Part shown: positions 1-64,000 of the stretch, piece by piece
Numbering within the stretch: position 1 is the stretch's first letter
Layout of the letters: the number at the start of each line of letters is the position of its first letter
Origin: a virus
Reading direction: 5' to 3' (one strand)
Virus record (IMG/VR): IMGVR_UViG_3300025888_000011
Span: 64,001-128,000 of that record
Length of the DNA stretch: 64,000 nucleotides
Position numbers and translations under genes: made by a program
The notes under the pieces: generated by a model
What the model was told of the DNA's origin: nothing
Databases searched by the model: none
What the model saw: the letters and a program-made list of their open reading frames with translations, nothing else

Positions 1-1
1 A

Positions 2-862
2 GAAACAATATGTAAAAATGGATTTCAGACTGAATATATAAACTCTGAATTAACTATATTGGTTAAATACTTAAAAGAGGTTAAATCTTTTAAAAGAAAA
101 TATACAGAAGCTTTTTTATATGGGTTCTGTGAAAAATATATTGAGGGATTTAATAAAGTTAAATTCTTCAAAGTTATTGATAGAGCGATAGTGAATGGTA
201 GAAAAAGAAGCAATAAATTAATAGTTATAGATAAAATACCAATATATAAAGAGGAAATAGAAGCCATTGATAAATTAAAGGTTGAACATGAACATAAAAA
301 ATTATTATTTACTTTTTTAGTTAGTAAAAAATTAAGTCTTACTATTAGAAAAATACATGATGAAAATATAAATGAAATGTCAGCTTACTTTGAAGGAAAT
401 AAGAAAAGATATAATGATATATTTAAACTGACTAACATAGTTGGTAAATACAAAATTGAGGATATGATACATACATTAGTTAGTAAAAAAATAATAGAAT
501 CGGTAATCAATGGTGGAATAGTTTTAAAATTTCTTTATCCTATGTACGATATTAGAATAGATAGTTATGAAGTTAAAAATTACAAAACAGATAAAATAGA
601 AAATAGAGAAAAACAAATTATAATTTATAATGTTAAAGATTATAAGTTATATGAAAATATTAGTGATTTTGATAACATAGGATATGTATTTGATTATTAT
701 AAAGGAGAAAATGGGATTAAGAAATGTGAATGTTGTAAAAAATATATTAAACAAAAGAGCAAAAAACCACCTAAATACTGTGAAGAATGTATTAAAGAAA
801 AGCAAAAAGAATGGGAAAAACTAAGTAAAGCTAAAGCTAAAAAGGAACTTGGCAAGTTTTAA
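2..862 (+). CDS. Hypothetical phage protein with C-terminal CxxC...CxxC zinc finger (5' end outside window)
   Basis: Frame is open from nt 2, so the 59 start in the ORF track is internal; ends CECCKKYIKQKSKKPPKYCEEC. Confidence 0.7.
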   Translation, partial: ETICKNGFQTEYINSELTILVKYLKEVKSFKRKYTEAFLYGFCEKYIEGFNKVKFFKVIDRAIVNGRKRSNKLIVIDKIPIYKEEIEAIDKLKVEHEHKKLLFTFLVSKKLSLTIRKIHDENINEMSAYFEGNKKRYNDIFKLTNIVGKYKIEDMIHTLVSKKIIESVINGGIVLKFLYPMYDIRIDSYEVKNYKTDKIENREKQIIIYNVKDYKLYENISDFDNIGYVFDYYKGENGIKKCECCKKYIKQKSKKPPKYCEECIKEKQKEWEKLSKAKAKKELGKF

Positions 863-1181
863 TAATTACATCAATACATGTTGTAAACCTAGTCATACCA
901 ACGGTTTAAGAGGTTTCAATATAATTTGTGAAATTTTCGGTATATGGTAGGAAGTAGTAATATAAAATTACCATTTTTAAACATGCTAAGGTAAAGCATA
1001 GTGTGTTTATCATAAGGAATAAAATAAAAAATTAATATTACATAACTATCACATAAAATAATACGTCATCTATTATCATCCTAACTCACGGTGCTTTAGG
1101 ATATACGAGGATAAAGGAAAACCTCTCAAACCTGATGATAAATAATCCTAGAAAGTAGCAAGTTTAGGACTAATATAATAT

Positions 1182-1257
1182 GGCGATGTGGCGAAATTGG
1201 TATCGCAACGCACTTGTAATGCGTAGATTGAAGATTCGAGTTCTTTCATCGCCTCCA
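1182..1257 (+). tRNA. tRNA-Thr (anticodon UGU), CCA encoded
   Basis: Acceptor GGCGATG/CATCGCC, D arm GCGA/TCGC, anticodon stem ACGCA/TGCGT with loop CTTGTAA, T loop TTCGAGT, 3' TCCA; 76 nt. Confidence 0.9.
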
Positions 1258-1469
1258 ATAGACTCGCCTGATAGTAAAAGGCAAATTCATTTTTACTCTC
1301 CTTTTTTGAGGTAAGCTTCTCACTTACCTCAGTTAAATTTATAACAGGGAGAAAATTTTTATGAGAATAAACAATAATATAAAATTAAGTTTAACATTTA
1401 ATTAGTATTTTAGTCGAAAGACAGAAATAAATAAAAGGGTGATTACCAAACATCAAAAGGAGTTATAAT

Positions 1470-2231
1470 ATGGTAAATATAAGAAAGAATATTCTAGAAC
1501 AAGATATTAATGATTTATTCAAAAGGATTAATAAAGAAAAAGAATTAAAAGAGAACAGAATAATAATGAGCGAGAGCAACATATTTAAAACGGTTTACAG
1601 AATGGAATACGTTTCAGAAAAGAATTATTCTAATTACAGAAAATTAATTGATTCATTATCTAAATTATATAATACATACAAACAATTAGATTATGAAAAT
1701 TACAATACTCAATTTGTATTATCATTAATAAGTAGATTAGAAGAGGAAACTGAAAACGTTCATGATTTAATGAGAGATTCGTTGAAAAATGAAAGAGATG
1801 ACCAATACCGATGTTTAAGTGATTCTTATATCAAGTTAATTGATTTGGTTGGAAATATAAGTAGAGATATTCCTTATGATGGAAATGAAATAATGAATTA
1901 CGCTCTTACTCTCACAGGAATTAAATATGTATGGGGAGGAGAAACAGAACAAGGATTTGATTGTTCAGGATTTACTAAATATGTATTTGAACATTTTGGA
2001 TTAGATATTGGTAGAACAACTTGCTTGCAAATTACACAAGGAAAACATGTTGATAAAAGTGATTTAAAAGAAGGAGATTTAGTATTCTTTGGAAATATAG
2101 AATTACCTCATCAAGTAGGAATATATATAGGAAAAGACTCATTTATAAATGCACCAAAAACAGGTAATGTTGTTAAAGTCAGTAAAATGGAAAACAGAGA
2201 GGATTATGTAACAGGAAGAAGAATAATATAA
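1470..2231 (+). CDS. NlpC/P60 (C40) domain protein with helical N-terminus; catalytic His apparently replaced
   Basis: YVWGG..GFDCSGF..GDLVFF..PHQVGIYIG..FINAP. Confidence 0.85.
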   Translation: MVNIRKNILEQDINDLFKRINKEKELKENRIIMSESNIFKTVYRMEYVSEKNYSNYRKLIDSLSKLYNTYKQLDYENYNTQFVLSLISRLEEETENVHDLMRDSLKNERDDQYRCLSDSYIKLIDLVGNISRDIPYDGNEIMNYALTLTGIKYVWGGETEQGFDCSGFTKYVFEHFGLDIGRTTCLQITQGKHVDKSDLKEGDLVFFGNIELPHQVGIYIGKDSFINAPKTGNVVKVSKMENREDYVTGRRII

Positions 2232-2333
2232 ATAAGTATTTTAGCTTTGAGACAAGCTTTAAATAGAATTAATGCAGATTCCTGCAAAGTGGAATAAATA
2301 ACCAATGGGTTATATTAAAGGAGATTAATTATT

Positions 2334-2648
2334 ATGAAAACAACAACTAATAAAGAACAATTGGTAGAGAAAATAGCATTGGAAACAGGATTTACTAAAA
2401 AAGACACAAAAATTTTTCTTGAGGGTTTTATCAAAGTAACAGGAACGGTATTACAAGAAGATGGAGAAATTCAGCTCGTTGGTTTTGGTAAATTTGGTAC
2501 AAGAGATATAGCTGAAAAATCAGGAGTATGTAAATTACAAAAGGATTCAGCAGGTAATGTAATTGAAACACCATTTACTACAGAAGCACACAAGCAACCA
2601 TTTTTTAAAGTTGGAAAAGGTTTGAAAGACAAAGCAAATGCAAAATAA
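2334..2648 (+). CDS. hup: HU-family histone-like DNA-binding protein (SPbeta YonN position)
   Basis: NKEQLVEKIA..TKKD..IQLVGFGKF..PFFKVGKGLKD; RBS AAGGAG. Confidence 0.9.
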   Translation: MKTTTNKEQLVEKIALETGFTKKDTKIFLEGFIKVTGTVLQEDGEIQLVGFGKFGTRDIAEKSGVCKLQKDSAGNVIETPFTTEAHKQPFFKVGKGLKDKANAK

Positions 2649-2716
2649 AATAATATAAAATAAAGTTTAAAAAGAATTATTATATGTAATATGAATGTAT
2701 TATAAATTAAAATTTG

Positions 2717-2768
2717 TGAAGCTAGGAGTAAGATATGAATAATATTAAATTTCCTAGCTTCATTTTTT
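2717..2768 (+). terminator. Intrinsic terminator after HU gene
   Basis: TGAAGCTAGGA/TCCTAGCTTCA stem with long loop followed by T6; a related stem occurs at 12027-12059. Confidence 0.55.
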
Positions 2769-2839
2769 ATGCGTTTTTAATAAAACGTAAATAATGTAGG
2801 GATTTCTATTTAATATAGAAAAACTGAGGGAAGATTTAG

Positions 2840-3310
2840 GTGGGTGTATTAATGAAAAAAGGAACAAAGATACATAACAGAGTTAGAAAAGTGAGAGAAG
2901 ATACATTATATAAATTATATTTTAAACTACCACATTCTTGTAAATCTTGTTGCTATAATAGCAATTGTCCTCATATAGAGAATATGAATGATATTACAAA
3001 TTGTGATAATTACAAAGAATCAATTGAATTAAATGAACTTGTTTTAATGATGAAAGAACAAAATATAAACATTGAATCATTTTGTGAAAAATACAAAGTT
3101 AAGAAAGAATATTTTATGGAAATGATAAAAGGCAAAATGCTAATGTCATATAAATATTATATTGCAATCTGCACTAGACTTCACGTTGAAGAAATGGATG
3201 AATTTTATATTTATAAAGCAAGATTTTTAAATGAAGAAAAGGAAATAATTAGAAACGAAAATAAAACCTTAAAAAGTGAGGTACAAATAGATGCAAATAT
3301 ATTATACTAA
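2840..3310 (+). CDS. Hypothetical protein, Cys cluster plus possible HTH
   Basis: CKSCCYNSNCPH; segment INIESFCEKYKVKKEYFMEMIKGK resembles an XRE-like HTH. Confidence 0.5.
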   Translation: MGVLMKKGTKIHNRVRKVREDTLYKLYFKLPHSCKSCCYNSNCPHIENMNDITNCDNYKESIELNELVLMMKEQNINIESFCEKYKVKKEYFMEMIKGKMLMSYKYYIAICTRLHVEEMDEFYIYKARFLNEEKEIIRNENKTLKSEVQIDANILY

Positions 3311-3545
3311 TAAAAATATTAACTGCAATGGCGATGGTGTAACAGGAAGTATGAATTTACTAACTGTTAAAAGAGATAATATGAAAGATTATAATTGTTT
3401 GGTGGATTTTGGAATGGTACAAAGTTCTAAAATCAAAGGTGACCAATTACACAAAATAAATAATAGAGATTTATTATTAGGGGGTGGTTTAGAACATGAG
3501 AATGTAATTATTAACGATATACTGTTAACGCATTCTCATGCATAA
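3291..3545 (+). CDS. Metallo-beta-lactamase/beta-CASP nuclease, N-terminal part (ends inside HxHxDH motif)
   Basis: GVTGS..LVDFG.VQ..ILLTHSHA then TAA. Confidence 0.8.
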   Translation: MQIYYTNKNINCNGDGVTGSMNLLTVKRDNMKDYNCLVDFGMVQSSKIKGDQLHKINNRDLLLGGGLEHENVIINDILLTHSHA

Positions 3546-4781
3546 GTAGACCATATTGCTTTGCTCGGGCGTGTTCCTAGCATTACCGAGTTAGACCACG
3601 CACATATTAGAATGACTGAATTAAGTGCTAAAATAGCTACCGTGATACTACAAGATGCTTGTCATATTTTATTAAAAGAACATGAAAAATCAGTTAAAAA
3701 AAGTAAGGATAAAAAACAACAAACTGTTCCTTATATAACTCAAAAAAGCACAGATGATGTTATAGAAAGAATACAATCTTATTCATTTGATAAACAAATT
3801 TTAGTCGATGAAGGGATAAAAATTACGTTCAAAAGTAACGGACATTTGCCCGGTTCTGCTTCAATATTAATGGAAATAAGAGAGGGTTCATACGAAAAAA
3901 AGACAATTTTATTTAGCGGAGATACATCAGGCACAAGACCATTTATGCTAACAAAACCACTAGATATTAAAGAAAATAAAATTGATTTTATACTCAGTGA
4001 ATCTACATACAATAATAAATTAATAGAAAAAAACAACTTTGAGAGTGAATTTGTAAAGTATATTCAAGAAACTTGTATAGAAAAGAAAGGAAAGATAATT
4101 GCTCCTGTTTTCGCAAGTGGACGTAGCACAAATTCTCTAATTCAATTGAGACACGTTTATGAACAACATCCTGAATTTAAAGATATAAAAGTTTACCTTT
4201 GTAGTCCTATGGCATGTAAATTACATAAAATTCTATGTAATGACACAAATAAAGAATTTTATGCAGAGGAATGGCATGACGAACTTGATATAGTTGATTG
4301 GGGACAAGTTTCCTATGTTGAATCATTTAGAGCAGTTGTAAAAATGTTAAATAATCCAGACCCTTGTGTGATATTTGCAAGTGCAGGTATGATTGGGGCT
4401 TATTCAGAATACATAATAGGACAATTAGTATCTACTCGTAAAAATCGTGTAGTGTTTCTCGGATATCAATGTGTAGGGAGTGTCGGAGATTCTTTGCAAC
4501 AAGGAATACAAAAGACGATGACAGTCGAGGATGAAGAAGGAAAGAGAAAAAGTGTTAATATTAATGCGAAAATTTCTACTGTCAAAGGAATGAGTGGACA
4601 TTCGGATTACAAAGAATTATGCAAATTATGGAGTTCAGTCGAAAAGAAAAAATTAAAAACTATTCTTTTAAATCATGGAAATCCTGATGGAATGCATTTC
4701 TTTAAAAAAGAATTACAAAAAGCATTACCAAATGTAGATATTAAAATTACTAAATATAATGAAATCGTTAGACTTTGTTAA
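3546..4781 (+). CDS. Metallo-beta-lactamase/beta-CASP nuclease, in-frame continuation after the stop
   Basis: Same frame resumes VDHIALLG; GHLPGS, LFSGD, SESTY, PVFASGRS, GYQ, SGHSD and LNHG motifs all intact. Confidence 0.8.
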   Translation, partial: VDHIALLGRVPSITELDHAHIRMTELSAKIATVILQDACHILLKEHEKSVKKSKDKKQQTVPYITQKSTDDVIERIQSYSFDKQILVDEGIKITFKSNGHLPGSASILMEIREGSYEKKTILFSGDTSGTRPFMLTKPLDIKENKIDFILSESTYNNKLIEKNNFESEFVKYIQETCIEKKGKIIAPVFASGRSTNSLIQLRHVYEQHPEFKDIKVYLCSPMACKLHKILCNDTNKEFYAEEWHDELDIVDWGQVSYVESFRAVVKMLNNPDPCVIFASAGMIGAYSEYIIGQLVSTRKNRVVFLGYQCVGSVGDSLQQGIQKTMTVEDEEGKRKSVNINAKISTVKGMSGHSDYKELCKLWSSVEKKKLKTILLNHGNPDGMHFFKKELQKALPNVDIKITKYNEIVRLC

Positions 4782-4812
4782 AAATAAAATAATATAAAAT
4801 TAGGAGATTACA

Positions 4813-4977
4813 ATGGATTATAAAATAATAATTAAACCAAATATTGCTCGTCAACTCTTACATTTAGGACATGAAATAAAAGATATAAAGCCTAAAAAAG
4901 AAAATCCTTTAGAAACAGTGTTTGTTTTTGAAGAGACTGAAAAATTCAAAGTAGATTTGACTGCTATATCAAAATAG
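4813..4977 (+). CDS. DUF5659-like small protein (54 aa, absent from ORF track)
   Basis: RBS AGGAG; MDYKIIIKPNIARQLLHLGHEIKDIKPKKENPLETVFVFEETEKFKVDLTAISK. Confidence 0.75.
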   Translation: MDYKIIIKPNIARQLLHLGHEIKDIKPKKENPLETVFVFEETEKFKVDLTAISK

Positions 4978-4992
4978 TAGTCTTTTTATTTT
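4959..4992 (+). terminator. Terminator overlapping the mini-gene stop, upstream of endonuclease
   Basis: GACTGCTAT/ATAGTAGTC stem then T-rich tract. Confidence 0.6.
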
Positions 4993-5025
4993 ATAAAAAA
5001 CTCGTAAAAAGGAAGGTGTTTATTA

Positions 5026-6189
5026 ATGGAAGAAAAATTATTATTAAAGAAATCAGCAATATTGTGGGTGAACGAATACTATAATTATGATAAAGAGGAT
5101 TGTATTTTACTAAAAGTATTTAGAAAAAATTTAACAGAATCATATGATATTCTAATAGATAAATCTGATTTTGAATTAGTTTCACAAGGTCAATGGTATG
5201 GTCATATGAGTAGAAAAAATACTCATTTAAAAAATATATTACATATATTATGGACTCATACTAAAAACAACAAGAAAGTAACATCTGACATATATCAATG
5301 GATTCTAGATAGTAAAAACGAAAATCGTATAGTAGACCATATAAGTATGGATAGACAAGATAATAGAAGACAAAATTTAAGATTCGCAACAGCAAAAGAA
5401 AACACTGTAAATCAAGAATATACTGGATGGAGTTATCAAGATGGTAAGTATTGTAGTTACATTTATTGTGATTCTATATATTTTTATTTGGGTAGCTATG
5501 ATAATAAAGAGGATGCAGAAGCAATTTACTTAAAAGCTTATATTATAATGGGCTATGATAAAATTTCTGAATCTTGCAAATCAAGAATTCAACTAGCGAA
5601 TATTAGACTTTCTGAAGAAGATTGTTCTAGTAAATATCTTAACAGATTAATAATGTATAGAAATGAAGGGGTTATACCTAAAATCGACAAAGAATTGATT
5701 AAACTTATAAAATTATCTACATTCCAAGGTAATGGATTGGGATATAATTATGATAAGCCAACTAAAAGATATTTAGTAAGAATTAAAATAAATAATAAAG
5801 AAGTTAATATAGGTAGATATAAAACAGAAAAAGAAGCTAATGATATATATTTAAAATCATGTTTGATAACAAACAAGAATGACCAATATTCTCAGATTGA
5901 AAAAAGAATACAAGAACATAACATTATATTAACTGAAGAAGATTATAAACATAAATATTTAAAAAAGGTTTATAACTTATATAATAATATTGACGAAGTT
6001 ACTGTAAATGGGAGATTTAATTATACATATGAAGAGAACATGAATATAATTATAAAATTAGTAAATGAAGGAGTTAATTGGAATAGAATATCACAATATT
6101 TAAGAGAAAATATAAAAGGACTTGAAGGAGCAAAAGGCGAAATGGTAAAAGTAAAATATAATAAGTATATAAAAGCATTAAGTATTTAA
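5026..6189 (+). CDS. Free-standing HNH endonuclease with two AP2-like DNA-binding repeats
   Basis: IVDHISMDRQDNRRQNLR (HNH_3 type); YLGSYDNKEDA and NIGRYKTEKEA repeats. Confidence 0.8.
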   Translation: MEEKLLLKKSAILWVNEYYNYDKEDCILLKVFRKNLTESYDILIDKSDFELVSQGQWYGHMSRKNTHLKNILHILWTHTKNNKKVTSDIYQWILDSKNENRIVDHISMDRQDNRRQNLRFATAKENTVNQEYTGWSYQDGKYCSYIYCDSIYFYLGSYDNKEDAEAIYLKAYIIMGYDKISESCKSRIQLANIRLSEEDCSSKYLNRLIMYRNEGVIPKIDKELIKLIKLSTFQGNGLGYNYDKPTKRYLVRIKINNKEVNIGRYKTEKEANDIYLKSCLITNKNDQYSQIEKRIQEHNIILTEEDYKHKYLKKVYNLYNNIDEVTVNGRFNYTYEENMNIIIKLVNEGVNWNRISQYLRENIKGLEGAKGEMVKVKYNKYIKALSI

Positions 6190-6221
6190 AATAATATAAA
6201 ATAAAAAGGAGATTAACTAAT

Positions 6222-6443
6222 ATGAAAGATACATTAAGCGTTACAAAAAAGAGAGTACTAAAGGAAGTAGAACTTACATTTGTAGAAGGAGTTTGGAAAT
6301 ATCAAGATGCAGACATGACTGAAGCATTACCTTTATCAGAAGCATTTACTCCATTTCTAGGAGAGACTGCTACTATAACAATTGTAAATAAGGATGAATC
6401 TGACGATATTGTTGGAGACCCTATTGATGTTGAGGATGAATAA
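6222..6443 (+). CDS. YonK-like small acidic protein
   Basis: Size, composition and position before the phosphoesterase match SPbeta gene order; RBS AAGGAG. Confidence 0.5.
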   Translation: MKDTLSVTKKRVLKEVELTFVEGVWKYQDADMTEALPLSEAFTPFLGETATITIVNKDESDDIVGDPIDVEDE

Positions 6444-6675
6444 TTTAGTTAACATATTAAATATTATGAAGTAAACCTGACAAAAGTAAACCAAGCAGAA
6501 ATAACTAAAATACATAAACAAATAATAATATAGAGTGGTGCTTGTCAATATAGAATGTATAAGATTTAGTTATATGTTCTATATAGTACTCGCACTACTT
6601 TATTACAACAAAAAGCGTCTTAGATGCTATTTAAGACTATTACAATAATAAAATAAGAAATGGAGATTAAAATTT

Positions 6676-6858
6676 GTGCTAAAAAATGACGGGAGAAAAT
6701 CCAATAGCAAAGCAAGTAAGAAGAAACACAAACTAAAACAAGTTAAGTGTGGTAAGTGTAAGAATATAACAGAATATCATGAATCGGATATTGAATCTGT
6801 TAGTGGAATGAAAGTAATTTTATGTGATTTTTGTGGAATAGAAATTAATTTAAAATAA
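6676..6858 (+). CDS. Small zinc-ribbon protein
   Basis: CGKC...CDFCG. Confidence 0.6.
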   Translation: MLKNDGRKSNSKASKKKHKLKQVKCGKCKNITEYHESDIESVSGMKVILCDFCGIEINLK

Positions 6859-6874
6859 TATAAAATAAAGAATT

Positions 6875-8257
6875 ATGGGAGAGAGTAAAATGATTGAAAT
6901 AAAAAGAGATGATTATAGTTGTGATGAGGAATTTATAGCAAAGGTTTATTGTTTAAAATCAGATAATAATATGACAAATAAAGAATGTAACACATATATA
7001 AATTCAATGCTTGGAAGTAATTATGGAGAATCTACAACTAGAGGTATAGCTAAATATATAAATTTAGGACAAGAAATTCAATCTGAAAGAAATTTATCAG
7101 AATTAAAAGGTGAAAATAAAGAAATTACAACATTAAAACATGAATATAACAACTATGAGCAAGTTAAAAGCTACAAAGAAGTTGTTGAAATAAATAAAGA
7201 TGGAAGTTATTCAAGTGATAGATTAATAGGAATTGAAAACGAAGACAATCTAAAAGATGAGAATTTTCTATTAGGAGTACATAATTACGATGCTAAAGCA
7301 TGGCAGATAGTTTCTGCAAGAAATAGTATTTGGAATACTCAAGTAAAGGGTGGTACTATAACGAAATTATATGCAAGTAAAATTAACGTTAAACCTAGAG
7401 TTAATAGTGTATCTACAGAAGAAATAAAGGAATGGTTTAAAGAATTTGATAGAGAAAACAAAACGGTTAAAAATATAAACTATAAACATAAAGAAGGTAA
7501 ATTACTATTTGAATTTCCAATGGTAGATTTGCATTATGGAAAAAAAGGATATGTTTTTGAGGTTGGCAAGGAAAGTAGTTCGGAACAAACAGAACAGAAT
7601 TTTTTAAAAGTAATATGTGATTTTAAAAATAGATTAAAAGACAAGCCTATATCAAAAATTGTGTTCCCAATAGGTAATGATTTATTTAACAGTGATTCTA
7701 CTGATGGGTCTACCACTAGAGGCACAAAACAAGATAATGATATGAGATGGAAACAATTATTTAAAAGTGGCTTAAAAATGATTACACAAGGTATAGATGT
7801 GCTATCTGAAATAGCACCTATAGATTTAATCTATGTAGAAGGAAATCACGATACAATGTCTGCATATCATTTATTTGTTGCACTAGACGCTTATTATAGA
7901 AAGGATGATGTTGTAAATGTTATTGATAGTGCATTAACAAGACAATATTATAAATGGGGTAAGTGTTTAATAGGATATTCTCATGGAAATTGTGAGGGTA
8001 AAAGGATAAGTGGTTTAATGCAAAAAGAACAACCCAAATTATGGGGAGAAACTTTGTATAGAGAATGGCATTTAGCCCATTTACATCATGAAATAGCCAA
8101 AGAAGATAATGGTCTGGTAATAAGACATTTACCTTCAATAACTGGAACTGATGCGTGGCACTATAATAGTGGATACGTAGGAGCATTACAAAAATGTCAA
8201 GCTTTTATTTGGGATAAAGAATCAGGACTTATGGATATATTAATGAGTTATGTTTAA
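6875..8257 (+). CDS. Calcineurin-like metallophosphoesterase (YonJ-like)
   Basis: DLHYG, GND, GNHD, SHG and HLHH motifs. Confidence 0.85.
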   Translation: MGESKMIEIKRDDYSCDEEFIAKVYCLKSDNNMTNKECNTYINSMLGSNYGESTTRGIAKYINLGQEIQSERNLSELKGENKEITTLKHEYNNYEQVKSYKEVVEINKDGSYSSDRLIGIENEDNLKDENFLLGVHNYDAKAWQIVSARNSIWNTQVKGGTITKLYASKINVKPRVNSVSTEEIKEWFKEFDRENKTVKNINYKHKEGKLLFEFPMVDLHYGKKGYVFEVGKESSSEQTEQNFLKVICDFKNRLKDKPISKIVFPIGNDLFNSDSTDGSTTRGTKQDNDMRWKQLFKSGLKMITQGIDVLSEIAPIDLIYVEGNHDTMSAYHLFVALDAYYRKDDVVNVIDSALTRQYYKWGKCLIGYSHGNCEGKRISGLMQKEQPKLWGETLYREWHLAHLHHEIAKEDNGLVIRHLPSITGTDAWHYNSGYVGALQKCQAFIWDKESGLMDILMSYV

Positions 8258-8287
8258 ATATAAAATAATATAAAGTAGGAGAAAAAT

Positions 8288-8416
8288 ATGAAGAAGTCTA
8301 AATGTGGATACACAATCAATAAACCTAAGAATTGGGTGAATACTGTAATGGAATTAACACCACTTGTACTTATTTTAGGTAGTATTTTAGGAGTTTTATT
8401 TATAACAATAATTTAA
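8288..8416 (+). CDS. Small membrane protein (42 aa, absent from ORF track)
   Basis: RBS AGGAG; C-terminal hydrophobic helix LTPLVLILGSILGVLFITII. Confidence 0.55.
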   Translation: MKKSKCGYTINKPKNWVNTVMELTPLVLILGSILGVLFITII

Positions 8417-8449
8417 AATATAATAATATGAAGGGCAAAGGTAGATATT

Positions 8450-9058
8450 ATGGAAGAATATTTAAACTACAAACAAATAAGAATTCATCAATTAAAGGAA
8501 AAAGAATGTCTTGATAATAGAACAATATGGCTTGATGAAACTATAACGGGTGATACAGAATTTATGGTTTTAAAAATGTTTGATAGAATTGTAGCTATGG
8601 ATGTTAAGTCAAAAATAACTCCTGAAAACGCTGAACCAATTTTATTAAAAATTAGCTCGTATGGTGGAAATGTGGATGCGTCACTAAGTATCATTTCAAA
8701 AATTGAAGCACTACGAATTTTACAGTATCGCATACATGGATATGCTTATGGTAAATGCATGTCAGGAGCGTTTAAAATTTTCATCGCTTGTACTAAGAGA
8801 TTTGCTCAACCAACTACAGATTTACTTTGCCATATGCCTAATCACGGTGAATATGGTGGTTTCTACACTATGGAAGATGATAGACGTAGATATACTAGCT
8901 CTAAAAGGTCATGGGATAGATGTAAAAAAGTAATAATAAAATATACTAATCTCACAGATGAAATGCTTGAAGAATCAGTTAGTAAAAATGAAGATATGTG
9001 CTTTTGGGCGGATGAGAGTATTGAACAAAACTTAGGAATTGTTGACGAATTATTCTAA
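8450..9058 (+). CDS. ClpP-like serine protease
   Basis: ISSYGG, CMSGAF (Ser), CHMP (His), EDMCF (Asp), LGIVDELF. Confidence 0.85.
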   Translation: MEEYLNYKQIRIHQLKEKECLDNRTIWLDETITGDTEFMVLKMFDRIVAMDVKSKITPENAEPILLKISSYGGNVDASLSIISKIEALRILQYRIHGYAYGKCMSGAFKIFIACTKRFAQPTTDLLCHMPNHGEYGGFYTMEDDRRRYTSSKRSWDRCKKVIIKYTNLTDEMLEESVSKNEDMCFWADESIEQNLGIVDELF

Positions 9059-9085
9059 ATAAAAACTAATAAAAACTAATATAGA

Positions 9086-9445
9086 GTGGAGGATAGGATT
9101 ATGAGTGAAAAAGTTATTAATATGGAAATTGGAACAAATGAGAATGTGGAAGAGATTTTAGAATACACGAGTGAAGAAATAATGGGAAATATTACAGTAG
9201 ATGAAGAATTAAAAAGAATACAAATTCAAGATAAACCTATATCTAAACTATCAAAAGAAACTAAGAATGGAACAATATATAAAGATATTATGGAACAAAC
9301 AGAAGTATTAGGAGCATGTTTTCAAACTCTTTTAGGTTTTGGTGTAGATTACGTTTCTTCTCTTACAATTGCACAAAATATGATAACTAATATGGTTGAA
9401 ACAGAGAAAATTAAAATACAAAATGTATTAACTCAACAATTATAA
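9086..9445 (+). CDS. Hypothetical protein
   Basis: ORF with RBS GGAGGA; true start probably ATG at 9101. Confidence 0.6.
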   Translation: MEDRIMSEKVINMEIGTNENVEEILEYTSEEIMGNITVDEELKRIQIQDKPISKLSKETKNGTIYKDIMEQTEVLGACFQTLLGFGVDYVSSLTIAQNMITNMVETEKIKIQNVLTQQL

Positions 9446-9506
9446 TAAAAACACGTTAATAATATAAAACAAAATAAATATCAAAATTAAAAGGAGAATA
9501 ATAAAT

Positions 9507-10349
9507 ATGGTAAAATACGAATTAGAATCAAAGGAAGAATTTCTTGAATTTGCAATAGACAGACTCAATGATGAGGATAATATATCTTTAATAGTATTAG
9601 AGGACAACATAGAAATAATCTTAGACTGTCGTGAATTTGAATGTAAATCACTTATTAAAGAAATAAACGCAGAATATTGTATATATGTGATAACTAAAAA
9701 TACTGTTAGGAGTGGTATTTATTTAGAAATTACACCAGTTACATTTGATGAAGATTGCATAATGGAAAATTATATTGAGAATGATTTGGTTGCTGTGCAA
9801 GATGGATTATTAGATGACGAAGAATTATTAGACATAGATGCCGAGGAATTAATTATATTGGATTATGAGTATGACAATGAAGAAACATGTAATTGTGAGT
9901 GTTGTCAAGGATGTTGTGACAATAATGAAGAGGAAAATGAACCAGTAACCAATGAAATATTCGAATGTGAAGATGTTATTACTGCCAAATTAGAATTTAT
10001 AGAAGATACTTTAGAGAATTATGGTGAAATTAGTTTAATCACAAATTATGAAACTGCTAAAGAAATTGCAATGGAATATGGAATACATGATTATTTAGAT
10101 TATTTTGCTATAGATTTACAAAGTGACGTAGAAGGATATTTAGTTGAAATAACTGAGGATGAATTATTTGTTATTGAACCAATTGAAAGAATAGATGGTT
10201 ATTTCACAATTGAAACCGATAGATTGTATATTGATTTTGATGTAGAAGAATATTTAGATGAAGATTTTTATGAAAATTATTTAAATGTTGAAGAGTGTCT
10301 TGGAATCAAAATACAAGAAGTAGAATTAGAGTTTAGTAAGTTAAAGTAA
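9507..10349 (+). CDS. Highly acidic protein with an internal duplication and Cys-rich linker
   Basis: LEFAIDRLNDEDNISLI vs LEFIEDTLENYGEISLI; linker CNCECCQGCC. Confidence 0.65.
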   Translation: MVKYELESKEEFLEFAIDRLNDEDNISLIVLEDNIEIILDCREFECKSLIKEINAEYCIYVITKNTVRSGIYLEITPVTFDEDCIMENYIENDLVAVQDGLLDDEELLDIDAEELIILDYEYDNEETCNCECCQGCCDNNEEENEPVTNEIFECEDVITAKLEFIEDTLENYGEISLITNYETAKEIAMEYGIHDYLDYFAIDLQSDVEGYLVEITEDELFVIEPIERIDGYFTIETDRLYIDFDVEEYLDEDFYENYLNVEECLGIKIQEVELEFSKLK

Positions 10350-10444
10350 TGTAAATATATTTTGATATAGAAGATTAGATTCTTAGTCTTCTATAATGAG
10401 AGTATATAAGAATTAAATAAAGTCATAATAATATAAAAAATATG

Positions 10445-10473
10445 TTGACAAATTAAGTTGAAAATGGTAATAT
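10445..10473 (+). promoter_or_regulatory. SigA-type promoter for RNA leader A and endonuclease
   Basis: TTGACA-17 nt-TAATAT with extended -10 TG. Confidence 0.75.
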
Positions 10474-10479
10474 TATATT

Positions 10480-10616
10480 AAGGATAGAATCATATAAAGG
10501 AGTCGACACTTTTATATGATTTGATAAGTGTGGGTTTTATCTACCGTCACTCTTCCTTGATTTTTACATATAATAATCACGGTGGATAAAATAATATAAA
10601 AGAGGTAGATAATAAA
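10480..10616 (+). ncRNA. Three-way-junction leader RNA, copy A (anti-SD in P3)
   Basis: P1 AAGGA/TCCTT, TAG, 13-bp P2, TGATA, P3 containing TTTTATCTACCGT complementary to 10579-10591 and to SD region 10604-10612. Confidence 0.7.
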
Positions 10617-12041
10617 ATGATAGACTTAGAACAAATAGTAAAAGTTAGATGGAATGGTTGTACAAGAAAATGGTATGAATCTAAAGGATATATTTATACA
10701 AAGCAAAATGAATTTTTTGATTGTAAGTTAGAGGATTTACAAAAGGGTTCAACAGTAAAAGTTTTAGTAATATGTGATTATTGTGGAGAAGAATTTCCAA
10801 AAGAATATAGAAATTACTTTAAAGAAAGAAAAATAGTTGAAAAAGATTGTTGTAAAAATAGAAAATGTATGGTTAAAAAATCTAAAGAAGTTAATTTAAA
10901 AACTATTGGTGTAGAAAATCCTATGCAATTAAAGGAAATAAGTGAAAAATCAGGTGTGAATCATAGAACTCCTTTTAATGAAGTAGTTTTATTATGTGAA
11001 GAAAAAGGACTTTTATTATTAAGTAAAGAGAGTGATTATAAAAACGATAGAACTCCAATTTTTATAATATGTAATAAACATGAATCAGAAGGAATACAAG
11101 AAACTAAATTTGCTAATATAAAAAAGAATAAAACTTGTTGTTTTTTCGGAGGGCATGATTTAATAGGATTAAGTAAAAGATTAAATGGGGAAGATGTTTA
11201 TAATGATTTCATAAAACATGGATTAACTCCATTATTTAAACCAAATGAATACAAGGATAATCAAACTATATTACCATATATATGCGATAAACATAAAGAT
11301 AAAGGAATACAATACAGAGCATATATGAATATAGACAATAATGAAGGATGTTCATATTGTGCAAAAGAGAGAATGAAAGAAAAAATGAGGTTTGATGAGA
11401 AATATGTTTTTGATAATTTGATTAATAAGGGATTAATACCGATTGAGGGCGAAAGATATATTAATAGAAATACTCCTATAAAATACAGATGCATTAAACA
11501 TCCAAACGTTATACAACACATTATATTTGGAGGATTCTTTAATACAGAATGTGCTTGTGATTATTGTAGAATGGAGAAAAGTTTATACAGTTTAAATAGA
11601 TATTTTAGAAGTTCTTTAAGTTTTTGGAGAAAAGAAGCTGAAAATAACTGTAACCATATGTGTATTTTAAGTGGAGTAAAACAATATGAAGTTCATCATT
11701 TATATTCCTATAATTCAATAATAAAAGATGTTGTTGATGAATTAAAGTTAGATTTCAAAAATGTTAAAGATTATTCTGAAATAGATTTATTAAATATAAG
11801 AAATAAAGTAATAGAAAAACATAAATTATCAAAAGGAATATGTTTAAATACTAAATTGCATATTATTTTTCATCAAGTTTTTGGAAAATTAAATAATACA
11901 AAAGAACAATTTGAGGAATTTAAAGAGAGCTATTATAATGGCGAGTTTGATAATGATTTAGAAGAAGAACTAAAATCTTACAATTCTATAAGAAGGTTAA
12001 ATGAAAACAGAATAAAGAGTGATTTTAATGAAGCTATGTAA
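10617..12041 (+). CDS. Free-standing HNH endonuclease with multiple Zn-binding repeats
   Basis: CDYC; repeated CxKH..CxxC units; C-terminal CILSG..EVHHLY..GICL..LHIIFHQVFG..N. Confidence 0.75.
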   Translation: MIDLEQIVKVRWNGCTRKWYESKGYIYTKQNEFFDCKLEDLQKGSTVKVLVICDYCGEEFPKEYRNYFKERKIVEKDCCKNRKCMVKKSKEVNLKTIGVENPMQLKEISEKSGVNHRTPFNEVVLLCEEKGLLLLSKESDYKNDRTPIFIICNKHESEGIQETKFANIKKNKTCCFFGGHDLIGLSKRLNGEDVYNDFIKHGLTPLFKPNEYKDNQTILPYICDKHKDKGIQYRAYMNIDNNEGCSYCAKERMKEKMRFDEKYVFDNLINKGLIPIEGERYINRNTPIKYRCIKHPNVIQHIIFGGFFNTECACDYCRMEKSLYSLNRYFRSSLSFWRKEAENNCNHMCILSGVKQYEVHHLYSYNSIIKDVVDELKLDFKNVKDYSEIDLLNIRNKVIEKHKLSKGICLNTKLHIIFHQVFGKLNNTKEQFEEFKESYYNGEFDNDLEEELKSYNSIRRLNENRIKSDFNEAM

Positions 12042-12088
12042 AATTGTAGCTTCATTTTTAATGCATAAAAATATAAGGAAGTGAAAAT

Positions 12089-13198
12089 ATGACAACAAGA
12101 GCAATAACAAGTAAAACTAAATCTAAATCCACAACTAAAAAAGAAGACAAGCCAATAGTAGAAATTACTTGTACTTGTTGTGGTGAAACAAAACATGATA
12201 CTGAATTTTATAGTAGTCAAAGTGAAATATTTAAAGCAAATAATAAGATGTGTATTTGCAAAAATTGTGTAATTGAGATATTTGATTTTTATAAGGCTAA
12301 ATATAAGGATGATGAACAAGCTTCTATATATCGAACTTGTGAATTATTAGATGTTTATTATACTGAAAATTTAATAGAATCTTCGAGAAAAGAGATGCTT
12401 AAAAGAGGTTCAGAAACTGGAAGTGTTATGAAATTCTACATGAAGAACGTGGGAATGAATCAATATAAAAATATGTCTTTTGAAGATAGAGAGATAACAC
12501 ATATACATGCTAAGGAAATTTTATATGAAAAAGAATTAGCTGAATTAACAGAAACTAAGAAAGAGAAAAAAGCTAAGGAAGATTGTATGAAGCTTATAGG
12601 ATATGATGCATTTTCTAGTGAACCTGTAAAAGAAAAGAAAGCATTATATTCAAAACTTGTAGGATTTTTAGATAGTTCTACACTTAAAGATAATTTTAAG
12701 ATTCCAATTGTTATCCAAATTGTGAAAATGTTTAATCAAGCAGACCAATTAGATAGGGCATTATCTGAACATTTAAGTAACCCTGATGTTATTTTAAAAT
12801 CGTCAGATGACATAAATAGGATAATAGGGGCTAAACAGAAAATAACTTCTGCTGTTTTAAGTATGGCTAAAGATAATGGAATAAGTGTAAATTACAGTAA
12901 CAATAAAAGTAAAGGAGCTGGAACACTTACTGGAATAATAAAAGAACTACAAGAGATTGGATTTGAAGATGCTGATGTTAATTTGTTTGATGTAGAAACA
13001 TTAGGTGGAATTAAGCATGTTGCTGATGAGAGCAATAAATCTATTGCGGAGCAATTGCAGTTTGATGAGAATGATTATACAGAAATGATAAGTGAACAGA
13101 AAATATTAATAGAAAAGTTTCAAAAATCATCAGATAAAATGGAAGAAGAAAATAGAAAAATAAAAACAATTTTAAACTTAAATGGTTTGAAATATTAA
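12089..13198 (+). CDS. Probable terminase small subunit / packaging-associated protein
   Basis: CTCC..FY.S..CKNC zinc motif; directly upstream of large terminase. Confidence 0.55.
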   Translation: MTTRAITSKTKSKSTTKKEDKPIVEITCTCCGETKHDTEFYSSQSEIFKANNKMCICKNCVIEIFDFYKAKYKDDEQASIYRTCELLDVYYTENLIESSRKEMLKRGSETGSVMKFYMKNVGMNQYKNMSFEDREITHIHAKEILYEKELAELTETKKEKKAKEDCMKLIGYDAFSSEPVKEKKALYSKLVGFLDSSTLKDNFKIPIVIQIVKMFNQADQLDRALSEHLSNPDVILKSSDDINRIIGAKQKITSAVLSMAKDNGISVNYSNNKSKGAGTLTGIIKELQEIGFEDADVNLFDVETLGGIKHVADESNKSIAEQLQFDENDYTEMISEQKILIEKFQKSSDKMEEENRKIKTILNLNGLKY

Positions 13199-13216
13199 GG
13201 AGGGAGTCTATAGAAA

Positions 13217-13756
13217 ATGGATTTCTCAATAAAACAAGGAAAAGAATATATGTCAGATACAAAAAAAGAAGGATATATGAGATTAGCACAAATAATACAA
13301 TGGGGAAGAAAGTATCCCACAAAATTCGTTGAAAGATTTTTTGGTGTATTTCTATTAGATTATCAAAAATATGTTTTTATGAATAGTTGGTCAACTCCAT
13401 TTTGTGTATGGTGTCAATGTCGTTCTAGTGGTAAATCAACATTAGGAAGTCCATTTATAATGGCTAAATCAATATTGATTCCTAATTTTCAAGGGTATTT
13501 ACTTGCAGGAGATGGCTCTCAGAGTAAGGAATTATTTCAGAAAATTGAGAAAATTGCTAATAGAGAAATTACCTCATTTACAGGGTTAACAGATGTATTT
13601 GGCAACGAATTAGTTAAGAGTGCCTCAAACACCAGTGGATTTACACATAATCCAAATTCCTTTGAATATAAGCTTTATAATGGTTCTAAGGTCAATACCT
13701 TAAATTCCGTTCCCGATAACCTTCGTTCGAAAAGAAGCAACTGTAACTTCTACGAT
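13217..13756 (+). CDS. terL: Terminase large subunit, exon 1
   Basis: Walker A CRSSGKST; exon ends at NFYD, the first half of Walker B. Confidence 0.9.
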
Positions 13757-14031
13757 AAACTTTTGTCGCCTTATATAGTAATATATAAGTGAAAATTATT
13801 CAATATCGGTGAATCCTAAGTCAGAAATGATATGGCGATACCGAGATAAGTTAAAGGTTTAAAAACTTTTGACCATCGTAACGCATAGAGATTGAAACTT
13901 TATATTAATATTATAAAGATATAAAATATCTCCAAGAGTGAATAACAACCTTGTAGGTTGAAAATGTATGCTGAACTTATAAGAAATTATAAGAAGTAGA
14001 GGATAAAAAGCCTTTACGATAACAAAAATTG
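13757..14031 (+). ncRNA. Group I intron (ORF-less, 275 nt) in terL
   Basis: 5' exon ends in U (P1 CGAT/GTCG with U.G), intron ends in G, P3 TTATTCA/TGAATAA, P7 GCATA/TATGC; removal restores NFYD|EAGF in frame. Confidence 0.9.
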
Positions 14032-15345
14032 GAAGCAGGTTTCATACCAGACGATTTATTTGTAACAACAGAGCCATTTACAACACAAAATAGTAACTTT
14101 GCTTTAGGTGGTGAATCACAAGATGTAACTTTAATACCTAAACAATTTCCTAATCAGTTAATTTACGCTTCATCAGCATCAAGTATTGACCAATATTTCT
14201 TTAAAAAATATAAGGAATTTTCTAAAAGAATGTTTTTAGGGGATAAAAAGTATTTTGTTGCAGATATAAAAGATGAGGTTGTAATGAGTGCAACATTTAA
14301 TGGAAAAGTGTATCCTGTATCTCTGTTAGTTCAAGAAACAATAGATAATGCTATGAGAGAAAACCCTGAAAAAGCAAATAGAGAATATAAAAATATATTT
14401 TCTAAAGAGGGTGGAGACAATCAAATTATTAAACGTGCAAGCATTATAAGAAATTCTAAAAATTACAAACCTATACTAACGAATGAAACTAATGAAATGA
14501 AGTTTATTTTAGCTCAAGACCCAGCAAGAAAATCTGATAATTCTATTACAACTATAGGATTGTTATATCACGATGAACATGTTGGTTATAAATTGAGATT
14601 ATGTAATTGTGTTAATTTTCTTGATAAAGGAAACAAAGTTAAACAACAAATGAGAATACCAGACCAAATCAAAGAAGTTAAAATTTTATTAAATAGTTAC
14701 AATGGAAAAGGCAAGGCACAGTGCGAAAACATACATAAGTTGTTGGTTGATGCAGGAGCTGGAGGTCAAGGACTGTCAATAGCAGATGAATTTATGGAAG
14801 ATTATAAAATTGACGGAAAAGACTATAGAGGATTGATAGATAAAGAAAACTGTTCAGAATATATTACTACATTTCCTAATGCTTTAGATAAACTTAAATT
14901 AATATCCCCACAAAAATATAAGAGAGATATGTTTGATGCTCTAGTAGAAATGATGAATATGGACTTAATTGAATTCCCTTCAAATTATGACGGTAGAGGA
15001 TATTTACGGTTTGAGGAGAGTATGACAGAATGTTATACGGATGAAGATAACAAATCGAAAAAGAAAACTGAAGCAAAGGAAAATATATATAAATTAAGTG
15101 ATGATGAAATTTTATCTTTAGTAAATTTAGATTTAGCAAAAGAAGAATTGGTCAATATTCATAGGATAGATTCATCAAATGAGAATTATAGATACGACTT
15201 ACCTGCCGACAAAAAAAGAAAGATGCATGACGATAAAGCGTATACGATTGCGATGCTCGCGTGGGAGTTAAAAAATATAAGAAGAGATGAATTTTATGAA
15301 GGTAAAGGAAAGCAAAAAGTAAACATCTTGGATTATTGCATGTAA
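14032..15345 (+). CDS. terL: Terminase large subunit, exon 2
   Basis: EAGF, YASSAS coupling motif, nuclease residues QDPA..D, VDAGAGG, HDD. Confidence 0.9.
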   Translation, partial: EAGFIPDDLFVTTEPFTTQNSNFALGGESQDVTLIPKQFPNQLIYASSASSIDQYFFKKYKEFSKRMFLGDKKYFVADIKDEVVMSATFNGKVYPVSLLVQETIDNAMRENPEKANREYKNIFSKEGGDNQIIKRASIIRNSKNYKPILTNETNEMKFILAQDPARKSDNSITTIGLLYHDEHVGYKLRLCNCVNFLDKGNKVKQQMRIPDQIKEVKILLNSYNGKGKAQCENIHKLLVDAGAGGQGLSIADEFMEDYKIDGKDYRGLIDKENCSEYITTFPNALDKLKLISPQKYKRDMFDALVEMMNMDLIEFPSNYDGRGYLRFEESMTECYTDEDNKSKKKTEAKENIYKLSDDEILSLVNLDLAKEELVNIHRIDSSNENYRYDLPADKKRKMHDDKAYTIAMLAWELKNIRRDEFYEGKGKQKVNILDYCM

Positions 15346-15406
15346 ATAATAATATAAAACTATAAACACACAATTTCCAAATCCTCAAAGAAAGGAGGTA
15401 TACAAA

Positions 15407-16981
15407 TTGACAACTAAAAAAATAACTAAAGAATCAATAGAATTATCTCAATCATTAAAAGAAACTCAAGAACTTGAAGAAGAATCTCATCGTGATTATG
15501 TATCATTTGCAAAAGATAGTTCTGTTTCAAATAAATCTTCTGCATATTCTTCTATTCAAAATAATAAAGCAAGGAAAACATCTAAAAGTAATATAAAGAA
15601 ATTTTTAGATAATCCTACTGACAATTATTTACAATTACAACAGTCTTCACAATATCTTAAAAATACAAATGGTATTTATAATAGATTAATATTCTATTTT
15701 TCATCATTATTAACATATGAACATTATTTATACCCTGTAGTGAGTTCAGATAAATTGGATAACGATAAAAAAGTAACAAAAGTTTATGAAGACGTTGCAA
15801 TAAATTTAGAAAAATATAATTTAAAGTTTAATTTACCTAAATTTACAGAATACATATTTACAGATGGAGAAGTATTTTTATATAAATTAGAAGATACAAA
15901 AGGAATTGTATTTAAGAAAATTCCAAATGAATATTGTAGAGTTAGTCAAATGGAAGATGGAGTTTTTAGATATGAAATAAATGTTACTAAATTTACAGAT
16001 ATTACAATACAAGAATTTCCACAAGAATTTCAAAATTTATATAACGTATTTCATGATAAAGAAAAATCAGATAAAAATAAGAAACAGAATAAGAATCAAA
16101 ACAATATTCTCAATAATATTAATAACAACTATATAAATTATGGATGGTTTCAAATTAGTAATAAAGGAGTTTGTTTTCCTACTCAATGGAATAATTTTCA
16201 TTCATTTCCTATGATGTCCTATTTATTACCAGATATTATGGATATAGATTCTATTAAGGATTTAAAGAAAGATTCTGATAGATTAGATAATACAAAATTT
16301 ATACATAGTAAAGTTGAAACTAATAAAGATACTGGATTACCTGTAATGGATTTAGATATTGTAAAAGCATATAACAAATCTATTCAAGATAAATTGCCTG
16401 ATGGAATGGTAGCTATTACTAATCCATTTGTAACAAACTCTATTCAACTAGCAGGAAGTCAAAGTAATATAAATAATATTGTTGAACAAGCTACAGATTA
16501 TATTTATTCAAGTGCAGGAGTAAGTGATTTACTCTTTTCTAATAAGAAATCATCTAGTGAAGCACTTAAACAATCTATTGCAGTTGATGTTCAAATACTA
16601 TTATCATTTATATTACCATTATATATTAATTATATAAACTTTGAATTAAGACAATATAATTCTGTTTATAGATTTGCTGTAAGAATATTAGAAACAACAT
16701 TATTATCTAGAAAAGATGATTTAACACTTAGTATGGCAAGTATGAATGTAGGCGGTTCTAGATTAAAGTTTATGGCTTTATGTGGACATACTCCTATTGA
16801 AGCGAGAACTCTTAGAAAACTAGAGAATGCTTTAGGTATGGATGAATTATTAACTCCTAAATTAAATGGTAATGTAATTAGTGGAAATGCAGATGGAACT
16901 TCAAATGTTGGAGGAGCACCTACAGCTGAATCAACAGGAACGGTAGGAGATAACACAGAAAAGGCTAACGAAAACAAGTAA
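15407..16981 (+). CDS. Portal protein
   Basis: 524 aa, directly after terL; SAGVS..LF pattern typical of SPbeta-like portals. Confidence 0.75.
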   Translation: MTTKKITKESIELSQSLKETQELEEESHRDYVSFAKDSSVSNKSSAYSSIQNNKARKTSKSNIKKFLDNPTDNYLQLQQSSQYLKNTNGIYNRLIFYFSSLLTYEHYLYPVVSSDKLDNDKKVTKVYEDVAINLEKYNLKFNLPKFTEYIFTDGEVFLYKLEDTKGIVFKKIPNEYCRVSQMEDGVFRYEINVTKFTDITIQEFPQEFQNLYNVFHDKEKSDKNKKQNKNQNNILNNINNNYINYGWFQISNKGVCFPTQWNNFHSFPMMSYLLPDIMDIDSIKDLKKDSDRLDNTKFIHSKVETNKDTGLPVMDLDIVKAYNKSIQDKLPDGMVAITNPFVTNSIQLAGSQSNINNIVEQATDYIYSSAGVSDLLFSNKKSSSEALKQSIAVDVQILLSFILPLYINYINFELRQYNSVYRFAVRILETTLLSRKDDLTLSMASMNVGGSRLKFMALCGHTPIEARTLRKLENALGMDELLTPKLNGNVISGNADGTSNVGGAPTAESTGTVGDNTEKANENK

Positions 16982-17011
16982 ATAATATAAAACATATGGA
17001 CGATAAAGGAT

Positions 17012-17206
17012 GTGATAAAAATGTTTATATATTGTTTTGAAAAGAAAGATAAGGAAGATTTGATTTCTAAGGGATATAGGTATTTAAAAGAAGAAACTGT
17101 TGGTCTTGGCGATAAAAAAGCCTATGTGTTTATAGATGATAATAAACTGAATTTTGAAGAATTAGATAATAAGAAGTTTATTAAAAGTAATAAGATGAAT
17201 TTCTAA
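17012..17206 (+). CDS. Small DUF5659-like protein
   Basis: FIYCF..LISKGYRYL..YVF pattern. Confidence 0.55.
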   Translation: MIKMFIYCFEKKDKEDLISKGYRYLKEETVGLGDKKAYVFIDDNKLNFEELDNKKFIKSNKMNF

Positions 17207-17226
17207 GTGAAGGGAGGTGAAAATTA

Positions 17227-18609
17227 GTGGAATACAAATATATACCAACTAAATTTGAATCAATAGGTAATACAGACAAAGTAAATGATGAGTTTGTTCG
17301 TTGCTCGATTTCGGTTCTCGGATTGGAACAGGTAGCAAATAATACTCATTTTAATAAAGAAAGCGTAGATAAAGCAACCCCAACTTTAGGATATATACCA
17401 GTAATAGGATATATGAGAGAAGGAGAGTTTCAAGGACATGGACAAGAAATAGTTCTTAAAGATGATGGTGGAGTAGAATTTATTGTAAAAACAATCCCTT
17501 ACGGTGTAGTTATAAAAGATTCAGCAAGATATGAGGATATGACTCATTTAAATGGGACAAAAGAATCTTATTTAGTGACAGATTGTTATATTTGGAGAAG
17601 ATATTTAGATGATGTAGATATGATTAATTCGTTGAAACAAAGCATGGAAATTATGGTTAATAATTGTGATTGGGATGAAAATGGAGTATTACAAATTACA
17701 GATTTTTCCTTCTCTGCTCTTTGCATGATTTCCGTAGAACCTGCTTTTGAACTTTCTAAGATAAGAACATTAGACAAATTCTCTAAATCAGACTTTAAGG
17801 CAGAATATACAGCAATGTGTGGGGCTTTAGATATATATTTAAGCGATAATAAAATAAAAGAAAGTAGGGTGATAAAAAAGATGGAAAATAAAATTGAAGA
17901 AGAAGTAGTAGAAGTAAAATTAGCAGAAGAGACTCCTGTTGAGGAAATAGTTGAAATGACTAAAGAACCGATTGTTAAAGATGAAGAAAAAATAGAATTA
18001 AAAGAGGCTAAGAAAAAGGAAGACCCAAAAACAGTAGAACCAAAAGTTCCAACTGAAAAAGGCACACCTGTAGAACCAGTAGTTCCAGTTAACAAAACTA
18101 TACCTGAAGATAAAAAGAAGAAAAAGGTTGTTGCAGAAAAGGTAGTAGAAGAAGTTGTAAGCGTGAATTTTGAAGCAGAATACGATTCTATAAAATCTAG
18201 TTTTGATAAACTTGAAATTAGTAATAATGAATTGAAGGCAAAATTCAATGACATTACATCACAATTTGAAACTTTAAATACAGAAGTAATCTCTCTGAGA
18301 GAGTTTAAACTTAATGAAGAAAATCAGAAAGCATTTGAATTGAGAAAAATTGAAGTTGATAAAATTATAGCAGAATTCTCTTTTGAAGAAGAAGAGATTA
18401 AAGACATACGTCAAAAAGCGTACTCTAATGAAATTGCAACAGAGGAATTGGAAAATTCTTTATTTACATTAGAAGGAAGAAAACTTCATGCTAAAAAACA
18501 ATTTTCAGCTAAGAAAGTAGAAGCAATAGTTGAAAAACCTGTAGTTAAAATTACAGAAGAACAAACAGTTAAAAGTGTTTACGGTTCAGCCGATAAATAT
18601 TTTAAATAG
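17227..18609 (+). CDS. Prohead protease / scaffold fusion
   Basis: N-terminal domain with GH, QSMEI, FSALC, PAFE; long charged coiled-coil C-terminus; position between portal and capsid. Confidence 0.75.
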   Translation: MEYKYIPTKFESIGNTDKVNDEFVRCSISVLGLEQVANNTHFNKESVDKATPTLGYIPVIGYMREGEFQGHGQEIVLKDDGGVEFIVKTIPYGVVIKDSARYEDMTHLNGTKESYLVTDCYIWRRYLDDVDMINSLKQSMEIMVNNCDWDENGVLQITDFSFSALCMISVEPAFELSKIRTLDKFSKSDFKAEYTAMCGALDIYLSDNKIKESRVIKKMENKIEEEVVEVKLAEETPVEEIVEMTKEPIVKDEEKIELKEAKKKEDPKTVEPKVPTEKGTPVEPVVPVNKTIPEDKKKKKVVAEKVVEEVVSVNFEAEYDSIKSSFDKLEISNNELKAKFNDITSQFETLNTEVISLREFKLNEENQKAFELRKIEVDKIIAEFSFEEEEIKDIRQKAYSNEIATEELENSLFTLEGRKLHAKKQFSAKKVEAIVEKPVVKITEEQTVKSVYGSADKYFK

Positions 18610-18672
18610 TAACAATACAAGATATTAATATAAAAACAACAAAACAAATTAAAATTCGAGGAGGAATATATA

Positions 18673-19128
18673 ATGATAAGATTAGACAAAATTAAAGGTT
18701 CAGCTCACATAGCTTCATTTACATTCGCAACAACTTTAACAAACGGTGCAGTAGTTGCATTAGGTGCTTTAAACACAGACGGTGAAAGTTACATAGGTGG
18801 TGCTGTAGCTAACGTTGCTACAGATAAAATAGTTTTTCATGCTTCAGTAGAATTACAATATGCAGTTGATGCAATGGAAGAGGATTACACTCTTAAAATA
18901 GGTGGTAAAGGTAGAGGTTATATTCTTGAAAAAGGAGATATCGTAACAATTACAGATGACCAACTTACTGGAACTACAGTTGTAGGTGGATTTGTATTAC
19001 CAGTAGTAGGAACTAAACTTGCTTTTAGTGCATCAGCTAGAACAACTGAAAATTTAGCTTTCCAAGTAATAGAAAAAACAACTCTTGGTGGAGCAGTAGC
19101 AACAGCTTTAGAAGTAATATACGCTTAA
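18673..19128 (+). CDS. Capsid decoration / cement protein
   Basis: 151 aa Gly/Ala/Thr-rich, directly before the capsid gene, strong RBS GAGGAGG. Confidence 0.65.
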   Translation: MIRLDKIKGSAHIASFTFATTLTNGAVVALGALNTDGESYIGGAVANVATDKIVFHASVELQYAVDAMEEDYTLKIGGKGRGYILEKGDIVTITDDQLTGTTVVGGFVLPVVGTKLAFSASARTTENLAFQVIEKTTLGGAVATALEVIYA

Positions 19129-19184
19129 TTTATAAAAATAAAATAATATAAAAATTAATAATACAATTCGAGGAGGAATATATA

Positions 19185-20162
19185 ATGATAGCAAAAATGA
19201 CTGATTTACAGAAAGTATCTTTAGATACATATAGGGGTGTTGTAACAAACTACTCTACATCAGAAGGAAATGACGCAATAAGAAATGCAATATTAGAAGC
19301 AGTAGGTGGCGAATGGTCTTATAATAAATTTATGAAAAATCAATATGATGTATATGAGATTCTTATTGAAACACTTTCTATTGGAATGGGAACTCTTTTA
19401 TTAGACCAATTAAACAACTTTGTTGAAATGAAAGATACTAATTTAGGAGATACTACTACATTTATTGTAGAGGATAATTCTTTATTTAAAGTAGCATCTA
19501 TATGTGATGGTAACACAGATATCAGAAGACAGAAATTACATTCAAGAAAATTCCCAATAACTACTGAAAGACTTGGTTTAAAGGTGTATGCTGATTTAGA
19601 GATGTTTATGGCAAATAGAATAGATTGGACTAAAATGATAAACAGAGTTTCAGTTTCATTCAATGCAGAAATAGGTAGTAGAATATATAACGCATTATAT
19701 GCTTCATACGCAGGACTAAACGCTCCTTATGCTGTAACAGGTGTTTTTACATCTGAAGCACTAGCAGATATGGTTGCACATGTAGAAGCACAAACAGGTC
19801 AAACTGTTGTTATCTATGGTACTAAGAAAGCATTAGGTAAAATTACTAACGCTAATCTTTCTGATAAAATGAAAGACGAATTACACTTAGTAGGACATTT
19901 TGGTAGTTTCCAAGGAACAGAATTACTTGAATTACCACAAGCTCACAAAGCTAATACAGATACATTTGTAGTAACAGATGACTTCTTACTTGTAGTTCCA
20001 AATGGTGAAAAAATAGTAAAGGTTGTTTTAGAAGGAGAACCTACTATGTATGAAACATCAGCAGGTGCAAGAAACGATGAGCAAATGGAATTCTTCTTTG
20101 CTAGAAAAGTTGGTATTGCTGTATTAAAAGCTTCACAATATGGTTTTTACAAAATATCATAA
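19185..20162 (+). CDS. Major capsid protein
   Basis: 325 aa, position, strong RBS, IYGTKKALGK motif, followed by a terminator. Confidence 0.8.
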   Translation: MIAKMTDLQKVSLDTYRGVVTNYSTSEGNDAIRNAILEAVGGEWSYNKFMKNQYDVYEILIETLSIGMGTLLLDQLNNFVEMKDTNLGDTTTFIVEDNSLFKVASICDGNTDIRRQKLHSRKFPITTERLGLKVYADLEMFMANRIDWTKMINRVSVSFNAEIGSRIYNALYASYAGLNAPYAVTGVFTSEALADMVAHVEAQTGQTVVIYGTKKALGKITNANLSDKMKDELHLVGHFGSFQGTELLELPQAHKANTDTFVVTDDFLLVVPNGEKIVKVVLEGEPTMYETSAGARNDEQMEFFFARKVGIAVLKASQYGFYKIS

Positions 20163-20178
20163 TAAGAATATAAAATAT

Positions 20179-20211
20179 AAAAGTAGATATATTAATTTAT
20201 GTCTACTTTTT
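20179..20211 (+). terminator. Terminator after major capsid gene
   Basis: AAAAGTAGATAT/ATGTCTACTTTT stem plus T run. Confidence 0.7.
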
Positions 20212-20247
20212 AATAATTAAATTAGATAGAAAAGGAGATTAATAAAA

Positions 20248-20865
20248 ATGGCAAATGTAAAGAAAGAAACTATAGATGTAGTAGAAAAAGCAGAAGATAA
20301 GAAAATAGAGACTAAAGTAGAACCTAAAATAGAGGTTGAAGCAAAAAAGGAAACAGTAGTACAACCTAAAAAAAGAATAAAAGTAGATAGAACAACAGAA
20401 GTTAAAATAATGAATAATACAAATGGAATATTTATTTATGAAAATGATAAGACGAATACGAGTTGTATTCTAACTAAATTTGGTGACGAAGATTATTTAA
20501 CTATTGATGAATTATTAAAAATGAAAAATTCACATAGAGATATAATTGAGAAATTTTGGATAAGAATTGTAAATGTTGAAAATGAAGAAATTGAAATGGA
20601 AGATGTATTAAATTTTCTATTGATAGATGATTTATATAAAAATGCATTAAATGCTGAACAAGTTGATGAAATGCTTTTAACAGAATCTGATGAAAGATTT
20701 GAAACAGTATTTTTAAAACTACATAAAGAATTTAAAAATAGAATAATAGAAAGAGCTACAATTTTATTTGAAGAAAAAAGATTTAATGATTTCTATAAAA
20801 TGCAACTTATAACAGAATATTTAAATAACGATGAGTTTTTCAAAGAAATTGCTGAGAGAAAGTAA
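20248..20865 (+). CDS. Hypothetical head-module protein (YonA position)
   Basis: RBS AAGGAG; position after capsid gene. Confidence 0.55.
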   Translation: MANVKKETIDVVEKAEDKKIETKVEPKIEVEAKKETVVQPKKRIKVDRTTEVKIMNNTNGIFIYENDKTNTSCILTKFGDEDYLTIDELLKMKNSHRDIIEKFWIRIVNVENEEIEMEDVLNFLLIDDLYKNALNAEQVDEMLLTESDERFETVFLKLHKEFKNRIIERATILFEEKRFNDFYKMQLITEYLNNDEFFKEIAERK

Positions 20866-20890
20866 TATAAAAAGGTGGTGAAACAAATAA

Positions 20891-21307
20891 ATGGCTACCA
20901 CATTTCAAGATATATATAATAAATTCTTATTTCAAGTAAGAGATTTAGAGTTTGATTTATTAGAAGATGCTGAATTAGAACAACTACTATATAATTATTT
21001 AGAAAATGCTACAGTAGAATTCAAACAATGTAGAAAAGATTTAAATGATTTTGATAAAACTTTAGAGCAGTTTAATGTAAATTTATCTATTGAGGAAATA
21101 TATATCGTTTCTTTAGGAATGGTATTACATTGGTTAAGACCTAAAATCAATAGAGAAGAACTATTAAAGCAATCTATAGGTGATAGAGATTATAAATTAG
21201 CATCTAATTGGCAAACTTTAGGTAAATTAATGGATAGAGAAATAATGATACAAAATAATCTTAAAAACTACATATCAAAATATCAATATATTGCTAGTGA
21301 AATCTAG
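20891..21307 (+). CDS. Head-tail adaptor
   Basis: MATTFQDIYNKFL..F..DL..EI..GMV..WL pattern; position. Confidence 0.6.
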   Translation: MATTFQDIYNKFLFQVRDLEFDLLEDAELEQLLYNYLENATVEFKQCRKDLNDFDKTLEQFNVNLSIEEIYIVSLGMVLHWLRPKINREELLKQSIGDRDYKLASNWQTLGKLMDREIMIQNNLKNYISKYQYIASEI

Positions 21308-21325
21308 AAAGGAGGATTTTTTATT

Positions 21326-22366
21326 ATGGGAAAGTTTGATTTATTTAGAAAACTAAATACAATAAATGGTAGTACGTCACAAGAAGTAATCGTAAATAAT
21401 ATAGAAAAAGAATTTGACCAATATATAAAAAATACTCCTAATTCTTATATTTCTACTAGATATAATGATGTAAGTAATGTAGAAATTAAATGTACATTAC
21501 AAGATGCAGGTTTTAATGATAAGAAAAATGGTGATGAGAAAATACTTTGTACTTATTTATCTTGTGATTTAAAACAAGGTGATATTATAAAAATAGAAAG
21601 TAAAATATATCTTATTACATTTCAAGAAGATAATACTATTAAAACACATAATACATATATTGTAAGACCTTGTAATAGTCAATTAAAGTTTAAATATAAT
21701 GGAGTTATTTATTCCATTCCCGCAATTATTACGAATCAAAGTCCATATTTAGTTGGAGTTGCTGATGGGAAATATTTTGATGTAGGAAACGTGAAATTAA
21801 GTTGTTCTCTTGGAATAAATTTATTAAACAAGGATGTAGTTAAAGTTATATTTAGAGGAATGAGATTTATTCTTTATTCAAATGGAGTAAGAATTGCTTA
21901 TAAAATAACCTCAACAGATACTATTTCAAAAGAAGGATTATTAGCACTTGTATTAGAAGAAAGTAACGACTTAAAAATTGAGGATGTGGGAGATGTGGCT
22001 TTTAACAATTATGAAACTAATACCGAACTAGAAACACCTGTGATTCCAACACCAACATATAAGATAGTTAGTTCTACAGGGGATGTTAATTATTTATTTA
22101 ATGGAAGTGTTAGAACATTTAAGGTTGTCAGTGCAGATGGTACAACTATAACAGATAACTCATTTACTTTTACTCTAGGTCAAAGTTCAACTAATCCTGC
22201 TATGACACCAATAATGCTTATAACTCTCATAGATAATAAAACAACCTTAGCTGTGCGTTTAACTCCACATGTTACAAATAAAGGATATTTCCTTTTAATT
22301 GCCACAGATTCTTTAGGTAATATAACTAGTCGAGAATTACGAGTGAAGGGAAATTATGATATATAA
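21326..22366 (+). CDS. Head closure protein with Ig-like C-terminal extension
   Basis: LKQGDII..YLI..CN pattern; beta-rich C-terminus; position. Confidence 0.5.
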   Translation: MGKFDLFRKLNTINGSTSQEVIVNNIEKEFDQYIKNTPNSYISTRYNDVSNVEIKCTLQDAGFNDKKNGDEKILCTYLSCDLKQGDIIKIESKIYLITFQEDNTIKTHNTYIVRPCNSQLKFKYNGVIYSIPAIITNQSPYLVGVADGKYFDVGNVKLSCSLGINLLNKDVVKVIFRGMRFILYSNGVRIAYKITSTDTISKEGLLALVLEESNDLKIEDVGDVAFNNYETNTELETPVIPTPTYKIVSSTGDVNYLFNGSVRTFKVVSADGTTITDNSFTFTLGQSSTNPAMTPIMLITLIDNKTTLAVRLTPHVTNKGYFLLIATDSLGNITSRELRVKGNYDI

Positions 22367-22395
22367 ATAATATAAAAGATTAAAGGAGTATTTAT

Positions 22396-22554
22396 ATGAA
22401 AATATTTAATATTAAACAAGCAGATATATTCATTAAGAACTCTGCTACTCCAATAGGAGTAAATACAGGGAATAAATTTAAAGTGTTCATAGAATTTGAA
22501 GAAAACCAAATATTTAAAGATTTAATGGTGCGATGGCTAAATAAAGAATTTTAG
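22396..22554 (+). CDS. DUF5659-like small protein (52 aa, absent from ORF track)
   Basis: RBS AAGGAG; MKIFNIKQADIFIKNSATPIGVNTGNKFKVFIEFEENQIFKDLMVRWLNKEF. Confidence 0.7.
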   Translation: MKIFNIKQADIFIKNSATPIGVNTGNKFKVFIEFEENQIFKDLMVRWLNKEF

Positions 22555-22602
22555 CTATTTTTTATTGCCCAAAATAATACGATTTAAGGGAGGATTTATA
22601 AT

Positions 22603-23730
22603 ATGGGATTGAGTATTAACAAAATATCATTTAAAAAATGGTGTATGGATAACTTATCAAAAAAAGAAGCAAACAATATTTTAGACAGATGGGATTATGA
22701 ATTAAATAATAAAAAACCTGATGAAATTGGATATAGTTCAAAAGGAGAAAACAATAAAGGATATTGGTTTAAGTGCTTAGAGCATCTTGAACATGGAAGT
22801 GAATTAAAAAATATTAAGAATTTCGTATATGGACATAAGAAAAGTATAGATTGTTACCAATGTAATTCTTTTGCTCAGTGGGGAATCGACAATATATGTA
22901 GTGATTTCTTAGAAAAATATTGGGATTATAATAAAAATGATAAACTAGAACTAAATCCTTGGGAAATATCTAAATGTGTATATAAGGAAGTTTGGATATT
23001 TTGTAAAAACAAAGATAAGCCTCATCATGGAAGCTACATTATAGGATGTGGTTATTTTGTAAAAGGTAGACGTTGTCCTTATTGTAGTCATAGAGGTGGA
23101 AAAACCCATCCATTAGATAGTTTTGGTCAATACATAATAGATAATCATGGAGTTAAATTTTTAATTGACATATGGTCTGATAAAAATAAGGTATCTCCTT
23201 TTGAATATGCACCAGGAAGTAATTATAAAGTTTGGTGGAAATGTTTAGATAATAAACACGATGATTATTTAAGAGAGATAAGCAGTTCAAATAGATTTGA
23301 ATATCGTTGCCCTGACTGTGTTCAAGAAAGAAATGAAAGTTTACTTGAAGAAAAGACTAGACTATATTTAAATGAGTTGGGATATGATATTTTACATGAG
23401 CGTCATTGCACTATTATCCCTAAAAATCCTAAAACAAAAATGCCTTTACCTTTTGATAATGAAATAAATATAAATGGAATAAAACTTATTTTGGAGGTTC
23501 ATGGAATTCAGCATTACAAATTATGTGGATTTCATATTTTAGCATCTAAACATAATAATACAACACCAGAGTATGAATTTCATATGCAAAAAGTAAGAGA
23601 TAAATATAAAAGTTATGTAGCATATAGAAATGGTTATAAGTATATTGCTATTCCATATACTTCTGACAATAAAAAGGAAAAATATAAAACTTTAATTGAT
23701 AATAAGATTAAAAAAATACAAAATAAGTAG
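22603..23730 (+). CDS. Free-standing zinc-ribbon repeat / PD-(D/E)XK (Vsr/DUF559-like) endonuclease
   Basis: WxKC..H...CPxC repeats; LPFDNEI..LILEVHGIQH. Confidence 0.75.
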   Translation: MGLSINKISFKKWCMDNLSKKEANNILDRWDYELNNKKPDEIGYSSKGENNKGYWFKCLEHLEHGSELKNIKNFVYGHKKSIDCYQCNSFAQWGIDNICSDFLEKYWDYNKNDKLELNPWEISKCVYKEVWIFCKNKDKPHHGSYIIGCGYFVKGRRCPYCSHRGGKTHPLDSFGQYIIDNHGVKFLIDIWSDKNKVSPFEYAPGSNYKVWWKCLDNKHDDYLREISSSNRFEYRCPDCVQERNESLLEEKTRLYLNELGYDILHERHCTIIPKNPKTKMPLPFDNEININGIKLILEVHGIQHYKLCGFHILASKHNNTTPEYEFHMQKVRDKYKSYVAYRNGYKYIAIPYTSDNKKEKYKTLIDNKIKKIQNK

Positions 23731-23740
23731 GTGAAATAAT

Positions 23741-24283
23741 TTGAGCAACGTTTCCATGAAATTTCGTAATATAACAAAAATAAAAAATGGTATTATTAAT
23801 TTAATTTCACACGACAATAAAATCAAGAGGTACGTCTTATATCTTACGAGAGAGCCTTTAAATTTGTCAGCTTATGATACATCTAGTATTTTACAAGACC
23901 AACCAGATGTTGAAATTGATTTGGTTTTTGGAGACCCACATATTTATGGTTCAAGTTTTAATGATGTTGTATTAAGTGCATCACAAGTTACAATATTTGT
24001 ACATAGATATATGGGAGACCTTACTGGGAAAGCACTTGGCATAAATACTCTAATAGTGGATATAGTAACTCCTTTGGAATTCAATATTTTAAATGAAACT
24101 GAAGACCGTAATTCTGCCATAGCATGTTCTATATGCGATTTGGTCGACGATACATCAATTGGAGTAGGAAAAGCAAGTGTTGTTAAATATACTGAGTCAA
24201 GATACAGTCTTACTGATAATAATTATGAGATTCTTAGTTTATTCATAGAAGTTTCCACATCAAATTTAAGAGTTAATAAATAG
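23741..24283 (+). CDS. Probable tail terminator / neck protein
   Basis: Size and position between head closure and tail tube. Confidence 0.45.
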   Translation: MSNVSMKFRNITKIKNGIINLISHDNKIKRYVLYLTREPLNLSAYDTSSILQDQPDVEIDLVFGDPHIYGSSFNDVVLSASQVTIFVHRYMGDLTGKALGINTLIVDIVTPLEFNILNETEDRNSAIACSICDLVDDTSIGVGKASVVKYTESRYSLTDNNYEILSLFIEVSTSNLRVNK

Positions 24284-24320
24284 AATAAATAAAGTAAATA
24301 GAACAAGTAGGTGATTATTT

Positions 24321-25091
24321 ATGTTAGAGAATATTTTAAATGAACCATATGAATTAATTGAAATAGACAAAGAAACAAATGAAATAAAAAATGAAATATA
24401 TATTTATCCTATTATTATTAAAGATTATTTTAAATTTCAAATATTAACAAGATTATTATATGTGAGTAAAGGTAATTTTTCAGAAACAGAAATTCCTTTA
24501 TTAGATTTAATTGTATTTCATTTAATTGATGTTGAATTAACTGACGAACAAAATATTATTAATAGAAATGATAGAATAAAAGAATTAGAACAAGTGTTTT
24601 CAATAATTATTAGAAAAGAAATACATTTTTATGAAGATAAAACACATTATCAATTTATTTCAGATGATAAGAAAAGTATAATACATAATTTAAATTACAA
24701 TGAAATTAGAACAATAATAATGAATCAAAATTTAATGTTTGAGCCTAAGATTTATAAAAATAAATTAGTGCAAGAATGGGCAGATTCAACTTTAAATGCA
24801 AAAATGAAAAATCAGCCCAAGATTGGAATGGAAGAGATGTTATCAACTATTTCTGTGAAAACAGGTAAACATTATTGGGATTTAAAAGAATATAGTATTT
24901 ATCAAATCTATAGTGATTTTTATAGATTAAGAAAAGACAAAAATTATGATACAAGTTACGCAATGAAATTACAAGGAGTTGATATAAGTATAGAAGATTT
25001 TGCAGAATGTCTAGATTTATATAAAAATCCTTATGATAGTGTATTTGTTGATGATGGGAAATTAGACCAAATAAAAAATGTTTGTAAATAG
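24321..25091 (+). CDS. Conserved tail-module protein (possible assembly chaperone)
   Basis: IYPI.IKDY..IRTIIM.QN..YSIYQ..F.R pattern; position. Confidence 0.45.
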   Translation: MLENILNEPYELIEIDKETNEIKNEIYIYPIIIKDYFKFQILTRLLYVSKGNFSETEIPLLDLIVFHLIDVELTDEQNIINRNDRIKELEQVFSIIIRKEIHFYEDKTHYQFISDDKKSIIHNLNYNEIRTIIMNQNLMFEPKIYKNKLVQEWADSTLNAKMKNQPKIGMEEMLSTISVKTGKHYWDLKEYSIYQIYSDFYRLRKDKNYDTSYAMKLQGVDISIEDFAECLDLYKNPYDSVFVDDGKLDQIKNVCK

Positions 25092-25159
25092 AACTAATTA
25101 TGGTTTTATTTAACATATATAAAATAAAATAATATAAAATACAAGGAGGAATAATTAAT

Positions 25160-25780
25160 ATGATAGCAGATATTTTTAAAGTACTATTAATTGATAATGC
25201 AACTGGTGAAACATTTGCAAGAACAACATTGGAATCAGCTTCAATAGAAATAAAAGAAGAGTCAAACGAGGTGGAAGGTGGAGGTTCAGTTTATGCTATA
25301 ATTCATAATGGAAAAAAAGAAACTATCGCATTGTCAGATGTAGAAGTCGACTTTGGCATTATAGCTAAACAACTTGGAGTAGACGCAGTTACAGGAGCAA
25401 CAATAGCTTATGCTATGCCTAAATTTTATACAGTAGAAACAGGTTTAATAATAACATTAGATAATGAACCATTAGTAGGTTCAATGTCTATATTTACAGA
25501 AGCAGGAGTTCCTATATTGGCAGTGGGTATTACATCAACTGTTGGAAAAGTAGTTACTCTTGCAACAGGTGTAGTAGGAGACCAAATAGAAGTAAGAACA
25601 TATAAATATCTTACTGGAGTGACAACTCAGTCTATAGAAATAAACAATACAAAGTTTGCAAAAGGTGTTACTGCTGTACTTGAAACAATAGAGATAACTC
25701 CTGAAGAAGTTCCTATAAATATCATTCAATTTATCTTTGATAGTTGTGCTTTTGATGGTGGATTTAAAATTGATACAAAG
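25160..25780 (+). CDS. Major tail tube protein, exon 1 (3' boundary approximate)
   Basis: Strong RBS AGGAGG; EVEGGG motif; reading frame runs into intron sequence after FKIDTK. Confidence 0.65.
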
Positions 25781-26212
25781 ATAATAAGATGGTTGCACAA
25801 ACTATCTTAGCCTCGTACATTCAGAAATGAGTGTAGGACACAGATTTAATTGCAGGTAACTCCCAAGAGCCTTACACCACAATATAACTGAAAAGATTAT
25901 ATGAAGGTACGAAAGTAGAAAAAACGTAAGGATGGATATAAGGTTAAATCCTAAGTATCTGATAATATTCTACATATTATAAAACGGATGTTCATGCAGG
26001 TAAGCACCTAATGAGTAGAAATACTACGGTGAAACTTCAACGACTATCCTTGAAATAGGAGTAAAGCCACAAGCGATTGGTGGAAGAAAAAGTCTGCCCT
26101 TAACAAATAATGTTGAAGGTGAAGAAATAGTCTACTCACGTTGAGAAATCAAGTGGTCACTTAATTAACTAGAGTGACATTTATGGAGTAGCGTTCATGA
26201 GTAAATATAAAG
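25781..26212 (+). ncRNA. Group I intron (ORF-less, ~430 nt) in tail tube gene; exact splice sites uncertain
   Basis: P3 CAGATTT/AAGTCTG, P4 TGCAGG/CATGCA, P7 AACGACTA/TAGTCT, GAAA-capped P2. Confidence 0.85.
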
Positions 26213-26317
26213 GCAAAACGTGACGCAGTAAAGCATGACATTGGACTTAAAGTGTTGAAAAAGAGAAGTAAGGACTCAGTTGGCAAGATTCTTAGAATTC
26301 CAATAGCAACAGTATAA
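26213..26317 (+). CDS. Major tail tube protein, exon 2
   Basis: Open frame AKRDAVKHDIGLKVLKKRSKDSVGKILRIPIATV* after an intron-terminal G. Confidence 0.65.
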   Translation, partial: AKRDAVKHDIGLKVLKKRSKDSVGKILRIPIATV

Positions 26318-26335
26318 AATAAAATAATATAAATA

Positions 26336-26364
26336 TTGACATTATAGTAAAAGTGACATATAAT
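26336..26364 (+). promoter_or_regulatory. SigA consensus promoter for RNA leader B and endonuclease
   Basis: TTGACA-17 nt-TATAAT. Confidence 0.85.
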
Positions 26365-26370
26365 AGAATT

Positions 26371-26474
26371 AGAGGATAGATAAGGAGTAGCTCTTCATAT
26401 CGAAAACACATTTCTCCAAATGTGTTCCTCTGTTTTACAAATGGAGGAATAATTATTTGGAGGTAATTAATAAA
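26371..26474 (+). ncRNA. Three-way-junction leader RNA, copy B (anti-SD in P3)
   Basis: P1 AGAGGA/TCCTCT, P2 GATA-AGGA/TCTT-TATC, GAAAA, P3 CACATTT/AAATGTG with CTCC loop; complementary to TGGAGGAAT (26442) and ATTTGGAGG (26455). Confidence 0.7.
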
Positions 26475-27914
26475 ATGTCTAAAAAGAAAACAATAAAACA
26501 ATATAAAAATGAAGTATATAAATTGGTAAATACAGAGTATGATATATTAGGTGATTACAATGGAAATAAAATTAATATACAAATGAGACATAACAATGAA
26601 AGTTGTAGTAATTTTGAATTTCCAATGAGTCCTAATAGTTTTTTAAGAGGTCAGAGGTGTCCTAAGTGTAGTGGAAGAATGAAGAAAACAACTGAGCAAT
26701 TTAAGAAAGAAGTCTTTAAAATTGAAGGTGAAAAATATGATGTTTTAGGTGATTATATAAATAATCACACTAAAATATTAATGCGACATAATTGTGAAAA
26801 ATGTAATAATCATGAATATGATGTAACTCCAAAGGATTTTTTATTTGGGTATAGATGTCCTAAATGTTTTGGTACTCCTTTAAAAACACAAGAGGAATTT
26901 GAAACAGAAGTATATAGTTTGGTACAAGATAAATATACTGTTTTAGGAAAGTATAAAACTAATAAGACTAAAATATTAATGAAGCATAATTGTAAAGAGT
27001 GTGATAGTTTTGAATTTGAAATGTCTCCTAACTCTTTTTTAAGTAAAAATCAACGATGTCCAAAATGTGGTGGCACTATGTTAAAGACCGATGAGCAGTT
27101 TAAAAGTGAGGTTTTTAATCTCGTAAAAGTTGAGTATGTAGTATTAGAAAAATATATAGGTGCACATACTAAAATTTTATTTAAACACAATTCAGATAAA
27201 TGTAATAATCATGAATTTCCAATGACTCCTGATAGTTTCTTATCTGGAGAGCAAAGATGTCCAAAGTGTGGTGGAACAAAAAAGAAAACAGATAAAGAAT
27301 TCAAGCAACAAATATTTAGTTTAGTTGGTGATGAATACACAGTCTTAGAAGAATATATAAATGATAGTACTAAAATAATGTTTAGACATAATAATAAAGG
27401 ATGTGGTAATTATGAATATCCAGTGAAGCCTAACTCTTTCTTAAATGGACACAGATGTCCTAAATGTAATGAATCTAAAGGTGAACAAGCAATAAGACAT
27501 TACTGTAAAGATAATAATATAAATTTTACTCCACAATATATTTATGAAGACTTATTATCTGACTTAGGTAATCCATTAAAGTATGATTTTGCAATATTTA
27601 ATGATATAAATAAAATAGATTTAAAATATCTAATAGAATATGATGGAGAATTCCATTATAAAGTTATAAAATATAAAAATGAAACTATAGAATGGGCTGA
27701 AGCAAAATTTGCAAAACAAAAATATCATGACAAATTAAAAAATGAATATTGTATTGAAAATAATATAGAATTATTAAGAATACCATATTGGGAATTTGAT
27801 AATTTAGAAAGAATATTAACAGATTATTTAATACACGGAAAAGAAATAAGTGAATTGGGAATAAGAGAATACATTGATGATATTGAGATTAATAATATTG
27901 CATGTAATAGCTAA
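26475..27914 (+). CDS. Free-standing endonuclease: five ~66-aa Zn-finger repeats plus PD-(D/E)XK domain
   Basis: Five HN..C..P..FL..RCPKC repeats; SKGE, LKYDFAI..LIEYDGEFH; start taken at the ATG after SD GGAGG. Confidence 0.8.
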   Translation: MSKKKTIKQYKNEVYKLVNTEYDILGDYNGNKINIQMRHNNESCSNFEFPMSPNSFLRGQRCPKCSGRMKKTTEQFKKEVFKIEGEKYDVLGDYINNHTKILMRHNCEKCNNHEYDVTPKDFLFGYRCPKCFGTPLKTQEEFETEVYSLVQDKYTVLGKYKTNKTKILMKHNCKECDSFEFEMSPNSFLSKNQRCPKCGGTMLKTDEQFKSEVFNLVKVEYVVLEKYIGAHTKILFKHNSDKCNNHEFPMTPDSFLSGEQRCPKCGGTKKKTDKEFKQQIFSLVGDEYTVLEEYINDSTKIMFRHNNKGCGNYEYPVKPNSFLNGHRCPKCNESKGEQAIRHYCKDNNINFTPQYIYEDLLSDLGNPLKYDFAIFNDINKIDLKYLIEYDGEFHYKVIKYKNETIEWAEAKFAKQKYHDKLKNEYCIENNIELLRIPYWEFDNLERILTDYLIHGKEISELGIREYIDDIEINNIACNS

Positions 27915-28026
27915 GCATACAACTTATTATTATCAGAATAATATAACATAGAATTCGTCTTTTATTCAGAAATATTATCATTAAACAAATAACAATATAA
28001 TAATATAAATAAAAAGGAGACTAAAT

Positions 28027-28365
28027 ATGATTGAATACATAAATAACACAAATACATTTAAATTAAAATATTCTTCAGTTGTATATCCACCCTTCAATAT
28101 CAATGTCAATACAATATATGATTGCACAATTGAAAATAATATATATTCTATAATAATAAATAAAATAAAAAAGGATTTTAATGTAGAATATATAAAAGCA
28201 TTATTTTCACCAATAGAAGGAAAATGGAGTGATTATATAAAAACTTTTGAAATTCCAATTATAGAAAAAGAAGTTAATCCAAATATAGAAATTAAATCTG
28301 AACCTATTAAAAATAAAATTCCAATAATATCTGAAGTAATTATTCCAAAACCAATAGTTAAATAA
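28027..28365 (+). CDS. Hypothetical protein
   Basis: RBS AAGGAG. Confidence 0.55.
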   Translation: MIEYINNTNTFKLKYSSVVYPPFNINVNTIYDCTIENNIYSIIINKIKKDFNVEYIKALFSPIEGKWSDYIKTFEIPIIEKEVNPNIEIKSEPIKNKIPIISEVIIPKPIVK

Positions 28366-28565
28366 TCAAGTTGTTTGAAGACAATATAAAATGTATTGTC
28401 TTTTTCTTATATAGCCTAATATTTAGCTTCTTACAAAAGGCTTAAAATGTTAGGCTATATTTTTTGTTCTAATATACATTCTCTAAAAATGTATCTAAAT
28501 TCAAGCTAATTAACTAGTTGGTTTGCATTTATATATATAAAATATAAAATTAAAGGAGGGAATTT

Positions 28566-29744
28566 ATGACATCGCAAGAAGCTTTACAAAGTGCAATAGA
28601 ATTATCTATAGCAAGCGTAACAGGAAATGGTACAACAAAAGTATCTCTAAATTGTCAATATCCTATATTTGATATTGCATTAGATGTAAATTTAAAATTT
28701 GATATATTAATATATCCAACAGTTGAATTTCCTATAAATAAAATAATTGCAGTTAAAATAGGGAGTAATCCTCAAGCATTTTTTACAGTAAGTTCTAACT
28801 CAAAAGCTTTATGGTTATCCGAATTAATGGGAATTACAAGAGAATTATTTAATATAAAAGTTACAGAAACTATTGAGTTTGAATTCCAAAATCCTGAATT
28901 AGTGCAATTTAAATTAATTACTGCATTAGATGGTAATTTTGGAAATGCTATAGATATTGTAAATAATGGATTAACAAGTGAACAGTTTCTTATTAAAGCA
29001 ACAAGTATAAATCCATCCGATGAAAGTTCTGTTTCTGCTATAAGAAATGCAATAGATAATACTACTTCTGTTGTTACAAATAATGGAACAAATGTAATAA
29101 CTGTAAATAATATTTACCCTATATTTGGTAGTCAATTACCTATGACTTATATAGTAGACAGTTTAATTACTTTTGAAAAAATATTACCTATGGGTAGTGA
29201 AATATTTATTAAACATAATGGAGTATTTTATAAAAAAGTAATAACAACTAAGAATTTTAAAAATATATGGTTTAGTGATTTAGTAGAAGACACAAGAGGA
29301 GCTTTATTTTCAAAAGTTACTGAAGAATACGAATTCACATTTGTATATGACCAAAGTATCAATATTAAATTAATCACAGGAGAATTAACTAATTTTACAA
29401 ACTGTAACGTTGTTGTAAATCAATTAACATATGGATTATTTGAAGTAGCAAATAGTAATTCACTTATCAGTAACCCTATTATTTTAAACGACTGTAATTT
29501 TGTAATTACTTATGAAGATTACGAAAGAATAATAAAAAGTGCGAGACTAGAATTAGGCAATGACCAATATATTAACATAGATTATGTGATGGATAATTCA
29601 ACCACTCCTCCTAAAAAGTATATGAGAATTTCCCATTTAGATGAAAACTATAATGTAGAGATAAATCTTTTAATGGATATGAAAGGGATAGTTAATTATT
29701 TAGAACTATTAAAAGATATGGCAAGAGGATTATATGTTAAATAA
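28566..29744 (+). CDS. Hypothetical protein with tandem duplicated beta domain
   Basis: YPIF..LWLSEL..KVTETIEF..KLIT repeated as YPIF..IWFSDL..KVTEEYEF..KLIT. Confidence 0.6.
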   Translation: MTSQEALQSAIELSIASVTGNGTTKVSLNCQYPIFDIALDVNLKFDILIYPTVEFPINKIIAVKIGSNPQAFFTVSSNSKALWLSELMGITRELFNIKVTETIEFEFQNPELVQFKLITALDGNFGNAIDIVNNGLTSEQFLIKATSINPSDESSVSAIRNAIDNTTSVVTNNGTNVITVNNIYPIFGSQLPMTYIVDSLITFEKILPMGSEIFIKHNGVFYKKVITTKNFKNIWFSDLVEDTRGALFSKVTEEYEFTFVYDQSINIKLITGELTNFTNCNVVVNQLTYGLFEVANSNSLISNPIILNDCNFVITYEDYERIIKSARLELGNDQYINIDYVMDNSTTPPKKYMRISHLDENYNVEINLLMDMKGIVNYLELLKDMARGLYVK

Positions 29745-31455
29745 TATTGGAATGTCTAGTGGTGGAGGTATAGCTAAGGGAAATATCTTACCTTTACATG
29801 AAAATAGTTATCATGGAATGATATTCGTATGGCTAGAAGACAATTTATCTGAACCTAAATTAATGCAATATAATGCAATTTTAAGAAAATGGAATCCTGT
29901 AGGTTCAAGCAATAATGGAGGAATTTTCATTACAAACGTTCGACCACAAGATTCTGCTGAAAATGTATCAAATAAAATTTATGGAGATGTTGAAAATGTA
30001 AAATTAGATAGTATTATAAGTACAACATCTAAGGTTATCGTTGATGTTTTATTAATTACAGGATGGAAAAACTATGTGCCAAATGCAACTGTTAATAATG
30101 TTCCTTTAATAAATGTAGTTAAGATGCTAGATAGACCATTATTTACAGCGAATATATTATTGGATTTAGAAAGTTCAAATATCCTTAAAGCAGTACATGA
30201 AGACGGAGCATATCATCAAGTAAATGTATCCTATAATAAATTACCTAAAATTACATCTGCATTATTTATAGGGAATTATCCTATTGAAAATATGGTAGAA
30301 CAATCAGAGTTAAAGGAAAATGATTTAGTACAAATAAAAATTCAAACAGATAAGCCTGTAATTAGAGCAGAAATTTCAAATTATGGGGCATGTAAATCTC
30401 AAATTTTCACATTCTCAGAGTCAGATGATATTTCTATTAGTAATATATTAATTGCTAATAGAGGAAATACTGTGCAAGATTTACCTATAAAATTAAGAGT
30501 TCAATCTAATGATGGTGGATGGAGTGATTGGTATACTTCTGATATTACAGGGAATATAGAAAAGGTTAATTTAGTAAAAATAAATAATTTACATCCTATT
30601 ATAAATGTTACTGGTATTAATTATCCAATTAATCAACAAGCTTTGAAAGGAATAGAACAAGCTACTATCATTCATACTGTAAGTAATTATGATAGTATTA
30701 CATATGAAAGTGTTAATGCTGAATTAATTATTGAAAATCACACTATATTTGAAAGTAATAAAACTGTGAGTAGAATAAATGGTGGTTATAATGTCAGCAT
30801 AAATAATTTTAGAATTACTGCTAATAGAATAGCAAATAATGCTAGTACAATTATTAATAAAGTTGTAAATATAGCAAACATAGACCCAATAATAACAATA
30901 CAAGAACAATATATTAGATTGCGTTCATCCGAAACAGGAAGTAATTATTGGATTAAGTTAATATCAAGTCAAAAACTATTAGAAACTCCAAGTTTAAGTA
31001 GTCCCGTGGGAACATTTGTTGGAAACTTCACTACCAGTGATGATATTACATGGAGTAAAACTATTAGTATTTCAGATACAGATAATAAAGGAAATTTTAA
31101 TTATATATCAATGTCTGCAAAGAATTTAGCTGGGAAAGTTGAGACTGCAATAACTGGTGATGATGTGATAATTATTGGTGGTATGACTAGTAGAAAACTT
31201 ACATTTCCTGCATTCCAAAGTACGGTTTGCATAGGTGCAAAAGTTGAGAATACGAGTAAAATATCTGTAATTGATTTATCAGGATATGTGTTTACTTATC
31301 AAAATAGTTTTTCTAATAATCCTCTTACTTTTACTATTGTAGATTTGAATGGAGTATTGGATAATAAGGGAGATTATTTAAAAATTACAGACCTAAATAT
31401 AGTAAATCAGAACTCAACCTCAAATTATTATATCAATTTTGAAGAAATTATATAA
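29734..31455 (+). CDS. Putative virion structural protein, beta-sandwich rich
   Basis: 573 aa, Asn/Ser/Thr/Ile rich; position in fibre cluster. Confidence 0.5.
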   Translation: MLNNIGMSSGGGIAKGNILPLHENSYHGMIFVWLEDNLSEPKLMQYNAILRKWNPVGSSNNGGIFITNVRPQDSAENVSNKIYGDVENVKLDSIISTTSKVIVDVLLITGWKNYVPNATVNNVPLINVVKMLDRPLFTANILLDLESSNILKAVHEDGAYHQVNVSYNKLPKITSALFIGNYPIENMVEQSELKENDLVQIKIQTDKPVIRAEISNYGACKSQIFTFSESDDISISNILIANRGNTVQDLPIKLRVQSNDGGWSDWYTSDITGNIEKVNLVKINNLHPIINVTGINYPINQQALKGIEQATIIHTVSNYDSITYESVNAELIIENHTIFESNKTVSRINGGYNVSINNFRITANRIANNASTIINKVVNIANIDPIITIQEQYIRLRSSETGSNYWIKLISSQKLLETPSLSSPVGTFVGNFTTSDDITWSKTISISDTDNKGNFNYISMSAKNLAGKVETAITGDDVIIIGGMTSRKLTFPAFQSTVCIGAKVENTSKISVIDLSGYVFTYQNSFSNNPLTFTIVDLNGVLDNKGDYLKITDLNIVNQNSTSNYYINFEEII

Positions 31456-31476
31456 ATAACAATAATATAAAATGGA

Positions 31477-31680
31477 GTGATTATTATGAATGAAAATAAA
31501 AAAGTTTTTCCTTGTTACAGTATGCCTTTGTACAAATTCCTAAAATATAATGGATTAAGATATGAAATAACAGGTAAAAACGTTGAAACAGATAAATTAT
31601 TCTATCTTTATATGTATGATGAGAAACTTAAATGTCTATTAAAGAAATGGACAGAAGAAGGTTTGGAATTAAAAAAATAA
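31477..31680 (+). CDS. DUF5659-like small protein
   Basis: FPCYSMPLYKFLKYNGLRY..NVETDKLFYLY..L..LLKKW. Confidence 0.75.
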   Translation: MIIMNENKKVFPCYSMPLYKFLKYNGLRYEITGKNVETDKLFYLYMYDEKLKCLLKKWTEEGLELKK

Positions 31681-31708
31681 TAGTTAAAAACAAAATAATA
31701 TAATATGC

Positions 31709-31743
31709 AAAAGAGTTAATCAATTTGGTTGGCTCTTTTATTA
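31709..31743 (+). terminator. Terminator between mini-gene and endonuclease
   Basis: AAAAGAGTTAATC/GGTTGGCTCTTTT stem. Confidence 0.6.
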
Positions 31744-31776
31744 TGTAGTTTTATAAAAAATAGATAAATTAAAGGA

Positions 31777-33171
31777 GTGGATTTTATGTTATTAACAAAA
31801 GAAGTGGAAATAGGTTTAGGTGGAGGAAATGCAAAGTATTACGAAAATTTAGGATATGAAATACCTAGGGAAGTTAGCAAATACGGAAAATTAGTAATTT
31901 CTAAAAGTCTTAAATTAAAAGTAAGAGTAAATGATTTAAAAAACAATTCAGTGGTTAAGGTTTATGTTAAATGTGATTGTGAAGATTGCACGACACCAAT
32001 AACAAAACCTGTAGTATGGCAAGCTTATTTGAAATGTGTAAAAGATGATGGGAATTATTATTGTCAAAAATGTGGTTATAAATTATTTGCTAAAGAAAGT
32101 GAGTTGAAAACAAGAATAAAAAATGGTAAATCACTTGAGGAATGGTGTATAGAAAATGACAGAAAAGATATTTTGGATAGATGGGATTATGAAAAGAATA
32201 AAACAACTCCAAAAGATATTACATATAAAACAAGTAAAAAACATTGGTTTAAATGCCCAAGAGGTATACATCTAAGTGAACTAAGAGGTACTAATCATTT
32301 TGTAGAAAGGAATAGTATTGAGTTAAGTTGTAAACAATGTAATTCTTTTGCTCAATGGGGAATCGATAATATTGATAAAGATTTCTTAAAAATATATTGG
32401 GACTATGAAAAAAATATGGATAATCCTTGGGAAGTTGATTATGGAAGTGGTAAAAAAGTATTTATTATATGCCAAGAAAAAGACTATCATGAAAGTTATC
32501 TTACATCACCATATGAATTTACGATTGGAAATAGATGTACTTTTTGTTCAAATAGTAGTGGGCAGATTCATGAATATGATAGTCTAGGATATCTATATCC
32601 AATGTCATTAGAAATATGGAGTGATAAAAATATAAAAACTCCATTTGAATACGCACTTAAATCACATGAAAAAGTTTGGTGGAAGTGTCTTGAGGGGAAA
32701 CATGAAGATTATTTTAGAAGAATAAGTGATTCAACTATTCAAGAATTTCGATGTGCTGACTGTGTTCAAGAAAGGGAAGAATCATTCCTACAAGAAAAAG
32801 TTAGGTTATATTTAAATGAGTTGGGATATGAAGTTTTACATGAATATGATACATTAAAGTGCATTAATCCCAAAACCAAACGCATATTACCTTATGATAA
32901 TCAAGTCGAGGAATTAAAATTTATTTTAGAGGTAATGGGAATTCAGCATTATAAAGTTACAGGTTTTCACAAAAAACATGCTAAAAGAAATAACACAACG
33001 CCTGAATATGAATTACACATGCAACAAGTCAGAGACAGATATAAGAGAATATTTGCCAAAAAGCAAGGATTTTTTTATATACCAATACCTTATTGGACAG
33101 ATAATAAACAAGAAGAATATAAGACTTTGATTGATGATAAGATTAAAGAGATTTTAAGTAAAAGGAGGTGA
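31777..33171 (+). CDS. Free-standing zinc-ribbon repeat / PD-(D/E)XK endonuclease
   Basis: YYENLGY..CDCEDC; WxKC..H repeats; LPYDN..ILEVMGIQH; C-terminus closely similar to 22603..23730. Confidence 0.75.
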   Translation: MDFMLLTKEVEIGLGGGNAKYYENLGYEIPREVSKYGKLVISKSLKLKVRVNDLKNNSVVKVYVKCDCEDCTTPITKPVVWQAYLKCVKDDGNYYCQKCGYKLFAKESELKTRIKNGKSLEEWCIENDRKDILDRWDYEKNKTTPKDITYKTSKKHWFKCPRGIHLSELRGTNHFVERNSIELSCKQCNSFAQWGIDNIDKDFLKIYWDYEKNMDNPWEVDYGSGKKVFIICQEKDYHESYLTSPYEFTIGNRCTFCSNSSGQIHEYDSLGYLYPMSLEIWSDKNIKTPFEYALKSHEKVWWKCLEGKHEDYFRRISDSTIQEFRCADCVQEREESFLQEKVRLYLNELGYEVLHEYDTLKCINPKTKRILPYDNQVEELKFILEVMGIQHYKVTGFHKKHAKRNNTTPEYELHMQQVRDRYKRIFAKKQGFFYIPIPYWTDNKQEEYKTLIDDKIKEILSKRR

Positions 33172-33176
33172 TATAA

Positions 33177-36100
33177 TTGTTAACAATAGATGAGATTAAG
33201 AGCTTTTTGTATAGTGAACTTCCTACTAGACCAGTACAAATTGCTAATGATGATGCTATTGGTAATCCTAATGTGAGTATTATTCCAAAAGTGCAATTTG
33301 CACCACTTGGAACGCAATATTTACAAAATGATATTATACCTCATCCTTTATTTATAAGAGTTAATGTAGGAACTTTAGACGATTGGATAGAAATTGGAAG
33401 TGGAAGTGGTTCGGTGGGGACATCGGGGGACATGTTGTACAAAGATTCTCGCCCGAGTGATATTGTGGTAGGTGGAGTGAATATAGGATATAAGCCAAAA
33501 GTTTCTGGAATTTCAATAACAAAACTTATGAGTCTTATATTACATGCTGGTTCAACAGAAATAGTTAAACCTCCTATCGTCAATCAATCAATTTTAGATG
33601 GCACAGTAGATGTTTCAATTAATTTAAGTTTTATTAAATATGTTTTAACAGATACTATTAATGCACAAATAAAAGATGTTAGTAAAATAGTTTCAAGTCC
33701 ATTGAATTTAATAAATAATGTTGTTTTGAAAAATAATGAATTATTTGTATATTTAAATCCTATGAATACAGGTCTACTTTATTCTATTACAATAAAACAA
33801 GGAACTATTAGTAACAATGGAGATGATGAGACTACATTTGGAGAATCTACAAATACAATTGATATAACTACAGTATTTGAAACTAGTTGGCTACCAAAAC
33901 CTTCAGAACCTGTAATTCTACAATCAAATTTAAATGTAACAATTGACCAACCAATAAATTTAAGTGAGATTACGTTTGATGTAGACAATGCAATTGCTTT
34001 AAGTTTAAAAAATGGTGCAAAAGTCACTTCAAATATAAGTGGAATTATAAGTAATGCTACATTAGTTGGAAATACTATTCACGTTCCTTTACATAATTTA
34101 TTAAATTTAACTACATATAATATAACTATTCAAGCAGATATTGTAGAAAACAACGGTGATAATATTACGACAGCTAGAACTTCATCAAATACCAATACTG
34201 TTACTGCACAATTTAAAACTATTGCACCTAATGTATCAAAACCAATTATTGGACAATCACCTTTAAATAATACAATAGAACAATCTATATACACAAATGA
34301 AATTGCTTTTCCTGTTTCTAACGCAATAGGATTGACATTGAAAGATGGTAGCAAAGTTACAGTTGCTTCAAGTGGTTCACTTATAACAATTGGGAATGCT
34401 ACATTAGATGCTTCAAACGTATTACATATTCCAATTTTGACAAGTCCATTAGAATACTCAACAAATTATATTATAACAATATTAAATGGAATTGTGGAGA
34501 ATAATGGAGATAATATAAGTAGTTTAGGCAGTGCAGAAAATACAAATACAATAATTGCTAACTTTACTACAACCACAAAACCTAAACCTATAATTCCTTC
34601 AATAAATCAGAGTATTTTAAATAATACAACTGTAGTTTCAGTTAATTTAACAGAAATAACATTTATAGTTTCAAATGATTTTAATTTATCTTTGTTAGAT
34701 GCTACAAAAGTTATATGCGATAAGAGTGGAATTGTAGGAAATGCTACTTTAGACTTACCAACAAAAACAATTCATGTTCCTATAATAAAAGTATTGGATT
34801 ATTATACAAGTTACTATATAACTATTCAAAGTGGATTAATTGCAAACAATGGAGACAATATAAATACTTTTGGTACAAGTACGAATAATAGCATTACTGC
34901 TAAGATTACTACTGAACCAACAACTGTTACTAAACCAATTGTGGGACAATCAAGTGCGAATAGTTTAACAAATCAATCTAGAACATTAACAGAAGTTACT
35001 TTCCCTATTACAAACATAATTGGTACAATGATGAAAGATACTACAAAAATAACTTGTGACCATATTGGAATAATTGGAACACCTACTTATGGTAGTGGAT
35101 TTATTCATGTTCCTATAATAGCAACATTGGATTATATTACAAATTATTCAATAACTGTTGGTATTGATTCTATTGAAAATCATGGAAATGGAATTGCACA
35201 TTTAGGTGTAAATGCTAATACTAATATCATTACAACAACATTTACAACTATTGATAGACCTAAACCTACACCACCTATAATTTTGCAATCGTCTTTAAAC
35301 AATGCTATAAATCAATTAACAACTTTAAGTGAAATTACTTTTGATGTTAGTAATAGTATTGATTTAACACTTGCAGATGGATTAAAAGTTTCTAGTAGTC
35401 CAAGTGGAATTGCTGGGACAACTAGTTTAGTAGGAAACATTATTCATATTCCTTTAATTAATTTAAATGTAGGAACTACATATTCAGTTACAATTCAAAG
35501 TGGCATTGTTCAAAATAACAGTGATGGAATAAATACAAGTGGAAGTACAATTAATAGTAATTCTATTACTGCAATTTTTAAAACTAAAGCAGGGAATGTA
35601 TCTGAACCTATAGTGCAACAAAGTTCATTAAATGGTTCTACTAATAAAGAAATTTCATTGAGTGAAATAACATTTAATGTGTCTAATGCGATAGGAACAG
35701 TATTAAAAAATGGTTCATTAGTATCAATTAGTCCAAGTGGAAGTATAGGTGTTGTTACTTTAGATGTTTCCAATATAATACATGTACCTTTAAGTAGTTT
35801 AACTTATAGTACAACATATTCAGTTACAGTTAATAATGGAATTGTAGAAAATACTGGAGATGGTACTAGTTCGAGTGGTACTGCTTTAAATACAAATACT
35901 GTAATCACAAGTTTTACTACAAGAAGTATATTATCTCCACCTACAATAAGTGCTTCAGTCACAACAAGTTATCCTCAAAATACAACTCAAATTATATATG
36001 CTATAAATCAAAGTGGATGCACTTTGTTAGACACAAGTAAAATTACTGTAACAGGTGCAAATAAAGGAACAGTTAGTATTAGTGGAAATCAGTTGATTAT

Positions 36101-36563
36101 TCCTATAGGGGGATTAATTGTTGGAAATACAGTTACGATTTCTATAATAAGTGGTGCAATAAAAAATAGTGATGGAGTCAATAATAGTGATGTAAGCGAT
36201 TCTACATTTGCTATAAGTGAAGCAGAAGTTGCATTGCCCTCACATGATTTTGAGTTAGATATTGACTGGGCAACGGGAATTGGAAGTATGAATTTAACTA
36301 CAGTAACTGGATATAGTCCTACCAATCCATTGTCAATAGCCAATTATACTGTACAAAAAATACAAGTTTATTTTTTAGGTGTTAAGTTAGATTTAGACAG
36401 TGGTTCACCTCAAAAGAATGAACGTATTCCTATAAGGGATTATGAATCTAGTGCTACTCCAAATGCTTATGTAGGAAAATGGTATATCACCTCAGCAAAT
36501 ACACTTAAAATAACTTCTGCACCAACAACAAATATTAAGATAAAACTTATAAGATTAATTTAA
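33177..36563 (+). CDS. Large Ig-like repeat protein (7 full plus 1 degenerate ~115-aa repeats)
   Basis: Repeats P.I.QS.LN..EITF.V.N..IHVP..Y.ITI..NNGD..TN..F.T, resembling SbsA/Big_5-type Ig domains. Confidence 0.7.
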   Translation: MLTIDEIKSFLYSELPTRPVQIANDDAIGNPNVSIIPKVQFAPLGTQYLQNDIIPHPLFIRVNVGTLDDWIEIGSGSGSVGTSGDMLYKDSRPSDIVVGGVNIGYKPKVSGISITKLMSLILHAGSTEIVKPPIVNQSILDGTVDVSINLSFIKYVLTDTINAQIKDVSKIVSSPLNLINNVVLKNNELFVYLNPMNTGLLYSITIKQGTISNNGDDETTFGESTNTIDITTVFETSWLPKPSEPVILQSNLNVTIDQPINLSEITFDVDNAIALSLKNGAKVTSNISGIISNATLVGNTIHVPLHNLLNLTTYNITIQADIVENNGDNITTARTSSNTNTVTAQFKTIAPNVSKPIIGQSPLNNTIEQSIYTNEIAFPVSNAIGLTLKDGSKVTVASSGSLITIGNATLDASNVLHIPILTSPLEYSTNYIITILNGIVENNGDNISSLGSAENTNTIIANFTTTTKPKPIIPSINQSILNNTTVVSVNLTEITFIVSNDFNLSLLDATKVICDKSGIVGNATLDLPTKTIHVPIIKVLDYYTSYYITIQSGLIANNGDNINTFGTSTNNSITAKITTEPTTVTKPIVGQSSANSLTNQSRTLTEVTFPITNIIGTMMKDTTKITCDHIGIIGTPTYGSGFIHVPIIATLDYITNYSITVGIDSIENHGNGIAHLGVNANTNIITTTFTTIDRPKPTPPIILQSSLNNAINQLTTLSEITFDVSNSIDLTLADGLKVSSSPSGIAGTTSLVGNIIHIPLINLNVGTTYSVTIQSGIVQNNSDGINTSGSTINSNSITAIFKTKAGNVSEPIVQQSSLNGSTNKEISLSEITFNVSNAIGTVLKNGSLVSISPSGSIGVVTLDVSNIIHVPLSSLTYSTTYSVTVNNGIVENTGDGTSSSGTALNTNTVITSFTTRSILSPPTISASVTTSYPQNTTQIIYAINQSGCTLLDTSKITVTGANKGTVSISGNQLIIPIGGLIVGNTVTISIISGAIKNSDGVNNSDVSDSTFAISEAEVALPSHDFELDIDWATGIGSMNLTTVTGYSPTNPLSIANYTVQKIQVYFLGVKLDLDSGSPQKNERIPIRDYESSATPNAYVGKWYITSANTLKITSAPTTNIKIKLIRLI

Positions 36564-36575
36564 GGGGGTGGCTAA

Positions 36576-37067
36576 ATGGCTTATGATTCAAGTGTAGACT
36601 TGCAACAAATACAATCTGATGCCTTAACAGGAGATACTGAATCTAATTTATTAATGCCTTTTAACTCCCTTGGTTTTTTAAATAAGGCATTAAATACTGA
36701 TTCTAAAAGTGTAGTTTCTGCAATCAATGATATTCAAGGATTAACCGATATATTATTTGGTAATTTTACTAATTTTGGTAATAAATTGAATGGAGTATTG
36801 TTAGATGTAGAATCCTCAGCAGGTCAAGCTAAAAGAGATGAAATGAAATTACTAACGGGGTATAATACAGTACTCGAAGCTATTGTTGAGATAGCAAAAA
36901 GAGGTAATGGAAGTGGCACAAGTGGATTAATTAAGGGCTTTACAATGGATAATTTGACTAATATTTTAACATTAACATTGACAGATGACACAACCTATCC
37001 AATTGATTTTACCGCTATATTAGATACAAAAGCAAACAAAATAGATTTAGAATGGGGAAGTTTTTAG
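36576..37067 (+). CDS. Fibre-associated protein
   Basis: LNTDSKSVVSAIND motif common in fibre proteins; ends EWGSF. Confidence 0.5.
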   Translation: MAYDSSVDLQQIQSDALTGDTESNLLMPFNSLGFLNKALNTDSKSVVSAINDIQGLTDILFGNFTNFGNKLNGVLLDVESSAGQAKRDEMKLLTGYNTVLEAIVEIAKRGNGSGTSGLIKGFTMDNLTNILTLTLTDDTTYPIDFTAILDTKANKIDLEWGSF

Positions 37068-37134
37068 GACTTCCCTTTTTATAAACAACAAATGAATAAA
37101 AAGTAATACAAATTTTAAGGAGGTATTTATAAAA

Positions 37135-37956
37135 ATGGCTATAGGACAAATTAAGCTTTTACAGGGTCTTGAGGTAAATTTACCTGTTTCTGGTGCAATA
37201 AATGAACTCTATTTTACAGAATCTGGAAAAATATTTAAAGGTACAGGTAGTTCTTTAATTGAATATTCTAAAGATGTTATTACAACTACAGATTTAGCTT
37301 TAATAATTAGCCCCGAACAAGGGAAAATGTACATAGATACAACTAATTGGACGGTTAATGCTTGGAATGGAACTATATGGAAGGTGTTAGGTGGTTCATT
37401 CACTTCTACTAGTACAGATGCTTTAGAAAATAAAACAATCGATGCTACTAAAAATACTATTACAAATTTAGGAACGAACAATTTTGGTACAGGTGTAGTA
37501 TCTACTGTGATACCAAGCACAGGGGCAGTAGACACAAAATTAGTTACAGAAAAAGCTGTAGCAGATTTAGCATTGGCTTTAGGAACAAAAATTGATGGTG
37601 ATATTAAGAATGTTTCATATGATAGTGTCTTACAGTCTTGGACTTTTACAAAACAAGATAACACAACTATTGTAATAAGTAATATTCTTAACGCTCTTAT
37701 TAAAGGGGTAGCGTACAATCCTTTAACAAAAAAATTAACATTTACATTTGATGGAGACCCAAGTCCTGCACCAGTTGAGATAGATATATCTGATTTAATT
37801 GACGTTTATACGGTTTCTGACACAGATAGTGTTGATTTAACGATGTCTAGTAATAACATTACGGCAGATATAAAATTATCATCTACAAATGGTAATTTAT
37901 TAAGTGTTGAGGTTGGTAAGGGATTATTCGCTACTTTAGATTGGGAAATATTCTAA
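37135..37956 (+). CDS. Fibre-like protein, paralogue of 55502..56515
   Basis: GLEVNLP..ELYFT; QGKMYIDTTNWTVNAWNGT; LENKTIDA. Confidence 0.55.
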   Translation: MAIGQIKLLQGLEVNLPVSGAINELYFTESGKIFKGTGSSLIEYSKDVITTTDLALIISPEQGKMYIDTTNWTVNAWNGTIWKVLGGSFTSTSTDALENKTIDATKNTITNLGTNNFGTGVVSTVIPSTGAVDTKLVTEKAVADLALALGTKIDGDIKNVSYDSVLQSWTFTKQDNTTIVISNILNALIKGVAYNPLTKKLTFTFDGDPSPAPVEIDISDLIDVYTVSDTDSVDLTMSSNNITADIKLSSTNGNLLSVEVGKGLFATLDWEIF

Positions 37957-37987
37957 TAATATAAAAAGAAAAGAGGTGTAAACATTT

Positions 37988-38695
37988 ATGGCACAAGTCA
38001 AATTCCATGTTGGAAATAAAAGTAGTTTACCTGTAATAGCAACAAATGGTGGGGAGATTTTCTGTTGCTCAGATGTGGGAGAAATGTATATTTCTAAAGA
38101 TAATTTATCTCTTCAATTATACACTAACATTATTTTATTAGAGGATGAGGATGAAAAAGATGGTTTGTTTGCACCTCTTACAGATAAATTCTACTATATT
38201 AAATCTACGAAGAAATTTTATAATTTTGATGGAAATTTATTTAATCTCATTGGAACAGGTGTTGCTGATAACATAACGATTATTGGTGGTAATATGATTA
38301 AATATTCCTTTTCAGAATCTTTTGTAGTAGCTAATTGGTTAGGATTTTCTCCTAATTTTTATATAAATTTATCTCAATCAGTTCACAAACAAGGAGCAAC
38401 TAATAAACTAGAAATAGATTTTTTTGAAAATGGAGAGAGCGTGTTTTGTGATTATAAAGTAGATGATTTTGGAAATATTTCATTTTATTCTAGCGTTCCT
38501 TTTGATGGATATTTAATTGTAACAAATCCTAATGGATTAAAACTTGATGAACAAAGTTTAACAATTAATGATACAGTCCAAAATCTTGAGTTGACAGGAT
38601 TTAACTCTGCAATAGAAGGGCAAATACCTCAAAAGAATGCAGAAGGTAAAATCTCATGGATTGATACTAAATTTTGTGAATGGAACGACTTGTAA
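37988..38695 (+). CDS. Fibre-like protein, N-terminus paralogous to 56598..57104
   Basis: VKFHVG..SLP; GLFAPLTDKFYY. Confidence 0.55.
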   Translation: MAQVKFHVGNKSSLPVIATNGGEIFCCSDVGEMYISKDNLSLQLYTNIILLEDEDEKDGLFAPLTDKFYYIKSTKKFYNFDGNLFNLIGTGVADNITIIGGNMIKYSFSESFVVANWLGFSPNFYINLSQSVHKQGATNKLEIDFFENGESVFCDYKVDDFGNISFYSSVPFDGYLIVTNPNGLKLDEQSLTINDTVQNLELTGFNSAIEGQIPQKNAEGKISWIDTKFCEWNDL

Positions 38696-38722
38696 TATGG
38701 AGAATAGAGAAGGTGACAAATC

Positions 38723-39253
38723 TTGATATATAAAAATCCTATAAATTTCCCAGAAATAGTTGGAACTCCTAACACTCCTAATCAAAATTCTATAACACTT
38801 TTTGCTAGAAATGATGGTGATTTGTATAAAGTGAACTCTCATGGAGTTGTTTCTAAAATTGCCAGTAATTCAGGTGTTTCAGATACAAAAACAATATGCT
38901 TTCAGTATTTTGGATTATTACGTGATATGGAAAAGTTAGTTATATCTTTTCCATATAATGGTGTAATTACAGATGTATTTGCTTCTTGTACTAAGGTTGG
39001 TTCTATGGACACAGAGATAAAAATAGAAAAAATAAGCAAAAGTGATTTTATTAATGATGTGGATATATGGACTAATATATTTATTTCTAATATGGTTATT
39101 GAATCAGATAAAAAAACTCATAATGGGCTATTTACAATTGATTTAATTAATGGAATGGAAAATGTTATTGCTGAAGATAGATTTAGATTAAGCTTAGTTG
39201 GAGAAACAGATATGGAATGTTTAAACGTAGAAATAAAGATAACGTTAAATTAG
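38723..39253 (+). CDS. Putative structural protein
   Basis: FPYNGVITDVFASC..DRFRL..LNVEI pattern; position. Confidence 0.45.
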   Translation: MIYKNPINFPEIVGTPNTPNQNSITLFARNDGDLYKVNSHGVVSKIASNSGVSDTKTICFQYFGLLRDMEKLVISFPYNGVITDVFASCTKVGSMDTEIKIEKISKSDFINDVDIWTNIFISNMVIESDKKTHNGLFTIDLINGMENVIAEDRFRLSLVGETDMECLNVEIKITLN

Positions 39254-39324
39254 ATATAATTAAAATAATATAAAAAATAATTAAGATAATAAAGTAATTT
39301 AAAAATGAAAGGATATGATGAATT

Positions 39325-39940
39325 ATGCCAACCCCAATCGTCTCATGGAAATTAGCTAACAATACTGCACCTACACTTTGCGATTTCGGAACAATCGATG
39401 CAGGCTCGGTTTCTGCAACACCATTAGAGTTTAATTTATGGAATAATCAGAATGGTTCAAGTGCATTATCAAACTGTGAAGGATGTAAACTCACTACAAA
39501 AGATAATGCCACAGGAGATATGTTGTCAGAACCAGTAAAAGGAAAATGGGTAGAAGTAAAAGGTGTATCTGCATCAGAACACGATTTCTTTCCAATCGGA
39601 AGTACATATATACCACCAGTAGGGGCTTCTCCTGCTTCGTATACAGAAGTAGCACATAACGTGTTCTCTGACGACTCCGCTATCCCTCATCAAGTAACAA
39701 CTCCATCTAGTCCTACTGATAAGATGCTATGGATAGATACAACTAATAACGCAACAACAGGAAACGTAATGAGGCAATACGATGCTACAGGTGCAGGAAG
39801 TTGGAATGTAGCTAATGTAATATCGGGAAAAATAAATGATGGTACATTAGCAAATAGTAAAGCAAATTACACATCAATATCTCTAAGAGCAAATATTCCA
39901 TCTTCTGCTCCAGCTGGAACTTTTCTTTTTGTGACTAGGT
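39325..39940 (+). CDS. Putative structural protein, exon 1
   Basis: PIVSW..DFGTIDAG..LWNN; ends GTFLFVTR plus one T. Confidence 0.7.
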
Positions 39941-40212
39941 AAATCTTTGCCGTCTATAGAAGAAATTTTATAGATTATTAGTGGGTAAAATCGGTGAAAT
40001 CGTCCATTAAAAACGACAATACCGAGGTAAACTAAGAAATTAAAAAATCTTAGTCACCGTAGAGCATAGCAATTGAAACTACATAGTAGAATATAAAATT
40101 GCCACGAGTATCCGCCACCTAAACGTAAAGACGAAGGTGAAAATATATGCCGAACTATACCAATGGAAAAGGTATAGAAGCTAAGATAAAAAGCTTAGTG
40201 ATAACACGATTG
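39941..40212 (+). ncRNA. Group I intron (ORF-less, 272 nt), same subfamily as the terL intron
   Basis: P1 GGT/GCC with U.G, P10 ATCTT/GAGAT, P3 GTGGGTA/TATCCGC, P7 GCATA/TATGC, ends TTG. Confidence 0.9.
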
Positions 40213-40232
40213 TGAGATATTCATTTACATAA
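40213..40232 (+). CDS. Exon 2 (20 nt) completing ...FVTR-LRYSFT*
   Basis: T+TG AGA TAT TCA TTT ACA TAA in frame after splicing. Confidence 0.75.
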
Positions 40233-40305
40233 ACAATAAATAAAAATATTATAAAAATCAAAAGGAAATGGCTTTGTTTAAGTTGTAACCTTTTGATTTT
40301 TTATT

Positions 40306-41451
40306 TTGAAAAGGAGATATTTATATATGGAAATAGATAGAAGACCACATGGATTTTTTAATACATGGGATAACTTCAAGGGTGAGCTAGATAAATTTAT
40401 AGAAATAAAACAAAGACCACCTACAGTAATGGAGGTTATAAAGGATTTACATATTAATTCATCTTATATAAAGCAATATGGTGGGTTTGCAGAAATAAAA
40501 AGAAAAATGAATTGGAGTGGTGATTGTATAGACTTGTCAGGTTATTATAATGAGAGTTCCTACGAAATGCAAGTAGCGAATGTTTTAATAATGAATAATA
40601 TCCCATATACAAGACAAGATAGACCATTTCCTAATGAAGAAGGCAGATATAAATGTGATTTTGCATTTCACTTAGATAATAGTATTATATATTGTGAAGT
40701 ATGGGGATATTCAAAAGAGAATAAATCCAATTATGGAGCAGGAAAAATATATAATTCAGTAAGAATAAAAAAGGAAAAATTATATAAAAAATATGATATG
40801 CATTTAATATCTGTTGAGCCAAATATATTTTTACTTACATATGAAAAAATGCAGAATGAAATTATAAAATGCTTTTCAGTTTTAAGTGACTATAAGATAA
40901 ACAAGATTGAACAAAGGTATTTAATTCCTTCAAATAAATTATCAGATGAAGAAATATTAAAAGAAATAATGGTTTTTAGTGATAACCCTAATATGCTTCC
41001 CTCAACAAATATTATAAGTAAAGAAAAGTTTGGTTTGTATAGCGAAATTATTAAAAGATATGGTAGTTATTTTAATTTTGCAAAAGCTATGAAAAAGAAC
41101 GTAATGCTAAAAATGAATTATTGGACACTAGATATTATTATGGATAAATATTTTTACATATATGAAAAGCACAATAAAATATTTACAACAAGAGAAATAT
41201 TACAAGAATGCAAGAAAGATGACATTTTAAGAGGGTTAATGCCTGCTTTAAGGGAGTTTGGAGGTGTCGTGGTAGTAAAACTTGAATTCTACAAAAGAAT
41301 GTTATTGAGAAGAATGTTTTTAAATGAAAAAGATATAAAATTAATAACCGAAATATCTCAAGGAAAAAAACACAGAGGAGACGTTGAAATAACTCAGGAA
41401 ATTAAGAATACTGCAAAAGAACTTTTAGAACAAATAAATAAAATGATATAA
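40306..41451 (+). CDS. Free-standing PD-(D/E)XK endonuclease with helical repeats
   Basis: SSYEMQVAN..YKCDF..YCEVWG..KKEKLY; likely start ATG 40327 after AAGGAG. Confidence 0.7.
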   Translation: MKRRYLYMEIDRRPHGFFNTWDNFKGELDKFIEIKQRPPTVMEVIKDLHINSSYIKQYGGFAEIKRKMNWSGDCIDLSGYYNESSYEMQVANVLIMNNIPYTRQDRPFPNEEGRYKCDFAFHLDNSIIYCEVWGYSKENKSNYGAGKIYNSVRIKKEKLYKKYDMHLISVEPNIFLLTYEKMQNEIIKCFSVLSDYKINKIEQRYLIPSNKLSDEEILKEIMVFSDNPNMLPSTNIISKEKFGLYSEIIKRYGSYFNFAKAMKKNVMLKMNYWTLDIIMDKYFYIYEKHNKIFTTREILQECKKDDILRGLMPALREFGGVVVVKLEFYKRMLLRRMFLNEKDIKLITEISQGKKHRGDVEITQEIKNTAKELLEQINKMI

Positions 41452-41504
41452 AAAATTATTCCCATGAATCAATACAATGAGAGAAATGAGGAGGAACTAT
41501 AAAA

Positions 41505-42194
41505 ATGCAAAACAACATATTAAACATTAAACAAATACAATTAAATACACAATATCAGAGTCAAATATTATCACAAAAGACACTTTACAATAATTTAATA
41601 TCACCCACAAGTGAGAGAGACTTTGTGTGGATAGGGCAATACCCAAATGCAAATATATCTGAATATGATTTCAGAACAAGGCAAGAAAACCCCTTTAATG
41701 CCATTTTAAAAGAAAATTTAATAGAATTTGGGATATTAGGTTGTAATTATTATTTTTATTTTACAACATTTGATGGCATGTTTAGGTTAGAAGAGAAAAA
41801 TATTGAATTTTTATATAGATTACATGATAAAAACGGACAAGAAAAGATTTATAAGTTAACAGGGAACAAGAATTCTTACAATGATATTATTACATTTAAA
41901 GACGTAGAATCAACTTTTTCAACAATGGAAAGTCATTCTCATTTAAAAGCCAATATATATCAATATAACTTTGGATATAAAACTAAGTTGGTAACAGAGG
42001 ATGCTACTTTTTGGTTTAAAGTAATATGCACAGTACCAATAACAGGTGAACCAATATTTATTACTATAAGACTCGTATCAGATAATAATCTACAAGGGGA
42101 TTTTATAATAATGAAAAACGGAGAACCTACTGCCATAATAGAAGCACCATTGAGTAAAGATATAGCAAGTGAAATGAAATGGATAGTTGAATAA
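41505..42194 (+). CDS. Conserved hypothetical phage protein
   Basis: FVWIGQY..EYD..YNDIITFKD..QYNFGYK. Confidence 0.6.
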   Translation: MQNNILNIKQIQLNTQYQSQILSQKTLYNNLISPTSERDFVWIGQYPNANISEYDFRTRQENPFNAILKENLIEFGILGCNYYFYFTTFDGMFRLEEKNIEFLYRLHDKNGQEKIYKLTGNKNSYNDIITFKDVESTFSTMESHSHLKANIYQYNFGYKTKLVTEDATFWFKVICTVPITGEPIFITIRLVSDNNLQGDFIIMKNGEPTAIIEAPLSKDIASEMKWIVE

Positions 42195-42214
42195 AATAAA
42201 ATAATATAAAAAGG

Positions 42215-43546
42215 ATGGTGGTGTTTATGCCTAAGTTTTCACCTGAACAAATAGGAAATATGAAAGTGTGGATATCAGCAGACTCATTAAATTTAACAAG
42301 TGGAGCATCTGTCTCTACTTGGCAAGATAAAAGTGGTAATAGCTTAAACTTTCTACAACCAACAGTATCAAGACAACCCATTTTCGTATCTAATGTTCTA
42401 AATGGAAAACCTGTAGTAAGATTTACTGCTTCCACAACACAGACAATGACGTTAGCATATACATTTTCAAATCCTTGCACTATATTTTATGTTGCAAAAC
42501 AAAATGGTGTAACGAATGCAAGATTATTGGCAGGATTATCTAATAATTGGTTGTTAGGGTTTCATAGTGGAGGAAGACAAAGAGCATACTATGAAGGATG
42601 GACTTCTGTCTCAACAGGCAACCCTCTTTCTACAACTATTCCTTATATTTATGGTTGTACAATACAAGGAGGAGCAATCGCTTCAAAGTCTTATGAAAAT
42701 GGAACAATATTTGCAAATAGTACAGCAGGAGTGACTGCACCCAATGGATTTTCATTAAATGGGCATTTATCGTCCTCAGAGTTTTCTGATGGAGATATAG
42801 CAGAATTAATAGTTTATAATTCAGTTTTATCGGATGTTGAGAGACAAAAAGTTGAAACATATTTAGCATATAAATATAACATCTTAGTAGCCACATATGC
42901 TTATCCAAATACAATTGGTGATTTTACAGATGTAGATATTTACCCGTCTAAGACATGGTATCAGTCAACAAATGATGTTAACATCAACGCTAAATTTAAA
43001 CATGTATTGAATAAAAACGTTAAATATAAAGTGAAAGTTAATACCTATGAAAGCATTTATTCTGATTACGTTACTGCTATTAATACAGAATATCCATTTA
43101 GTGTTCAAATTCCCAACAGTAGTTTAAATATAGGTATTAACACTTTAACGCTATACATAAAAGACACAGATGAAATCGAACAAGGATATGATTTTAATAT
43201 TACAAAAGAAGATAGAGACACGTTGTCTTTTATTAGAATAGGTAATTATAAATCAGAATGGAATTCAAATAATAATTTATTGAAAATAACTAGTGACGGA
43301 TTAAGACTTGTGAAAGACGGAGTAGATATAATTACTACAAATGATTATTCTCATATAAATACATTAGGAAAAAGACAAATGAATTCAATAACTGTTGATT
43401 GTACAGATGATTTTGTTGGAAGCATTGATATTATTAATGATTCAACAAAAATTAACTCTTTATCAGATGGGAATATATGGCAGTATAGAATAGATATGAG
43501 TAGGTTTAATAAAATTAATGGATTTATAGTACAAAGAAAAGATTAA
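42215..43546 (+). CDS. Cassette 1 gene A: LamG/concanavalin-like domain plus Ig-like and conserved C-terminus
   Basis: W.SAD..VSTWQDKSGN..NGKPVVRF..GDIAELIVYN..VETYLAYKY. Confidence 0.7.
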   Translation: MVVFMPKFSPEQIGNMKVWISADSLNLTSGASVSTWQDKSGNSLNFLQPTVSRQPIFVSNVLNGKPVVRFTASTTQTMTLAYTFSNPCTIFYVAKQNGVTNARLLAGLSNNWLLGFHSGGRQRAYYEGWTSVSTGNPLSTTIPYIYGCTIQGGAIASKSYENGTIFANSTAGVTAPNGFSLNGHLSSSEFSDGDIAELIVYNSVLSDVERQKVETYLAYKYNILVATYAYPNTIGDFTDVDIYPSKTWYQSTNDVNINAKFKHVLNKNVKYKVKVNTYESIYSDYVTAINTEYPFSVQIPNSSLNIGINTLTLYIKDTDEIEQGYDFNITKEDRDTLSFIRIGNYKSEWNSNNNLLKITSDGLRLVKDGVDIITTNDYSHINTLGKRQMNSITVDCTDDFVGSIDIINDSTKINSLSDGNIWQYRIDMSRFNKINGFIVQRKD

Positions 43547-43562
43547 AGAAAGTTGGTGAAAA

Positions 43563-45320
43563 ATGGCTGGAATTTTTAAACCTTCCTCAGTAGGAAAAGA
43601 AGGAACATGGACTTTAAACGGGGCTGTGGGATACGATGGTTCAACAGGTTATCTTTTATTTAATGGAGTACAAGAAAGTTGGAATACATCACCTAGAGCA
43701 TTTTATTTTTATAATGCAGACCCCACTGTTAATTATATTGATATTACATTAAACCAAAAAAGTAGAATATGGTTCTATCCATCAAATGACTACCCTCATT
43801 ATGTAAATCAATTAAAAATAGATATTTGGGATGGAAGTGCATGGGTTGATACAATGAAAAGGACAATTTCACATACCACATCAGACATTCAATGGGTTAT
43901 TGGGATAGATAGTTTAGAAAAAGGAAGATATAGATTTTCAACGCAAGGACAAACATATTATTATTCTATGCATGCAGAGTGGTATATAGAAACTTTAAAT
44001 AAGGAATATTCTTTTATAAAAGATGATGACAAAATCTATAAAAATAATGGGAGTAGTTGGGTAGAAACTGATTTAGTTGAGCCATTAACTTATAGTAATT
44101 TTGAAACAAGTGGAACTAGTGATTTTACAGGTTTATTTTTATCGAAAAGTAAGGCGATTATATTAATGAAAAAAGAAAAGGTTTTAGATGATGGATATCA
44201 ATTTAGATGTAACTTGAATATAGCTAAATATAAAGGAATCAATAAGTTGATTTTTAGCACAGGAGTTTTTAATTTTGGAACTTACAAAGCTTGGTCTGAT
44301 GGTACATATGCATCTTCGCCTGAAGAATATATAAGAGTTACAGATGGTATTCATCAATACAATGGAGATATTGGGGATGGAATTTATAGGTGTGAATTAA
44401 AAGATGATACTAATTACTTCGGTGCATGGACAATATATCAAACTGCCATAAATTCAGAAGTGGTGGATGTAGCATCAAAATATATAAAGTTAAAATCGAC
44501 TGCATGGTGTGGGTCTTTTCCTGCAATAGTATTTGAGGGGCAATATACATTAACTTTTGAATATAAAGGGAATGGAACATTTAATATTGACAATGATGGG
44601 ACAGATGATAATATGTACAATAAAGAAATAACTGCGAATGCTACTTGGCAAACATATACAGCAACTCAAACACATAGTATTTCGGGAAGTATCATTTTGT
44701 ATTTAAGAAACAACACATCAACGTTAACTGAAATTAAAAATATAACTCTAAAAAGAAAATCTATGATAGTAGATATATATTCTGATATGACAAGAGACCA
44801 AGGTGGATGGGCATTAGTTACTAACACAGGGGCTAAGAATACATTGACAACAATGGCAACATCAAGTGGAACATTAATAAGTCCAACTCAGTCAACAATG
44901 GCTAAGATTTCAGATGGTGCTATTAATATGTTGAGAGGTAGTAATTTAGATAATTCCATTGTAAAGCTCGAAAGACCAAATAATCCTACATTTAAAGACT
45001 ACAATATGTATTTTAGACAAAACACTTTATATACATCTAATTCCCCTAGATATGGCACAGCACAAGATGCAAGTAAAACTTTGTATACATATTATACAAC
45101 ATATAATAACTCAGTAAATAAGATAAATAAATACGGTGCAAATTCAACCAATTATGGTTCGTCACTTTCCACATGGGAGGGTGGTAGTTTTCCTACAGAT
45201 ACTCCGAATGCTTATTATTACATTATGAATTTTTCTACAGAAGCTTCAATTTCTAATAATACCTATGAAGGTAGTAGGTCGGAAAGAGGTACACTAGTAT
45301 GGGTAAAGAAGATTATATAG
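43563..45320 (+). CDS. Cassette 1 gene B: variable N-domain, linker module, fibrinogen-like C-domain with an inserted jelly-roll domain
   Basis: GDGIYR...DIYSDM..GGWALV; C-terminus paralogous to 48234..50006. Confidence 0.6.
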   Translation: MAGIFKPSSVGKEGTWTLNGAVGYDGSTGYLLFNGVQESWNTSPRAFYFYNADPTVNYIDITLNQKSRIWFYPSNDYPHYVNQLKIDIWDGSAWVDTMKRTISHTTSDIQWVIGIDSLEKGRYRFSTQGQTYYYSMHAEWYIETLNKEYSFIKDDDKIYKNNGSSWVETDLVEPLTYSNFETSGTSDFTGLFLSKSKAIILMKKEKVLDDGYQFRCNLNIAKYKGINKLIFSTGVFNFGTYKAWSDGTYASSPEEYIRVTDGIHQYNGDIGDGIYRCELKDDTNYFGAWTIYQTAINSEVVDVASKYIKLKSTAWCGSFPAIVFEGQYTLTFEYKGNGTFNIDNDGTDDNMYNKEITANATWQTYTATQTHSISGSIILYLRNNTSTLTEIKNITLKRKSMIVDIYSDMTRDQGGWALVTNTGAKNTLTTMATSSGTLISPTQSTMAKISDGAINMLRGSNLDNSIVKLERPNNPTFKDYNMYFRQNTLYTSNSPRYGTAQDASKTLYTYYTTYNNSVNKINKYGANSTNYGSSLSTWEGGSFPTDTPNAYYYIMNFSTEASISNNTYEGSRSERGTLVWVKKII

Positions 45321-45345
45321 CAATTTCAAAAGAGGTGACGGTTTT

Positions 45346-46935
45346 ATGGAATATACTTTATTAAAAAATAAATTAGATAACAAAATTTACACCTTTAATG
45401 GAAATAACTTTATTGAAACAAATTTAATAGAGCCATTGACCAAATTAGATTTTGTAAATAATGGAATAATCAATATAGATATTATAACCGAACTACAATG
45501 GAGTGCTTTACCTATAAATGATATCGAGGTTATTGTATGGTCTAATAAAACTACAAATGTATACTTGAGTTTAACATCAAAATCAAGTTTTATAACTATA
45601 GAAACATTTTCCGACCCACAAATTTTAACTTGGGCAAATACTGGAAAAGATATTCAAGTCAAAATTAATGCAGATATAGAAAGTCATATTAAATTAATTA
45701 TATCTAAAGACAATAGATTTAATTGGTATGGATTTGATGGGAATACCTTTTCCCCTGTTAGTTTAAATAATATAGCAACGCAAGGGATGACCAAAACACA
45801 ACTAAATAATATTTCATCAACCCAATGGGATGGATGGTTTGAAAGAGGATATTTGGATTTTGCTATCTATATTTCAACACAAAACCCTTTAGATACACCT
45901 TTAGTAAGAAGTATTATAGTTGATTTTCCTAAAAACTCTGCTCCAGTGGTAAATGATTTTATAATAACTCCCAATGTAATATTTAGAAATAGTATAAACA
46001 TGAGTGCAAATATTAGAGATTTAGAAGGAGACCCTTTTAGGTATCAAGTATTGCTAAATGGTAAAAATAGTGGATGGTCAAATTGGTATGACGGGCTTAT
46101 TGGATGTGCATTATATGAAACATATGAATATACGGAATTTAAATATGGAGAGAATGAAATAATAATAAAGGTTCAAGATGATAGAGGGGTTGAGTATAGT
46201 TCTCCTCCTAAGTTTGTAAAATTAATGAATAATGCACCTATTATTTCTTCTTTTTTATATGATAATTGGAGTTTAAAAGGAGTTATTGTAGATAGTGATG
46301 GAGACGATATAAAATATAGGGTTCTAATAAATGGACTACAAAAATATCCAATTACAAACGACCAAACTAGCACAACGTATACAGAGTGGATTACAACTCC
46401 TTATGACTTACATTACGAATGGAGTCCATATGATTTAATATTTGGTCAAGCAAATAAGATAACAGTAGAAATTCAAGATAAAGTTGGAGAAATTTATAAA
46501 GTAGATATTACAGATGTTGTAGGAAAATATAGAAACATAATGTTCAAAAGTGAAGATGGAAAATATCTTACAAATGACATGGGTGAATTGATTAATTGGG
46601 GAAATAATATTTATAGTTATTTACAATTTGAAGATATTTGCACAGAAGAAACAAGCAAATCAAAAAAAGTAATTATAGAAAATGATTTTGGATATGCAAT
46701 TGATAATGTAAAAGTTTATGTAAACAATAATTTAAACAATGGATATGAGGTTCAATTAAGTAAAGACAATAACTTTATAGAAAACGGGAGTGATACCTTA
46801 GAGGAGTTATTATTTTCGGATGTATTAAACGATAATGATATAAAAGATTTTTATGTTCGTGTAAAAGCAAAAAATGTTATAGAATCTTCAACAAATGAGA
46901 TTTTTGAATTTGATGTAGTATCTAAAAAAGTATAA
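45346..46935 (+). CDS. Cassette 1 gene C: Ig-like structural protein, paralogue of 50022..51626
   Basis: QWDGWFERGYLDFA; N.AP..D.EGD..Y Ig pattern. Confidence 0.6.
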   Translation: MEYTLLKNKLDNKIYTFNGNNFIETNLIEPLTKLDFVNNGIINIDIITELQWSALPINDIEVIVWSNKTTNVYLSLTSKSSFITIETFSDPQILTWANTGKDIQVKINADIESHIKLIISKDNRFNWYGFDGNTFSPVSLNNIATQGMTKTQLNNISSTQWDGWFERGYLDFAIYISTQNPLDTPLVRSIIVDFPKNSAPVVNDFIITPNVIFRNSINMSANIRDLEGDPFRYQVLLNGKNSGWSNWYDGLIGCALYETYEYTEFKYGENEIIIKVQDDRGVEYSSPPKFVKLMNNAPIISSFLYDNWSLKGVIVDSDGDDIKYRVLINGLQKYPITNDQTSTTYTEWITTPYDLHYEWSPYDLIFGQANKITVEIQDKVGEIYKVDITDVVGKYRNIMFKSEDGKYLTNDMGELINWGNNIYSYLQFEDICTEETSKSKKVIIENDFGYAIDNVKVYVNNNLNNGYEVQLSKDNNFIENGSDTLEELLFSDVLNDNDIKDFYVRVKAKNVIESSTNEIFEFDVVSKKV

Positions 46936-46954
46936 AAAGGAAGCAGGTGATTAA

Positions 46955-48217
46955 ATGGCAATCAATAATCCTTATTTTATACGACCAACAATAAATAGTG
47001 GATTCATGCAGTTGCCCAATATATCATTGGGCAATGTTTGGACATTTGAATCATTATTTCTATATCCATTATCTCCAACTCCTGATTGGAATACATTTAT
47101 AAGGGGTAGTGTTTCAGACCATCAAATTATTGTACAAAAAACAAATTTGCACCTAGGCATGTATGATAGTGTTGGAGGAAGTGGGTTTAATGATACAGGG
47201 TTTGTGATGTCCACACTTAGCAATGGATGGCATCATATGGCTTGTGTGGGAGAAAATAATACACAAAAGTATTATATAGATGGGGTTTTGGTAGGTCAGG
47301 TTAATAGACAGTCTAAAAGTGACATAAGAAGTGTTGGTGCTTATTGGGGCAATTCACAAACATGGGGTGATTTTGACGAGGTTAGATTGTGGAATATTGC
47401 TAGAACTCAAACCCAAATAAAAACATATGTAAATAGATGGTTAATTGGTAATGAAACAGGATTGGTCGGGTATTGGAAATGTAATGAGGGTATTGGAGTA
47501 ACAATTAAGGATGAAACTTCGAATAAAAGAAATGGAATATTACAAGGTTCTAATACGTGGGTTATTGGGACATTAAATTTAATAAATAGCGAACTCCATG
47601 ATATAGATATTGTATCAAGTAACGCTTGGTATGAAAATACCTATAATATAAAGTTTAACTTAAATTTAGAAGCAAAGTATGGAGTTGCAATCCAATATAA
47701 AATACTCATAGACGATATTCAGTTTTATCCTGATTCGGGATTTTCATCTTTACTAAATTTGCCCAATAATATAAGTTTTACAATTCCTATATCAAAATTA
47801 AAAATTGGAGATAATCTTGTTGTATTTGAAATAAAAAATGAAACTAGTGTAACATATAGGTTTGGTGAATATAATATTATAAAAGAAAATAAAGACACTA
47901 TAAAAATGCAAAGAAAGTTTTTATATTCCAATGAATGGAGTGTGGAAGATAATATAAAAATAGATAGCAACGGATTAACATTAAAAAAGTACGGTAACAA
48001 TGTTGTTGTAACTACAGATTATACTAGAATCAACACAATAGGCAAAAGAAGATTATTAAATGTATTTATAGATGGAAGTAGTGATATAAAAAAAGAATCA
48101 ACATACACAGATAAAATGATAAATAGACACGAAGTTGCTAATGGATACCAAAGTGAATATAAATTGCAACTTGAAAGATGGACAACTGTTAAAAGCATAG
48201 AAGTTCAATCAATATAG
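46955..48217 (+). CDS. Cassette 2 gene A: LamG (Laminin_G_3) domain plus conserved C-terminus
   Basis: WHHMACV..YYIDG..FDEVRLWNIART..GNETGLVGYW. Confidence 0.75.
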   Translation: MAINNPYFIRPTINSGFMQLPNISLGNVWTFESLFLYPLSPTPDWNTFIRGSVSDHQIIVQKTNLHLGMYDSVGGSGFNDTGFVMSTLSNGWHHMACVGENNTQKYYIDGVLVGQVNRQSKSDIRSVGAYWGNSQTWGDFDEVRLWNIARTQTQIKTYVNRWLIGNETGLVGYWKCNEGIGVTIKDETSNKRNGILQGSNTWVIGTLNLINSELHDIDIVSSNAWYENTYNIKFNLNLEAKYGVAIQYKILIDDIQFYPDSGFSSLLNLPNNISFTIPISKLKIGDNLVVFEIKNETSVTYRFGEYNIIKENKDTIKMQRKFLYSNEWSVEDNIKIDSNGLTLKKYGNNVVVTTDYTRINTIGKRRLLNVFIDGSSDIKKESTYTDKMINRHEVANGYQSEYKLQLERWTTVKSIEVQSI

Positions 48218-48233
48218 AAATGTGGTGAGATAA

Positions 48234-50006
48234 ATGGCAAACGAATGGATATTTACAAGTTGTGGAAACTCAGGAAGATATGGAGTAAGTCAAGCACAAA
48301 TAGATTCATCCTATATTGGGACTAATCTTACAGGAAAAGTTACTAGTCAAAGTGGTATACAAATATGGACTCCTCCATACAATGGACTTTATACAATAGA
48401 AGTATGGGGTGCTAGGTCAGGAACACAACCAGAATATGGTGCAGGTGGATATGGTTTAGGTAGGAAACTAAAAGGGAATTTTATTTTAAAAAACAGTAAG
48501 TCTTTAAAGATTTTAATAGGACAAGTTGGTGGTGATGGTGGAAGTGATTATAGTGCTGGTGGAGGTGGTGGAACTTTCGTAGCTATAATAGACAACACCC
48601 CTCTATGTATTGGTGGAGGAGGAGGAGGTGTAACTTCAGATAGTGCAGGTTCTAATGGTCAAACAACTACAACAACTCCTGCAAACCCAAATGTTGGTCA
48701 AGGTTATACAAACTCTCCCTCTGGTGGTGGAGGTGGTGGATTTTATTCTGATGGTTCGGCATCTTTTACTGATGGCGGAGGAAAAGCATTCATCAATGGT
48801 GGTTATGGTGGAGTTAATGGAGCTTCTTGTGGCTACGGTGGTTTTGGTGGTGGAGGCGGTTCTGTTGATGAAGTTGGTTGTGGTGGTGGTGGATATACTG
48901 GAGGTCGTCCTACAGACTCGCCCCCATCTGAGGGAGGAGGTTCATTTATTGCGACTGATTCTCAAAATGCTGTATGGGATTTAGGTTTAAATTCTGATAA
49001 CGGAAGAGTAATAATAACTCTCTTAAAAGTATTTGAATATAATCTTATACGTTCAGAAGGAAATATATATACTTTTAAAGATAGTGAATGGATAAATTTA
49101 AATATTTCAAGTCCTACTCAAAGTGATTTTGAAAATCAATCAATATCATCATTATCGGAAGTATTTAGTCCAATCACAAAAGCTTTTATGCCAATGGATT
49201 TCGATAAAAACCTTGAAGATGGATTCTTATGGAGAAAAAAGATTGTTCAAAGTAAATATAATGGAATTAAAGTATTAAATTGTGGGGAAGTTGTTGTAGC
49301 TGATTTTGGAACTTACAAGGCTTGGTCTGATGGTACTTTTGCGACACACGCAGGAGAATATTTAAATCCAACAAAATCAAATTATAAATATATTGGAGCT
49401 ATAGGAAGTGGTGTTTATAGAATTCAACCTAGCGAAATAGTTTCACCAATAGATGTATATTGTGATATGAATACTTCAAATGATGAAGGTGGATGGATGC
49501 TAATATTAAATACAGGCGTAAAAGCAACTTTAACTACAATGACTACCTCATTTGGGACATCTCCTATATTGACAACACAAACAACTATGTCAAAATTATC
49601 TGATGCAAATATTAATTTATTGAGAGGAAGCATTTTAGATAAATCAATAATAAGATTGGATAGACCTAATAATCCTGCGTTAAAAAGTTATCCTATTTAT
49701 TTCAGACAAGGTAATCCTTTTACAAGCTATGCAGGGCTTGAAGGAGCACAAGATGGAGCAAAAACAATATATTATTATTATACTACATATAATGATTCTA
49801 AAAATGGAACAAACAGATATGGAGCAAATTCAACAAATTACGGGTCTGCTTTGAGTACGTGGGGAGGAACTTTCCCTGCTACTATGCCTAGTGCTTATTA
49901 TATAATTATGGATTACAGGGCAGAAGGACTTATTTCAAATGATACATATGCATATGAAGGAAGCAGGTCTGAACGATGTGCTTTATTATGGGTAAAAAGG
50001 ATTTAG
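48234..50006 (+). CDS. Cassette 2 gene B: glycine-rich (ALK/LTK-like) domain plus fibrinogen-like C-domain
   Basis: GIQIWTPP..YTIEVWGA..ILIGQ.G..GGGGGTFV; GSGVYRI..VYCDM..GGWML. Confidence 0.7.
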   Translation: MANEWIFTSCGNSGRYGVSQAQIDSSYIGTNLTGKVTSQSGIQIWTPPYNGLYTIEVWGARSGTQPEYGAGGYGLGRKLKGNFILKNSKSLKILIGQVGGDGGSDYSAGGGGGTFVAIIDNTPLCIGGGGGGVTSDSAGSNGQTTTTTPANPNVGQGYTNSPSGGGGGGFYSDGSASFTDGGGKAFINGGYGGVNGASCGYGGFGGGGGSVDEVGCGGGGYTGGRPTDSPPSEGGGSFIATDSQNAVWDLGLNSDNGRVIITLLKVFEYNLIRSEGNIYTFKDSEWINLNISSPTQSDFENQSISSLSEVFSPITKAFMPMDFDKNLEDGFLWRKKIVQSKYNGIKVLNCGEVVVADFGTYKAWSDGTFATHAGEYLNPTKSNYKYIGAIGSGVYRIQPSEIVSPIDVYCDMNTSNDEGGWMLILNTGVKATLTTMTTSFGTSPILTTQTTMSKLSDANINLLRGSILDKSIIRLDRPNNPALKSYPIYFRQGNPFTSYAGLEGAQDGAKTIYYYYTTYNDSKNGTNRYGANSTNYGSALSTWGGTFPATMPSAYYIIMDYRAEGLISNDTYAYEGSRSERCALLWVKRI

Positions 50007-50021
50007 AAAGTTGGTGATTAA

Positions 50022-51626
50022 ATGGCGATAAATAAATCTTTAATAATTTCGGGGGATAGAGTATTAACTTACAATGGTAGTTCATGGATTAATACTGGAT
50101 TATTAGAGCCACTAACAAAGCAAAATTATATTGATTATGGGATTACCACAACAAATATAATTCCTCAAAACAAATGGCAAGAGTTAGACGATTCTTTTGA
50201 GATTGTACTTTGGACAGATATGAATATGTCTGCTAAAGTTTTTATAGAAACGTCTAATTCATATAAACCAATTTATTTACTAAGTGACCCCGATTTATTA
50301 AGTTGGTCAAAAGACGATAATGATTTACAAATTACAATTACAGCAGATGTAGATAATTGTTCTAAAATATTAGTATCAAAAGACAACCGAAGAAGTTGGT
50401 ACACATTTAAAGAAGATACATGGACACAAGCTATTTTAAATAATATTCCCTCCGATGGTATGACAATTGAAAATATTAATGGAATTACAACGAATCAATG
50501 GGATGGATGGTTTGAAAGAGGATATTTGGATTTTGCAGTATGGATGCAAAAGCAAGGGAACTTGGAAGAATATACTTTAAAAAGTATAACGGCTAATTTC
50601 CCAGAAAATACACCTCCTTTATTAAATAGCTTTGTAGTTACTCCTGATAACATAGGAAGAAACGATATCCAAATTAATATGTCAATGCAAGAGTTAGAGG
50701 GAGATAAATTTAGATATAAAATTACTGTAAATAGTAACATTCTTGATAATATATCTAATAATGGGTGGTCTGAATGGTTAAGTGGAGAACAAATACAAAA
50801 CATTTCAAAAACATATAGTTATTTAGATTTTTTTATAGGAAATAATGATATTATAATTACACTTGAAGATGAGAGAGGTAAACAATATATCGCTCCTACA
50901 AAAACTATTATAATGGAGAATCAAAATCCGATATTAACAACAATAATTCATGATAATTGGAGTATTAGTGGAATAATAGAAGATTTTGATAATGATAAAA
51001 TTCAATATAGAATATTAATAAATGATATTCAGGTTTATCCTAGTAATTCAGGAATTATACCTATTTATACTAAATTTTATAGTGTTCCTTATGCTTTAAA
51101 TTATGAATGGAATAGTGACTCCTTGATATTCAATAAAACAGATAATAAAATTACTATAGAAATAAAAGATGAAGTAGGTGGAGTTTACACTATTGATTAT
51201 TCCAATTTAGTTGGAAAATATAAGAATCTTATGTTTAAAGACATGGATAATACTAAGTATTTTACTACAGATAAAGGGCAACTGATTAATTGGTCTTCTA
51301 GTCTATTAAGTTATTTAGATTTTGGCATACTAACAGCAGGGCAAGTTACTGAACCAGTAAAAATTTTACTTTCAAATGAATTCTCTCGTCCAATAGAGAA
51401 TGCTCAAGTTTCAGTAAATTTGGATACAGTAGTCGGATATGAAGTACATATTTCAAAAGATTCGTCATTTAATCCAACAGGAGTAGACACATTAGAAAAA
51501 TTAACATTCGATGGAGTAATGACAGATGGAGAACAAAAGGAATTCTATTTAAGAATTAGTACAGATGTTCACACTACATCAGTGGGTGGTACATTTGAAT
51601 TGGATACAAAATCAGATATTTTATAA
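50022..51626 (+). CDS. Cassette 2 gene C: Ig-like structural protein
   Basis: Paralogue of 45346..46935; YLDFGILTAGQ. Confidence 0.6.
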   Translation: MAINKSLIISGDRVLTYNGSSWINTGLLEPLTKQNYIDYGITTTNIIPQNKWQELDDSFEIVLWTDMNMSAKVFIETSNSYKPIYLLSDPDLLSWSKDDNDLQITITADVDNCSKILVSKDNRRSWYTFKEDTWTQAILNNIPSDGMTIENINGITTNQWDGWFERGYLDFAVWMQKQGNLEEYTLKSITANFPENTPPLLNSFVVTPDNIGRNDIQINMSMQELEGDKFRYKITVNSNILDNISNNGWSEWLSGEQIQNISKTYSYLDFFIGNNDIIITLEDERGKQYIAPTKTIIMENQNPILTTIIHDNWSISGIIEDFDNDKIQYRILINDIQVYPSNSGIIPIYTKFYSVPYALNYEWNSDSLIFNKTDNKITIEIKDEVGGVYTIDYSNLVGKYKNLMFKDMDNTKYFTTDKGQLINWSSSLLSYLDFGILTAGQVTEPVKILLSNEFSRPIENAQVSVNLDTVVGYEVHISKDSSFNPTGVDTLEKLTFDGVMTDGEQKEFYLRISTDVHTTSVGGTFELDTKSDIL

Positions 51627-51694
51627 ATTTACTAAATAATAAACATAATAACTAGAACACTCCAAAACTCAATGCAATGAGGATGTGATAAAAT

Positions 51695-54600
51695 GTGCAA
51701 AGTAATAAGGATTTAAATTCTGTTATTATAGTTAATTCAGAATTAAAAAAGAATAAAGCATATGGAAGGATACATATAAATTCTGCTTTAAATATGCCGA
51801 CTAAAATAACAGTATCAAATAATATGGATTTAAATTGTAGAGTTGTTATAAAACCAAATAACAAAATGTTTGGTAAGGTTGATATAGTTGAAAAAAATGT
51901 TATTGATAATTATTTATTGCCAATAAAAGACGCTTTTGTTCGGAGTGAACTTCCTGTATTCAATTATGGAGAACAACAAGATTTATTAGTTGGTAAAAAC
52001 AAACACAATAACGAAACATATCGTTCTCTTCTTGAATTTAACTTAAACTCGTTATCAAGAAATCTTATATTTATCTCAGCAAAATTAACACTAACATGTT
52101 TAGACTATGATGTATTATCATCTGATTTACAGTTATTTGAAGCAAATGAAAGTTGGTTTGAAACAGGTGTGACATATAATTCTGCACCTACTAGTAAAGA
52201 TTTGATTGCTAGTTTATCTGATTGTGGAAATAAAGGAGCACTTGAATTTGATTTATCAAATGTAATACAAGATTGGTATAAAGGTGATAAGATAAAAAAT
52301 GGTTTCATTTTAAAAGTAGCAGATGAAACTTTAGATGGATTTAAACGATTTGGTTCAAAAGAAAGCCAATTTAAACCAAAATTAGTATTACAATATTATG
52401 ACCCTATTCCAAAATCATATGGAACTTTAATAGTAAAATCAAAAATAGTTGTTAGAAAAAATGACTATATGGATTTACCCTCAAAAGTAATTGTTCCTGT
52501 GCATGATGGTGGTGGAGATTTTCCTTCACAAATTAAAGTTAGAAATGGGAATTATATAAATTCTTTAATAACAGTAAGTAGAGATTTTATTACTTCAAAA
52601 ATTACTGTAACTGGTAAATATGATATATTAACACAAGTGTCTATAAAAAATGATGGATGGAATCAACTACCCTGTAAAATAGATGTATCTTCTCCTTTTA
52701 TAGCAAGTAAGATAAAAATTACAAATTCAATTGATTTAAATACTGAGATTATTGTTAAAAGATATGACAATTCAATTATAAATTCTAAACTTATAGTACA
52801 TAGACCATTTTTAAATTCTAAAATAGTCGTTGGTGGATTAAGTCATCTCCCAATATTGCTTAAAATAAAAAGGGCAGAAGGAACAGATGTACCATCACAG
52901 ATTATTGTACAGAAATATCAGAATAATGATAAAAATTCTAAACTTGTTGTTACATATTTTAAGGATATGCCTTCTAAGATTAGGATAACTGGTAGAAATG
53001 ATTTTGATTCACAAATTACAATACGACAAAATGTTAATAGAGATATAAAGACTAAGATAATTAGTACGCATTTCAATGATTTAGTTACTAAGTTAAGAGT
53101 AACAGGAATATCACAAGAAGACAAAGATTCACAAATAATTGTAAAAAGAGAAGATTATAATGAATTAAATTCTCAGCTAATAATAAGCTATTTTAATGAT
53201 ATAAATACACTTATTAAAGTTACTACTGCCTCAATTGAATCACAAGTAATTGTTAGAAATTATAATGATAATGATTTTGATTCAAGAATTATTATAACTC
53301 CTACAAATAATATACTTTCAAAAGTAAATATAGCTTGGACAAAAGACATAATAACAAGAATGATAATAAAAATCCCTTATGCTTTTGATTTTCCTTCAAA
53401 GGTAGAGGTAAAAGACCCTGCTGTAATGTACTCGAAAGTTATTATAAGACATAATGAAACGTTTGATAAAGACTCTATATTAAATGTAAGCAAGGCATTC
53501 GTTGAATCTAGTTTATTAGTAAATATACCATTTATTAATAGTAAAGTTATAATTAGTCAACCTAGCATTGAAACTTCTATAACAGTACATAGACCATTTA
53601 TTGAATCAAAAGTTATCATTTCCAAGTCTTTTATCGAGTCAAAAATAAACGTATCTAAAAATAACTTACTATGTTCTATTACTATATTTAAGCCATTTAT
53701 TGACTCAAAAATAATAATTAATAGAGCTTTCATTGATACAATATTAAAAGTAAGAGAACATACTGATTCAGACATTGAAAGCAAATTGGTTGTCATAGAA
53801 CAAGGAATAAAAGATATACAAACTAAGATAAATATTTCTGTTCAAAACAAAATGTTTGGCAGAGTTGAAATAGAACGACCTCCAAATATCAAAGTAGAAA
53901 AATTTGCTATACAGGATGCTTATGTTAAGAAAAGTGTACCAATGTTTAATTATGGTGATATGCAAGATATGTATATCGGAAGTAATAATTATGGAAATGA
54001 AATTTATAGGTCATTATTATCTTTCACATTAAAAGATATACCAAAAACTGCTTATTTTACTAAGTGTAAATTAGTTTTAACTGCTTGTAGTTTAGAGTAT
54101 TATCCACATGATATTGAATTACATGAAACTAGTAAAGCATGGTATGAATATGGGGTAACTTATGCAGGTCAACCAAATTCGTTGGGAATTTTAGCTAAAG
54201 TTGAATCTTCAAATACTCTTGTTAGAAAATTAGAGTTTGATTTATTATCTTACGCTGATGGTTGGTATAATGGTATATCAATTAAAAATGGCTTTATATT
54301 GAAAAGTTCTGAAGAAAATACATCTGTCATTAAAAGATTTTTCACAAGAGAAAGTCTATATCCACCTATCTTAGAAATTGAATACTTTGATACGGCAGTT
54401 ATTAATAGAGTAAATGCTAATATTAACTCTCTTGTTACTGTTAGACAAAGCTCATATAAAGATTTGAACAGTAAAATAACCATACCTGTTTATGATTTCT
54501 ATGAGGACTTAAGTTCTAAACTCACAATTAGAAATCGTGGTAATATGGCTAGTGATATTGATAGTACTATTAGAATTTCTAAAGGAGATATGAAATCAAG

Positions 54601-55459
54601 TATTAAGGTTAGAAATTATGACGAAAATTGGATAAATTCAAAATTACTTGTTAGAAATTATGCTGACGATGATGGATTATTATCTTCCGTAAATATAAGT
54701 CAACCAAAGTTAGATTGTAAAATTATTGTTTATAGAAACGATAGTTTTGAAATTGACACTAAATTAATAACGAGAAGAATAGACAATATTGATTTGGATT
54801 CTGTAATTAATGTTAAAAAATATTCTGTTAAGGACATTAATACAAAAATTGGGATTAATAAGGATTGGTTGGACTCTAAAATTGTAATAAGAGAACATTC
54901 AAGTATTGATTGTAGAATTGAAATTAATAAAAAATCTAATGTTGATTTACAAAGTAAAATTGTAGTTAATTATACTAATGATATTAATTCAAAATTATTA
55001 GTTACTCAAATTAGTGATATCAAAAATAAAATAATAATACAAAGAAATGAATATAAAGATATTGACTCGAAGATTAAAATTACCAATGTTCATGATATTT
55101 CTACGAGGATAGATGTATCATATTCTAAAGATATTAATTCCAAAATTAAAGTTAGATTAATAGGTGATATTGATTTACCTGTAAAAATTACAGTAATTAA
55201 TATTTCAGATTTAGATACTAAAATTCAAGTAGTAAAAGGTGATATAAACTCAAGATTAGTAGTTAGAATTAATGAAACTATTGATTTAGATAGCAATATA
55301 ATAGTATTACCTACGAGTAATATTCTTTCTAGGGTTGATATTGTCCAAGTCAAAGATATTAATTCAAGCATAACAGTAAGAAGTTCTTTTTATAGCGATA
55401 TGTTATTTCAAATTACTATAAAAAATTATGGAGTAATAGGATATGCATACATTATGTAG
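51695..55459 (+). CDS. Large fibre protein with two DNRLRE/CBM96-like domains and many short beta repeats
   Basis: DAFVRS..FNYG..YRSLLEF..SAKL..W.E.GVTY occurs twice; (D)I.SKI.V repeats of ~10-14 aa. Confidence 0.7.
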   Translation: MQSNKDLNSVIIVNSELKKNKAYGRIHINSALNMPTKITVSNNMDLNCRVVIKPNNKMFGKVDIVEKNVIDNYLLPIKDAFVRSELPVFNYGEQQDLLVGKNKHNNETYRSLLEFNLNSLSRNLIFISAKLTLTCLDYDVLSSDLQLFEANESWFETGVTYNSAPTSKDLIASLSDCGNKGALEFDLSNVIQDWYKGDKIKNGFILKVADETLDGFKRFGSKESQFKPKLVLQYYDPIPKSYGTLIVKSKIVVRKNDYMDLPSKVIVPVHDGGGDFPSQIKVRNGNYINSLITVSRDFITSKITVTGKYDILTQVSIKNDGWNQLPCKIDVSSPFIASKIKITNSIDLNTEIIVKRYDNSIINSKLIVHRPFLNSKIVVGGLSHLPILLKIKRAEGTDVPSQIIVQKYQNNDKNSKLVVTYFKDMPSKIRITGRNDFDSQITIRQNVNRDIKTKIISTHFNDLVTKLRVTGISQEDKDSQIIVKREDYNELNSQLIISYFNDINTLIKVTTASIESQVIVRNYNDNDFDSRIIITPTNNILSKVNIAWTKDIITRMIIKIPYAFDFPSKVEVKDPAVMYSKVIIRHNETFDKDSILNVSKAFVESSLLVNIPFINSKVIISQPSIETSITVHRPFIESKVIISKSFIESKINVSKNNLLCSITIFKPFIDSKIIINRAFIDTILKVREHTDSDIESKLVVIEQGIKDIQTKINISVQNKMFGRVEIERPPNIKVEKFAIQDAYVKKSVPMFNYGDMQDMYIGSNNYGNEIYRSLLSFTLKDIPKTAYFTKCKLVLTACSLEYYPHDIELHETSKAWYEYGVTYAGQPNSLGILAKVESSNTLVRKLEFDLLSYADGWYNGISIKNGFILKSSEENTSVIKRFFTRESLYPPILEIEYFDTAVINRVNANINSLVTVRQSSYKDLNSKITIPVYDFYEDLSSKLTIRNRGNMASDIDSTIRISKGDMKSSIKVRNYDENWINSKLLVRNYADDDGLLSSVNISQPKLDCKIIVYRNDSFEIDTKLITRRIDNIDLDSVINVKKYSVKDINTKIGINKDWLDSKIVIREHSSIDCRIEINKKSNVDLQSKIVVNYTNDINSKLLVTQISDIKNKIIIQRNEYKDIDSKIKITNVHDISTRIDVSYSKDINSKIKVRLIGDIDLPVKITVINISDLDTKIQVVKGDINSRLVVRINETIDLDSNIIVLPTSNILSRVDIVQVKDINSSITVRSSFYSDMLFQITIKNYGVIGYAYIM

Positions 55460-55501
55460 GGCTTAATAAAAATATAAAAAACAAAGGAGAATGATGAAAT
55501 T

Positions 55502-56515
55502 ATGGCAAATGTAAAATTTTATAAAGGATTAAAAACGGCTCTACCTACAACAAATTGCACAGACAGTAGTAGTCTATATTTTTTAGAGGACTCTCAAGAA
55601 ATATATAAGAGTGTTTTAGGACAATTACCAATCAAAATGAGTGATTATATAATCTGTACAATCTTACCAGTCACAGGTCTACAAGGTAAATTATATTTAG
55701 AAACAACAACGTGGACTCTAAATGTATGGAATGGAACTATTTATAAATTAGTAGGAGGGAATCCATTAAATATTACTGCTAGTTCAGTTGATACATTTAC
55801 AAATAAGACAATAGATGCAACAACAAATACAATTAGTAATATAGATTTAGTCAACTTTAAAACAGGAGTAATTAGTACAGATAATACATTAGTTGGGAAC
55901 TCAGACAGCACGTTCAGTACAACTAAAGCAGTAAAAGGATATACAGATTCTACAATAAGCACTAACTTAACATCATTAAAGGGAGGAGTTGCTACAGACG
56001 GTGATACCCTTGCCAAGTTAAGAGGATTAATTGGTGGAATAGAAACTTTATTAAATTCTAATGATGTAAGTTTAGATTCATTACAAGAAATCGTAACATA
56101 CATAAAAGATAATAAAACAATTCTCGATGGAGTTACAACAACAAAAGTTAATGTTTCTGACATTATTGATGATTTAATTCATACAGATATAAATAAACCT
56201 TTAAGTGCAAATCAAGGTAAAAATTTAAAAGGATTACTTGATACTTTATCTACTCTTGTAGGAACAAAAGCTGATAAAGTAATAGGAGCAGTTGCACAAG
56301 ATATTGCTATTTTAGATGTAAATGGAAATTTAGTCGATAGTGGTAAGAAATTATCTGAGTATTCAACTTTAACTTATACAGATGCACAAGATGTAATTAC
56401 CTTAAATAGTAGTAAAAGTTATTCAAATGCTCAAGATGTGATTAATTTGGCATCAGCCAATAACTACACAGATTCAGCAATAATTTCAGCTATAAGTTGG
56501 ATAGACTTAGTTTAA
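55502..56515 (+). CDS. Fibre-like protein, paralogue of 37135..37956
   Basis: VKFYKG..LP; QGKLYLETTTWTLNVWNGT; LDSLQEI; PLSANQGK. Confidence 0.6.
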   Translation: MANVKFYKGLKTALPTTNCTDSSSLYFLEDSQEIYKSVLGQLPIKMSDYIICTILPVTGLQGKLYLETTTWTLNVWNGTIYKLVGGNPLNITASSVDTFTNKTIDATTNTISNIDLVNFKTGVISTDNTLVGNSDSTFSTTKAVKGYTDSTISTNLTSLKGGVATDGDTLAKLRGLIGGIETLLNSNDVSLDSLQEIVTYIKDNKTILDGVTTTKVNVSDIIDDLIHTDINKPLSANQGKNLKGLLDTLSTLVGTKADKVIGAVAQDIAILDVNGNLVDSGKKLSEYSTLTYTDAQDVITLNSSKSYSNAQDVINLASANNYTDSAIISAISWIDLV

Positions 56516-56597
56516 TAAAATAATATAAAATAAAGGTGGGTAACACAATCTCGCCTTTTTCTTTAATTTAAAAAGGGAAGGTGGGATTAAATGGATT

Positions 56598-57104
56598 ATG
56601 AGTGAAAAAATTAAGTTTATAAAGACAAGTCAGAGCAATTTACCTGCACAAGGGTTACTGGGTGGTATATATTTTTGTATTGATACGAGGAATCTGTATA
56701 TGACTAATAGCGATTCAACTTTATCTAAGTATTCAGATATAATTGAATTAGATACAGAAGATGAAAGATTAGGATTATTTGCACCTCTTACAGATAAATT
56801 CTATTATGTAAAATCATCAAAACGTATGTATTTTTATAAAGATTCCTTTGAGTTATTAGGTGGTTACTTGTTAGAGTCTAATTTTATAGCAACATTGGAT
56901 AATACAACAAATATAATTCATGGATTAAATTATAATCCTCTATATGATATTTTACAAGCATTTGATATGTATGTAGGAGGATTGTTGACAATAACAGAAA
57001 ACTATACTGAAAATATTAATAATAATAGTATTGACTTAGTTGAAATGAGTTTAAAAGTTGGTGAGAAAATTAAATTTAATTTATTTAAAAACATGAAAGT
57101 ATAA
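56598..57104 (+). CDS. Fibre-like protein, paralogue of the 37988 N-terminus
   Basis: IKF..SNLP..GIYFCID; GLFAPLTDKFYY. Confidence 0.55.
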   Translation: MSEKIKFIKTSQSNLPAQGLLGGIYFCIDTRNLYMTNSDSTLSKYSDIIELDTEDERLGLFAPLTDKFYYVKSSKRMYFYKDSFELLGGYLLESNFIATLDNTTNIIHGLNYNPLYDILQAFDMYVGGLLTITENYTENINNNSIDLVEMSLKVGEKIKFNLFKNMKV

Positions 57105-57402
57105 ATAATTTTAAGTGGAATTAATAACTCCACTTACTTTTTAGAGGAAATAACTTTAATTTGTTTCTTGTAAAAAGTAATATAATAATATCTAAAATAC
57201 TTACTAAATTTAATTAAATACTTTATCTTATAGTCTATGAATGGCTTAACTTGGTAGCAAATATTCACTCTCAGCAATCTCACAACTTAAATCATACTAG
57301 TATACATAATTACAAATTTGAAGCGTTTTAAAAGCAATCTGACAAGAATGTATATAAAACTAAATTAACTAAATTTAATTAACTATAATAATATAAAAAC
57401 TA

Positions 57403-57431
57403 TTGACAGTAAACCTTAAAAAGATTATAAT
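57403..57431 (+). promoter_or_regulatory. SigA consensus promoter upstream of XRE regulator
   Basis: TTGACA-17 nt-TATAAT. Confidence 0.8.
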
Positions 57432-57544
57432 CTAAATATAGGGAAATATTCTTATTAAATGCATGTGTTCATACTCTTATAATATTAATATCTTTAACAA
57501 TGTGATAGAATAATAATAGATACATATTTTTAAAACAAATTTTA

Positions 57545-58429
57545 TTGAATCTATATAATAAAAATATGAATAGAAATTATAGGAGATATTATATGACTAA
57601 TAAAGATAGAAACCCAATTAAGATTGTTGGAAAAGCTAATCCTATTAAAAAAGTTACTCAAAGAACATTGTTTGATATTGAGCCAAAGGAGATTAAAGTA
57701 GCTAAGGATAATGTTAATAATAATGAAGTGTCACATGTGATACCAAAACGTAAGAGAATTAAACTTATTAACTCAACACGTAGAACGCCAAATCGTAAAA
57801 AACTTAAAATTGATATGATAATAGATGATATTGAAGATAATAAAATGCAGAAGTCATTAGCTAAAAATGGATTGCGACAAGATAGTATTTTTGATGGAGT
57901 GACTACATTTTCAGAAAAAATAAAAGAAACAAATGAGCTTAGTAAATATAAAATGCCTCAAGAAGACAAAGATAAATTTATTAAATTAAGTGATGAAACT
58001 AAATTAGGAGTAATGGAAGTATTGTTAGATACCGTTGAGAATAACAAAAAGATAAAATCTCAAATGGATAAAATGATGAAAGATATGCAAAGTTTTAGAA
58101 GTCAAATAGCAACTTTAACAATTAGTAATAATCAGCAAATTAAAGAGAAGATAGTTGTAGATAAAAACAAAAAATGGACAATTGATGATAGTGCTTTTAT
58201 TGAGTTGTATACTATTTCATCAAAATTAAAAGATATATTAACAGAGGAAAGAATGAGTCAAACTGAGATATGTGAACATACTGGAATTAATAAAAGTACA
58301 ATGAGTAATATATTAAGTTATCCTGAAAAAATAACTTTATTGAACGCTTATAAGATTTCTAAAGTATTAGGTAAATCTATTGAAGAAATATTTGACTTTG
58401 ATATGCAAATGGAAGATTATGTAGAATGA
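57545..58429 (+). CDS. Protein with coiled coil and C-terminal XRE/Cro-C1 HTH
   Basis: LKDIL..MSQTEICEHTGINKSTMSNI..AYKISKVLGKSIEEIF; likely start ATG 57593. Confidence 0.8.
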   Translation: MNLYNKNMNRNYRRYYMTNKDRNPIKIVGKANPIKKVTQRTLFDIEPKEIKVAKDNVNNNEVSHVIPKRKRIKLINSTRRTPNRKKLKIDMIIDDIEDNKMQKSLAKNGLRQDSIFDGVTTFSEKIKETNELSKYKMPQEDKDKFIKLSDETKLGVMEVLLDTVENNKKIKSQMDKMMKDMQSFRSQIATLTISNNQQIKEKIVVDKNKKWTIDDSAFIELYTISSKLKDILTEERMSQTEICEHTGINKSTMSNILSYPEKITLLNAYKISKVLGKSIEEIFDFDMQMEDYVE

Positions 58430-58579
58430 TAAAATAAGAAATAAAAACTAAATAAATTTAGAATTATAGAAATAAATCTAATATATGAAATATTTATATT
58501 GTATATTGGAAAACCCTATGGTATACTTTTTTTATTGGGAAGTAATTCCTAAATAAGAATACATAGGGGGATTTAATAT

Positions 58580-58786
58580 ATGATGTTTGCTAAAGAAAAT
58601 AAAAATGGTGAAATAGAATTAAATGGGACAGAGAGTGAGATTGGGGAACTTTGTACGTTTAGAGATTTATTAGAATATGCTTCGGAAGGCAATAATTTAA
58701 TCAATGGATTTATTATGTGTAGAGATGGAATTATAAACGTTAATAATGAAGAAATTGAATTAGTTGTTAAATCCATTCATGTATAG
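58580..58786 (+). CDS. Hypothetical protein
   Basis: RBS AGGGGG. Confidence 0.5.
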   Translation: MMFAKENKNGEIELNGTESEIGELCTFRDLLEYASEGNNLINGFIMCRDGIINVNNEEIELVVKSIHV

Positions 58787-58836
58787 TACCAAAATTAAAT
58801 TGATTATAACAAATAGTAATATTTGATTATATATAA

Positions 58837-58961
58837 AAAAGATAGAATAATTATAAGGGTTGCAAACTGAATAATTAATTGACAAGTAGTGGTTTATCAT
58901 TCCCACTACTTCTTTTGTTGCGTCAAAAAATGGTATAAAAGAAAGAAAGGAATGATATAAA
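58837..58961 (+). ncRNA. Three-way-junction leader RNA, copy C (anti-SD in P3)
   Basis: P1 AAAAGA/TCTTTT, TAG, P2 TAATTAT/ATAATTA, TGACA, P3 AGTAGTGG/CCACTACT; TATCATTCC complementary to GGAATGATA (58949-58957). Confidence 0.7.
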
Positions 58962-60569
58962 ATGGGTCTATTAACGAAAATGGTAAAGACAAAATGGAAT
59001 AAAACGAATAAAAAATATTATCAAGAATTAGGTTATACATATACTAAAATAAAAGATGAGTTTGATGTAAAAGTTAACCATCTATCAAAATGGAGTAAAA
59101 TTAATGTTGAAGTTAAATGTGATGGTGAGAATTGTGGAAAAACAATATTAGTTCAATGGACAAATTATAATATACATGTTCAAGATGATGGTAAATACTA
59201 TTGCGTACATTGTACACACCATAAGGATGAGGGGTTTATATCATTTGAGCAATGGTGTTATGATAGTTTAACGAATAAAGAGGCAAATGAAGTTTTATCT
59301 CGGTGGGATTATGATTTAAATGAATTAAAACCTAGCGAAATAAGTTTTGGAACACAAAAAAAATATTGGTTTAAATGTTTGTCTCATATAGAACATCATA
59401 GTGAATTAAAAGGTTTATCAGGTTTTAGAAGTGGACAAAAAGGAAGCCTAGATTGCAAACAATGTAATTCTTTTGCTCAATGGTGTATCAATAATAGTAG
59501 AGAAGATTGGTTAAATTTATGGGATTATGATTTGAATGACTGTTTTCCAACTGAAATAGCATATAGTAAACACATAAGATGTTATTTTAAGTGCCCAAAG
59601 GGAATACATAAAAGTGAACAAAAGAATATAAATAGCCTTACAAGTGGACATGAAGGAGGTATGGATTGCAAACAATGTAATTCTTTTGCACAATATTTAA
59701 TAGATACATACGGCGATAATGCTTTAGACTTATATTGGGATTATAAATTAAATGAAATTAGTCCATGGGAAATTAGTAAAAGTGGTAGAAAACCTGTATA
59801 TATAAAATGCCAAGATAAATTGTATCATGAAAGTTATAGGGAAAAATGTCATGATTTCTTTATAGGAAATAGATGTCCTTATTGTCATGGACTTAAAACT
59901 CACCCAAGAGATTCTTTAGGACAATACATAATAGATAATTTTGGAGTTAAATTTTTAGTGAAAATATGGAGTGATAAGAATGATATGTCTCCTTTTACAT
60001 ATAGACCAAAATCCAGTGATGAAGTATGGTGGAAATGTTTAGATGAAAAACACGAAGATTTTTATAGAAGAATAAGTGGCTCAAATATCAGTAGTTTTAG
60101 ATGTCCTGAGTGTCAATTTTCAAAAGGTGAGAAGATGATTGAAAAATGGCTAATAAAAAATGGATTTAAAAATTTAAATTTGTTTGATATGGATATATAT
60201 AATAATCACTATAATAAATATACACCTCAAAAACCATTTGATGGACTTTTAGGATTAAAAGGTGGAAGTTTAAGTTATGATTTTTACTTACCACAACATA
60301 ATCTATTGATTGAATATCAAGGTGAACAACATGAACATCCCGTAGATTTTAGAAGTGAAGGCATTGAAGTAGCAGAAGAAAATTTTATTAAACAACAAGA
60401 ACATGATAGAAGAAAAAAAGAATATGCACAAGATAATAATATAGATTTATTACCAATTTGGTATTGGGACTATGATAAGATTGATGAAATATTAAATAAA
60501 ATACATAAAAATATAGAATATTTAGATACATATAACAAATTAAAAATAGTACAGAAACGTAATAGATAA
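58962..60569 (+). CDS. Free-standing zinc-ribbon repeat / PD-(D/E)XK endonuclease (mosaic)
   Basis: WDY..WFKC..H..CKQC repeats; SKGE..LSYDFYLP..LIEYQGEQH. Confidence 0.8.
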   Translation: MGLLTKMVKTKWNKTNKKYYQELGYTYTKIKDEFDVKVNHLSKWSKINVEVKCDGENCGKTILVQWTNYNIHVQDDGKYYCVHCTHHKDEGFISFEQWCYDSLTNKEANEVLSRWDYDLNELKPSEISFGTQKKYWFKCLSHIEHHSELKGLSGFRSGQKGSLDCKQCNSFAQWCINNSREDWLNLWDYDLNDCFPTEIAYSKHIRCYFKCPKGIHKSEQKNINSLTSGHEGGMDCKQCNSFAQYLIDTYGDNALDLYWDYKLNEISPWEISKSGRKPVYIKCQDKLYHESYREKCHDFFIGNRCPYCHGLKTHPRDSLGQYIIDNFGVKFLVKIWSDKNDMSPFTYRPKSSDEVWWKCLDEKHEDFYRRISGSNISSFRCPECQFSKGEKMIEKWLIKNGFKNLNLFDMDIYNNHYNKYTPQKPFDGLLGLKGGSLSYDFYLPQHNLLIEYQGEQHEHPVDFRSEGIEVAEENFIKQQEHDRRKKEYAQDNNIDLLPIWYWDYDKIDEILNKIHKNIEYLDTYNKLKIVQKRNR

Positions 60570-60601
60570 AATAACTACATATATAATAATATAAAAAAGT
60601 A

Positions 60602-60630
60602 TTGCAATACATAGAATGTTATGGTAAAGT
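60602..60630 (+). promoter_or_regulatory. Probable SigA-type promoter
   Basis: TTGCAA-17 nt-TAAAGT with extended -10 TG. Confidence 0.5.
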
Positions 60631-61133
60631 ATTATTATAGTTAATTTGATGAGAGAAAAGTTTGTTTGCATTTTATGGAATGAATTCTCTTATCAAATTT
60701 ACAAATATAATAGAATAATATAAAATGTGCATTTCATTTGAATGTTATGCTTGATTTAAGACATTCTAAGGCATAATAAATTATTAGATATAACATTACA
60801 ACTAAACTTATTAGATTCAATACAATGGATATATGAGAGATATTTAACTATTGTGGAAGATTTAATGGGTTATATTAATAATGTTAAAATAATATAAAAT
60901 ACATAAAGTAATATAAATTTGATTATAACTTTCTATTCTAATATGCAGAGGAAAGTTTATATAGATAAAAATTAAGTGAAATAAGGCTTAGATTAAATTC
61001 TAGGTCTTTTATTACGTCCAAAATTAATAAAGATAAGTTCAAAAGAGAAAAGAAAGGTCGTCTTGACAGACAGTCAAACTAAAAAGCTTATGAATTGCTA
61101 ACTTTTAAAATTTAGTGTGAGAGGAGTATTAAT

Positions 61134-61994
61134 ATGAAAATAAATGAATTAAAATGTACTTTGAAAGATATTATAAACGACTATATTGTTTCACATGAAG
61201 AAGAATATAAAAATGGAGAGCTAAATGATTTATTAGATACAAAACTTAAAAATATTGTTAATATATATCCTAGTAAAATAACAAAAATAGGAGAGAGTCA
61301 AACACTTGAACAACATTTAAGAGGTTTATTTGAAGTGTTAAAATGGAAACAAAATATAATTTTCAATAGTGATAATATTTGCTATATATCTAATGAAGAA
61401 AGTCAAGAATTAGAAATCCATCATTTAATACCATTTGCAAGAATTGTAAAAGATACTTTAACGGAATTAAGGTTAAAACGTAAGAAATTTATAAATGAAT
61501 TTTCAGAGCAAGAAATTAATAATATATCGTTCTTATTTTTAGAAAAACATAGGAATACAATAGGTATATTAATCAAAAAGAGTCTACATATCCAGTTTCA
61601 TAAAATTTATGGAAGTTATACATATAATGAAACTGATTTCAATAACTTTGTAAAATATATAAACAAAGAAATACAATTAGATATACCTAAGATTCAAATA
61701 GAAAGAAGAAAGATGCTCTATGAATGTGATTATTACAGAGAGAACTCTGGATTAGCACATAACAGAATAGTAGATTTTGTTGATAAGGTTATAAAAAATA
61801 AAGAAGTGAGAAACATTTTAATTAATAATGGTAATTATGATTTAGAAAAAGGACTTAAAAAAAGTTATATAAAAGAATATTTAAATATTAAAACAAATAC
61901 ATTTAAAAAAGCGTTATCAAAACCATTGATGATTCAATATATATTAGACAATAAAATTGATTTATTGTCTAATAATAGATATTTAAAATTTTAA
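61134..61994 (+). CDS. HNH-type endonuclease-like protein
   Basis: CYIS..LEIHHLIPF..LHIQFHKIYG, same nuclease motif as the 10617 C-terminus. Confidence 0.65.
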   Translation: MKINELKCTLKDIINDYIVSHEEEYKNGELNDLLDTKLKNIVNIYPSKITKIGESQTLEQHLRGLFEVLKWKQNIIFNSDNICYISNEESQELEIHHLIPFARIVKDTLTELRLKRKKFINEFSEQEINNISFLFLEKHRNTIGILIKKSLHIQFHKIYGSYTYNETDFNNFVKYINKEIQLDIPKIQIERRKMLYECDYYRENSGLAHNRIVDFVDKVIKNKEVRNILINNGNYDLEKGLKKSYIKEYLNIKTNTFKKALSKPLMIQYILDNKIDLLSNNRYLKF

Positions 61995-62013
61995 AATTAG
62001 AAGGAGTAATAAT

Positions 62014-62205
62014 ATGAGTAAAGTTTATTCTAGGGGATTTGTGTTTCTATATAATGAATTGCAAAAAGACTACTATTTAGATGAGGGTTGTCCAATGGTA
62101 GATTCTAACATACATCCAATAAGTAAAAAGCAATTTTGGGTGTTTAAATATGATGATGTACAAGTAGCTTTTGATAAATGGTGTAATAGAAAACATAGCA
62201 AATAA
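62014..62205 (+). CDS. DUF5659-like small protein
   Basis: FLYN..YYL..G..IHPISKKQFWVF..FDKW; RBS AAGGAG. Confidence 0.7.
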   Translation: MSKVYSRGFVFLYNELQKDYYLDEGCPMVDSNIHPISKKQFWVFKYDDVQVAFDKWCNRKHSK

Positions 62206-62233
62206 TATAAAATTACATAATTTAGTATGAGTT

Positions 62234-62264
62234 AAGTCGTAAGAGAAATCTTATGGCTTTTGTT
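62234..62264 (+). terminator. Terminator between mini-gene and 62297 ORF
   Basis: AAGTCGTAAGA-GAAA-TCTTATGGCTT plus T-rich tail. Confidence 0.65.
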
Positions 62265-62296
62265 ATGTGAAAAATTAGTGTGAAGGAGGAACAGTA

Positions 62297-63544
62297 ATGA
62301 ATATAAAAAGCTTAACAGTAGGAATGGTAATTAAGAATTATAAATTGATGTGTGAGGTATTGGAAATTAAAGTAACTTCTGGAGCGTCTAAGCAAGCACA
62401 AATAAAAGAAATGCAGAGGTATTTTAGATTCCATAAAGAAGGAAACAAATTTGTGATTGATGAGATATTTCCAACTAAAAAAGCTAGTGTGGATAAAAGA
62501 CATGTTAATAAAGGTGGTTCTTATAATGTAACTGACTATACTAAAACTATAGAAAAATTAATACTTAATCTATTAGTACAAGATGGAAATAAAAGTGGTC
62601 TTGGATTTGGTAGAGTATTTCTAAGCAAAAATCAATTGTTAACAGAATTTAAAATGATAAATCAAAACTATGTATTTTGTAAAAGAAGAATGATGAAATT
62701 ATCTAAATTTTTAAATATACAACAAGAAACTATTGATGAATGGTATAGTTGTTCAAATGATATGTTGGAGAGGAATTTAGAATATGCTTTAAAGAGTTTA
62801 GAAAATCAATGTCTTATAACATGGACTAAGGAAATAACTGTAGTAGAAATGATTCCAATGGCAGAGATAATAGAAGATGGTACTAGAATTATTAAACATA
62901 CGACAATAGATAATTATGGTGATGAAATAGTTGATTATACATATTATGCTGATAAAACGGTAAAGTCTAATTATAGAGAAGGAACTGACAAAGAAAAAGT
63001 ATTTATAGTCGCAACAGAATTAAAAATAATGTCTGAATTGAAATGTGATGGAAAACAAATGGTTATTAAAATGGGTATGTGGGATGTATTTAAAGAAAAA
63101 GTTGATGCTATTGTATTAAAAGAATTAAATATAGCTTTCTATTACAAATCATATAAAATTTTATTCGATGAAACAAATGTTGAAAATGTTGTTGATGATA
63201 TGTATGAGGAATTTGAAATATCTAAAGATGACTTAATCAATAAAAAGAAATCTTTAAATGGTGATATAGTATGTAGATTAAATTATAATATTGAAAAAAG
63301 ATATGGCAATGCTGTGGAAGAAATATCTACAATAATGGGGACTCCTAATGACACATTTAAACACAATAGATTGATAAGAAGGTCTAGTGAAAATTATATA
63401 TCTGATAATAGTAAATTAACGAAGAGTCTTATTGAATTAGGATATAAAAATATAAAAGATAACGTCAAGAAAACAAAAATAACTATTGATAATTCTGAAG
63501 CAGACAAAATGATGGATGAATTATTTGGAAAATTAGATAATTAA
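62297..63544 (+). CDS. Hypothetical protein, possibly DNA-binding
   Basis: RBS AGGAGG; KNYKLMCEVL..GASKQAQIKE..RYF N-terminus; function not recognised. Confidence 0.6.
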   Translation: MNIKSLTVGMVIKNYKLMCEVLEIKVTSGASKQAQIKEMQRYFRFHKEGNKFVIDEIFPTKKASVDKRHVNKGGSYNVTDYTKTIEKLILNLLVQDGNKSGLGFGRVFLSKNQLLTEFKMINQNYVFCKRRMMKLSKFLNIQQETIDEWYSCSNDMLERNLEYALKSLENQCLITWTKEITVVEMIPMAEIIEDGTRIIKHTTIDNYGDEIVDYTYYADKTVKSNYREGTDKEKVFIVATELKIMSELKCDGKQMVIKMGMWDVFKEKVDAIVLKELNIAFYYKSYKILFDETNVENVVDDMYEEFEISKDDLINKKKSLNGDIVCRLNYNIEKRYGNAVEEISTIMGTPNDTFKHNRLIRRSSENYISDNSKLTKSLIELGYKNIKDNVKKTKITIDNSEADKMMDELFGKLDN

Positions 63545-63612
63545 AAGTTGCCTAATATTGAAGTCCCCTTTATATAAATTAATAATAGACATGTCAATAT
63601 TAGACAACTTTT
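63543..63612. repeat. 19-bp inverted repeat (1 mismatch), 32-nt spacer
   Basis: AAAAGTTGCCTAATATTGA ... TCAATATTAGACAACTTTT. Confidence 0.85.
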
Positions 63613-63867
63613 GACAATGACAAGTAAAACAAAAGTTCAAGAGATTCAGATTTAACATTTGACGATAGAGCTGTCAAAAGTAAAATCTCTTGTGCAAGGC
63701 TATTCGCCTTTTACAAGTTGATATTATGTTAAATTTTTTCTTTATGGTTAATCGATACAATAATATTTAATAATTGTTAGAGTATACAAATTTCCATTAA
63801 TTGTATACTCTATAGAGTTAAATTAATAAAAGAGTAAAATAAAATAACATAGAAGGTGGTTAAAAAT

Positions 63868-64000
63868 ATGTATGGTTTAACAAGAGAAAAACTAGAGAAT
63901 TTAGTAAAAGATGTTCAATTTGAATGTAAAAAATCAGAAAAATTAACTGAGGTTGAGAATTTTATTTCGGAATTATTAATAAAAAATAATTGTAATAATG
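63868..64000 (+). CDS. Hypothetical protein, runs off window end
   Basis: RBS AAGGTGG; MYGLTREKLENLVKDVQFECKK... Confidence 0.55.
   Translation, partial: MYGLTREKLENLVKDVQFECKKSEKLTEVENFISELLIKNNCNN

Follow-up and report, generated by a model that had tools for sequence, protein, structure and literature searches.

A stop-first gap within the HxHxDH-coding site of a candidate viral beta-CASP nuclease gene and its possible decoding by a short translational bypass

Anatomy of the interrupted nuclease locus

The window analyzed here is a stretch of viral DNA of 64,000 nucleotides. On its + strand, two open reading frames (ORFs) meet at a short gap that lies within the coding sequence of a metal-binding motif (Table 1). 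The letters at 3531-3554, CAT TCT CAT GCA TAA GTA GAC CAT, were re-read and translate in frame as H S H A stop V D H, which confirms the stop-containing 6-nt insert inside HxHxDH described in the first-pass annotation. The DNA itself encodes HSHA-stop-V-DH, and an HxHxDH motif in the product requires that TAAGTA be skipped. Downstream of TAA, the sequence continues as GTA GAC CAT ATT GCT, and the first canonical in-frame start is the TTG at 3561, which is located downstream of the DH codons. The annotated absence of a start codon ahead of DH was therefore correct. A start preceded by a Shine-Dalgarno (SD) sequence is present in 100 of the 102 long coding-strand ORFs of the 141-kb genome, and the C-terminal ORF is among the two exceptions. 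An SD sequence is absent throughout the first 40% of this ORF.

Table 1. Features of the interrupted nuclease locus and its surroundings (window coordinates)
Feature	Position	Strand	Remarks
Shine-Dalgarno-like GTGAGG before the N-terminal ORF	3276..3281	+	context ...aaaaagtgaggtacaaatagATG
N-terminal coding part, 84 codons, ending ...DILLTHSHA	3291..3542	+	ORF with stop 3291..3545, 84 aa
GCA (Ala), proposed take-off codon, in the P site while the stop would enter the A site	3540..3542	+	in relatives, GCG, GCC or CAC directly 5' of the stop
6-nt coding gap TAA GTA: in-frame stop and proposed near-cognate landing codon GUA	3543..3548	+	
C-terminal coding part, 410 codons plus stop, opening with GAC CAT (DH of HxHxDH)	3549..4781	+	
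Hairpin GCUCGG...CCGAGU	3563..3591	+	in the MFE fold, z = -0.76
Free-standing HNH endonuclease gene	5026..6189	+	HNH_3 (3e-6); AP2-like repeats sub-threshold

The product obtained by reading through the gap matches Pfam Beta-Casp (4e-13) and RMMBL (6e-10). The order of the domains (MBL, then Beta-Casp, then RMMBL) is that of the beta-CASP nucleases of the CPSF73, RNase J and Artemis type. In the uninterrupted relative P0003, HSHADH is aligned to HFHLDH of CPSF3 (PDB match, 4e-26). The spacing of HxHxDH is kept in the uninterrupted relatives, in the three outgroup sequences of alignment A1, and in CPSF3, the best PDB match. His185, Asp211, Glu237, His437 and His462 (H185, D211, E237, H437 and H462) are invariant in a 15-sequence alignment, and we take them to be motifs 3, 4, A, B and C as known for the family. 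D39 (VDFG) is conserved as judged by eye. Motif 1 (VDFG) and the first half of motif 2, HxH, presumably lie in the N-terminal part, again by visual assignment.

Two neighboring features had been connected with the gap in the first-pass annotation. The hairpin downstream of the gap was regarded there as a possible stimulator. A similar hairpin covers the LGRVPS codons in the uninterrupted locus L041, and none is present in the interrupted locus L003. The hairpin is neither significant (Table 1) nor conserved, and it was rejected as a recoding signal. The other feature is an endonuclease gene that begins 245 nt past the stop codon of the nuclease gene. Its assignment as HNH-AP2 stood for the HNH part, while the AP2 match was only sub-threshold (E = 0.058; 14 bits versus a cut-off of 33 bits). 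The proposed tie between the gap and this gene was not borne out. No homologue was found in the flanks of L002 or of the interrupted loci L003 and L042, and no close homologue was found in IMG/VR, where the only match had 29% identity.

The gap in relatives and selection on the two halves

Eleven distinct N-terminal ORF products from independent metagenomes (82-87 aa, 58-99% identical) all end at HSH(A). By comparison of these sequences, the shared split is far beyond what chance would be expected to produce. The identical split is present in an independent assembly of 141,181 nt and in a 99%-identical contig of 710 nt from another source. The first-pass annotation had allowed for the case in which the relatives are all uninterrupted and the split is an assembly error or a private mutation; its recurrence in independent assemblies and in the 11 N-terminal products speaks against this. 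Since different gaps are also found at this one site across several metagenomes, a sequencing or assembly artefact is hardly credible.

The gaps were read from DNA in four loci. They are GCA-TAAGTA-GAC in the window (6 nt), GCG-TAACT-GAC in L039 (5 nt), GCC-T-GAC in L042 (1 nt), and CAC-TGAGTAT-GCC GAC in L003 (7 nt). The DNA of L002 and L041 is uninterrupted at this site. Three further gaps were deduced from paired ORF products, not read from DNA. The pair P0080 and P0005 suggests GCG-TGACT-GAC ('VTDH'), the pair P0081 and P0009 suggests GCA-TGARGCN-GAC ('MHEADH') with an Ala codon as the landing site, and the pair P0103 and P0100 suggests CAC-TAGRTAT-GCC. A DNA-pattern scan recovered two IMG/VR contigs that were already included, and a protein search for truncated C-terminal pieces added nothing. 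A search of a phage collection gave only relatives below 30% identity, and a search of genome contigs gave one match of 27%.

The stop is the first codon of the gap in the window and in every interrupted relative. Sister lineages swap TAA for TGA and TGA for TAG while the remainder of the gap is kept. This exchange of one stop for another suggests that a stop as such is under selection. All three reading frames are represented among the gaps; therefore, HxHxDH is recovered throughout only by a hop or a shift. Among the window, L039, L042, L002 and L041, the DHIAL codons show synonymous differences only, although the window and L039 have no start ahead of them. The codon at which decoding would resume is GAC in all four interrupted loci and GAT in both uninterrupted ones, and 83% of these codons in the genome are GAT. 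GATC occurs 8 times in the genome versus 275 expected, and its avoidance is also seen in L003 and L042 but not in L002 or L041. The GAC codon was rejected as a signal because GAT-CAT would create GATC, and avoidance of this sequence explains the choice.

Purifying selection acts on both halves of the gene. The dN/dS ratios are 0.07-0.27 for the N-terminal half and 0.07-0.24 for the C-terminal half, with a dS of approximately 0.9 or more in every pair that includes an interrupted locus. For the N-terminal part against four relatives, the ratio is 0.15-0.21. Conservation of the stop plus the extra codon at the site together with dN/dS below 1 in both halves had been suggested as a check; the stop is kept in the interrupted relatives, with gaps of varying length, and the ratios are below 1 in both halves. 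The view that the gene is not a decaying pseudogene is in agreement with these values. In the L003 clade, both frames are conserved over the 48 nt ahead of the stop, which is a point against a hop there. L003 differs somewhat between the identity matrices of the N-terminal and C-terminal halves, for which 84 residues are too few to call a recombination breakpoint.

Clear decay is seen in some alleles of the family. In L041, 1 nt has been deleted elsewhere in the gene, and in P0106 the TGA has become TGG together with an Asp-to-Gly replacement. The uninterrupted alleles P0003, P0006 and P0098 are scattered through the tree; therefore, the gap is dispensable and easily gained or lost. P0098 and the interrupted P0014 even share one 90% cluster, suggesting frequent changes of state. 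These lesions and changes count against a programmed hop and would suit a dispensable nuclease in which the site is a mutational hot spot (e.g., by repeated endonuclease cleavage and error-prone repair) and the window copy is a recent pseudogene. However, the dN/dS ratios given above are low in both halves, and the window is no higher than the uninterrupted L002. The 410-codon ORF has stayed open in all lineages, in DNA of 27% GC. The interrupted state is common to at least 11 diverged lineages, and the split is maintained within subclades that have diverged by 13-17% in protein sequence. Moreover, random indel scars would not always be stop-first, and an exchange of stop for stop between sisters would not be expected. 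We therefore consider a dead or dying allele improbable.

A possible short hop and its alternatives

From the anatomy and the allelic comparison, we estimate a probability of about 0.5 that the two ORFs form a single gene, encoding a beta-CASP metallo-nuclease of the CPSF73/RNase J type, whose decoding involves a programmed short translational bypass, in which GCA-UAA-GUA would be read as one Ala in a natural "stop-hop". On arrival at ...CAU GCA, the ribosome would have peptidyl-tRNA(Ala) in its P site, with UAA occupying the A site. During slow termination, the peptidyl-tRNA would detach from GCA and pair anew with GUA, 6 nt downstream, where the anticodon UGC could form a G-C pair, a G.U wobble and an A-U pair. 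Decoding would restart at GAC CAU, and the nine bases would yield a single Ala. The product would have a normal HSHADH metal site, with the expected junction peptide ...THSHADHIALLGR. At the same boundary in the relatives, the 1-nt gap would correspond to a +1 shift, and the 5- and 7-nt gaps to +5 and +7 hops. The output would probably be a minority of full-length enzyme together with the 84-aa by-product, and in this way the gap would hold down the output of a nuclease that is potentially toxic.

Hopping is known for ribosomes that have paused at a stop codon, and codon-stop-codon "stop-hops", in which 9 nt are converted into one amino acid, function in synthetic E. coli constructs (PMC5009743, PMC6815119). 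The take-off and landing codons of the window are not identical (GCA/GUA), and this is a point against the hop. The corresponding codons are GCA/GCN as deduced for P0009 and CAC/UAU in L003, and the pairing would extend to only two of the three positions in L039 (ACU) and L042 (CCU). Folding gave no structure that is significant or conserved (z from -1.07 to +0.24), and neither an SD-like element nor a demonstrable signal in the nascent peptide came to light. Unstimulated stop-hops are inefficient. Two scans of the genome for SD-less continuations past a stop recovered only the nuclease gene, and a genome-wide phenomenon was rejected since there was no second such split.

Simple readthrough of the stop would give HSHA-X-V-DH, and the enzyme would have to tolerate two extra residues in motif 2. 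The gap of the window is in frame, as this requires. However, readthrough would not repair the 1-, 5- and 7-nt gaps of the relatives, which are out of frame, and the earlier statement that it cannot restore the motif is upheld. The spacing of HxHxDH is universal in the uninterrupted relatives, the A1 outgroups and CPSF3. No suppressor tRNA was found in 141 kb, in which a tRNA-Thr is the sole tRNA; together with the standard stop usage, this ruled out a suppressor tRNA or an alternative genetic code. Readthrough is thus very improbable.

The first-pass annotation did not raise the alternative of a two-piece enzyme, which suits several relatives. An 84-aa piece ending with HSHA and a piece of approximately 410 aa beginning at or just before DH would assemble non-covalently around the metal site, and the second piece would be made by termination-reinitiation at an overlapping or adjacent codon. 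L042 and P0011 have ATGCCTGA (MPDH), P0005 has GTGA (VTDH), and P0009 has ATGCATGA (MHEADH). L003, P0007 and P0100 have an upstream in-frame ATG, and the resulting 16-aa extension is conserved except for one residue. An ATG or GTG in the C-terminal frame, placed at the stop (L042, P0005 and P0009) or upstream of it (L003), is suitable for ordinary translational coupling, and an SD sequence is unnecessary for coupled reinitiation. Functional enzymes of this kind are known: T4 gp39/gp60 divide the metal-binding Toprim site over two ORFs and are active, and Aeh1 NrdA, which is split by mobE, functions in two pieces (10.1101/2022.08.31.505936). The metal-binding catalytic region is likewise divided here; however, no endonuclease gene lies between the pieces, and the second piece is without a start, an SD sequence or added tails.

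In the window, moreover, the gap is in frame; therefore, nothing 5' of TAA can serve as a start, and no canonical start precedes DH. A start and an initiation signal of its own for the second piece, as in genes in pieces, are absent from the window and present in some relatives. L039 carries GTA where its sister carries GTG, and the C-terminal ORFs of the closest relative P0004 and of P0012-P0014 were called only from (L)LGRV. In the +1-frame cases, CAT GCN generates the ATG automatically. All of the N-terminal pieces stop exactly at the motif, which the two-piece model does not require. We regard such an enzyme as a less likely explanation than the hop.

The first-pass annotation had offered a hop, an intron scar or protection of an endonuclease target. 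The short hop is the best-fitting of these. A known RNA element or intron at the gap was rejected on the absence of an Rfam match at the site (E up to 1), and the scars, which are always stop-first and 1-7 nt long, are unlike those of imprecise intron loss. Target-site protection is a possible origin of the gap, which may have begun as an indel that rendered the conserved motif-coding site immune to a homing endonuclease.

Comparison with known recoding systems and implications

The putative hop resembles the synthetic "stop-hops" of E. coli in its sense-stop-sense format (GCA UAA GUA), in resumption at the next codon, and in the slow A-site stop as the trigger (PMC5009743). In the synthetic constructs, matched codons flank the stop (PMC5009743). 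In contrast, the flanking codons of the window differ at the middle base, and the case is natural, conserved and placed in a catalytic motif. The 50-nt bypass of T4 gene 60, with its MobA cassette, shares two features with the present locus (PMC5009743; 10.1101/2022.08.31.505936). The stop lies directly 3' of the take-off codon, in the window and in every interrupted relative, and the insert falls in the coding DNA of a phage DNA/RNA enzyme, within its conserved metal-binding motif. An HNH gene is nearby in the window, and the endonuclease can be lost with the gap retained. However, the gap here is 1-7 nt instead of 50 nt, the codons are not strictly matched, and the HNH gene is missing from the flanks of the relatives. 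The take-off stem-loop and the SD-like element in the gap of gene 60 are not found here, nor was a nascent-peptide signal identified, and an SD sequence would not fit into so short a gap.

The 1-nt allele of L042 (GCC UGA C) is similar to the +1 frameshift site of prfB (RF2; CUU UGA C), with a stop in the A site and the same UGA-C context. However, its P-site codon is not slippery, and there is no SD sequence three bases upstream. The full set of prfB features (slippery P-site codon, A-site stop, SD sequence 3 nt upstream and 1-nt shift) is incomplete, and the gap of the window, being 6 nt long, is not a frameshift of the prfB type. The byps of Magnusiomyces capitatus are 27-55 nt long. Many of these mitochondrial inserts are bypassed with imperfect, two-out-of-three pairing at take-off and landing (PMC5009743), as proposed here, but they are mobile blocks distributed throughout the mitochondrial genome and not at one site in one gene. 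In the terminase gene carried by Streptomyces phage Hau3, two 10-nt inserts with the rare UUA codon first are candidates for bypass (PMC10732093). They are likewise short frame-disrupting blocks in a phage gene, absent in relatives and opened by a codon that is slow to decode. The Hau3 blocks differ in having a hungry sense codon, a fixed length of 10 nt and regulation by tRNA availability, compared with a stop and 1-7 nt at one site here.

To our knowledge, utilized translational bypassing has been established at the bench essentially only for T4 gene 60 and yeast mitochondria. For in-frame stop-hops, demonstrations so far are confined to synthetic constructs, and no natural case was known to a review of the field (PMC5009743). 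We tentatively suggest that the stop-first gaps of 1, 5, 6 and 7 nt at one boundary in a catalytic motif may form an allelic series that is decoded throughout by hopping and would include the first natural in-frame "stop-hop". They could be one case of a wider, unrecognized class of indels that are rescued by recoding in the enzyme genes of phages, perhaps under selection for immunity to homing endonucleases. Every database entry considered here is annotated as two ORFs, and if the proposal is true, phage genes of this type are systematically divided by gene callers. Should the two-piece reading hold instead, a metallo-nuclease with its metal site shared by two chains would also be unusual. 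Under the proposed hop, the gaps of 0, 1, 5, 6 and 7 nt at a single site would constitute a natural experiment on what a ribosome requires in order to leave a stop codon, how far it slides, and how the landing codon is chosen.

An interrupted beta-CASP nuclease gene

The virus record (141 kb, 26.7% GC, with the window at its bases 64001–128000) uses the standard genetic code, and its long ORFs end in TAA (68), TAG (19) or TGA (9). The first-pass annotation had described a nuclease gene interrupted within its HxHxDH motif, and its account was correct: the junction sequence is as it gave it. It also rightly placed no start codon ahead of the Asp-His codons; the first canonical start lies 3' of them.

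Features of the split gene and its surroundings in the window
Feature	Position	Strand	Remarks
tRNA-Thr (UGU) gene	1182–1257		sole tRNA gene of the 141-kb genome
N-terminal ORF, 84 codons	3291–3545	+	GTGAGG ribosome site upstream
Gly-rich segment	3477–3500		LGGGLEHE and variants, ~7 residues, ~20 codons before the stop
Interrupted motif	3531–3554		CAT TCT CAT GCA TAA GTA GAC CAT
C-terminal continuation, 410 codons	stop at 4779–4781	+	after TAA GTA, same frame
TTG	3561		earliest canonical start past TAA
Hairpin	3563–3591
54-aa ORF and HNH gene	4813–6189		between nuclease gene and zinc-ribbon and exonuclease genes
HNH gene	5026–6189

The read-through protein matched Pfam Beta-Casp and RMMBL, together with one unannotated PHROG. 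Its uninterrupted relative P0003 matched CPSF3/CPSF73, Integrator-11 and archaeal CPSF structures, with HSHADH aligned to HFHLDH. The family alignment shows no variation at H185, D211, E237, H437 and H462, which we take to be motifs 3, 4, A, B and C. Because its neighbors encode an HU-like protein and a DNA-repair exonuclease, the gene lies within a DNA-metabolism block.

Recurrence of the gap and selection on both halves

A search with the read-through protein identified a clade of close relatives (57–87% identical), mostly annotated as C-terminal pieces of 406–427 aa; only P0003 and P0006 were full length. The 84-aa piece retrieved 11 further distinct short ORF products (58–99% identical), all ending in ...HSHA except one ...HSH and one ...HAHA. 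Two further sequences share the window's own split: an independent assembly of 141,181 nt and a contig of 710 nt that comes from another source. A maximum-likelihood tree built from the C-halves gave the clade 100/100 support against uninterrupted outgroups and placed split forms in every subclade. P0098 is uninterrupted, yet it clusters at 90% with the split P0014. Since the uninterrupted P0003, P0006 and P0098 are scattered in the tree, there have been at least three changes of the gap state. In pairs with the same type of gap (window/P0004, P0007/P0008 and L039/P0005), the proteins diverge by 13–17%.

Gap alleles (codon before the gap / gap / sequence after it), read from DNA or deduced from N- and C-products paired on one contig
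Locus or protein pair	Junction	Gap	Basis and remarks
Window	GCA / TAAGTA / GAC	6 nt	DNA
L039	GCG / TAACT / GAC	5 nt	DNA
L042	GCC / T / GAC	1 nt	DNA; TGA stop formed with the Asp codon
L003	CAC / TGAGTAT / GCC GAC	7 nt	DNA
L002, L041	CAT GCA GAT CAY	none	DNA
P0080 + P0005	GCG / TGACT / GAC		deduced; literal translation begins 'VTDH'
P0081 + P0009	GCA / TGARGCN / GAC		deduced ('MHEADH'); Ala codon again precedes GAC
P0103 + P0100	CAC / TAGRTAT / GCC		deduced

A stop codon comes first in every gap, and all three frame offsets are represented. Two sister pairs differ in the stop (TAA/TGA and TGA/TAG) with the remainder of the gap kept, as would be expected if a stop as such were selected at this place. 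Readthrough or an artefact, taken jointly, is highly improbable: simple readthrough leaves the motif mis-spaced, as had been pointed out from the sequence, and it is unable to mend the 1-, 5- and 7-nt gaps.

The first-pass annotation had suggested looking for conservation of the split and for dN/dS below 1 in both halves, and both were found. Stop-first gaps recur in relatives, and Nei-Gojobori dN/dS values were 0.07–0.27 for the N-half (window, L002, L003, L039, L041 and L042) and 0.07–0.24 for the C-half (the same loci, leaving out L041), with dS of about 0.9 or more in all pairs including an interrupted locus. The window gives no higher values than the uninterrupted L002. The 4 or 5 codons from the gap to the first start (D-H-I-A-L) show synonymous differences only (window, L039, L042, L002 and L041). 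Decay does affect some family members. In L041, uninterrupted at the motif, a 1-nt deletion in a Lys-rich linker (L041:520–545, AAGGGT to AAGGT) splits the gene into 136-aa and 352-aa products, which reflects either a genuine frameshift or an error from low coverage. In P0106, an L042-type relative on a 791-nt ENA contig, TGG replaces the stop TGA after HSHA and the N-frame continues for 10 codons. Since this substitution also puts Gly in place of the catalytic Asp in the C-frame, P0106 looks like a dead allele. That the interrupted gene is itself a recently dead allele is quite unlikely.

The neighboring HNH gene

The first-pass annotation placed an HNH-AP2 endonuclease gene after the nuclease gene. 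The HNH gene is present, but its AP2 domain appeared only below threshold. No homologue was found in the flanks of L002, L003 and L042, and no close homologue in IMG/VR. Because L003 lacks the HNH gene and carries the 54-aa homologue 2 kb further downstream, the HNH gene appears to have been inserted recently as a free-standing gene. Protection of an endonuclease target, an origin of the 6-nt insert that the first-pass annotation suggested, would be attractive in the light of MobA and gene 60 of T4 (preprint 10.1101/2022.08.31.505936).

Decoding of the interrupted motif

The two halves may be translated separately to form a two-piece enzyme. In several relatives, a C-frame ATG or GTG overlaps the stop (ATGCCTGA in L042/P0011, GTGA in P0005 and ATGCATGA in P0009), which is the classic layout of translational coupling, and a metal site can be shared by two chains, as in T4 gp39/gp60 (preprint 10.1101/2022.08.31.505936). 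In L003, no stop occurs in the C-frame over the 29 codons that precede the gap (L003:5170–5256). P0007 and P0008 share the last 16 residues of this extension, MEYLYQTYGLAIPTEY, unchanged, and P0100 departs from them at one residue, although these proteins differ by 10–13% elsewhere. Some 48 nt ahead of the stop are thus conserved in two frames, which points to dual coding or an upstream recoding signal. The two-piece reading does not fit the window, whose gap keeps the frame and whose stop is followed by GTA GAC. Nor does it fit L039, which carries GTA at the place of its sister's GTG; the window's closest relative is likewise called only from LLGRV. Starts have an SD-like site in 100 of the 102 long coding-strand ORFs of the genome, the exceptions being the nuclease C-ORF and an ORF just before the window (62818–63969 of the whole genome). 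The two-piece enzyme is a serious rival for the alleles whose start overlaps the stop and for the L003 clade, and unlikely overall.

A stop-provoked shift or hop resuming at GAC would fit all of the alleles. A hop in the window would turn the nine bases GCA-UAA-GUA into a single Ala. By base-pairing reasoning, the landing triplet GUA would form G-C, G.U and A-U pairs with anticodon UGC; the triplet would be GCN in the P0009 lineage and UAU, for tRNA-His, in L003, and ACU (L039) and CCU (L042) would pair at only 2 of 3 positions. These triplets are compatible with re-pairing, though they do not prove it. Ribosomes paused at stop codons hop to codons matching the P-site anticodon (PMC5009743, PMC6815119). 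Synthetic "stop-hops" of the same format as that in the window are described in the review by Atkins, according to which no natural in-frame case is known (PMC5009743). We found no published description of families with short stop-first gaps; the nearest natural short-gap candidate is in the terminase gene of phage Hau3, which has two 10-nt inserts beginning with UUA (PMC10732093).

Some results weaken the hop. The GC-rich downstream hairpin exists but is ordinary (z = −0.76), with a similar one in the uninterrupted L041 and none in the interrupted L003; it is not supported as a hop signal. Nor did any SD-like stimulator turn up ahead of the gap. The junction region matches no Rfam family, and two scans of the genome found no second gene with a comparable split. 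The Gly-rich segment is present at the homologous place in interrupted alleles and the uninterrupted P0006, and missing in the uninterrupted L002 and L041; its role as a nascent-peptide signal would be pure speculation.

That GAC is preferred where decoding would resume was considered as a signal and rejected, as GATC avoidance explains it. The genome contains 8 GATC sites against about 275 expected, and GGCC (0 of 33), GCGC (0 of 20) and CCGG (2 of 18) are also avoided. GATC is avoided in L003 and L042 too, and much less in L002 and L041; in this small sample, the GATC-avoiding phages are those with an interrupted nuclease gene.

The interrupted motif is real, conserved and selected. Judging from sequence comparison, the chance that a 6-nt stop-hop produces a full-length nuclease in this virus is about one in two.

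Follow-up and report, generated by a model that had tools for sequence, protein, structure and literature searches.

Among the selfish genes of large phages, those for homing endonucleases are the most common, and to our knowledge the control of their expression is almost unstudied outside T4. The carrier of the genes described here is an uncultured peat phage with a 141-kb genome, from which we analyzed one window, the whole 64,000-nt stretch at positions 64,001 to 128,000 of IMG/VR record IMGVR_UViG_3300025888_000011. A preliminary description of the window had proposed that three of its endonuclease genes share an RNA leader able to sequester the ribosome-binding site (RBS). We therefore asked whether the three leaders, here called A, B, and C, are copies of one RNA and what such an RNA might do to the gene behind it.

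A shared three-way junction in three leaders

The layout described for the three sites is present at all of them: a purine-rich P1 strand ending in GA, then UAG, the P2 hairpin, GAUAA, GAAAA, or GACAA, the P3 hairpin, and P1′. Copies A and B were also said to lie at promoters, and we found TTGACA and TAATAT boxes ahead of A and perfect consensus boxes ahead of B, each pair 17 nt apart; scanning the region before copy C gave no good promoter, again as described. The elements are listed below, with scores from R3, our final covariance model, which was built from 20 copies.

10445..10473, + strand, copy A promoter, TTGACA-17 nt-TG-n-TAATAT, predicted start at the first bases of P1
10480..10558, + strand, copy A three-way junction (R3, 46.2 bits, E 4.6e-8)
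10480-84/10554-58, + strand, copy A P1, paired strands
10485-87, + strand, copy A UAG between P1 and P2
10488-10521, + strand, copy A P2, with palindrome GUCGAC at 10502-07
10522-26, + strand, copy A UGAUA between P2 and P3 (GAUAA in the shared layout)
10527-51, + strand, copy A P3, with anti-RBS loop at 10537-45
26336..26364, + strand, copy B promoter, TTGACA-17-TATAAT
26371..26431, + strand, copy B three-way junction (R3, 61.6 bits, E 1e-11)
26371-76/26426-31, + strand, copy B P1, paired strands
26377-79, + strand, copy B UAG between P1 and P2
26379-26401, + strand, copy B P2, loop UAGCU, with a palindrome of only 4 nt, AGCU, at 26389-92
26402-05, + strand, copy B GAAA between P2 and P3 (GAAAA in the shared layout)
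26406-25, + strand, copy B P3, with anti-RBS stretch at 26413-21
58837..58916, + strand, copy C three-way junction (R3, 49.4 bits, E 8e-9)
58837-42/58911-16, + strand, copy C P1, paired strands
58843-45, + strand, copy C UAG between P1 and P2
58846-80, + strand, copy C P2, with palindrome UUGCAA at 58860-65
58881-84, + strand, copy C GACA between P2 and P3 (GACAA in the shared layout)
58885-58910, + strand, copy C P3, with anti-RBS loop at 58895-903

Folded alone, the cores of A, B, and C each have the three-way junction as their minimum-free-energy (MFE) structure, at −21.6 kcal/mol for copy A. The stems differ in sequence and pairing is kept: among the three copies, 97% of the cells are paired and 16 of 23 pairs have changed on both sides. 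These statistics were matched by 0 of 500 shuffles, and slid partners pair in 44-56% of cells. Trained on copy C only, a covariance model retrieved A at E 5e-7 and B at rank 4 in 128 kb.

The leaders belong to a widespread family

Searching for homologues yielded about 30 more distinct copies, from IMG/VR, from metagenomes, and from three cultured phages, Clostridium phage vB_CpeS-1181, Bacillus phage Thrax2, and Sporosarcina phage Lietuvens. Because it is present in these cultured phages, the family can be tested directly. A pattern scan of viral contigs gave 25 true copies among 32 matches, and one of bacterial genomes gave a handful among 120. R3 recovers at least 17 copies outside its building set (E 1e-4 to 3e-8), and in the 141-kb genome it picks out A, B, and C alone, with the next match at 21.6 bits.

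Covariation is strong in the wider set. Across 26 matches, 93.6% of the cells are paired, with two-sided changes in 116 cells versus 33 after shuffling and 44-56% pairing in slid controls; many G·U pairs are compatible with the + strand only. The consensus order is P1, UA, G-P2-Y, GAnA, A-P3-U, and P1′, and the junction bases (GAUAG and YGAnAAG) are near-invariant while covariation runs through all three stems. The expression signals around the copies range from Firmicutes type to Bacteroidetes type. A, B, and C belong to a widespread family of phage 5′-leader RNAs that is not yet catalogued.

No family in Rfam 15 matches the leader. At the gathering score the window has a single match, a tRNA (1182-1254), and the best chance matches at the three leader sites (E 0.03-1) are to unrelated miRNA, snoRNA, and sRNA families. 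Eight other copy-bearing loci matched no family at E 2. We found no published description of the family in the literature searched. One other small candidate structured RNA of phage or mobile-element context, int-alpA (RF02996, gathering score 35.8 bits), had no match at E 10 or below, either across the 141-kb genome or at the three sites; nor did it match 13 copy-bearing loci at the gathering score or 8 loci at E 2. A hammerhead was considered and rejected: the strands that join the stems here read UA(G), GAnA, and 0-2 nt; in place of the invariant GAA, copy A has GAU and copy C has GAC; and Rfam gave no match.

The P3 loop matches the initiation region of its own gene and a second site upstream

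In the preliminary description, each P3 was complementary to the Shine-Dalgarno (SD) region of its own gene and to a second site farther upstream. Both complementarities are found in all three copies.

10579..10591, + strand, copy A upstream (decoy) site, complement of the P3 loop over 13 bp including one G·U, duplex −16.9 kcal/mol
10604..10612, + strand, copy A ribosome site GGUAGAUAA, 9 bp with P3 loop 10537-45, duplex −12.2 kcal/mol
10617..12041, + strand, gene A, 474 aa, homing-endonuclease-like (phrog_12131, phrog_681), its ATG 4 nt beyond the end of GGUAGAUAA
26442..26450, + strand, copy B upstream site UGGAGGAAU, complement of the P3 loop over 8-9 bp
26455..26463, + strand, copy B ribosome site AUUUGGAGG, complement of 26413-21 over 8-9 bp including a G·U
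26475..27914, + strand, gene B, 479 aa (phrog_559, E 3e-104)
58929..58935, + strand, copy C upstream site AAUGGUA, 7 bp including one G·U, duplex −4.7 kcal/mol, the weakest of the three decoys
58949..58957, + strand, copy C ribosome site GGAAUGAUA, 9 bp with P3 loop 58895-903, duplex −11.8 kcal/mol
58962..60569, + strand, gene C, 535 aa, with DUF4379 zinc fingers

The complementarity also holds in homologues, where the P3 loop co-varies with the ribosome site and the upstream look-alike of its own gene. We compared cognate and non-cognate combinations in the 29 copies whose start codon had been called. On average, the longest complementary run of the P3 loop was 6.66 nt against the loop's own initiation region and 5.13 nt against those of other genes (p 2e-7); against the upstream site the values were 7.07 and 4.97 (p 2e-9). 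Duplex energies were −8.6 versus −5.4 kcal/mol at the initiation region (p 4e-10) and −9.2 versus −4.7 kcal/mol at the upstream site (p 2e-11), although all these p-values overstate independence because many copies are kin. In a few members of the family, one of the two sites is poorly matched. Where a copy of the Bacteroidetes type has no SD, the P3 loop still matches the bases that directly precede the AUG.

These observations point to a leader that masks the RBS through its P3 loop, frees it when that loop pairs with the upstream site, and moves with the nuclease gene as a module, a reading to which we give a probability of roughly 0.6. The transcript would start at P1 or within a few bases of it and fold co-transcriptionally into the three-way junction, so that the P3 hairpin would present a loop complementary to its own translation initiation region and to a second, look-alike site, as a rule the stronger of the two, that lies 13-25 nt farther upstream. 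With the P3 loop (in some copies P1′ as well) on the ribosome site, translation of the homing endonuclease would be low; with the loop on the upstream site, the ribosome site would be free. Leader and endonuclease gene would travel together as one mobile element. Translational throttling is the likeliest job for such an RNA, which most likely limits nuclease output, and the two-state switch suggested earlier, ON with the decoy paired and OFF with the SD paired, is plausible. The fold, its conservation, its position, and its two complementarities are observed; the consequence for translation and the assignment of the ON state are inferred.

Full-length leaders also have a nested alternative fold that lies 7-10 kcal/mol below the three-way junction in an energy model of nested pairs, a bistability in keeping with masking. 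In the nested MFE folds of the full leaders the SD is paired in B (AUUUGGAGG) and C (GGAAUGAUA) and unpaired in A. P1′ is pyrimidine-rich and complementary to downstream purine-rich sites: in copy B it can pair with the decoy UGGAGGAAU (hairpin 26423-51) and in copy C with purine-rich sequence that separates the decoy from the ribosome site.

A more stable rival fold is reminiscent of riboswitch expression platforms, and near-invariant junction bases amid covarying stems might mark a sensor, either a riboswitch-like aptamer or a site for a host or phage protein, whose binding would stabilize P1 and so decide masking by P3 and P1′. The range from Firmicutes-type to Bacteroidetes-type phages would suit a universal ligand or a conserved factor. 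However, the controlled genes have no metabolic theme, the leader has no likeness to any Rfam riboswitch, and a ligand pocket leaves the palindromic P2 loop unexplained. Self-regulation by the nuclease is improbable because the downstream proteins are unrelated. We regard a sensor as quite unlikely.

The P2 loop is self-complementary

The GG(A)GTnG motif noted in or near the P2 loop is present, but it proved to be the flank of a variable self-complementary sequence (GUCGAC in A, AGCU in B, and UUGCAA in C), which is the family-wide feature. A palindrome of at least 6 nt occurs in 79% of unique P2 loops versus 16% of shuffled ones, and the same family-wide scan found none in P3 loops. Extended P2 homodimers of A, B, or C gain 9-14.5 kcal/mol over two hairpins; heterodimers between the copies gain nothing. 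The occurrence of a variable 6-nt palindrome in nearly all P2 loops suggests that these loops mediate copy-specific RNA dimers.

More than simple masking must be involved, because a plain anti-RBS hairpin needs neither near-invariant bases at a three-way junction nor a palindromic P2 loop. A self-counting switch would use both loops. As message accumulates, identical leaders would kiss through the P2 palindrome, and either the P3 loops would take both sites or the P2 duplex would be cut, so that each nuclease gene would cap its own output by contacts between RNAs alone, each gene with its private address. We put this forward tentatively, as a possibility that is rather doubtful at present.

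The sequence just after P1′ raises another possibility. Its first 12 nt are 51% U, versus 26% in the next 28 nt, and 59% of copies have a run of at least four U. The leader might accordingly be released at the U tract as a trans-acting small RNA of 60-85 nt, whose P2 would find the mRNA of the same gene and whose P3 would cover its RBS with the P3 of the mRNA itself placed on the upstream site. Two targets per P3 loop would suit such a two-RNA complex, as would palindromes that are confined to P2 and energy gains confined to homodimers. There is a parallel in c4 of P1 and P7 (Rfam C4, RF01695), which, as Citron and Schuster reportedly described in 1990, is processed from the leader of the very operon it represses, the immunity operon, where it targets icd/ant in trans and has sites upstream and at the RBS. 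In both c4 and the present family, a structured RNA encoded in a leader has loops that can pair with two groups of sites on the transcript it comes from, one group being at the RBS of the downstream gene. Yet canonical intrinsic terminators do not consist of a branched junction and a modest U tract, a terminator scan found none at P1′ of A or C, and a U run is missing from about 40% of copies. Nor did any Rfam family match the tested copies; c4 itself was absent both at the three sites (E up to 10) and in eight other loci (E 2). We consider release as a small RNA unlikely.

A fold that starts at the first bases of the transcript could instead govern the fate of the mRNA, as a 5′ shield against 5′-end-dependent RNases, as a self-cleaving RNA, or through RNase III cutting of the P2-P2 duplex, for which the favorable homoduplex would provide a substrate. 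STAB-SD is a 5′ stabilizer with a purine-rich, SD-like site, and the upstream site of Firmicutes-type copies is likewise purine-rich and SD-like. Protection alone, however, cannot explain a P3 loop that tracks its own initiation region even in SD-less copies, the hammerhead core (CUGANGA...GAAA...UH) is absent, and no Rfam ribozyme matched. We consider control of mRNA fate very improbable, and prefer translational masking by P3.

Comparison with known leaders and loops

RBS-sequestering structures control I-TevI, I-TevII, I-TevIII, and segB of T-even phages and mobE of Aeh1 (PMC2988022). Like them, the present family consists of cis-acting RNA that lies before phage homing endonuclease genes and can pair with the SD region, and the presumed purpose is alike, to keep a nuclease that may do harm low or late. 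The T-even leaders are simple, gene-specific hairpins with no common fold, and they are relieved by a late promoter within the hairpin. In contrast, the present family has one conserved three-way junction at the promoter, an anti-RBS sequence in a hairpin loop, an extra upstream target, and a palindromic loop, and it serves unrelated nuclease classes in several host phyla. No significant internal promoter of the T-even kind was found: copies B and C have none on the + strand, and the lone consensus match in copy A (10563-92) is at chance level (3 found versus 2.7 expected).

The P2 loop resembles the HIV-1 DIS and other kissing-loop hairpins, in which a 6-nt sequence within the loop varies in its letters between variants and keeps its self-complementarity (PMC7357161). 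The HIV-1 element lies in a packaged genome, whereas here dimerization, which we infer, would take place in the mRNA leader of a bacterial virus. The family would then be a rare natural case of a probably dimerizing leader of this kind.

Genes downstream of the leader

About 27 of 32 copies have a −10 box, or the Bacteroidetes-type box TAnnTTTG, immediately upstream, and the distance from the end of P1′ to the start codon is 30-59 nt (median, 45). The genes that follow encode HNH_3+NUMOD4, HNH, HNH_2, GIY-YIG, DUF4379/CapR, and DUF7487 proteins. The leader is portable, as had been supposed, in that it precedes unrelated endonuclease classes (HNH, GIY-YIG, and zinc-ribbon) in phages of different hosts. 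One module common to these nucleases, and to Firmicutes-type and Bacteroidetes-type phages, would explain how nuclease genes land in new genomes without killing them. Its compact anti-RBS scaffold, with a loop that evidently can be retargeted to any ribosome site, could also be of use in the design of synthetic translational control.

The preliminary description had labeled the three nucleases as one HNH and two PD-(D/E)XK. These labels found no backing in Pfam and PDB searches with the products of genes A, B, and C, which gave no firm catalytic fold. PHROGs placed all three in homing-endonuclease families with common modules. Gene A shares its N-terminal module with gene C and its zinc-ribbon middle with gene B, which has repeated CapR/DUF4379 zinc ribbons; the C-terminal nuclease module of gene B recurs in gene C. 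A few copies of the leader elsewhere in the family precede genes whose products are not nucleases: a DUF1376 protein, a protein resembling a capsid component, and a small one of membrane-like character.

A covarying family of leader RNAs

Each of the three nuclease genes A, B and C of the window is preceded by a leader RNA, and a U-rich tract follows P1', the strand that closes the P1 stem of each leader.

10480-10558: copy A, before gene A; U-rich tract at 10559-10570
26371-26431: copy B, before gene B; U-rich tract at 26432-26438
58837-58916: copy C, before gene C; U-rich tract at 58917-58920

Inspection of the sequence found the layout given in the preliminary description at all three sites. 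Read 5' to 3', it consists of a purine-rich strand ending in GA, then UAG, a P2 hairpin, GAUAA, GAAAA or GACAA, a P3 hairpin and a pyrimidine strand closing P1. A closer look shows that the pyrimidine preceding GAnA is a possible partner for the G of UAG, and that the U after P3 pairs with the final A of GAnAA. The junction therefore runs P1, UA, a P2 arm closed by G-Y, GAnA, a P3 arm closed by A-U, and P1'.

Because copy B would not align with A and C in MAFFT, the covariance model was started from copy C alone. Run on both strands of the window, this model found A at an E value of 5e-7 and B as its fourth match, and it returned nothing comparable from the rest of the genome. Hand-written descriptors were also run on the genome and dropped, the first being too strict and later ones too loose. 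When A, B and C were aligned by structure, 97% of cells were paired, a level reached by none of 500 shuffles (slid controls pair 44-56%), and 16 of the 23 pairs carried two-sided changes. Among 26 model matches, 93.6% of cells were paired, against the same 44-56% in slid controls, with 116 two-sided changed cells versus 33 in shuffles and the strongest covariation in P1 and P3. G.U pairs were frequent among the family matches, which fits the + strand.

The final covariance model, built from 20 copies, recovered at least 17 copies absent from its training set (E values of 1e-4 to 3e-8). Applied to the window's own genome, it returned exactly A, B and C at 46 to 62 bits, with the next match at 21.6 bits. 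Copies A to C belong to a covarying family with members in other phages; that pairing is kept while stem sequences differ had been noted from the three copies alone.

The P3 loop matches the initiation region and an upstream site

In every copy inspected, the P3 loop was complementary to two downstream places: the ribosome site, and a second site (the decoy) lying 13-25 nt further upstream, where the match was often longer. For the 29 copies whose start codon was called, we compared each loop against its own leader and against the leaders of all other copies. Own leaders beat other leaders at both sites, in agreement with the complementarities first noted in the window.

Cognate test of P3-loop complementarity in 29 copies; the p values are generous because related copies are included
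Measure; target; own leader; other leaders; p
Longest run (nt); initiation region; 6.66; 5.13; 2e-7
Longest run (nt); upstream site; 7.07; 4.97; 2e-9
Duplex energy (kcal/mol); initiation region; -8.6; -5.4; 4e-10
Duplex energy (kcal/mol); upstream site; -9.2; -4.7; 2e-11

Bacteroidetes-type copies have no Shine-Dalgarno (SD) sequence, and there the P3 loop matches the bases directly before the AUG together with their upstream repeat (locus L026). Selection thus acts on complementarity to the initiation region as such and not only on an anti-SD sequence.

For the core alone, the minimum free energy structure was the junction in A, B and C (-21.6, -18.5 and -16.1 kcal/mol, respectively). For the full leader, with energies computed over nested structures only, an alternative fold lay 7-10 kcal/mol lower than the junction fold. 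In copy A, the alternative lengthens the duplex between the P3 loop and the upstream site, and the SD stays open. In copies B and C, the SD pairs with the P3 region, and P1' finds its partner in the decoy (B) or in a purine-rich stretch between decoy and SD (C). The leader design is bistable, as originally envisaged, and decoy pairing as the ON state with SD pairing as the OFF state is a plausible assignment.

The existence of the RNA family, its portability and the two complementarities of the P3 loop are firmly supported. Throttling of translation by the leader is the likeliest function, to which we assign a probability of roughly 0.6.

The nearest precedent for this arrangement is the c4 RNA of phages P1 and P7, a leader RNA whose targets lie both upstream and at the RBS. 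Functionally closest are the RBS-sequestering structures of T-even homing endonucleases, simple, unrelated hairpins whose block is lifted by internal late promoters (PMC2988022); no such promoter is supported in the window leaders. A match to an existing Rfam entry had been left open, but no family in Rfam 15 reached its gathering score for the leader copies, and none appeared up to an E value of 10 at the three window sites or up to 2 at eight other true-copy loci. The int-alpA model (RF02996) found nothing in the genome at E values up to 10, so copies A to C are not filed under that family. The leader has no hammerhead core, and a literature search found no description of this leader family. 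The family is probably a new, widespread form of anti-RBS control.

A palindromic P2 loop and a U tract after the junction

The P2 loop holds a variable self-complementary hexamer, GUCGAC in A and UUGCAA in C (B has AGCU), and UAAUUA, UCAUGA, UAGCUA, UCGCGA, UUAUAA or GAAUUC in other copies. Among 19 distinct P2 loops, 79% contained a palindrome of at least 6 nt, compared with 16% of shuffled loops (maximum, 42% over 2000 shuffles), and all 19 contained one of at least 4 nt. None of the P3 loops checked contained a 6-nt palindrome. Since the hexamer cannot pair inside its loop, its sequence points to kissing or extended dimers. Predicted energies favour P2 homodimers by 9-14.5 kcal/mol, with no gain for heterodimers among A, B and C.

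Most family members share the U-rich tract: the 12 nt after P1' were 51% U, compared with 26% further on, and 59% of copies had a run of at least four U's there. Some transcripts may terminate here, with the leader set free as a small RNA.

Two other hairpins followed by U runs, at 12001-12062 and 57095-57142 of the window, gave weak partial matches to the RNA models that lacked P2. The former spans the stop codon of gene A, whereas the latter begins at the end of an ORF stopping at 57104; both are probably terminators.

Promoters and downstream genes

Good sigma-A promoters lie 6-7 nt before the start of copies A and B, that of B being a perfect 12/12 match to the consensus, and none was found for copy C, in line with the initial description of promoters for A and B only. 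Across the family, a -10 box or a Bacteroidetes-type TAnnTTTG box lies right upstream in about 27 of 32 copies, which places the leader RNA at the 5' end of the message.

The genes after the leaders encode HNH_3+NUMOD4, HNH, HNH_2, GIY-YIG (+NUMOD3), DUF4379/CapR zinc-ribbon and DUF7487 proteins. A few leaders instead precede genes for a DUF1376 protein, a capsid-like one or a small membrane-like one. That nucleases of several classes (HNH, GIY-YIG and zinc-ribbon) follow the leader in different phages upholds the idea that it is portable. PHROG places genes A, B and C in homing-endonuclease families, and the three are mosaics: A and C have an N-terminal module in common, B and C a C-terminal nuclease module, and A and B a zinc-ribbon middle. 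The assignment of one HNH and two PD-(D/E)XK nucleases was not confirmed, as Pfam gave only zinc-finger domains and a sub-threshold DUF2726 match for the three proteins and a PDB sequence search gave nothing.

Distribution of the leader

In IMG/VR contigs reached via relatives of protein A, the model built from copies A to C found two further copies, each of which immediately follows an extended -10 promoter and precedes a nuclease-like ORF. Its weak matches in five named phages reached by the same route (Lactococcus AM1, Bacillus Goe17, Perkons, SPbetaL7 and Geobacillus E3) were judged by eye to be chance matches inside genes. A scan for the B-type pattern gave 32 loci in IMG/VR, 25 of them true copies, whereas almost all of its 120 matches in bacterial genomes were due to chance and only a handful were real; the element is therefore a phage feature. 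A pattern scan of metagenomes added about 15 distinct copies, with true copies in only about 20 of 120 loci.

A megablast search of cultured phages with leader A and the start of its gene gave no match. A blastn search with one copy found three cultured phages, each with a leader before a nuclease gene:

Clostridium perfringens phage vB_CpeS-1181: one full copy
Bacillus anthracis phage Thrax2: one full copy
Sporosarcina phage Lietuvens: one full copy

These copies occupy MW478292.1:1592-1656 (vB_CpeS-1181), ON548418.1:18481-18541 and MT104122.1:3188-3252. In vB_CpeS-1181 (L304, MW478292.1:839-3793), the leader and a 259-aa gene are flanked by two ORFs, each annotated as large terminase, and the nuclease module appears to split the large terminase gene.

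The final model found nothing in SPbetaL7 or Staphylococcus phage qdsa001. In the latter (L305:1495-1530; KY779848.1, about 115400-115435), only a P2-like hairpin is left, with the loop AAGUAAUGAG and a spoiled palindrome, adjoining fragments of endonuclease and DNA-repair genes; this may be what remains of the leader in Silviavirus phages. In IMG/VR contig 3300035502_000619, the leader (L042:600-708) is preceded by an apparent tRNA-gene 3' end, not by a promoter, and the same contig encodes a tmRNA (L042:13571-13923; 91.9 bits).

Related leaders elsewhere in the genome

Two more sites lie in the same genome outside the window.

L006:8694-8845 (genome about 48294-48445): extended -10 promoter, then leader remnant (8722-8790) and the start of the following gene (8844)
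L008:3213-3290 (genome 131013-131090): three-way junction before a gene starting at L008:3353

The first retains only AAGGAUA and a hairpin like the P2 of copy A; with no GAnA junction, P3 or P1', it is a decayed copy. The second carries G and UUAA where the family has UAG and GAnA, and has stems of 9 bp (P1), 10 bp (P2, loop GUCGCU) and 4 bp (P3). Its P3 region is complementary over 10 bp to the SD of the following gene and over 6 bp to an upstream site. The final model did not detect it; it is a fourth leader, with the same logic and different junction bases.

The contig around the window is viral, with 141,152 bp and 27% G+C, and is classified by IMG/VR as linear and about 74% complete. A run search found it in full in only one sequencing run, a peat metagenome from which this DNA may stem, and there were no RNA runs among those listed for it. 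The only Rfam match in the window is a tRNA gene at 1182-1254 (68.7 bits).
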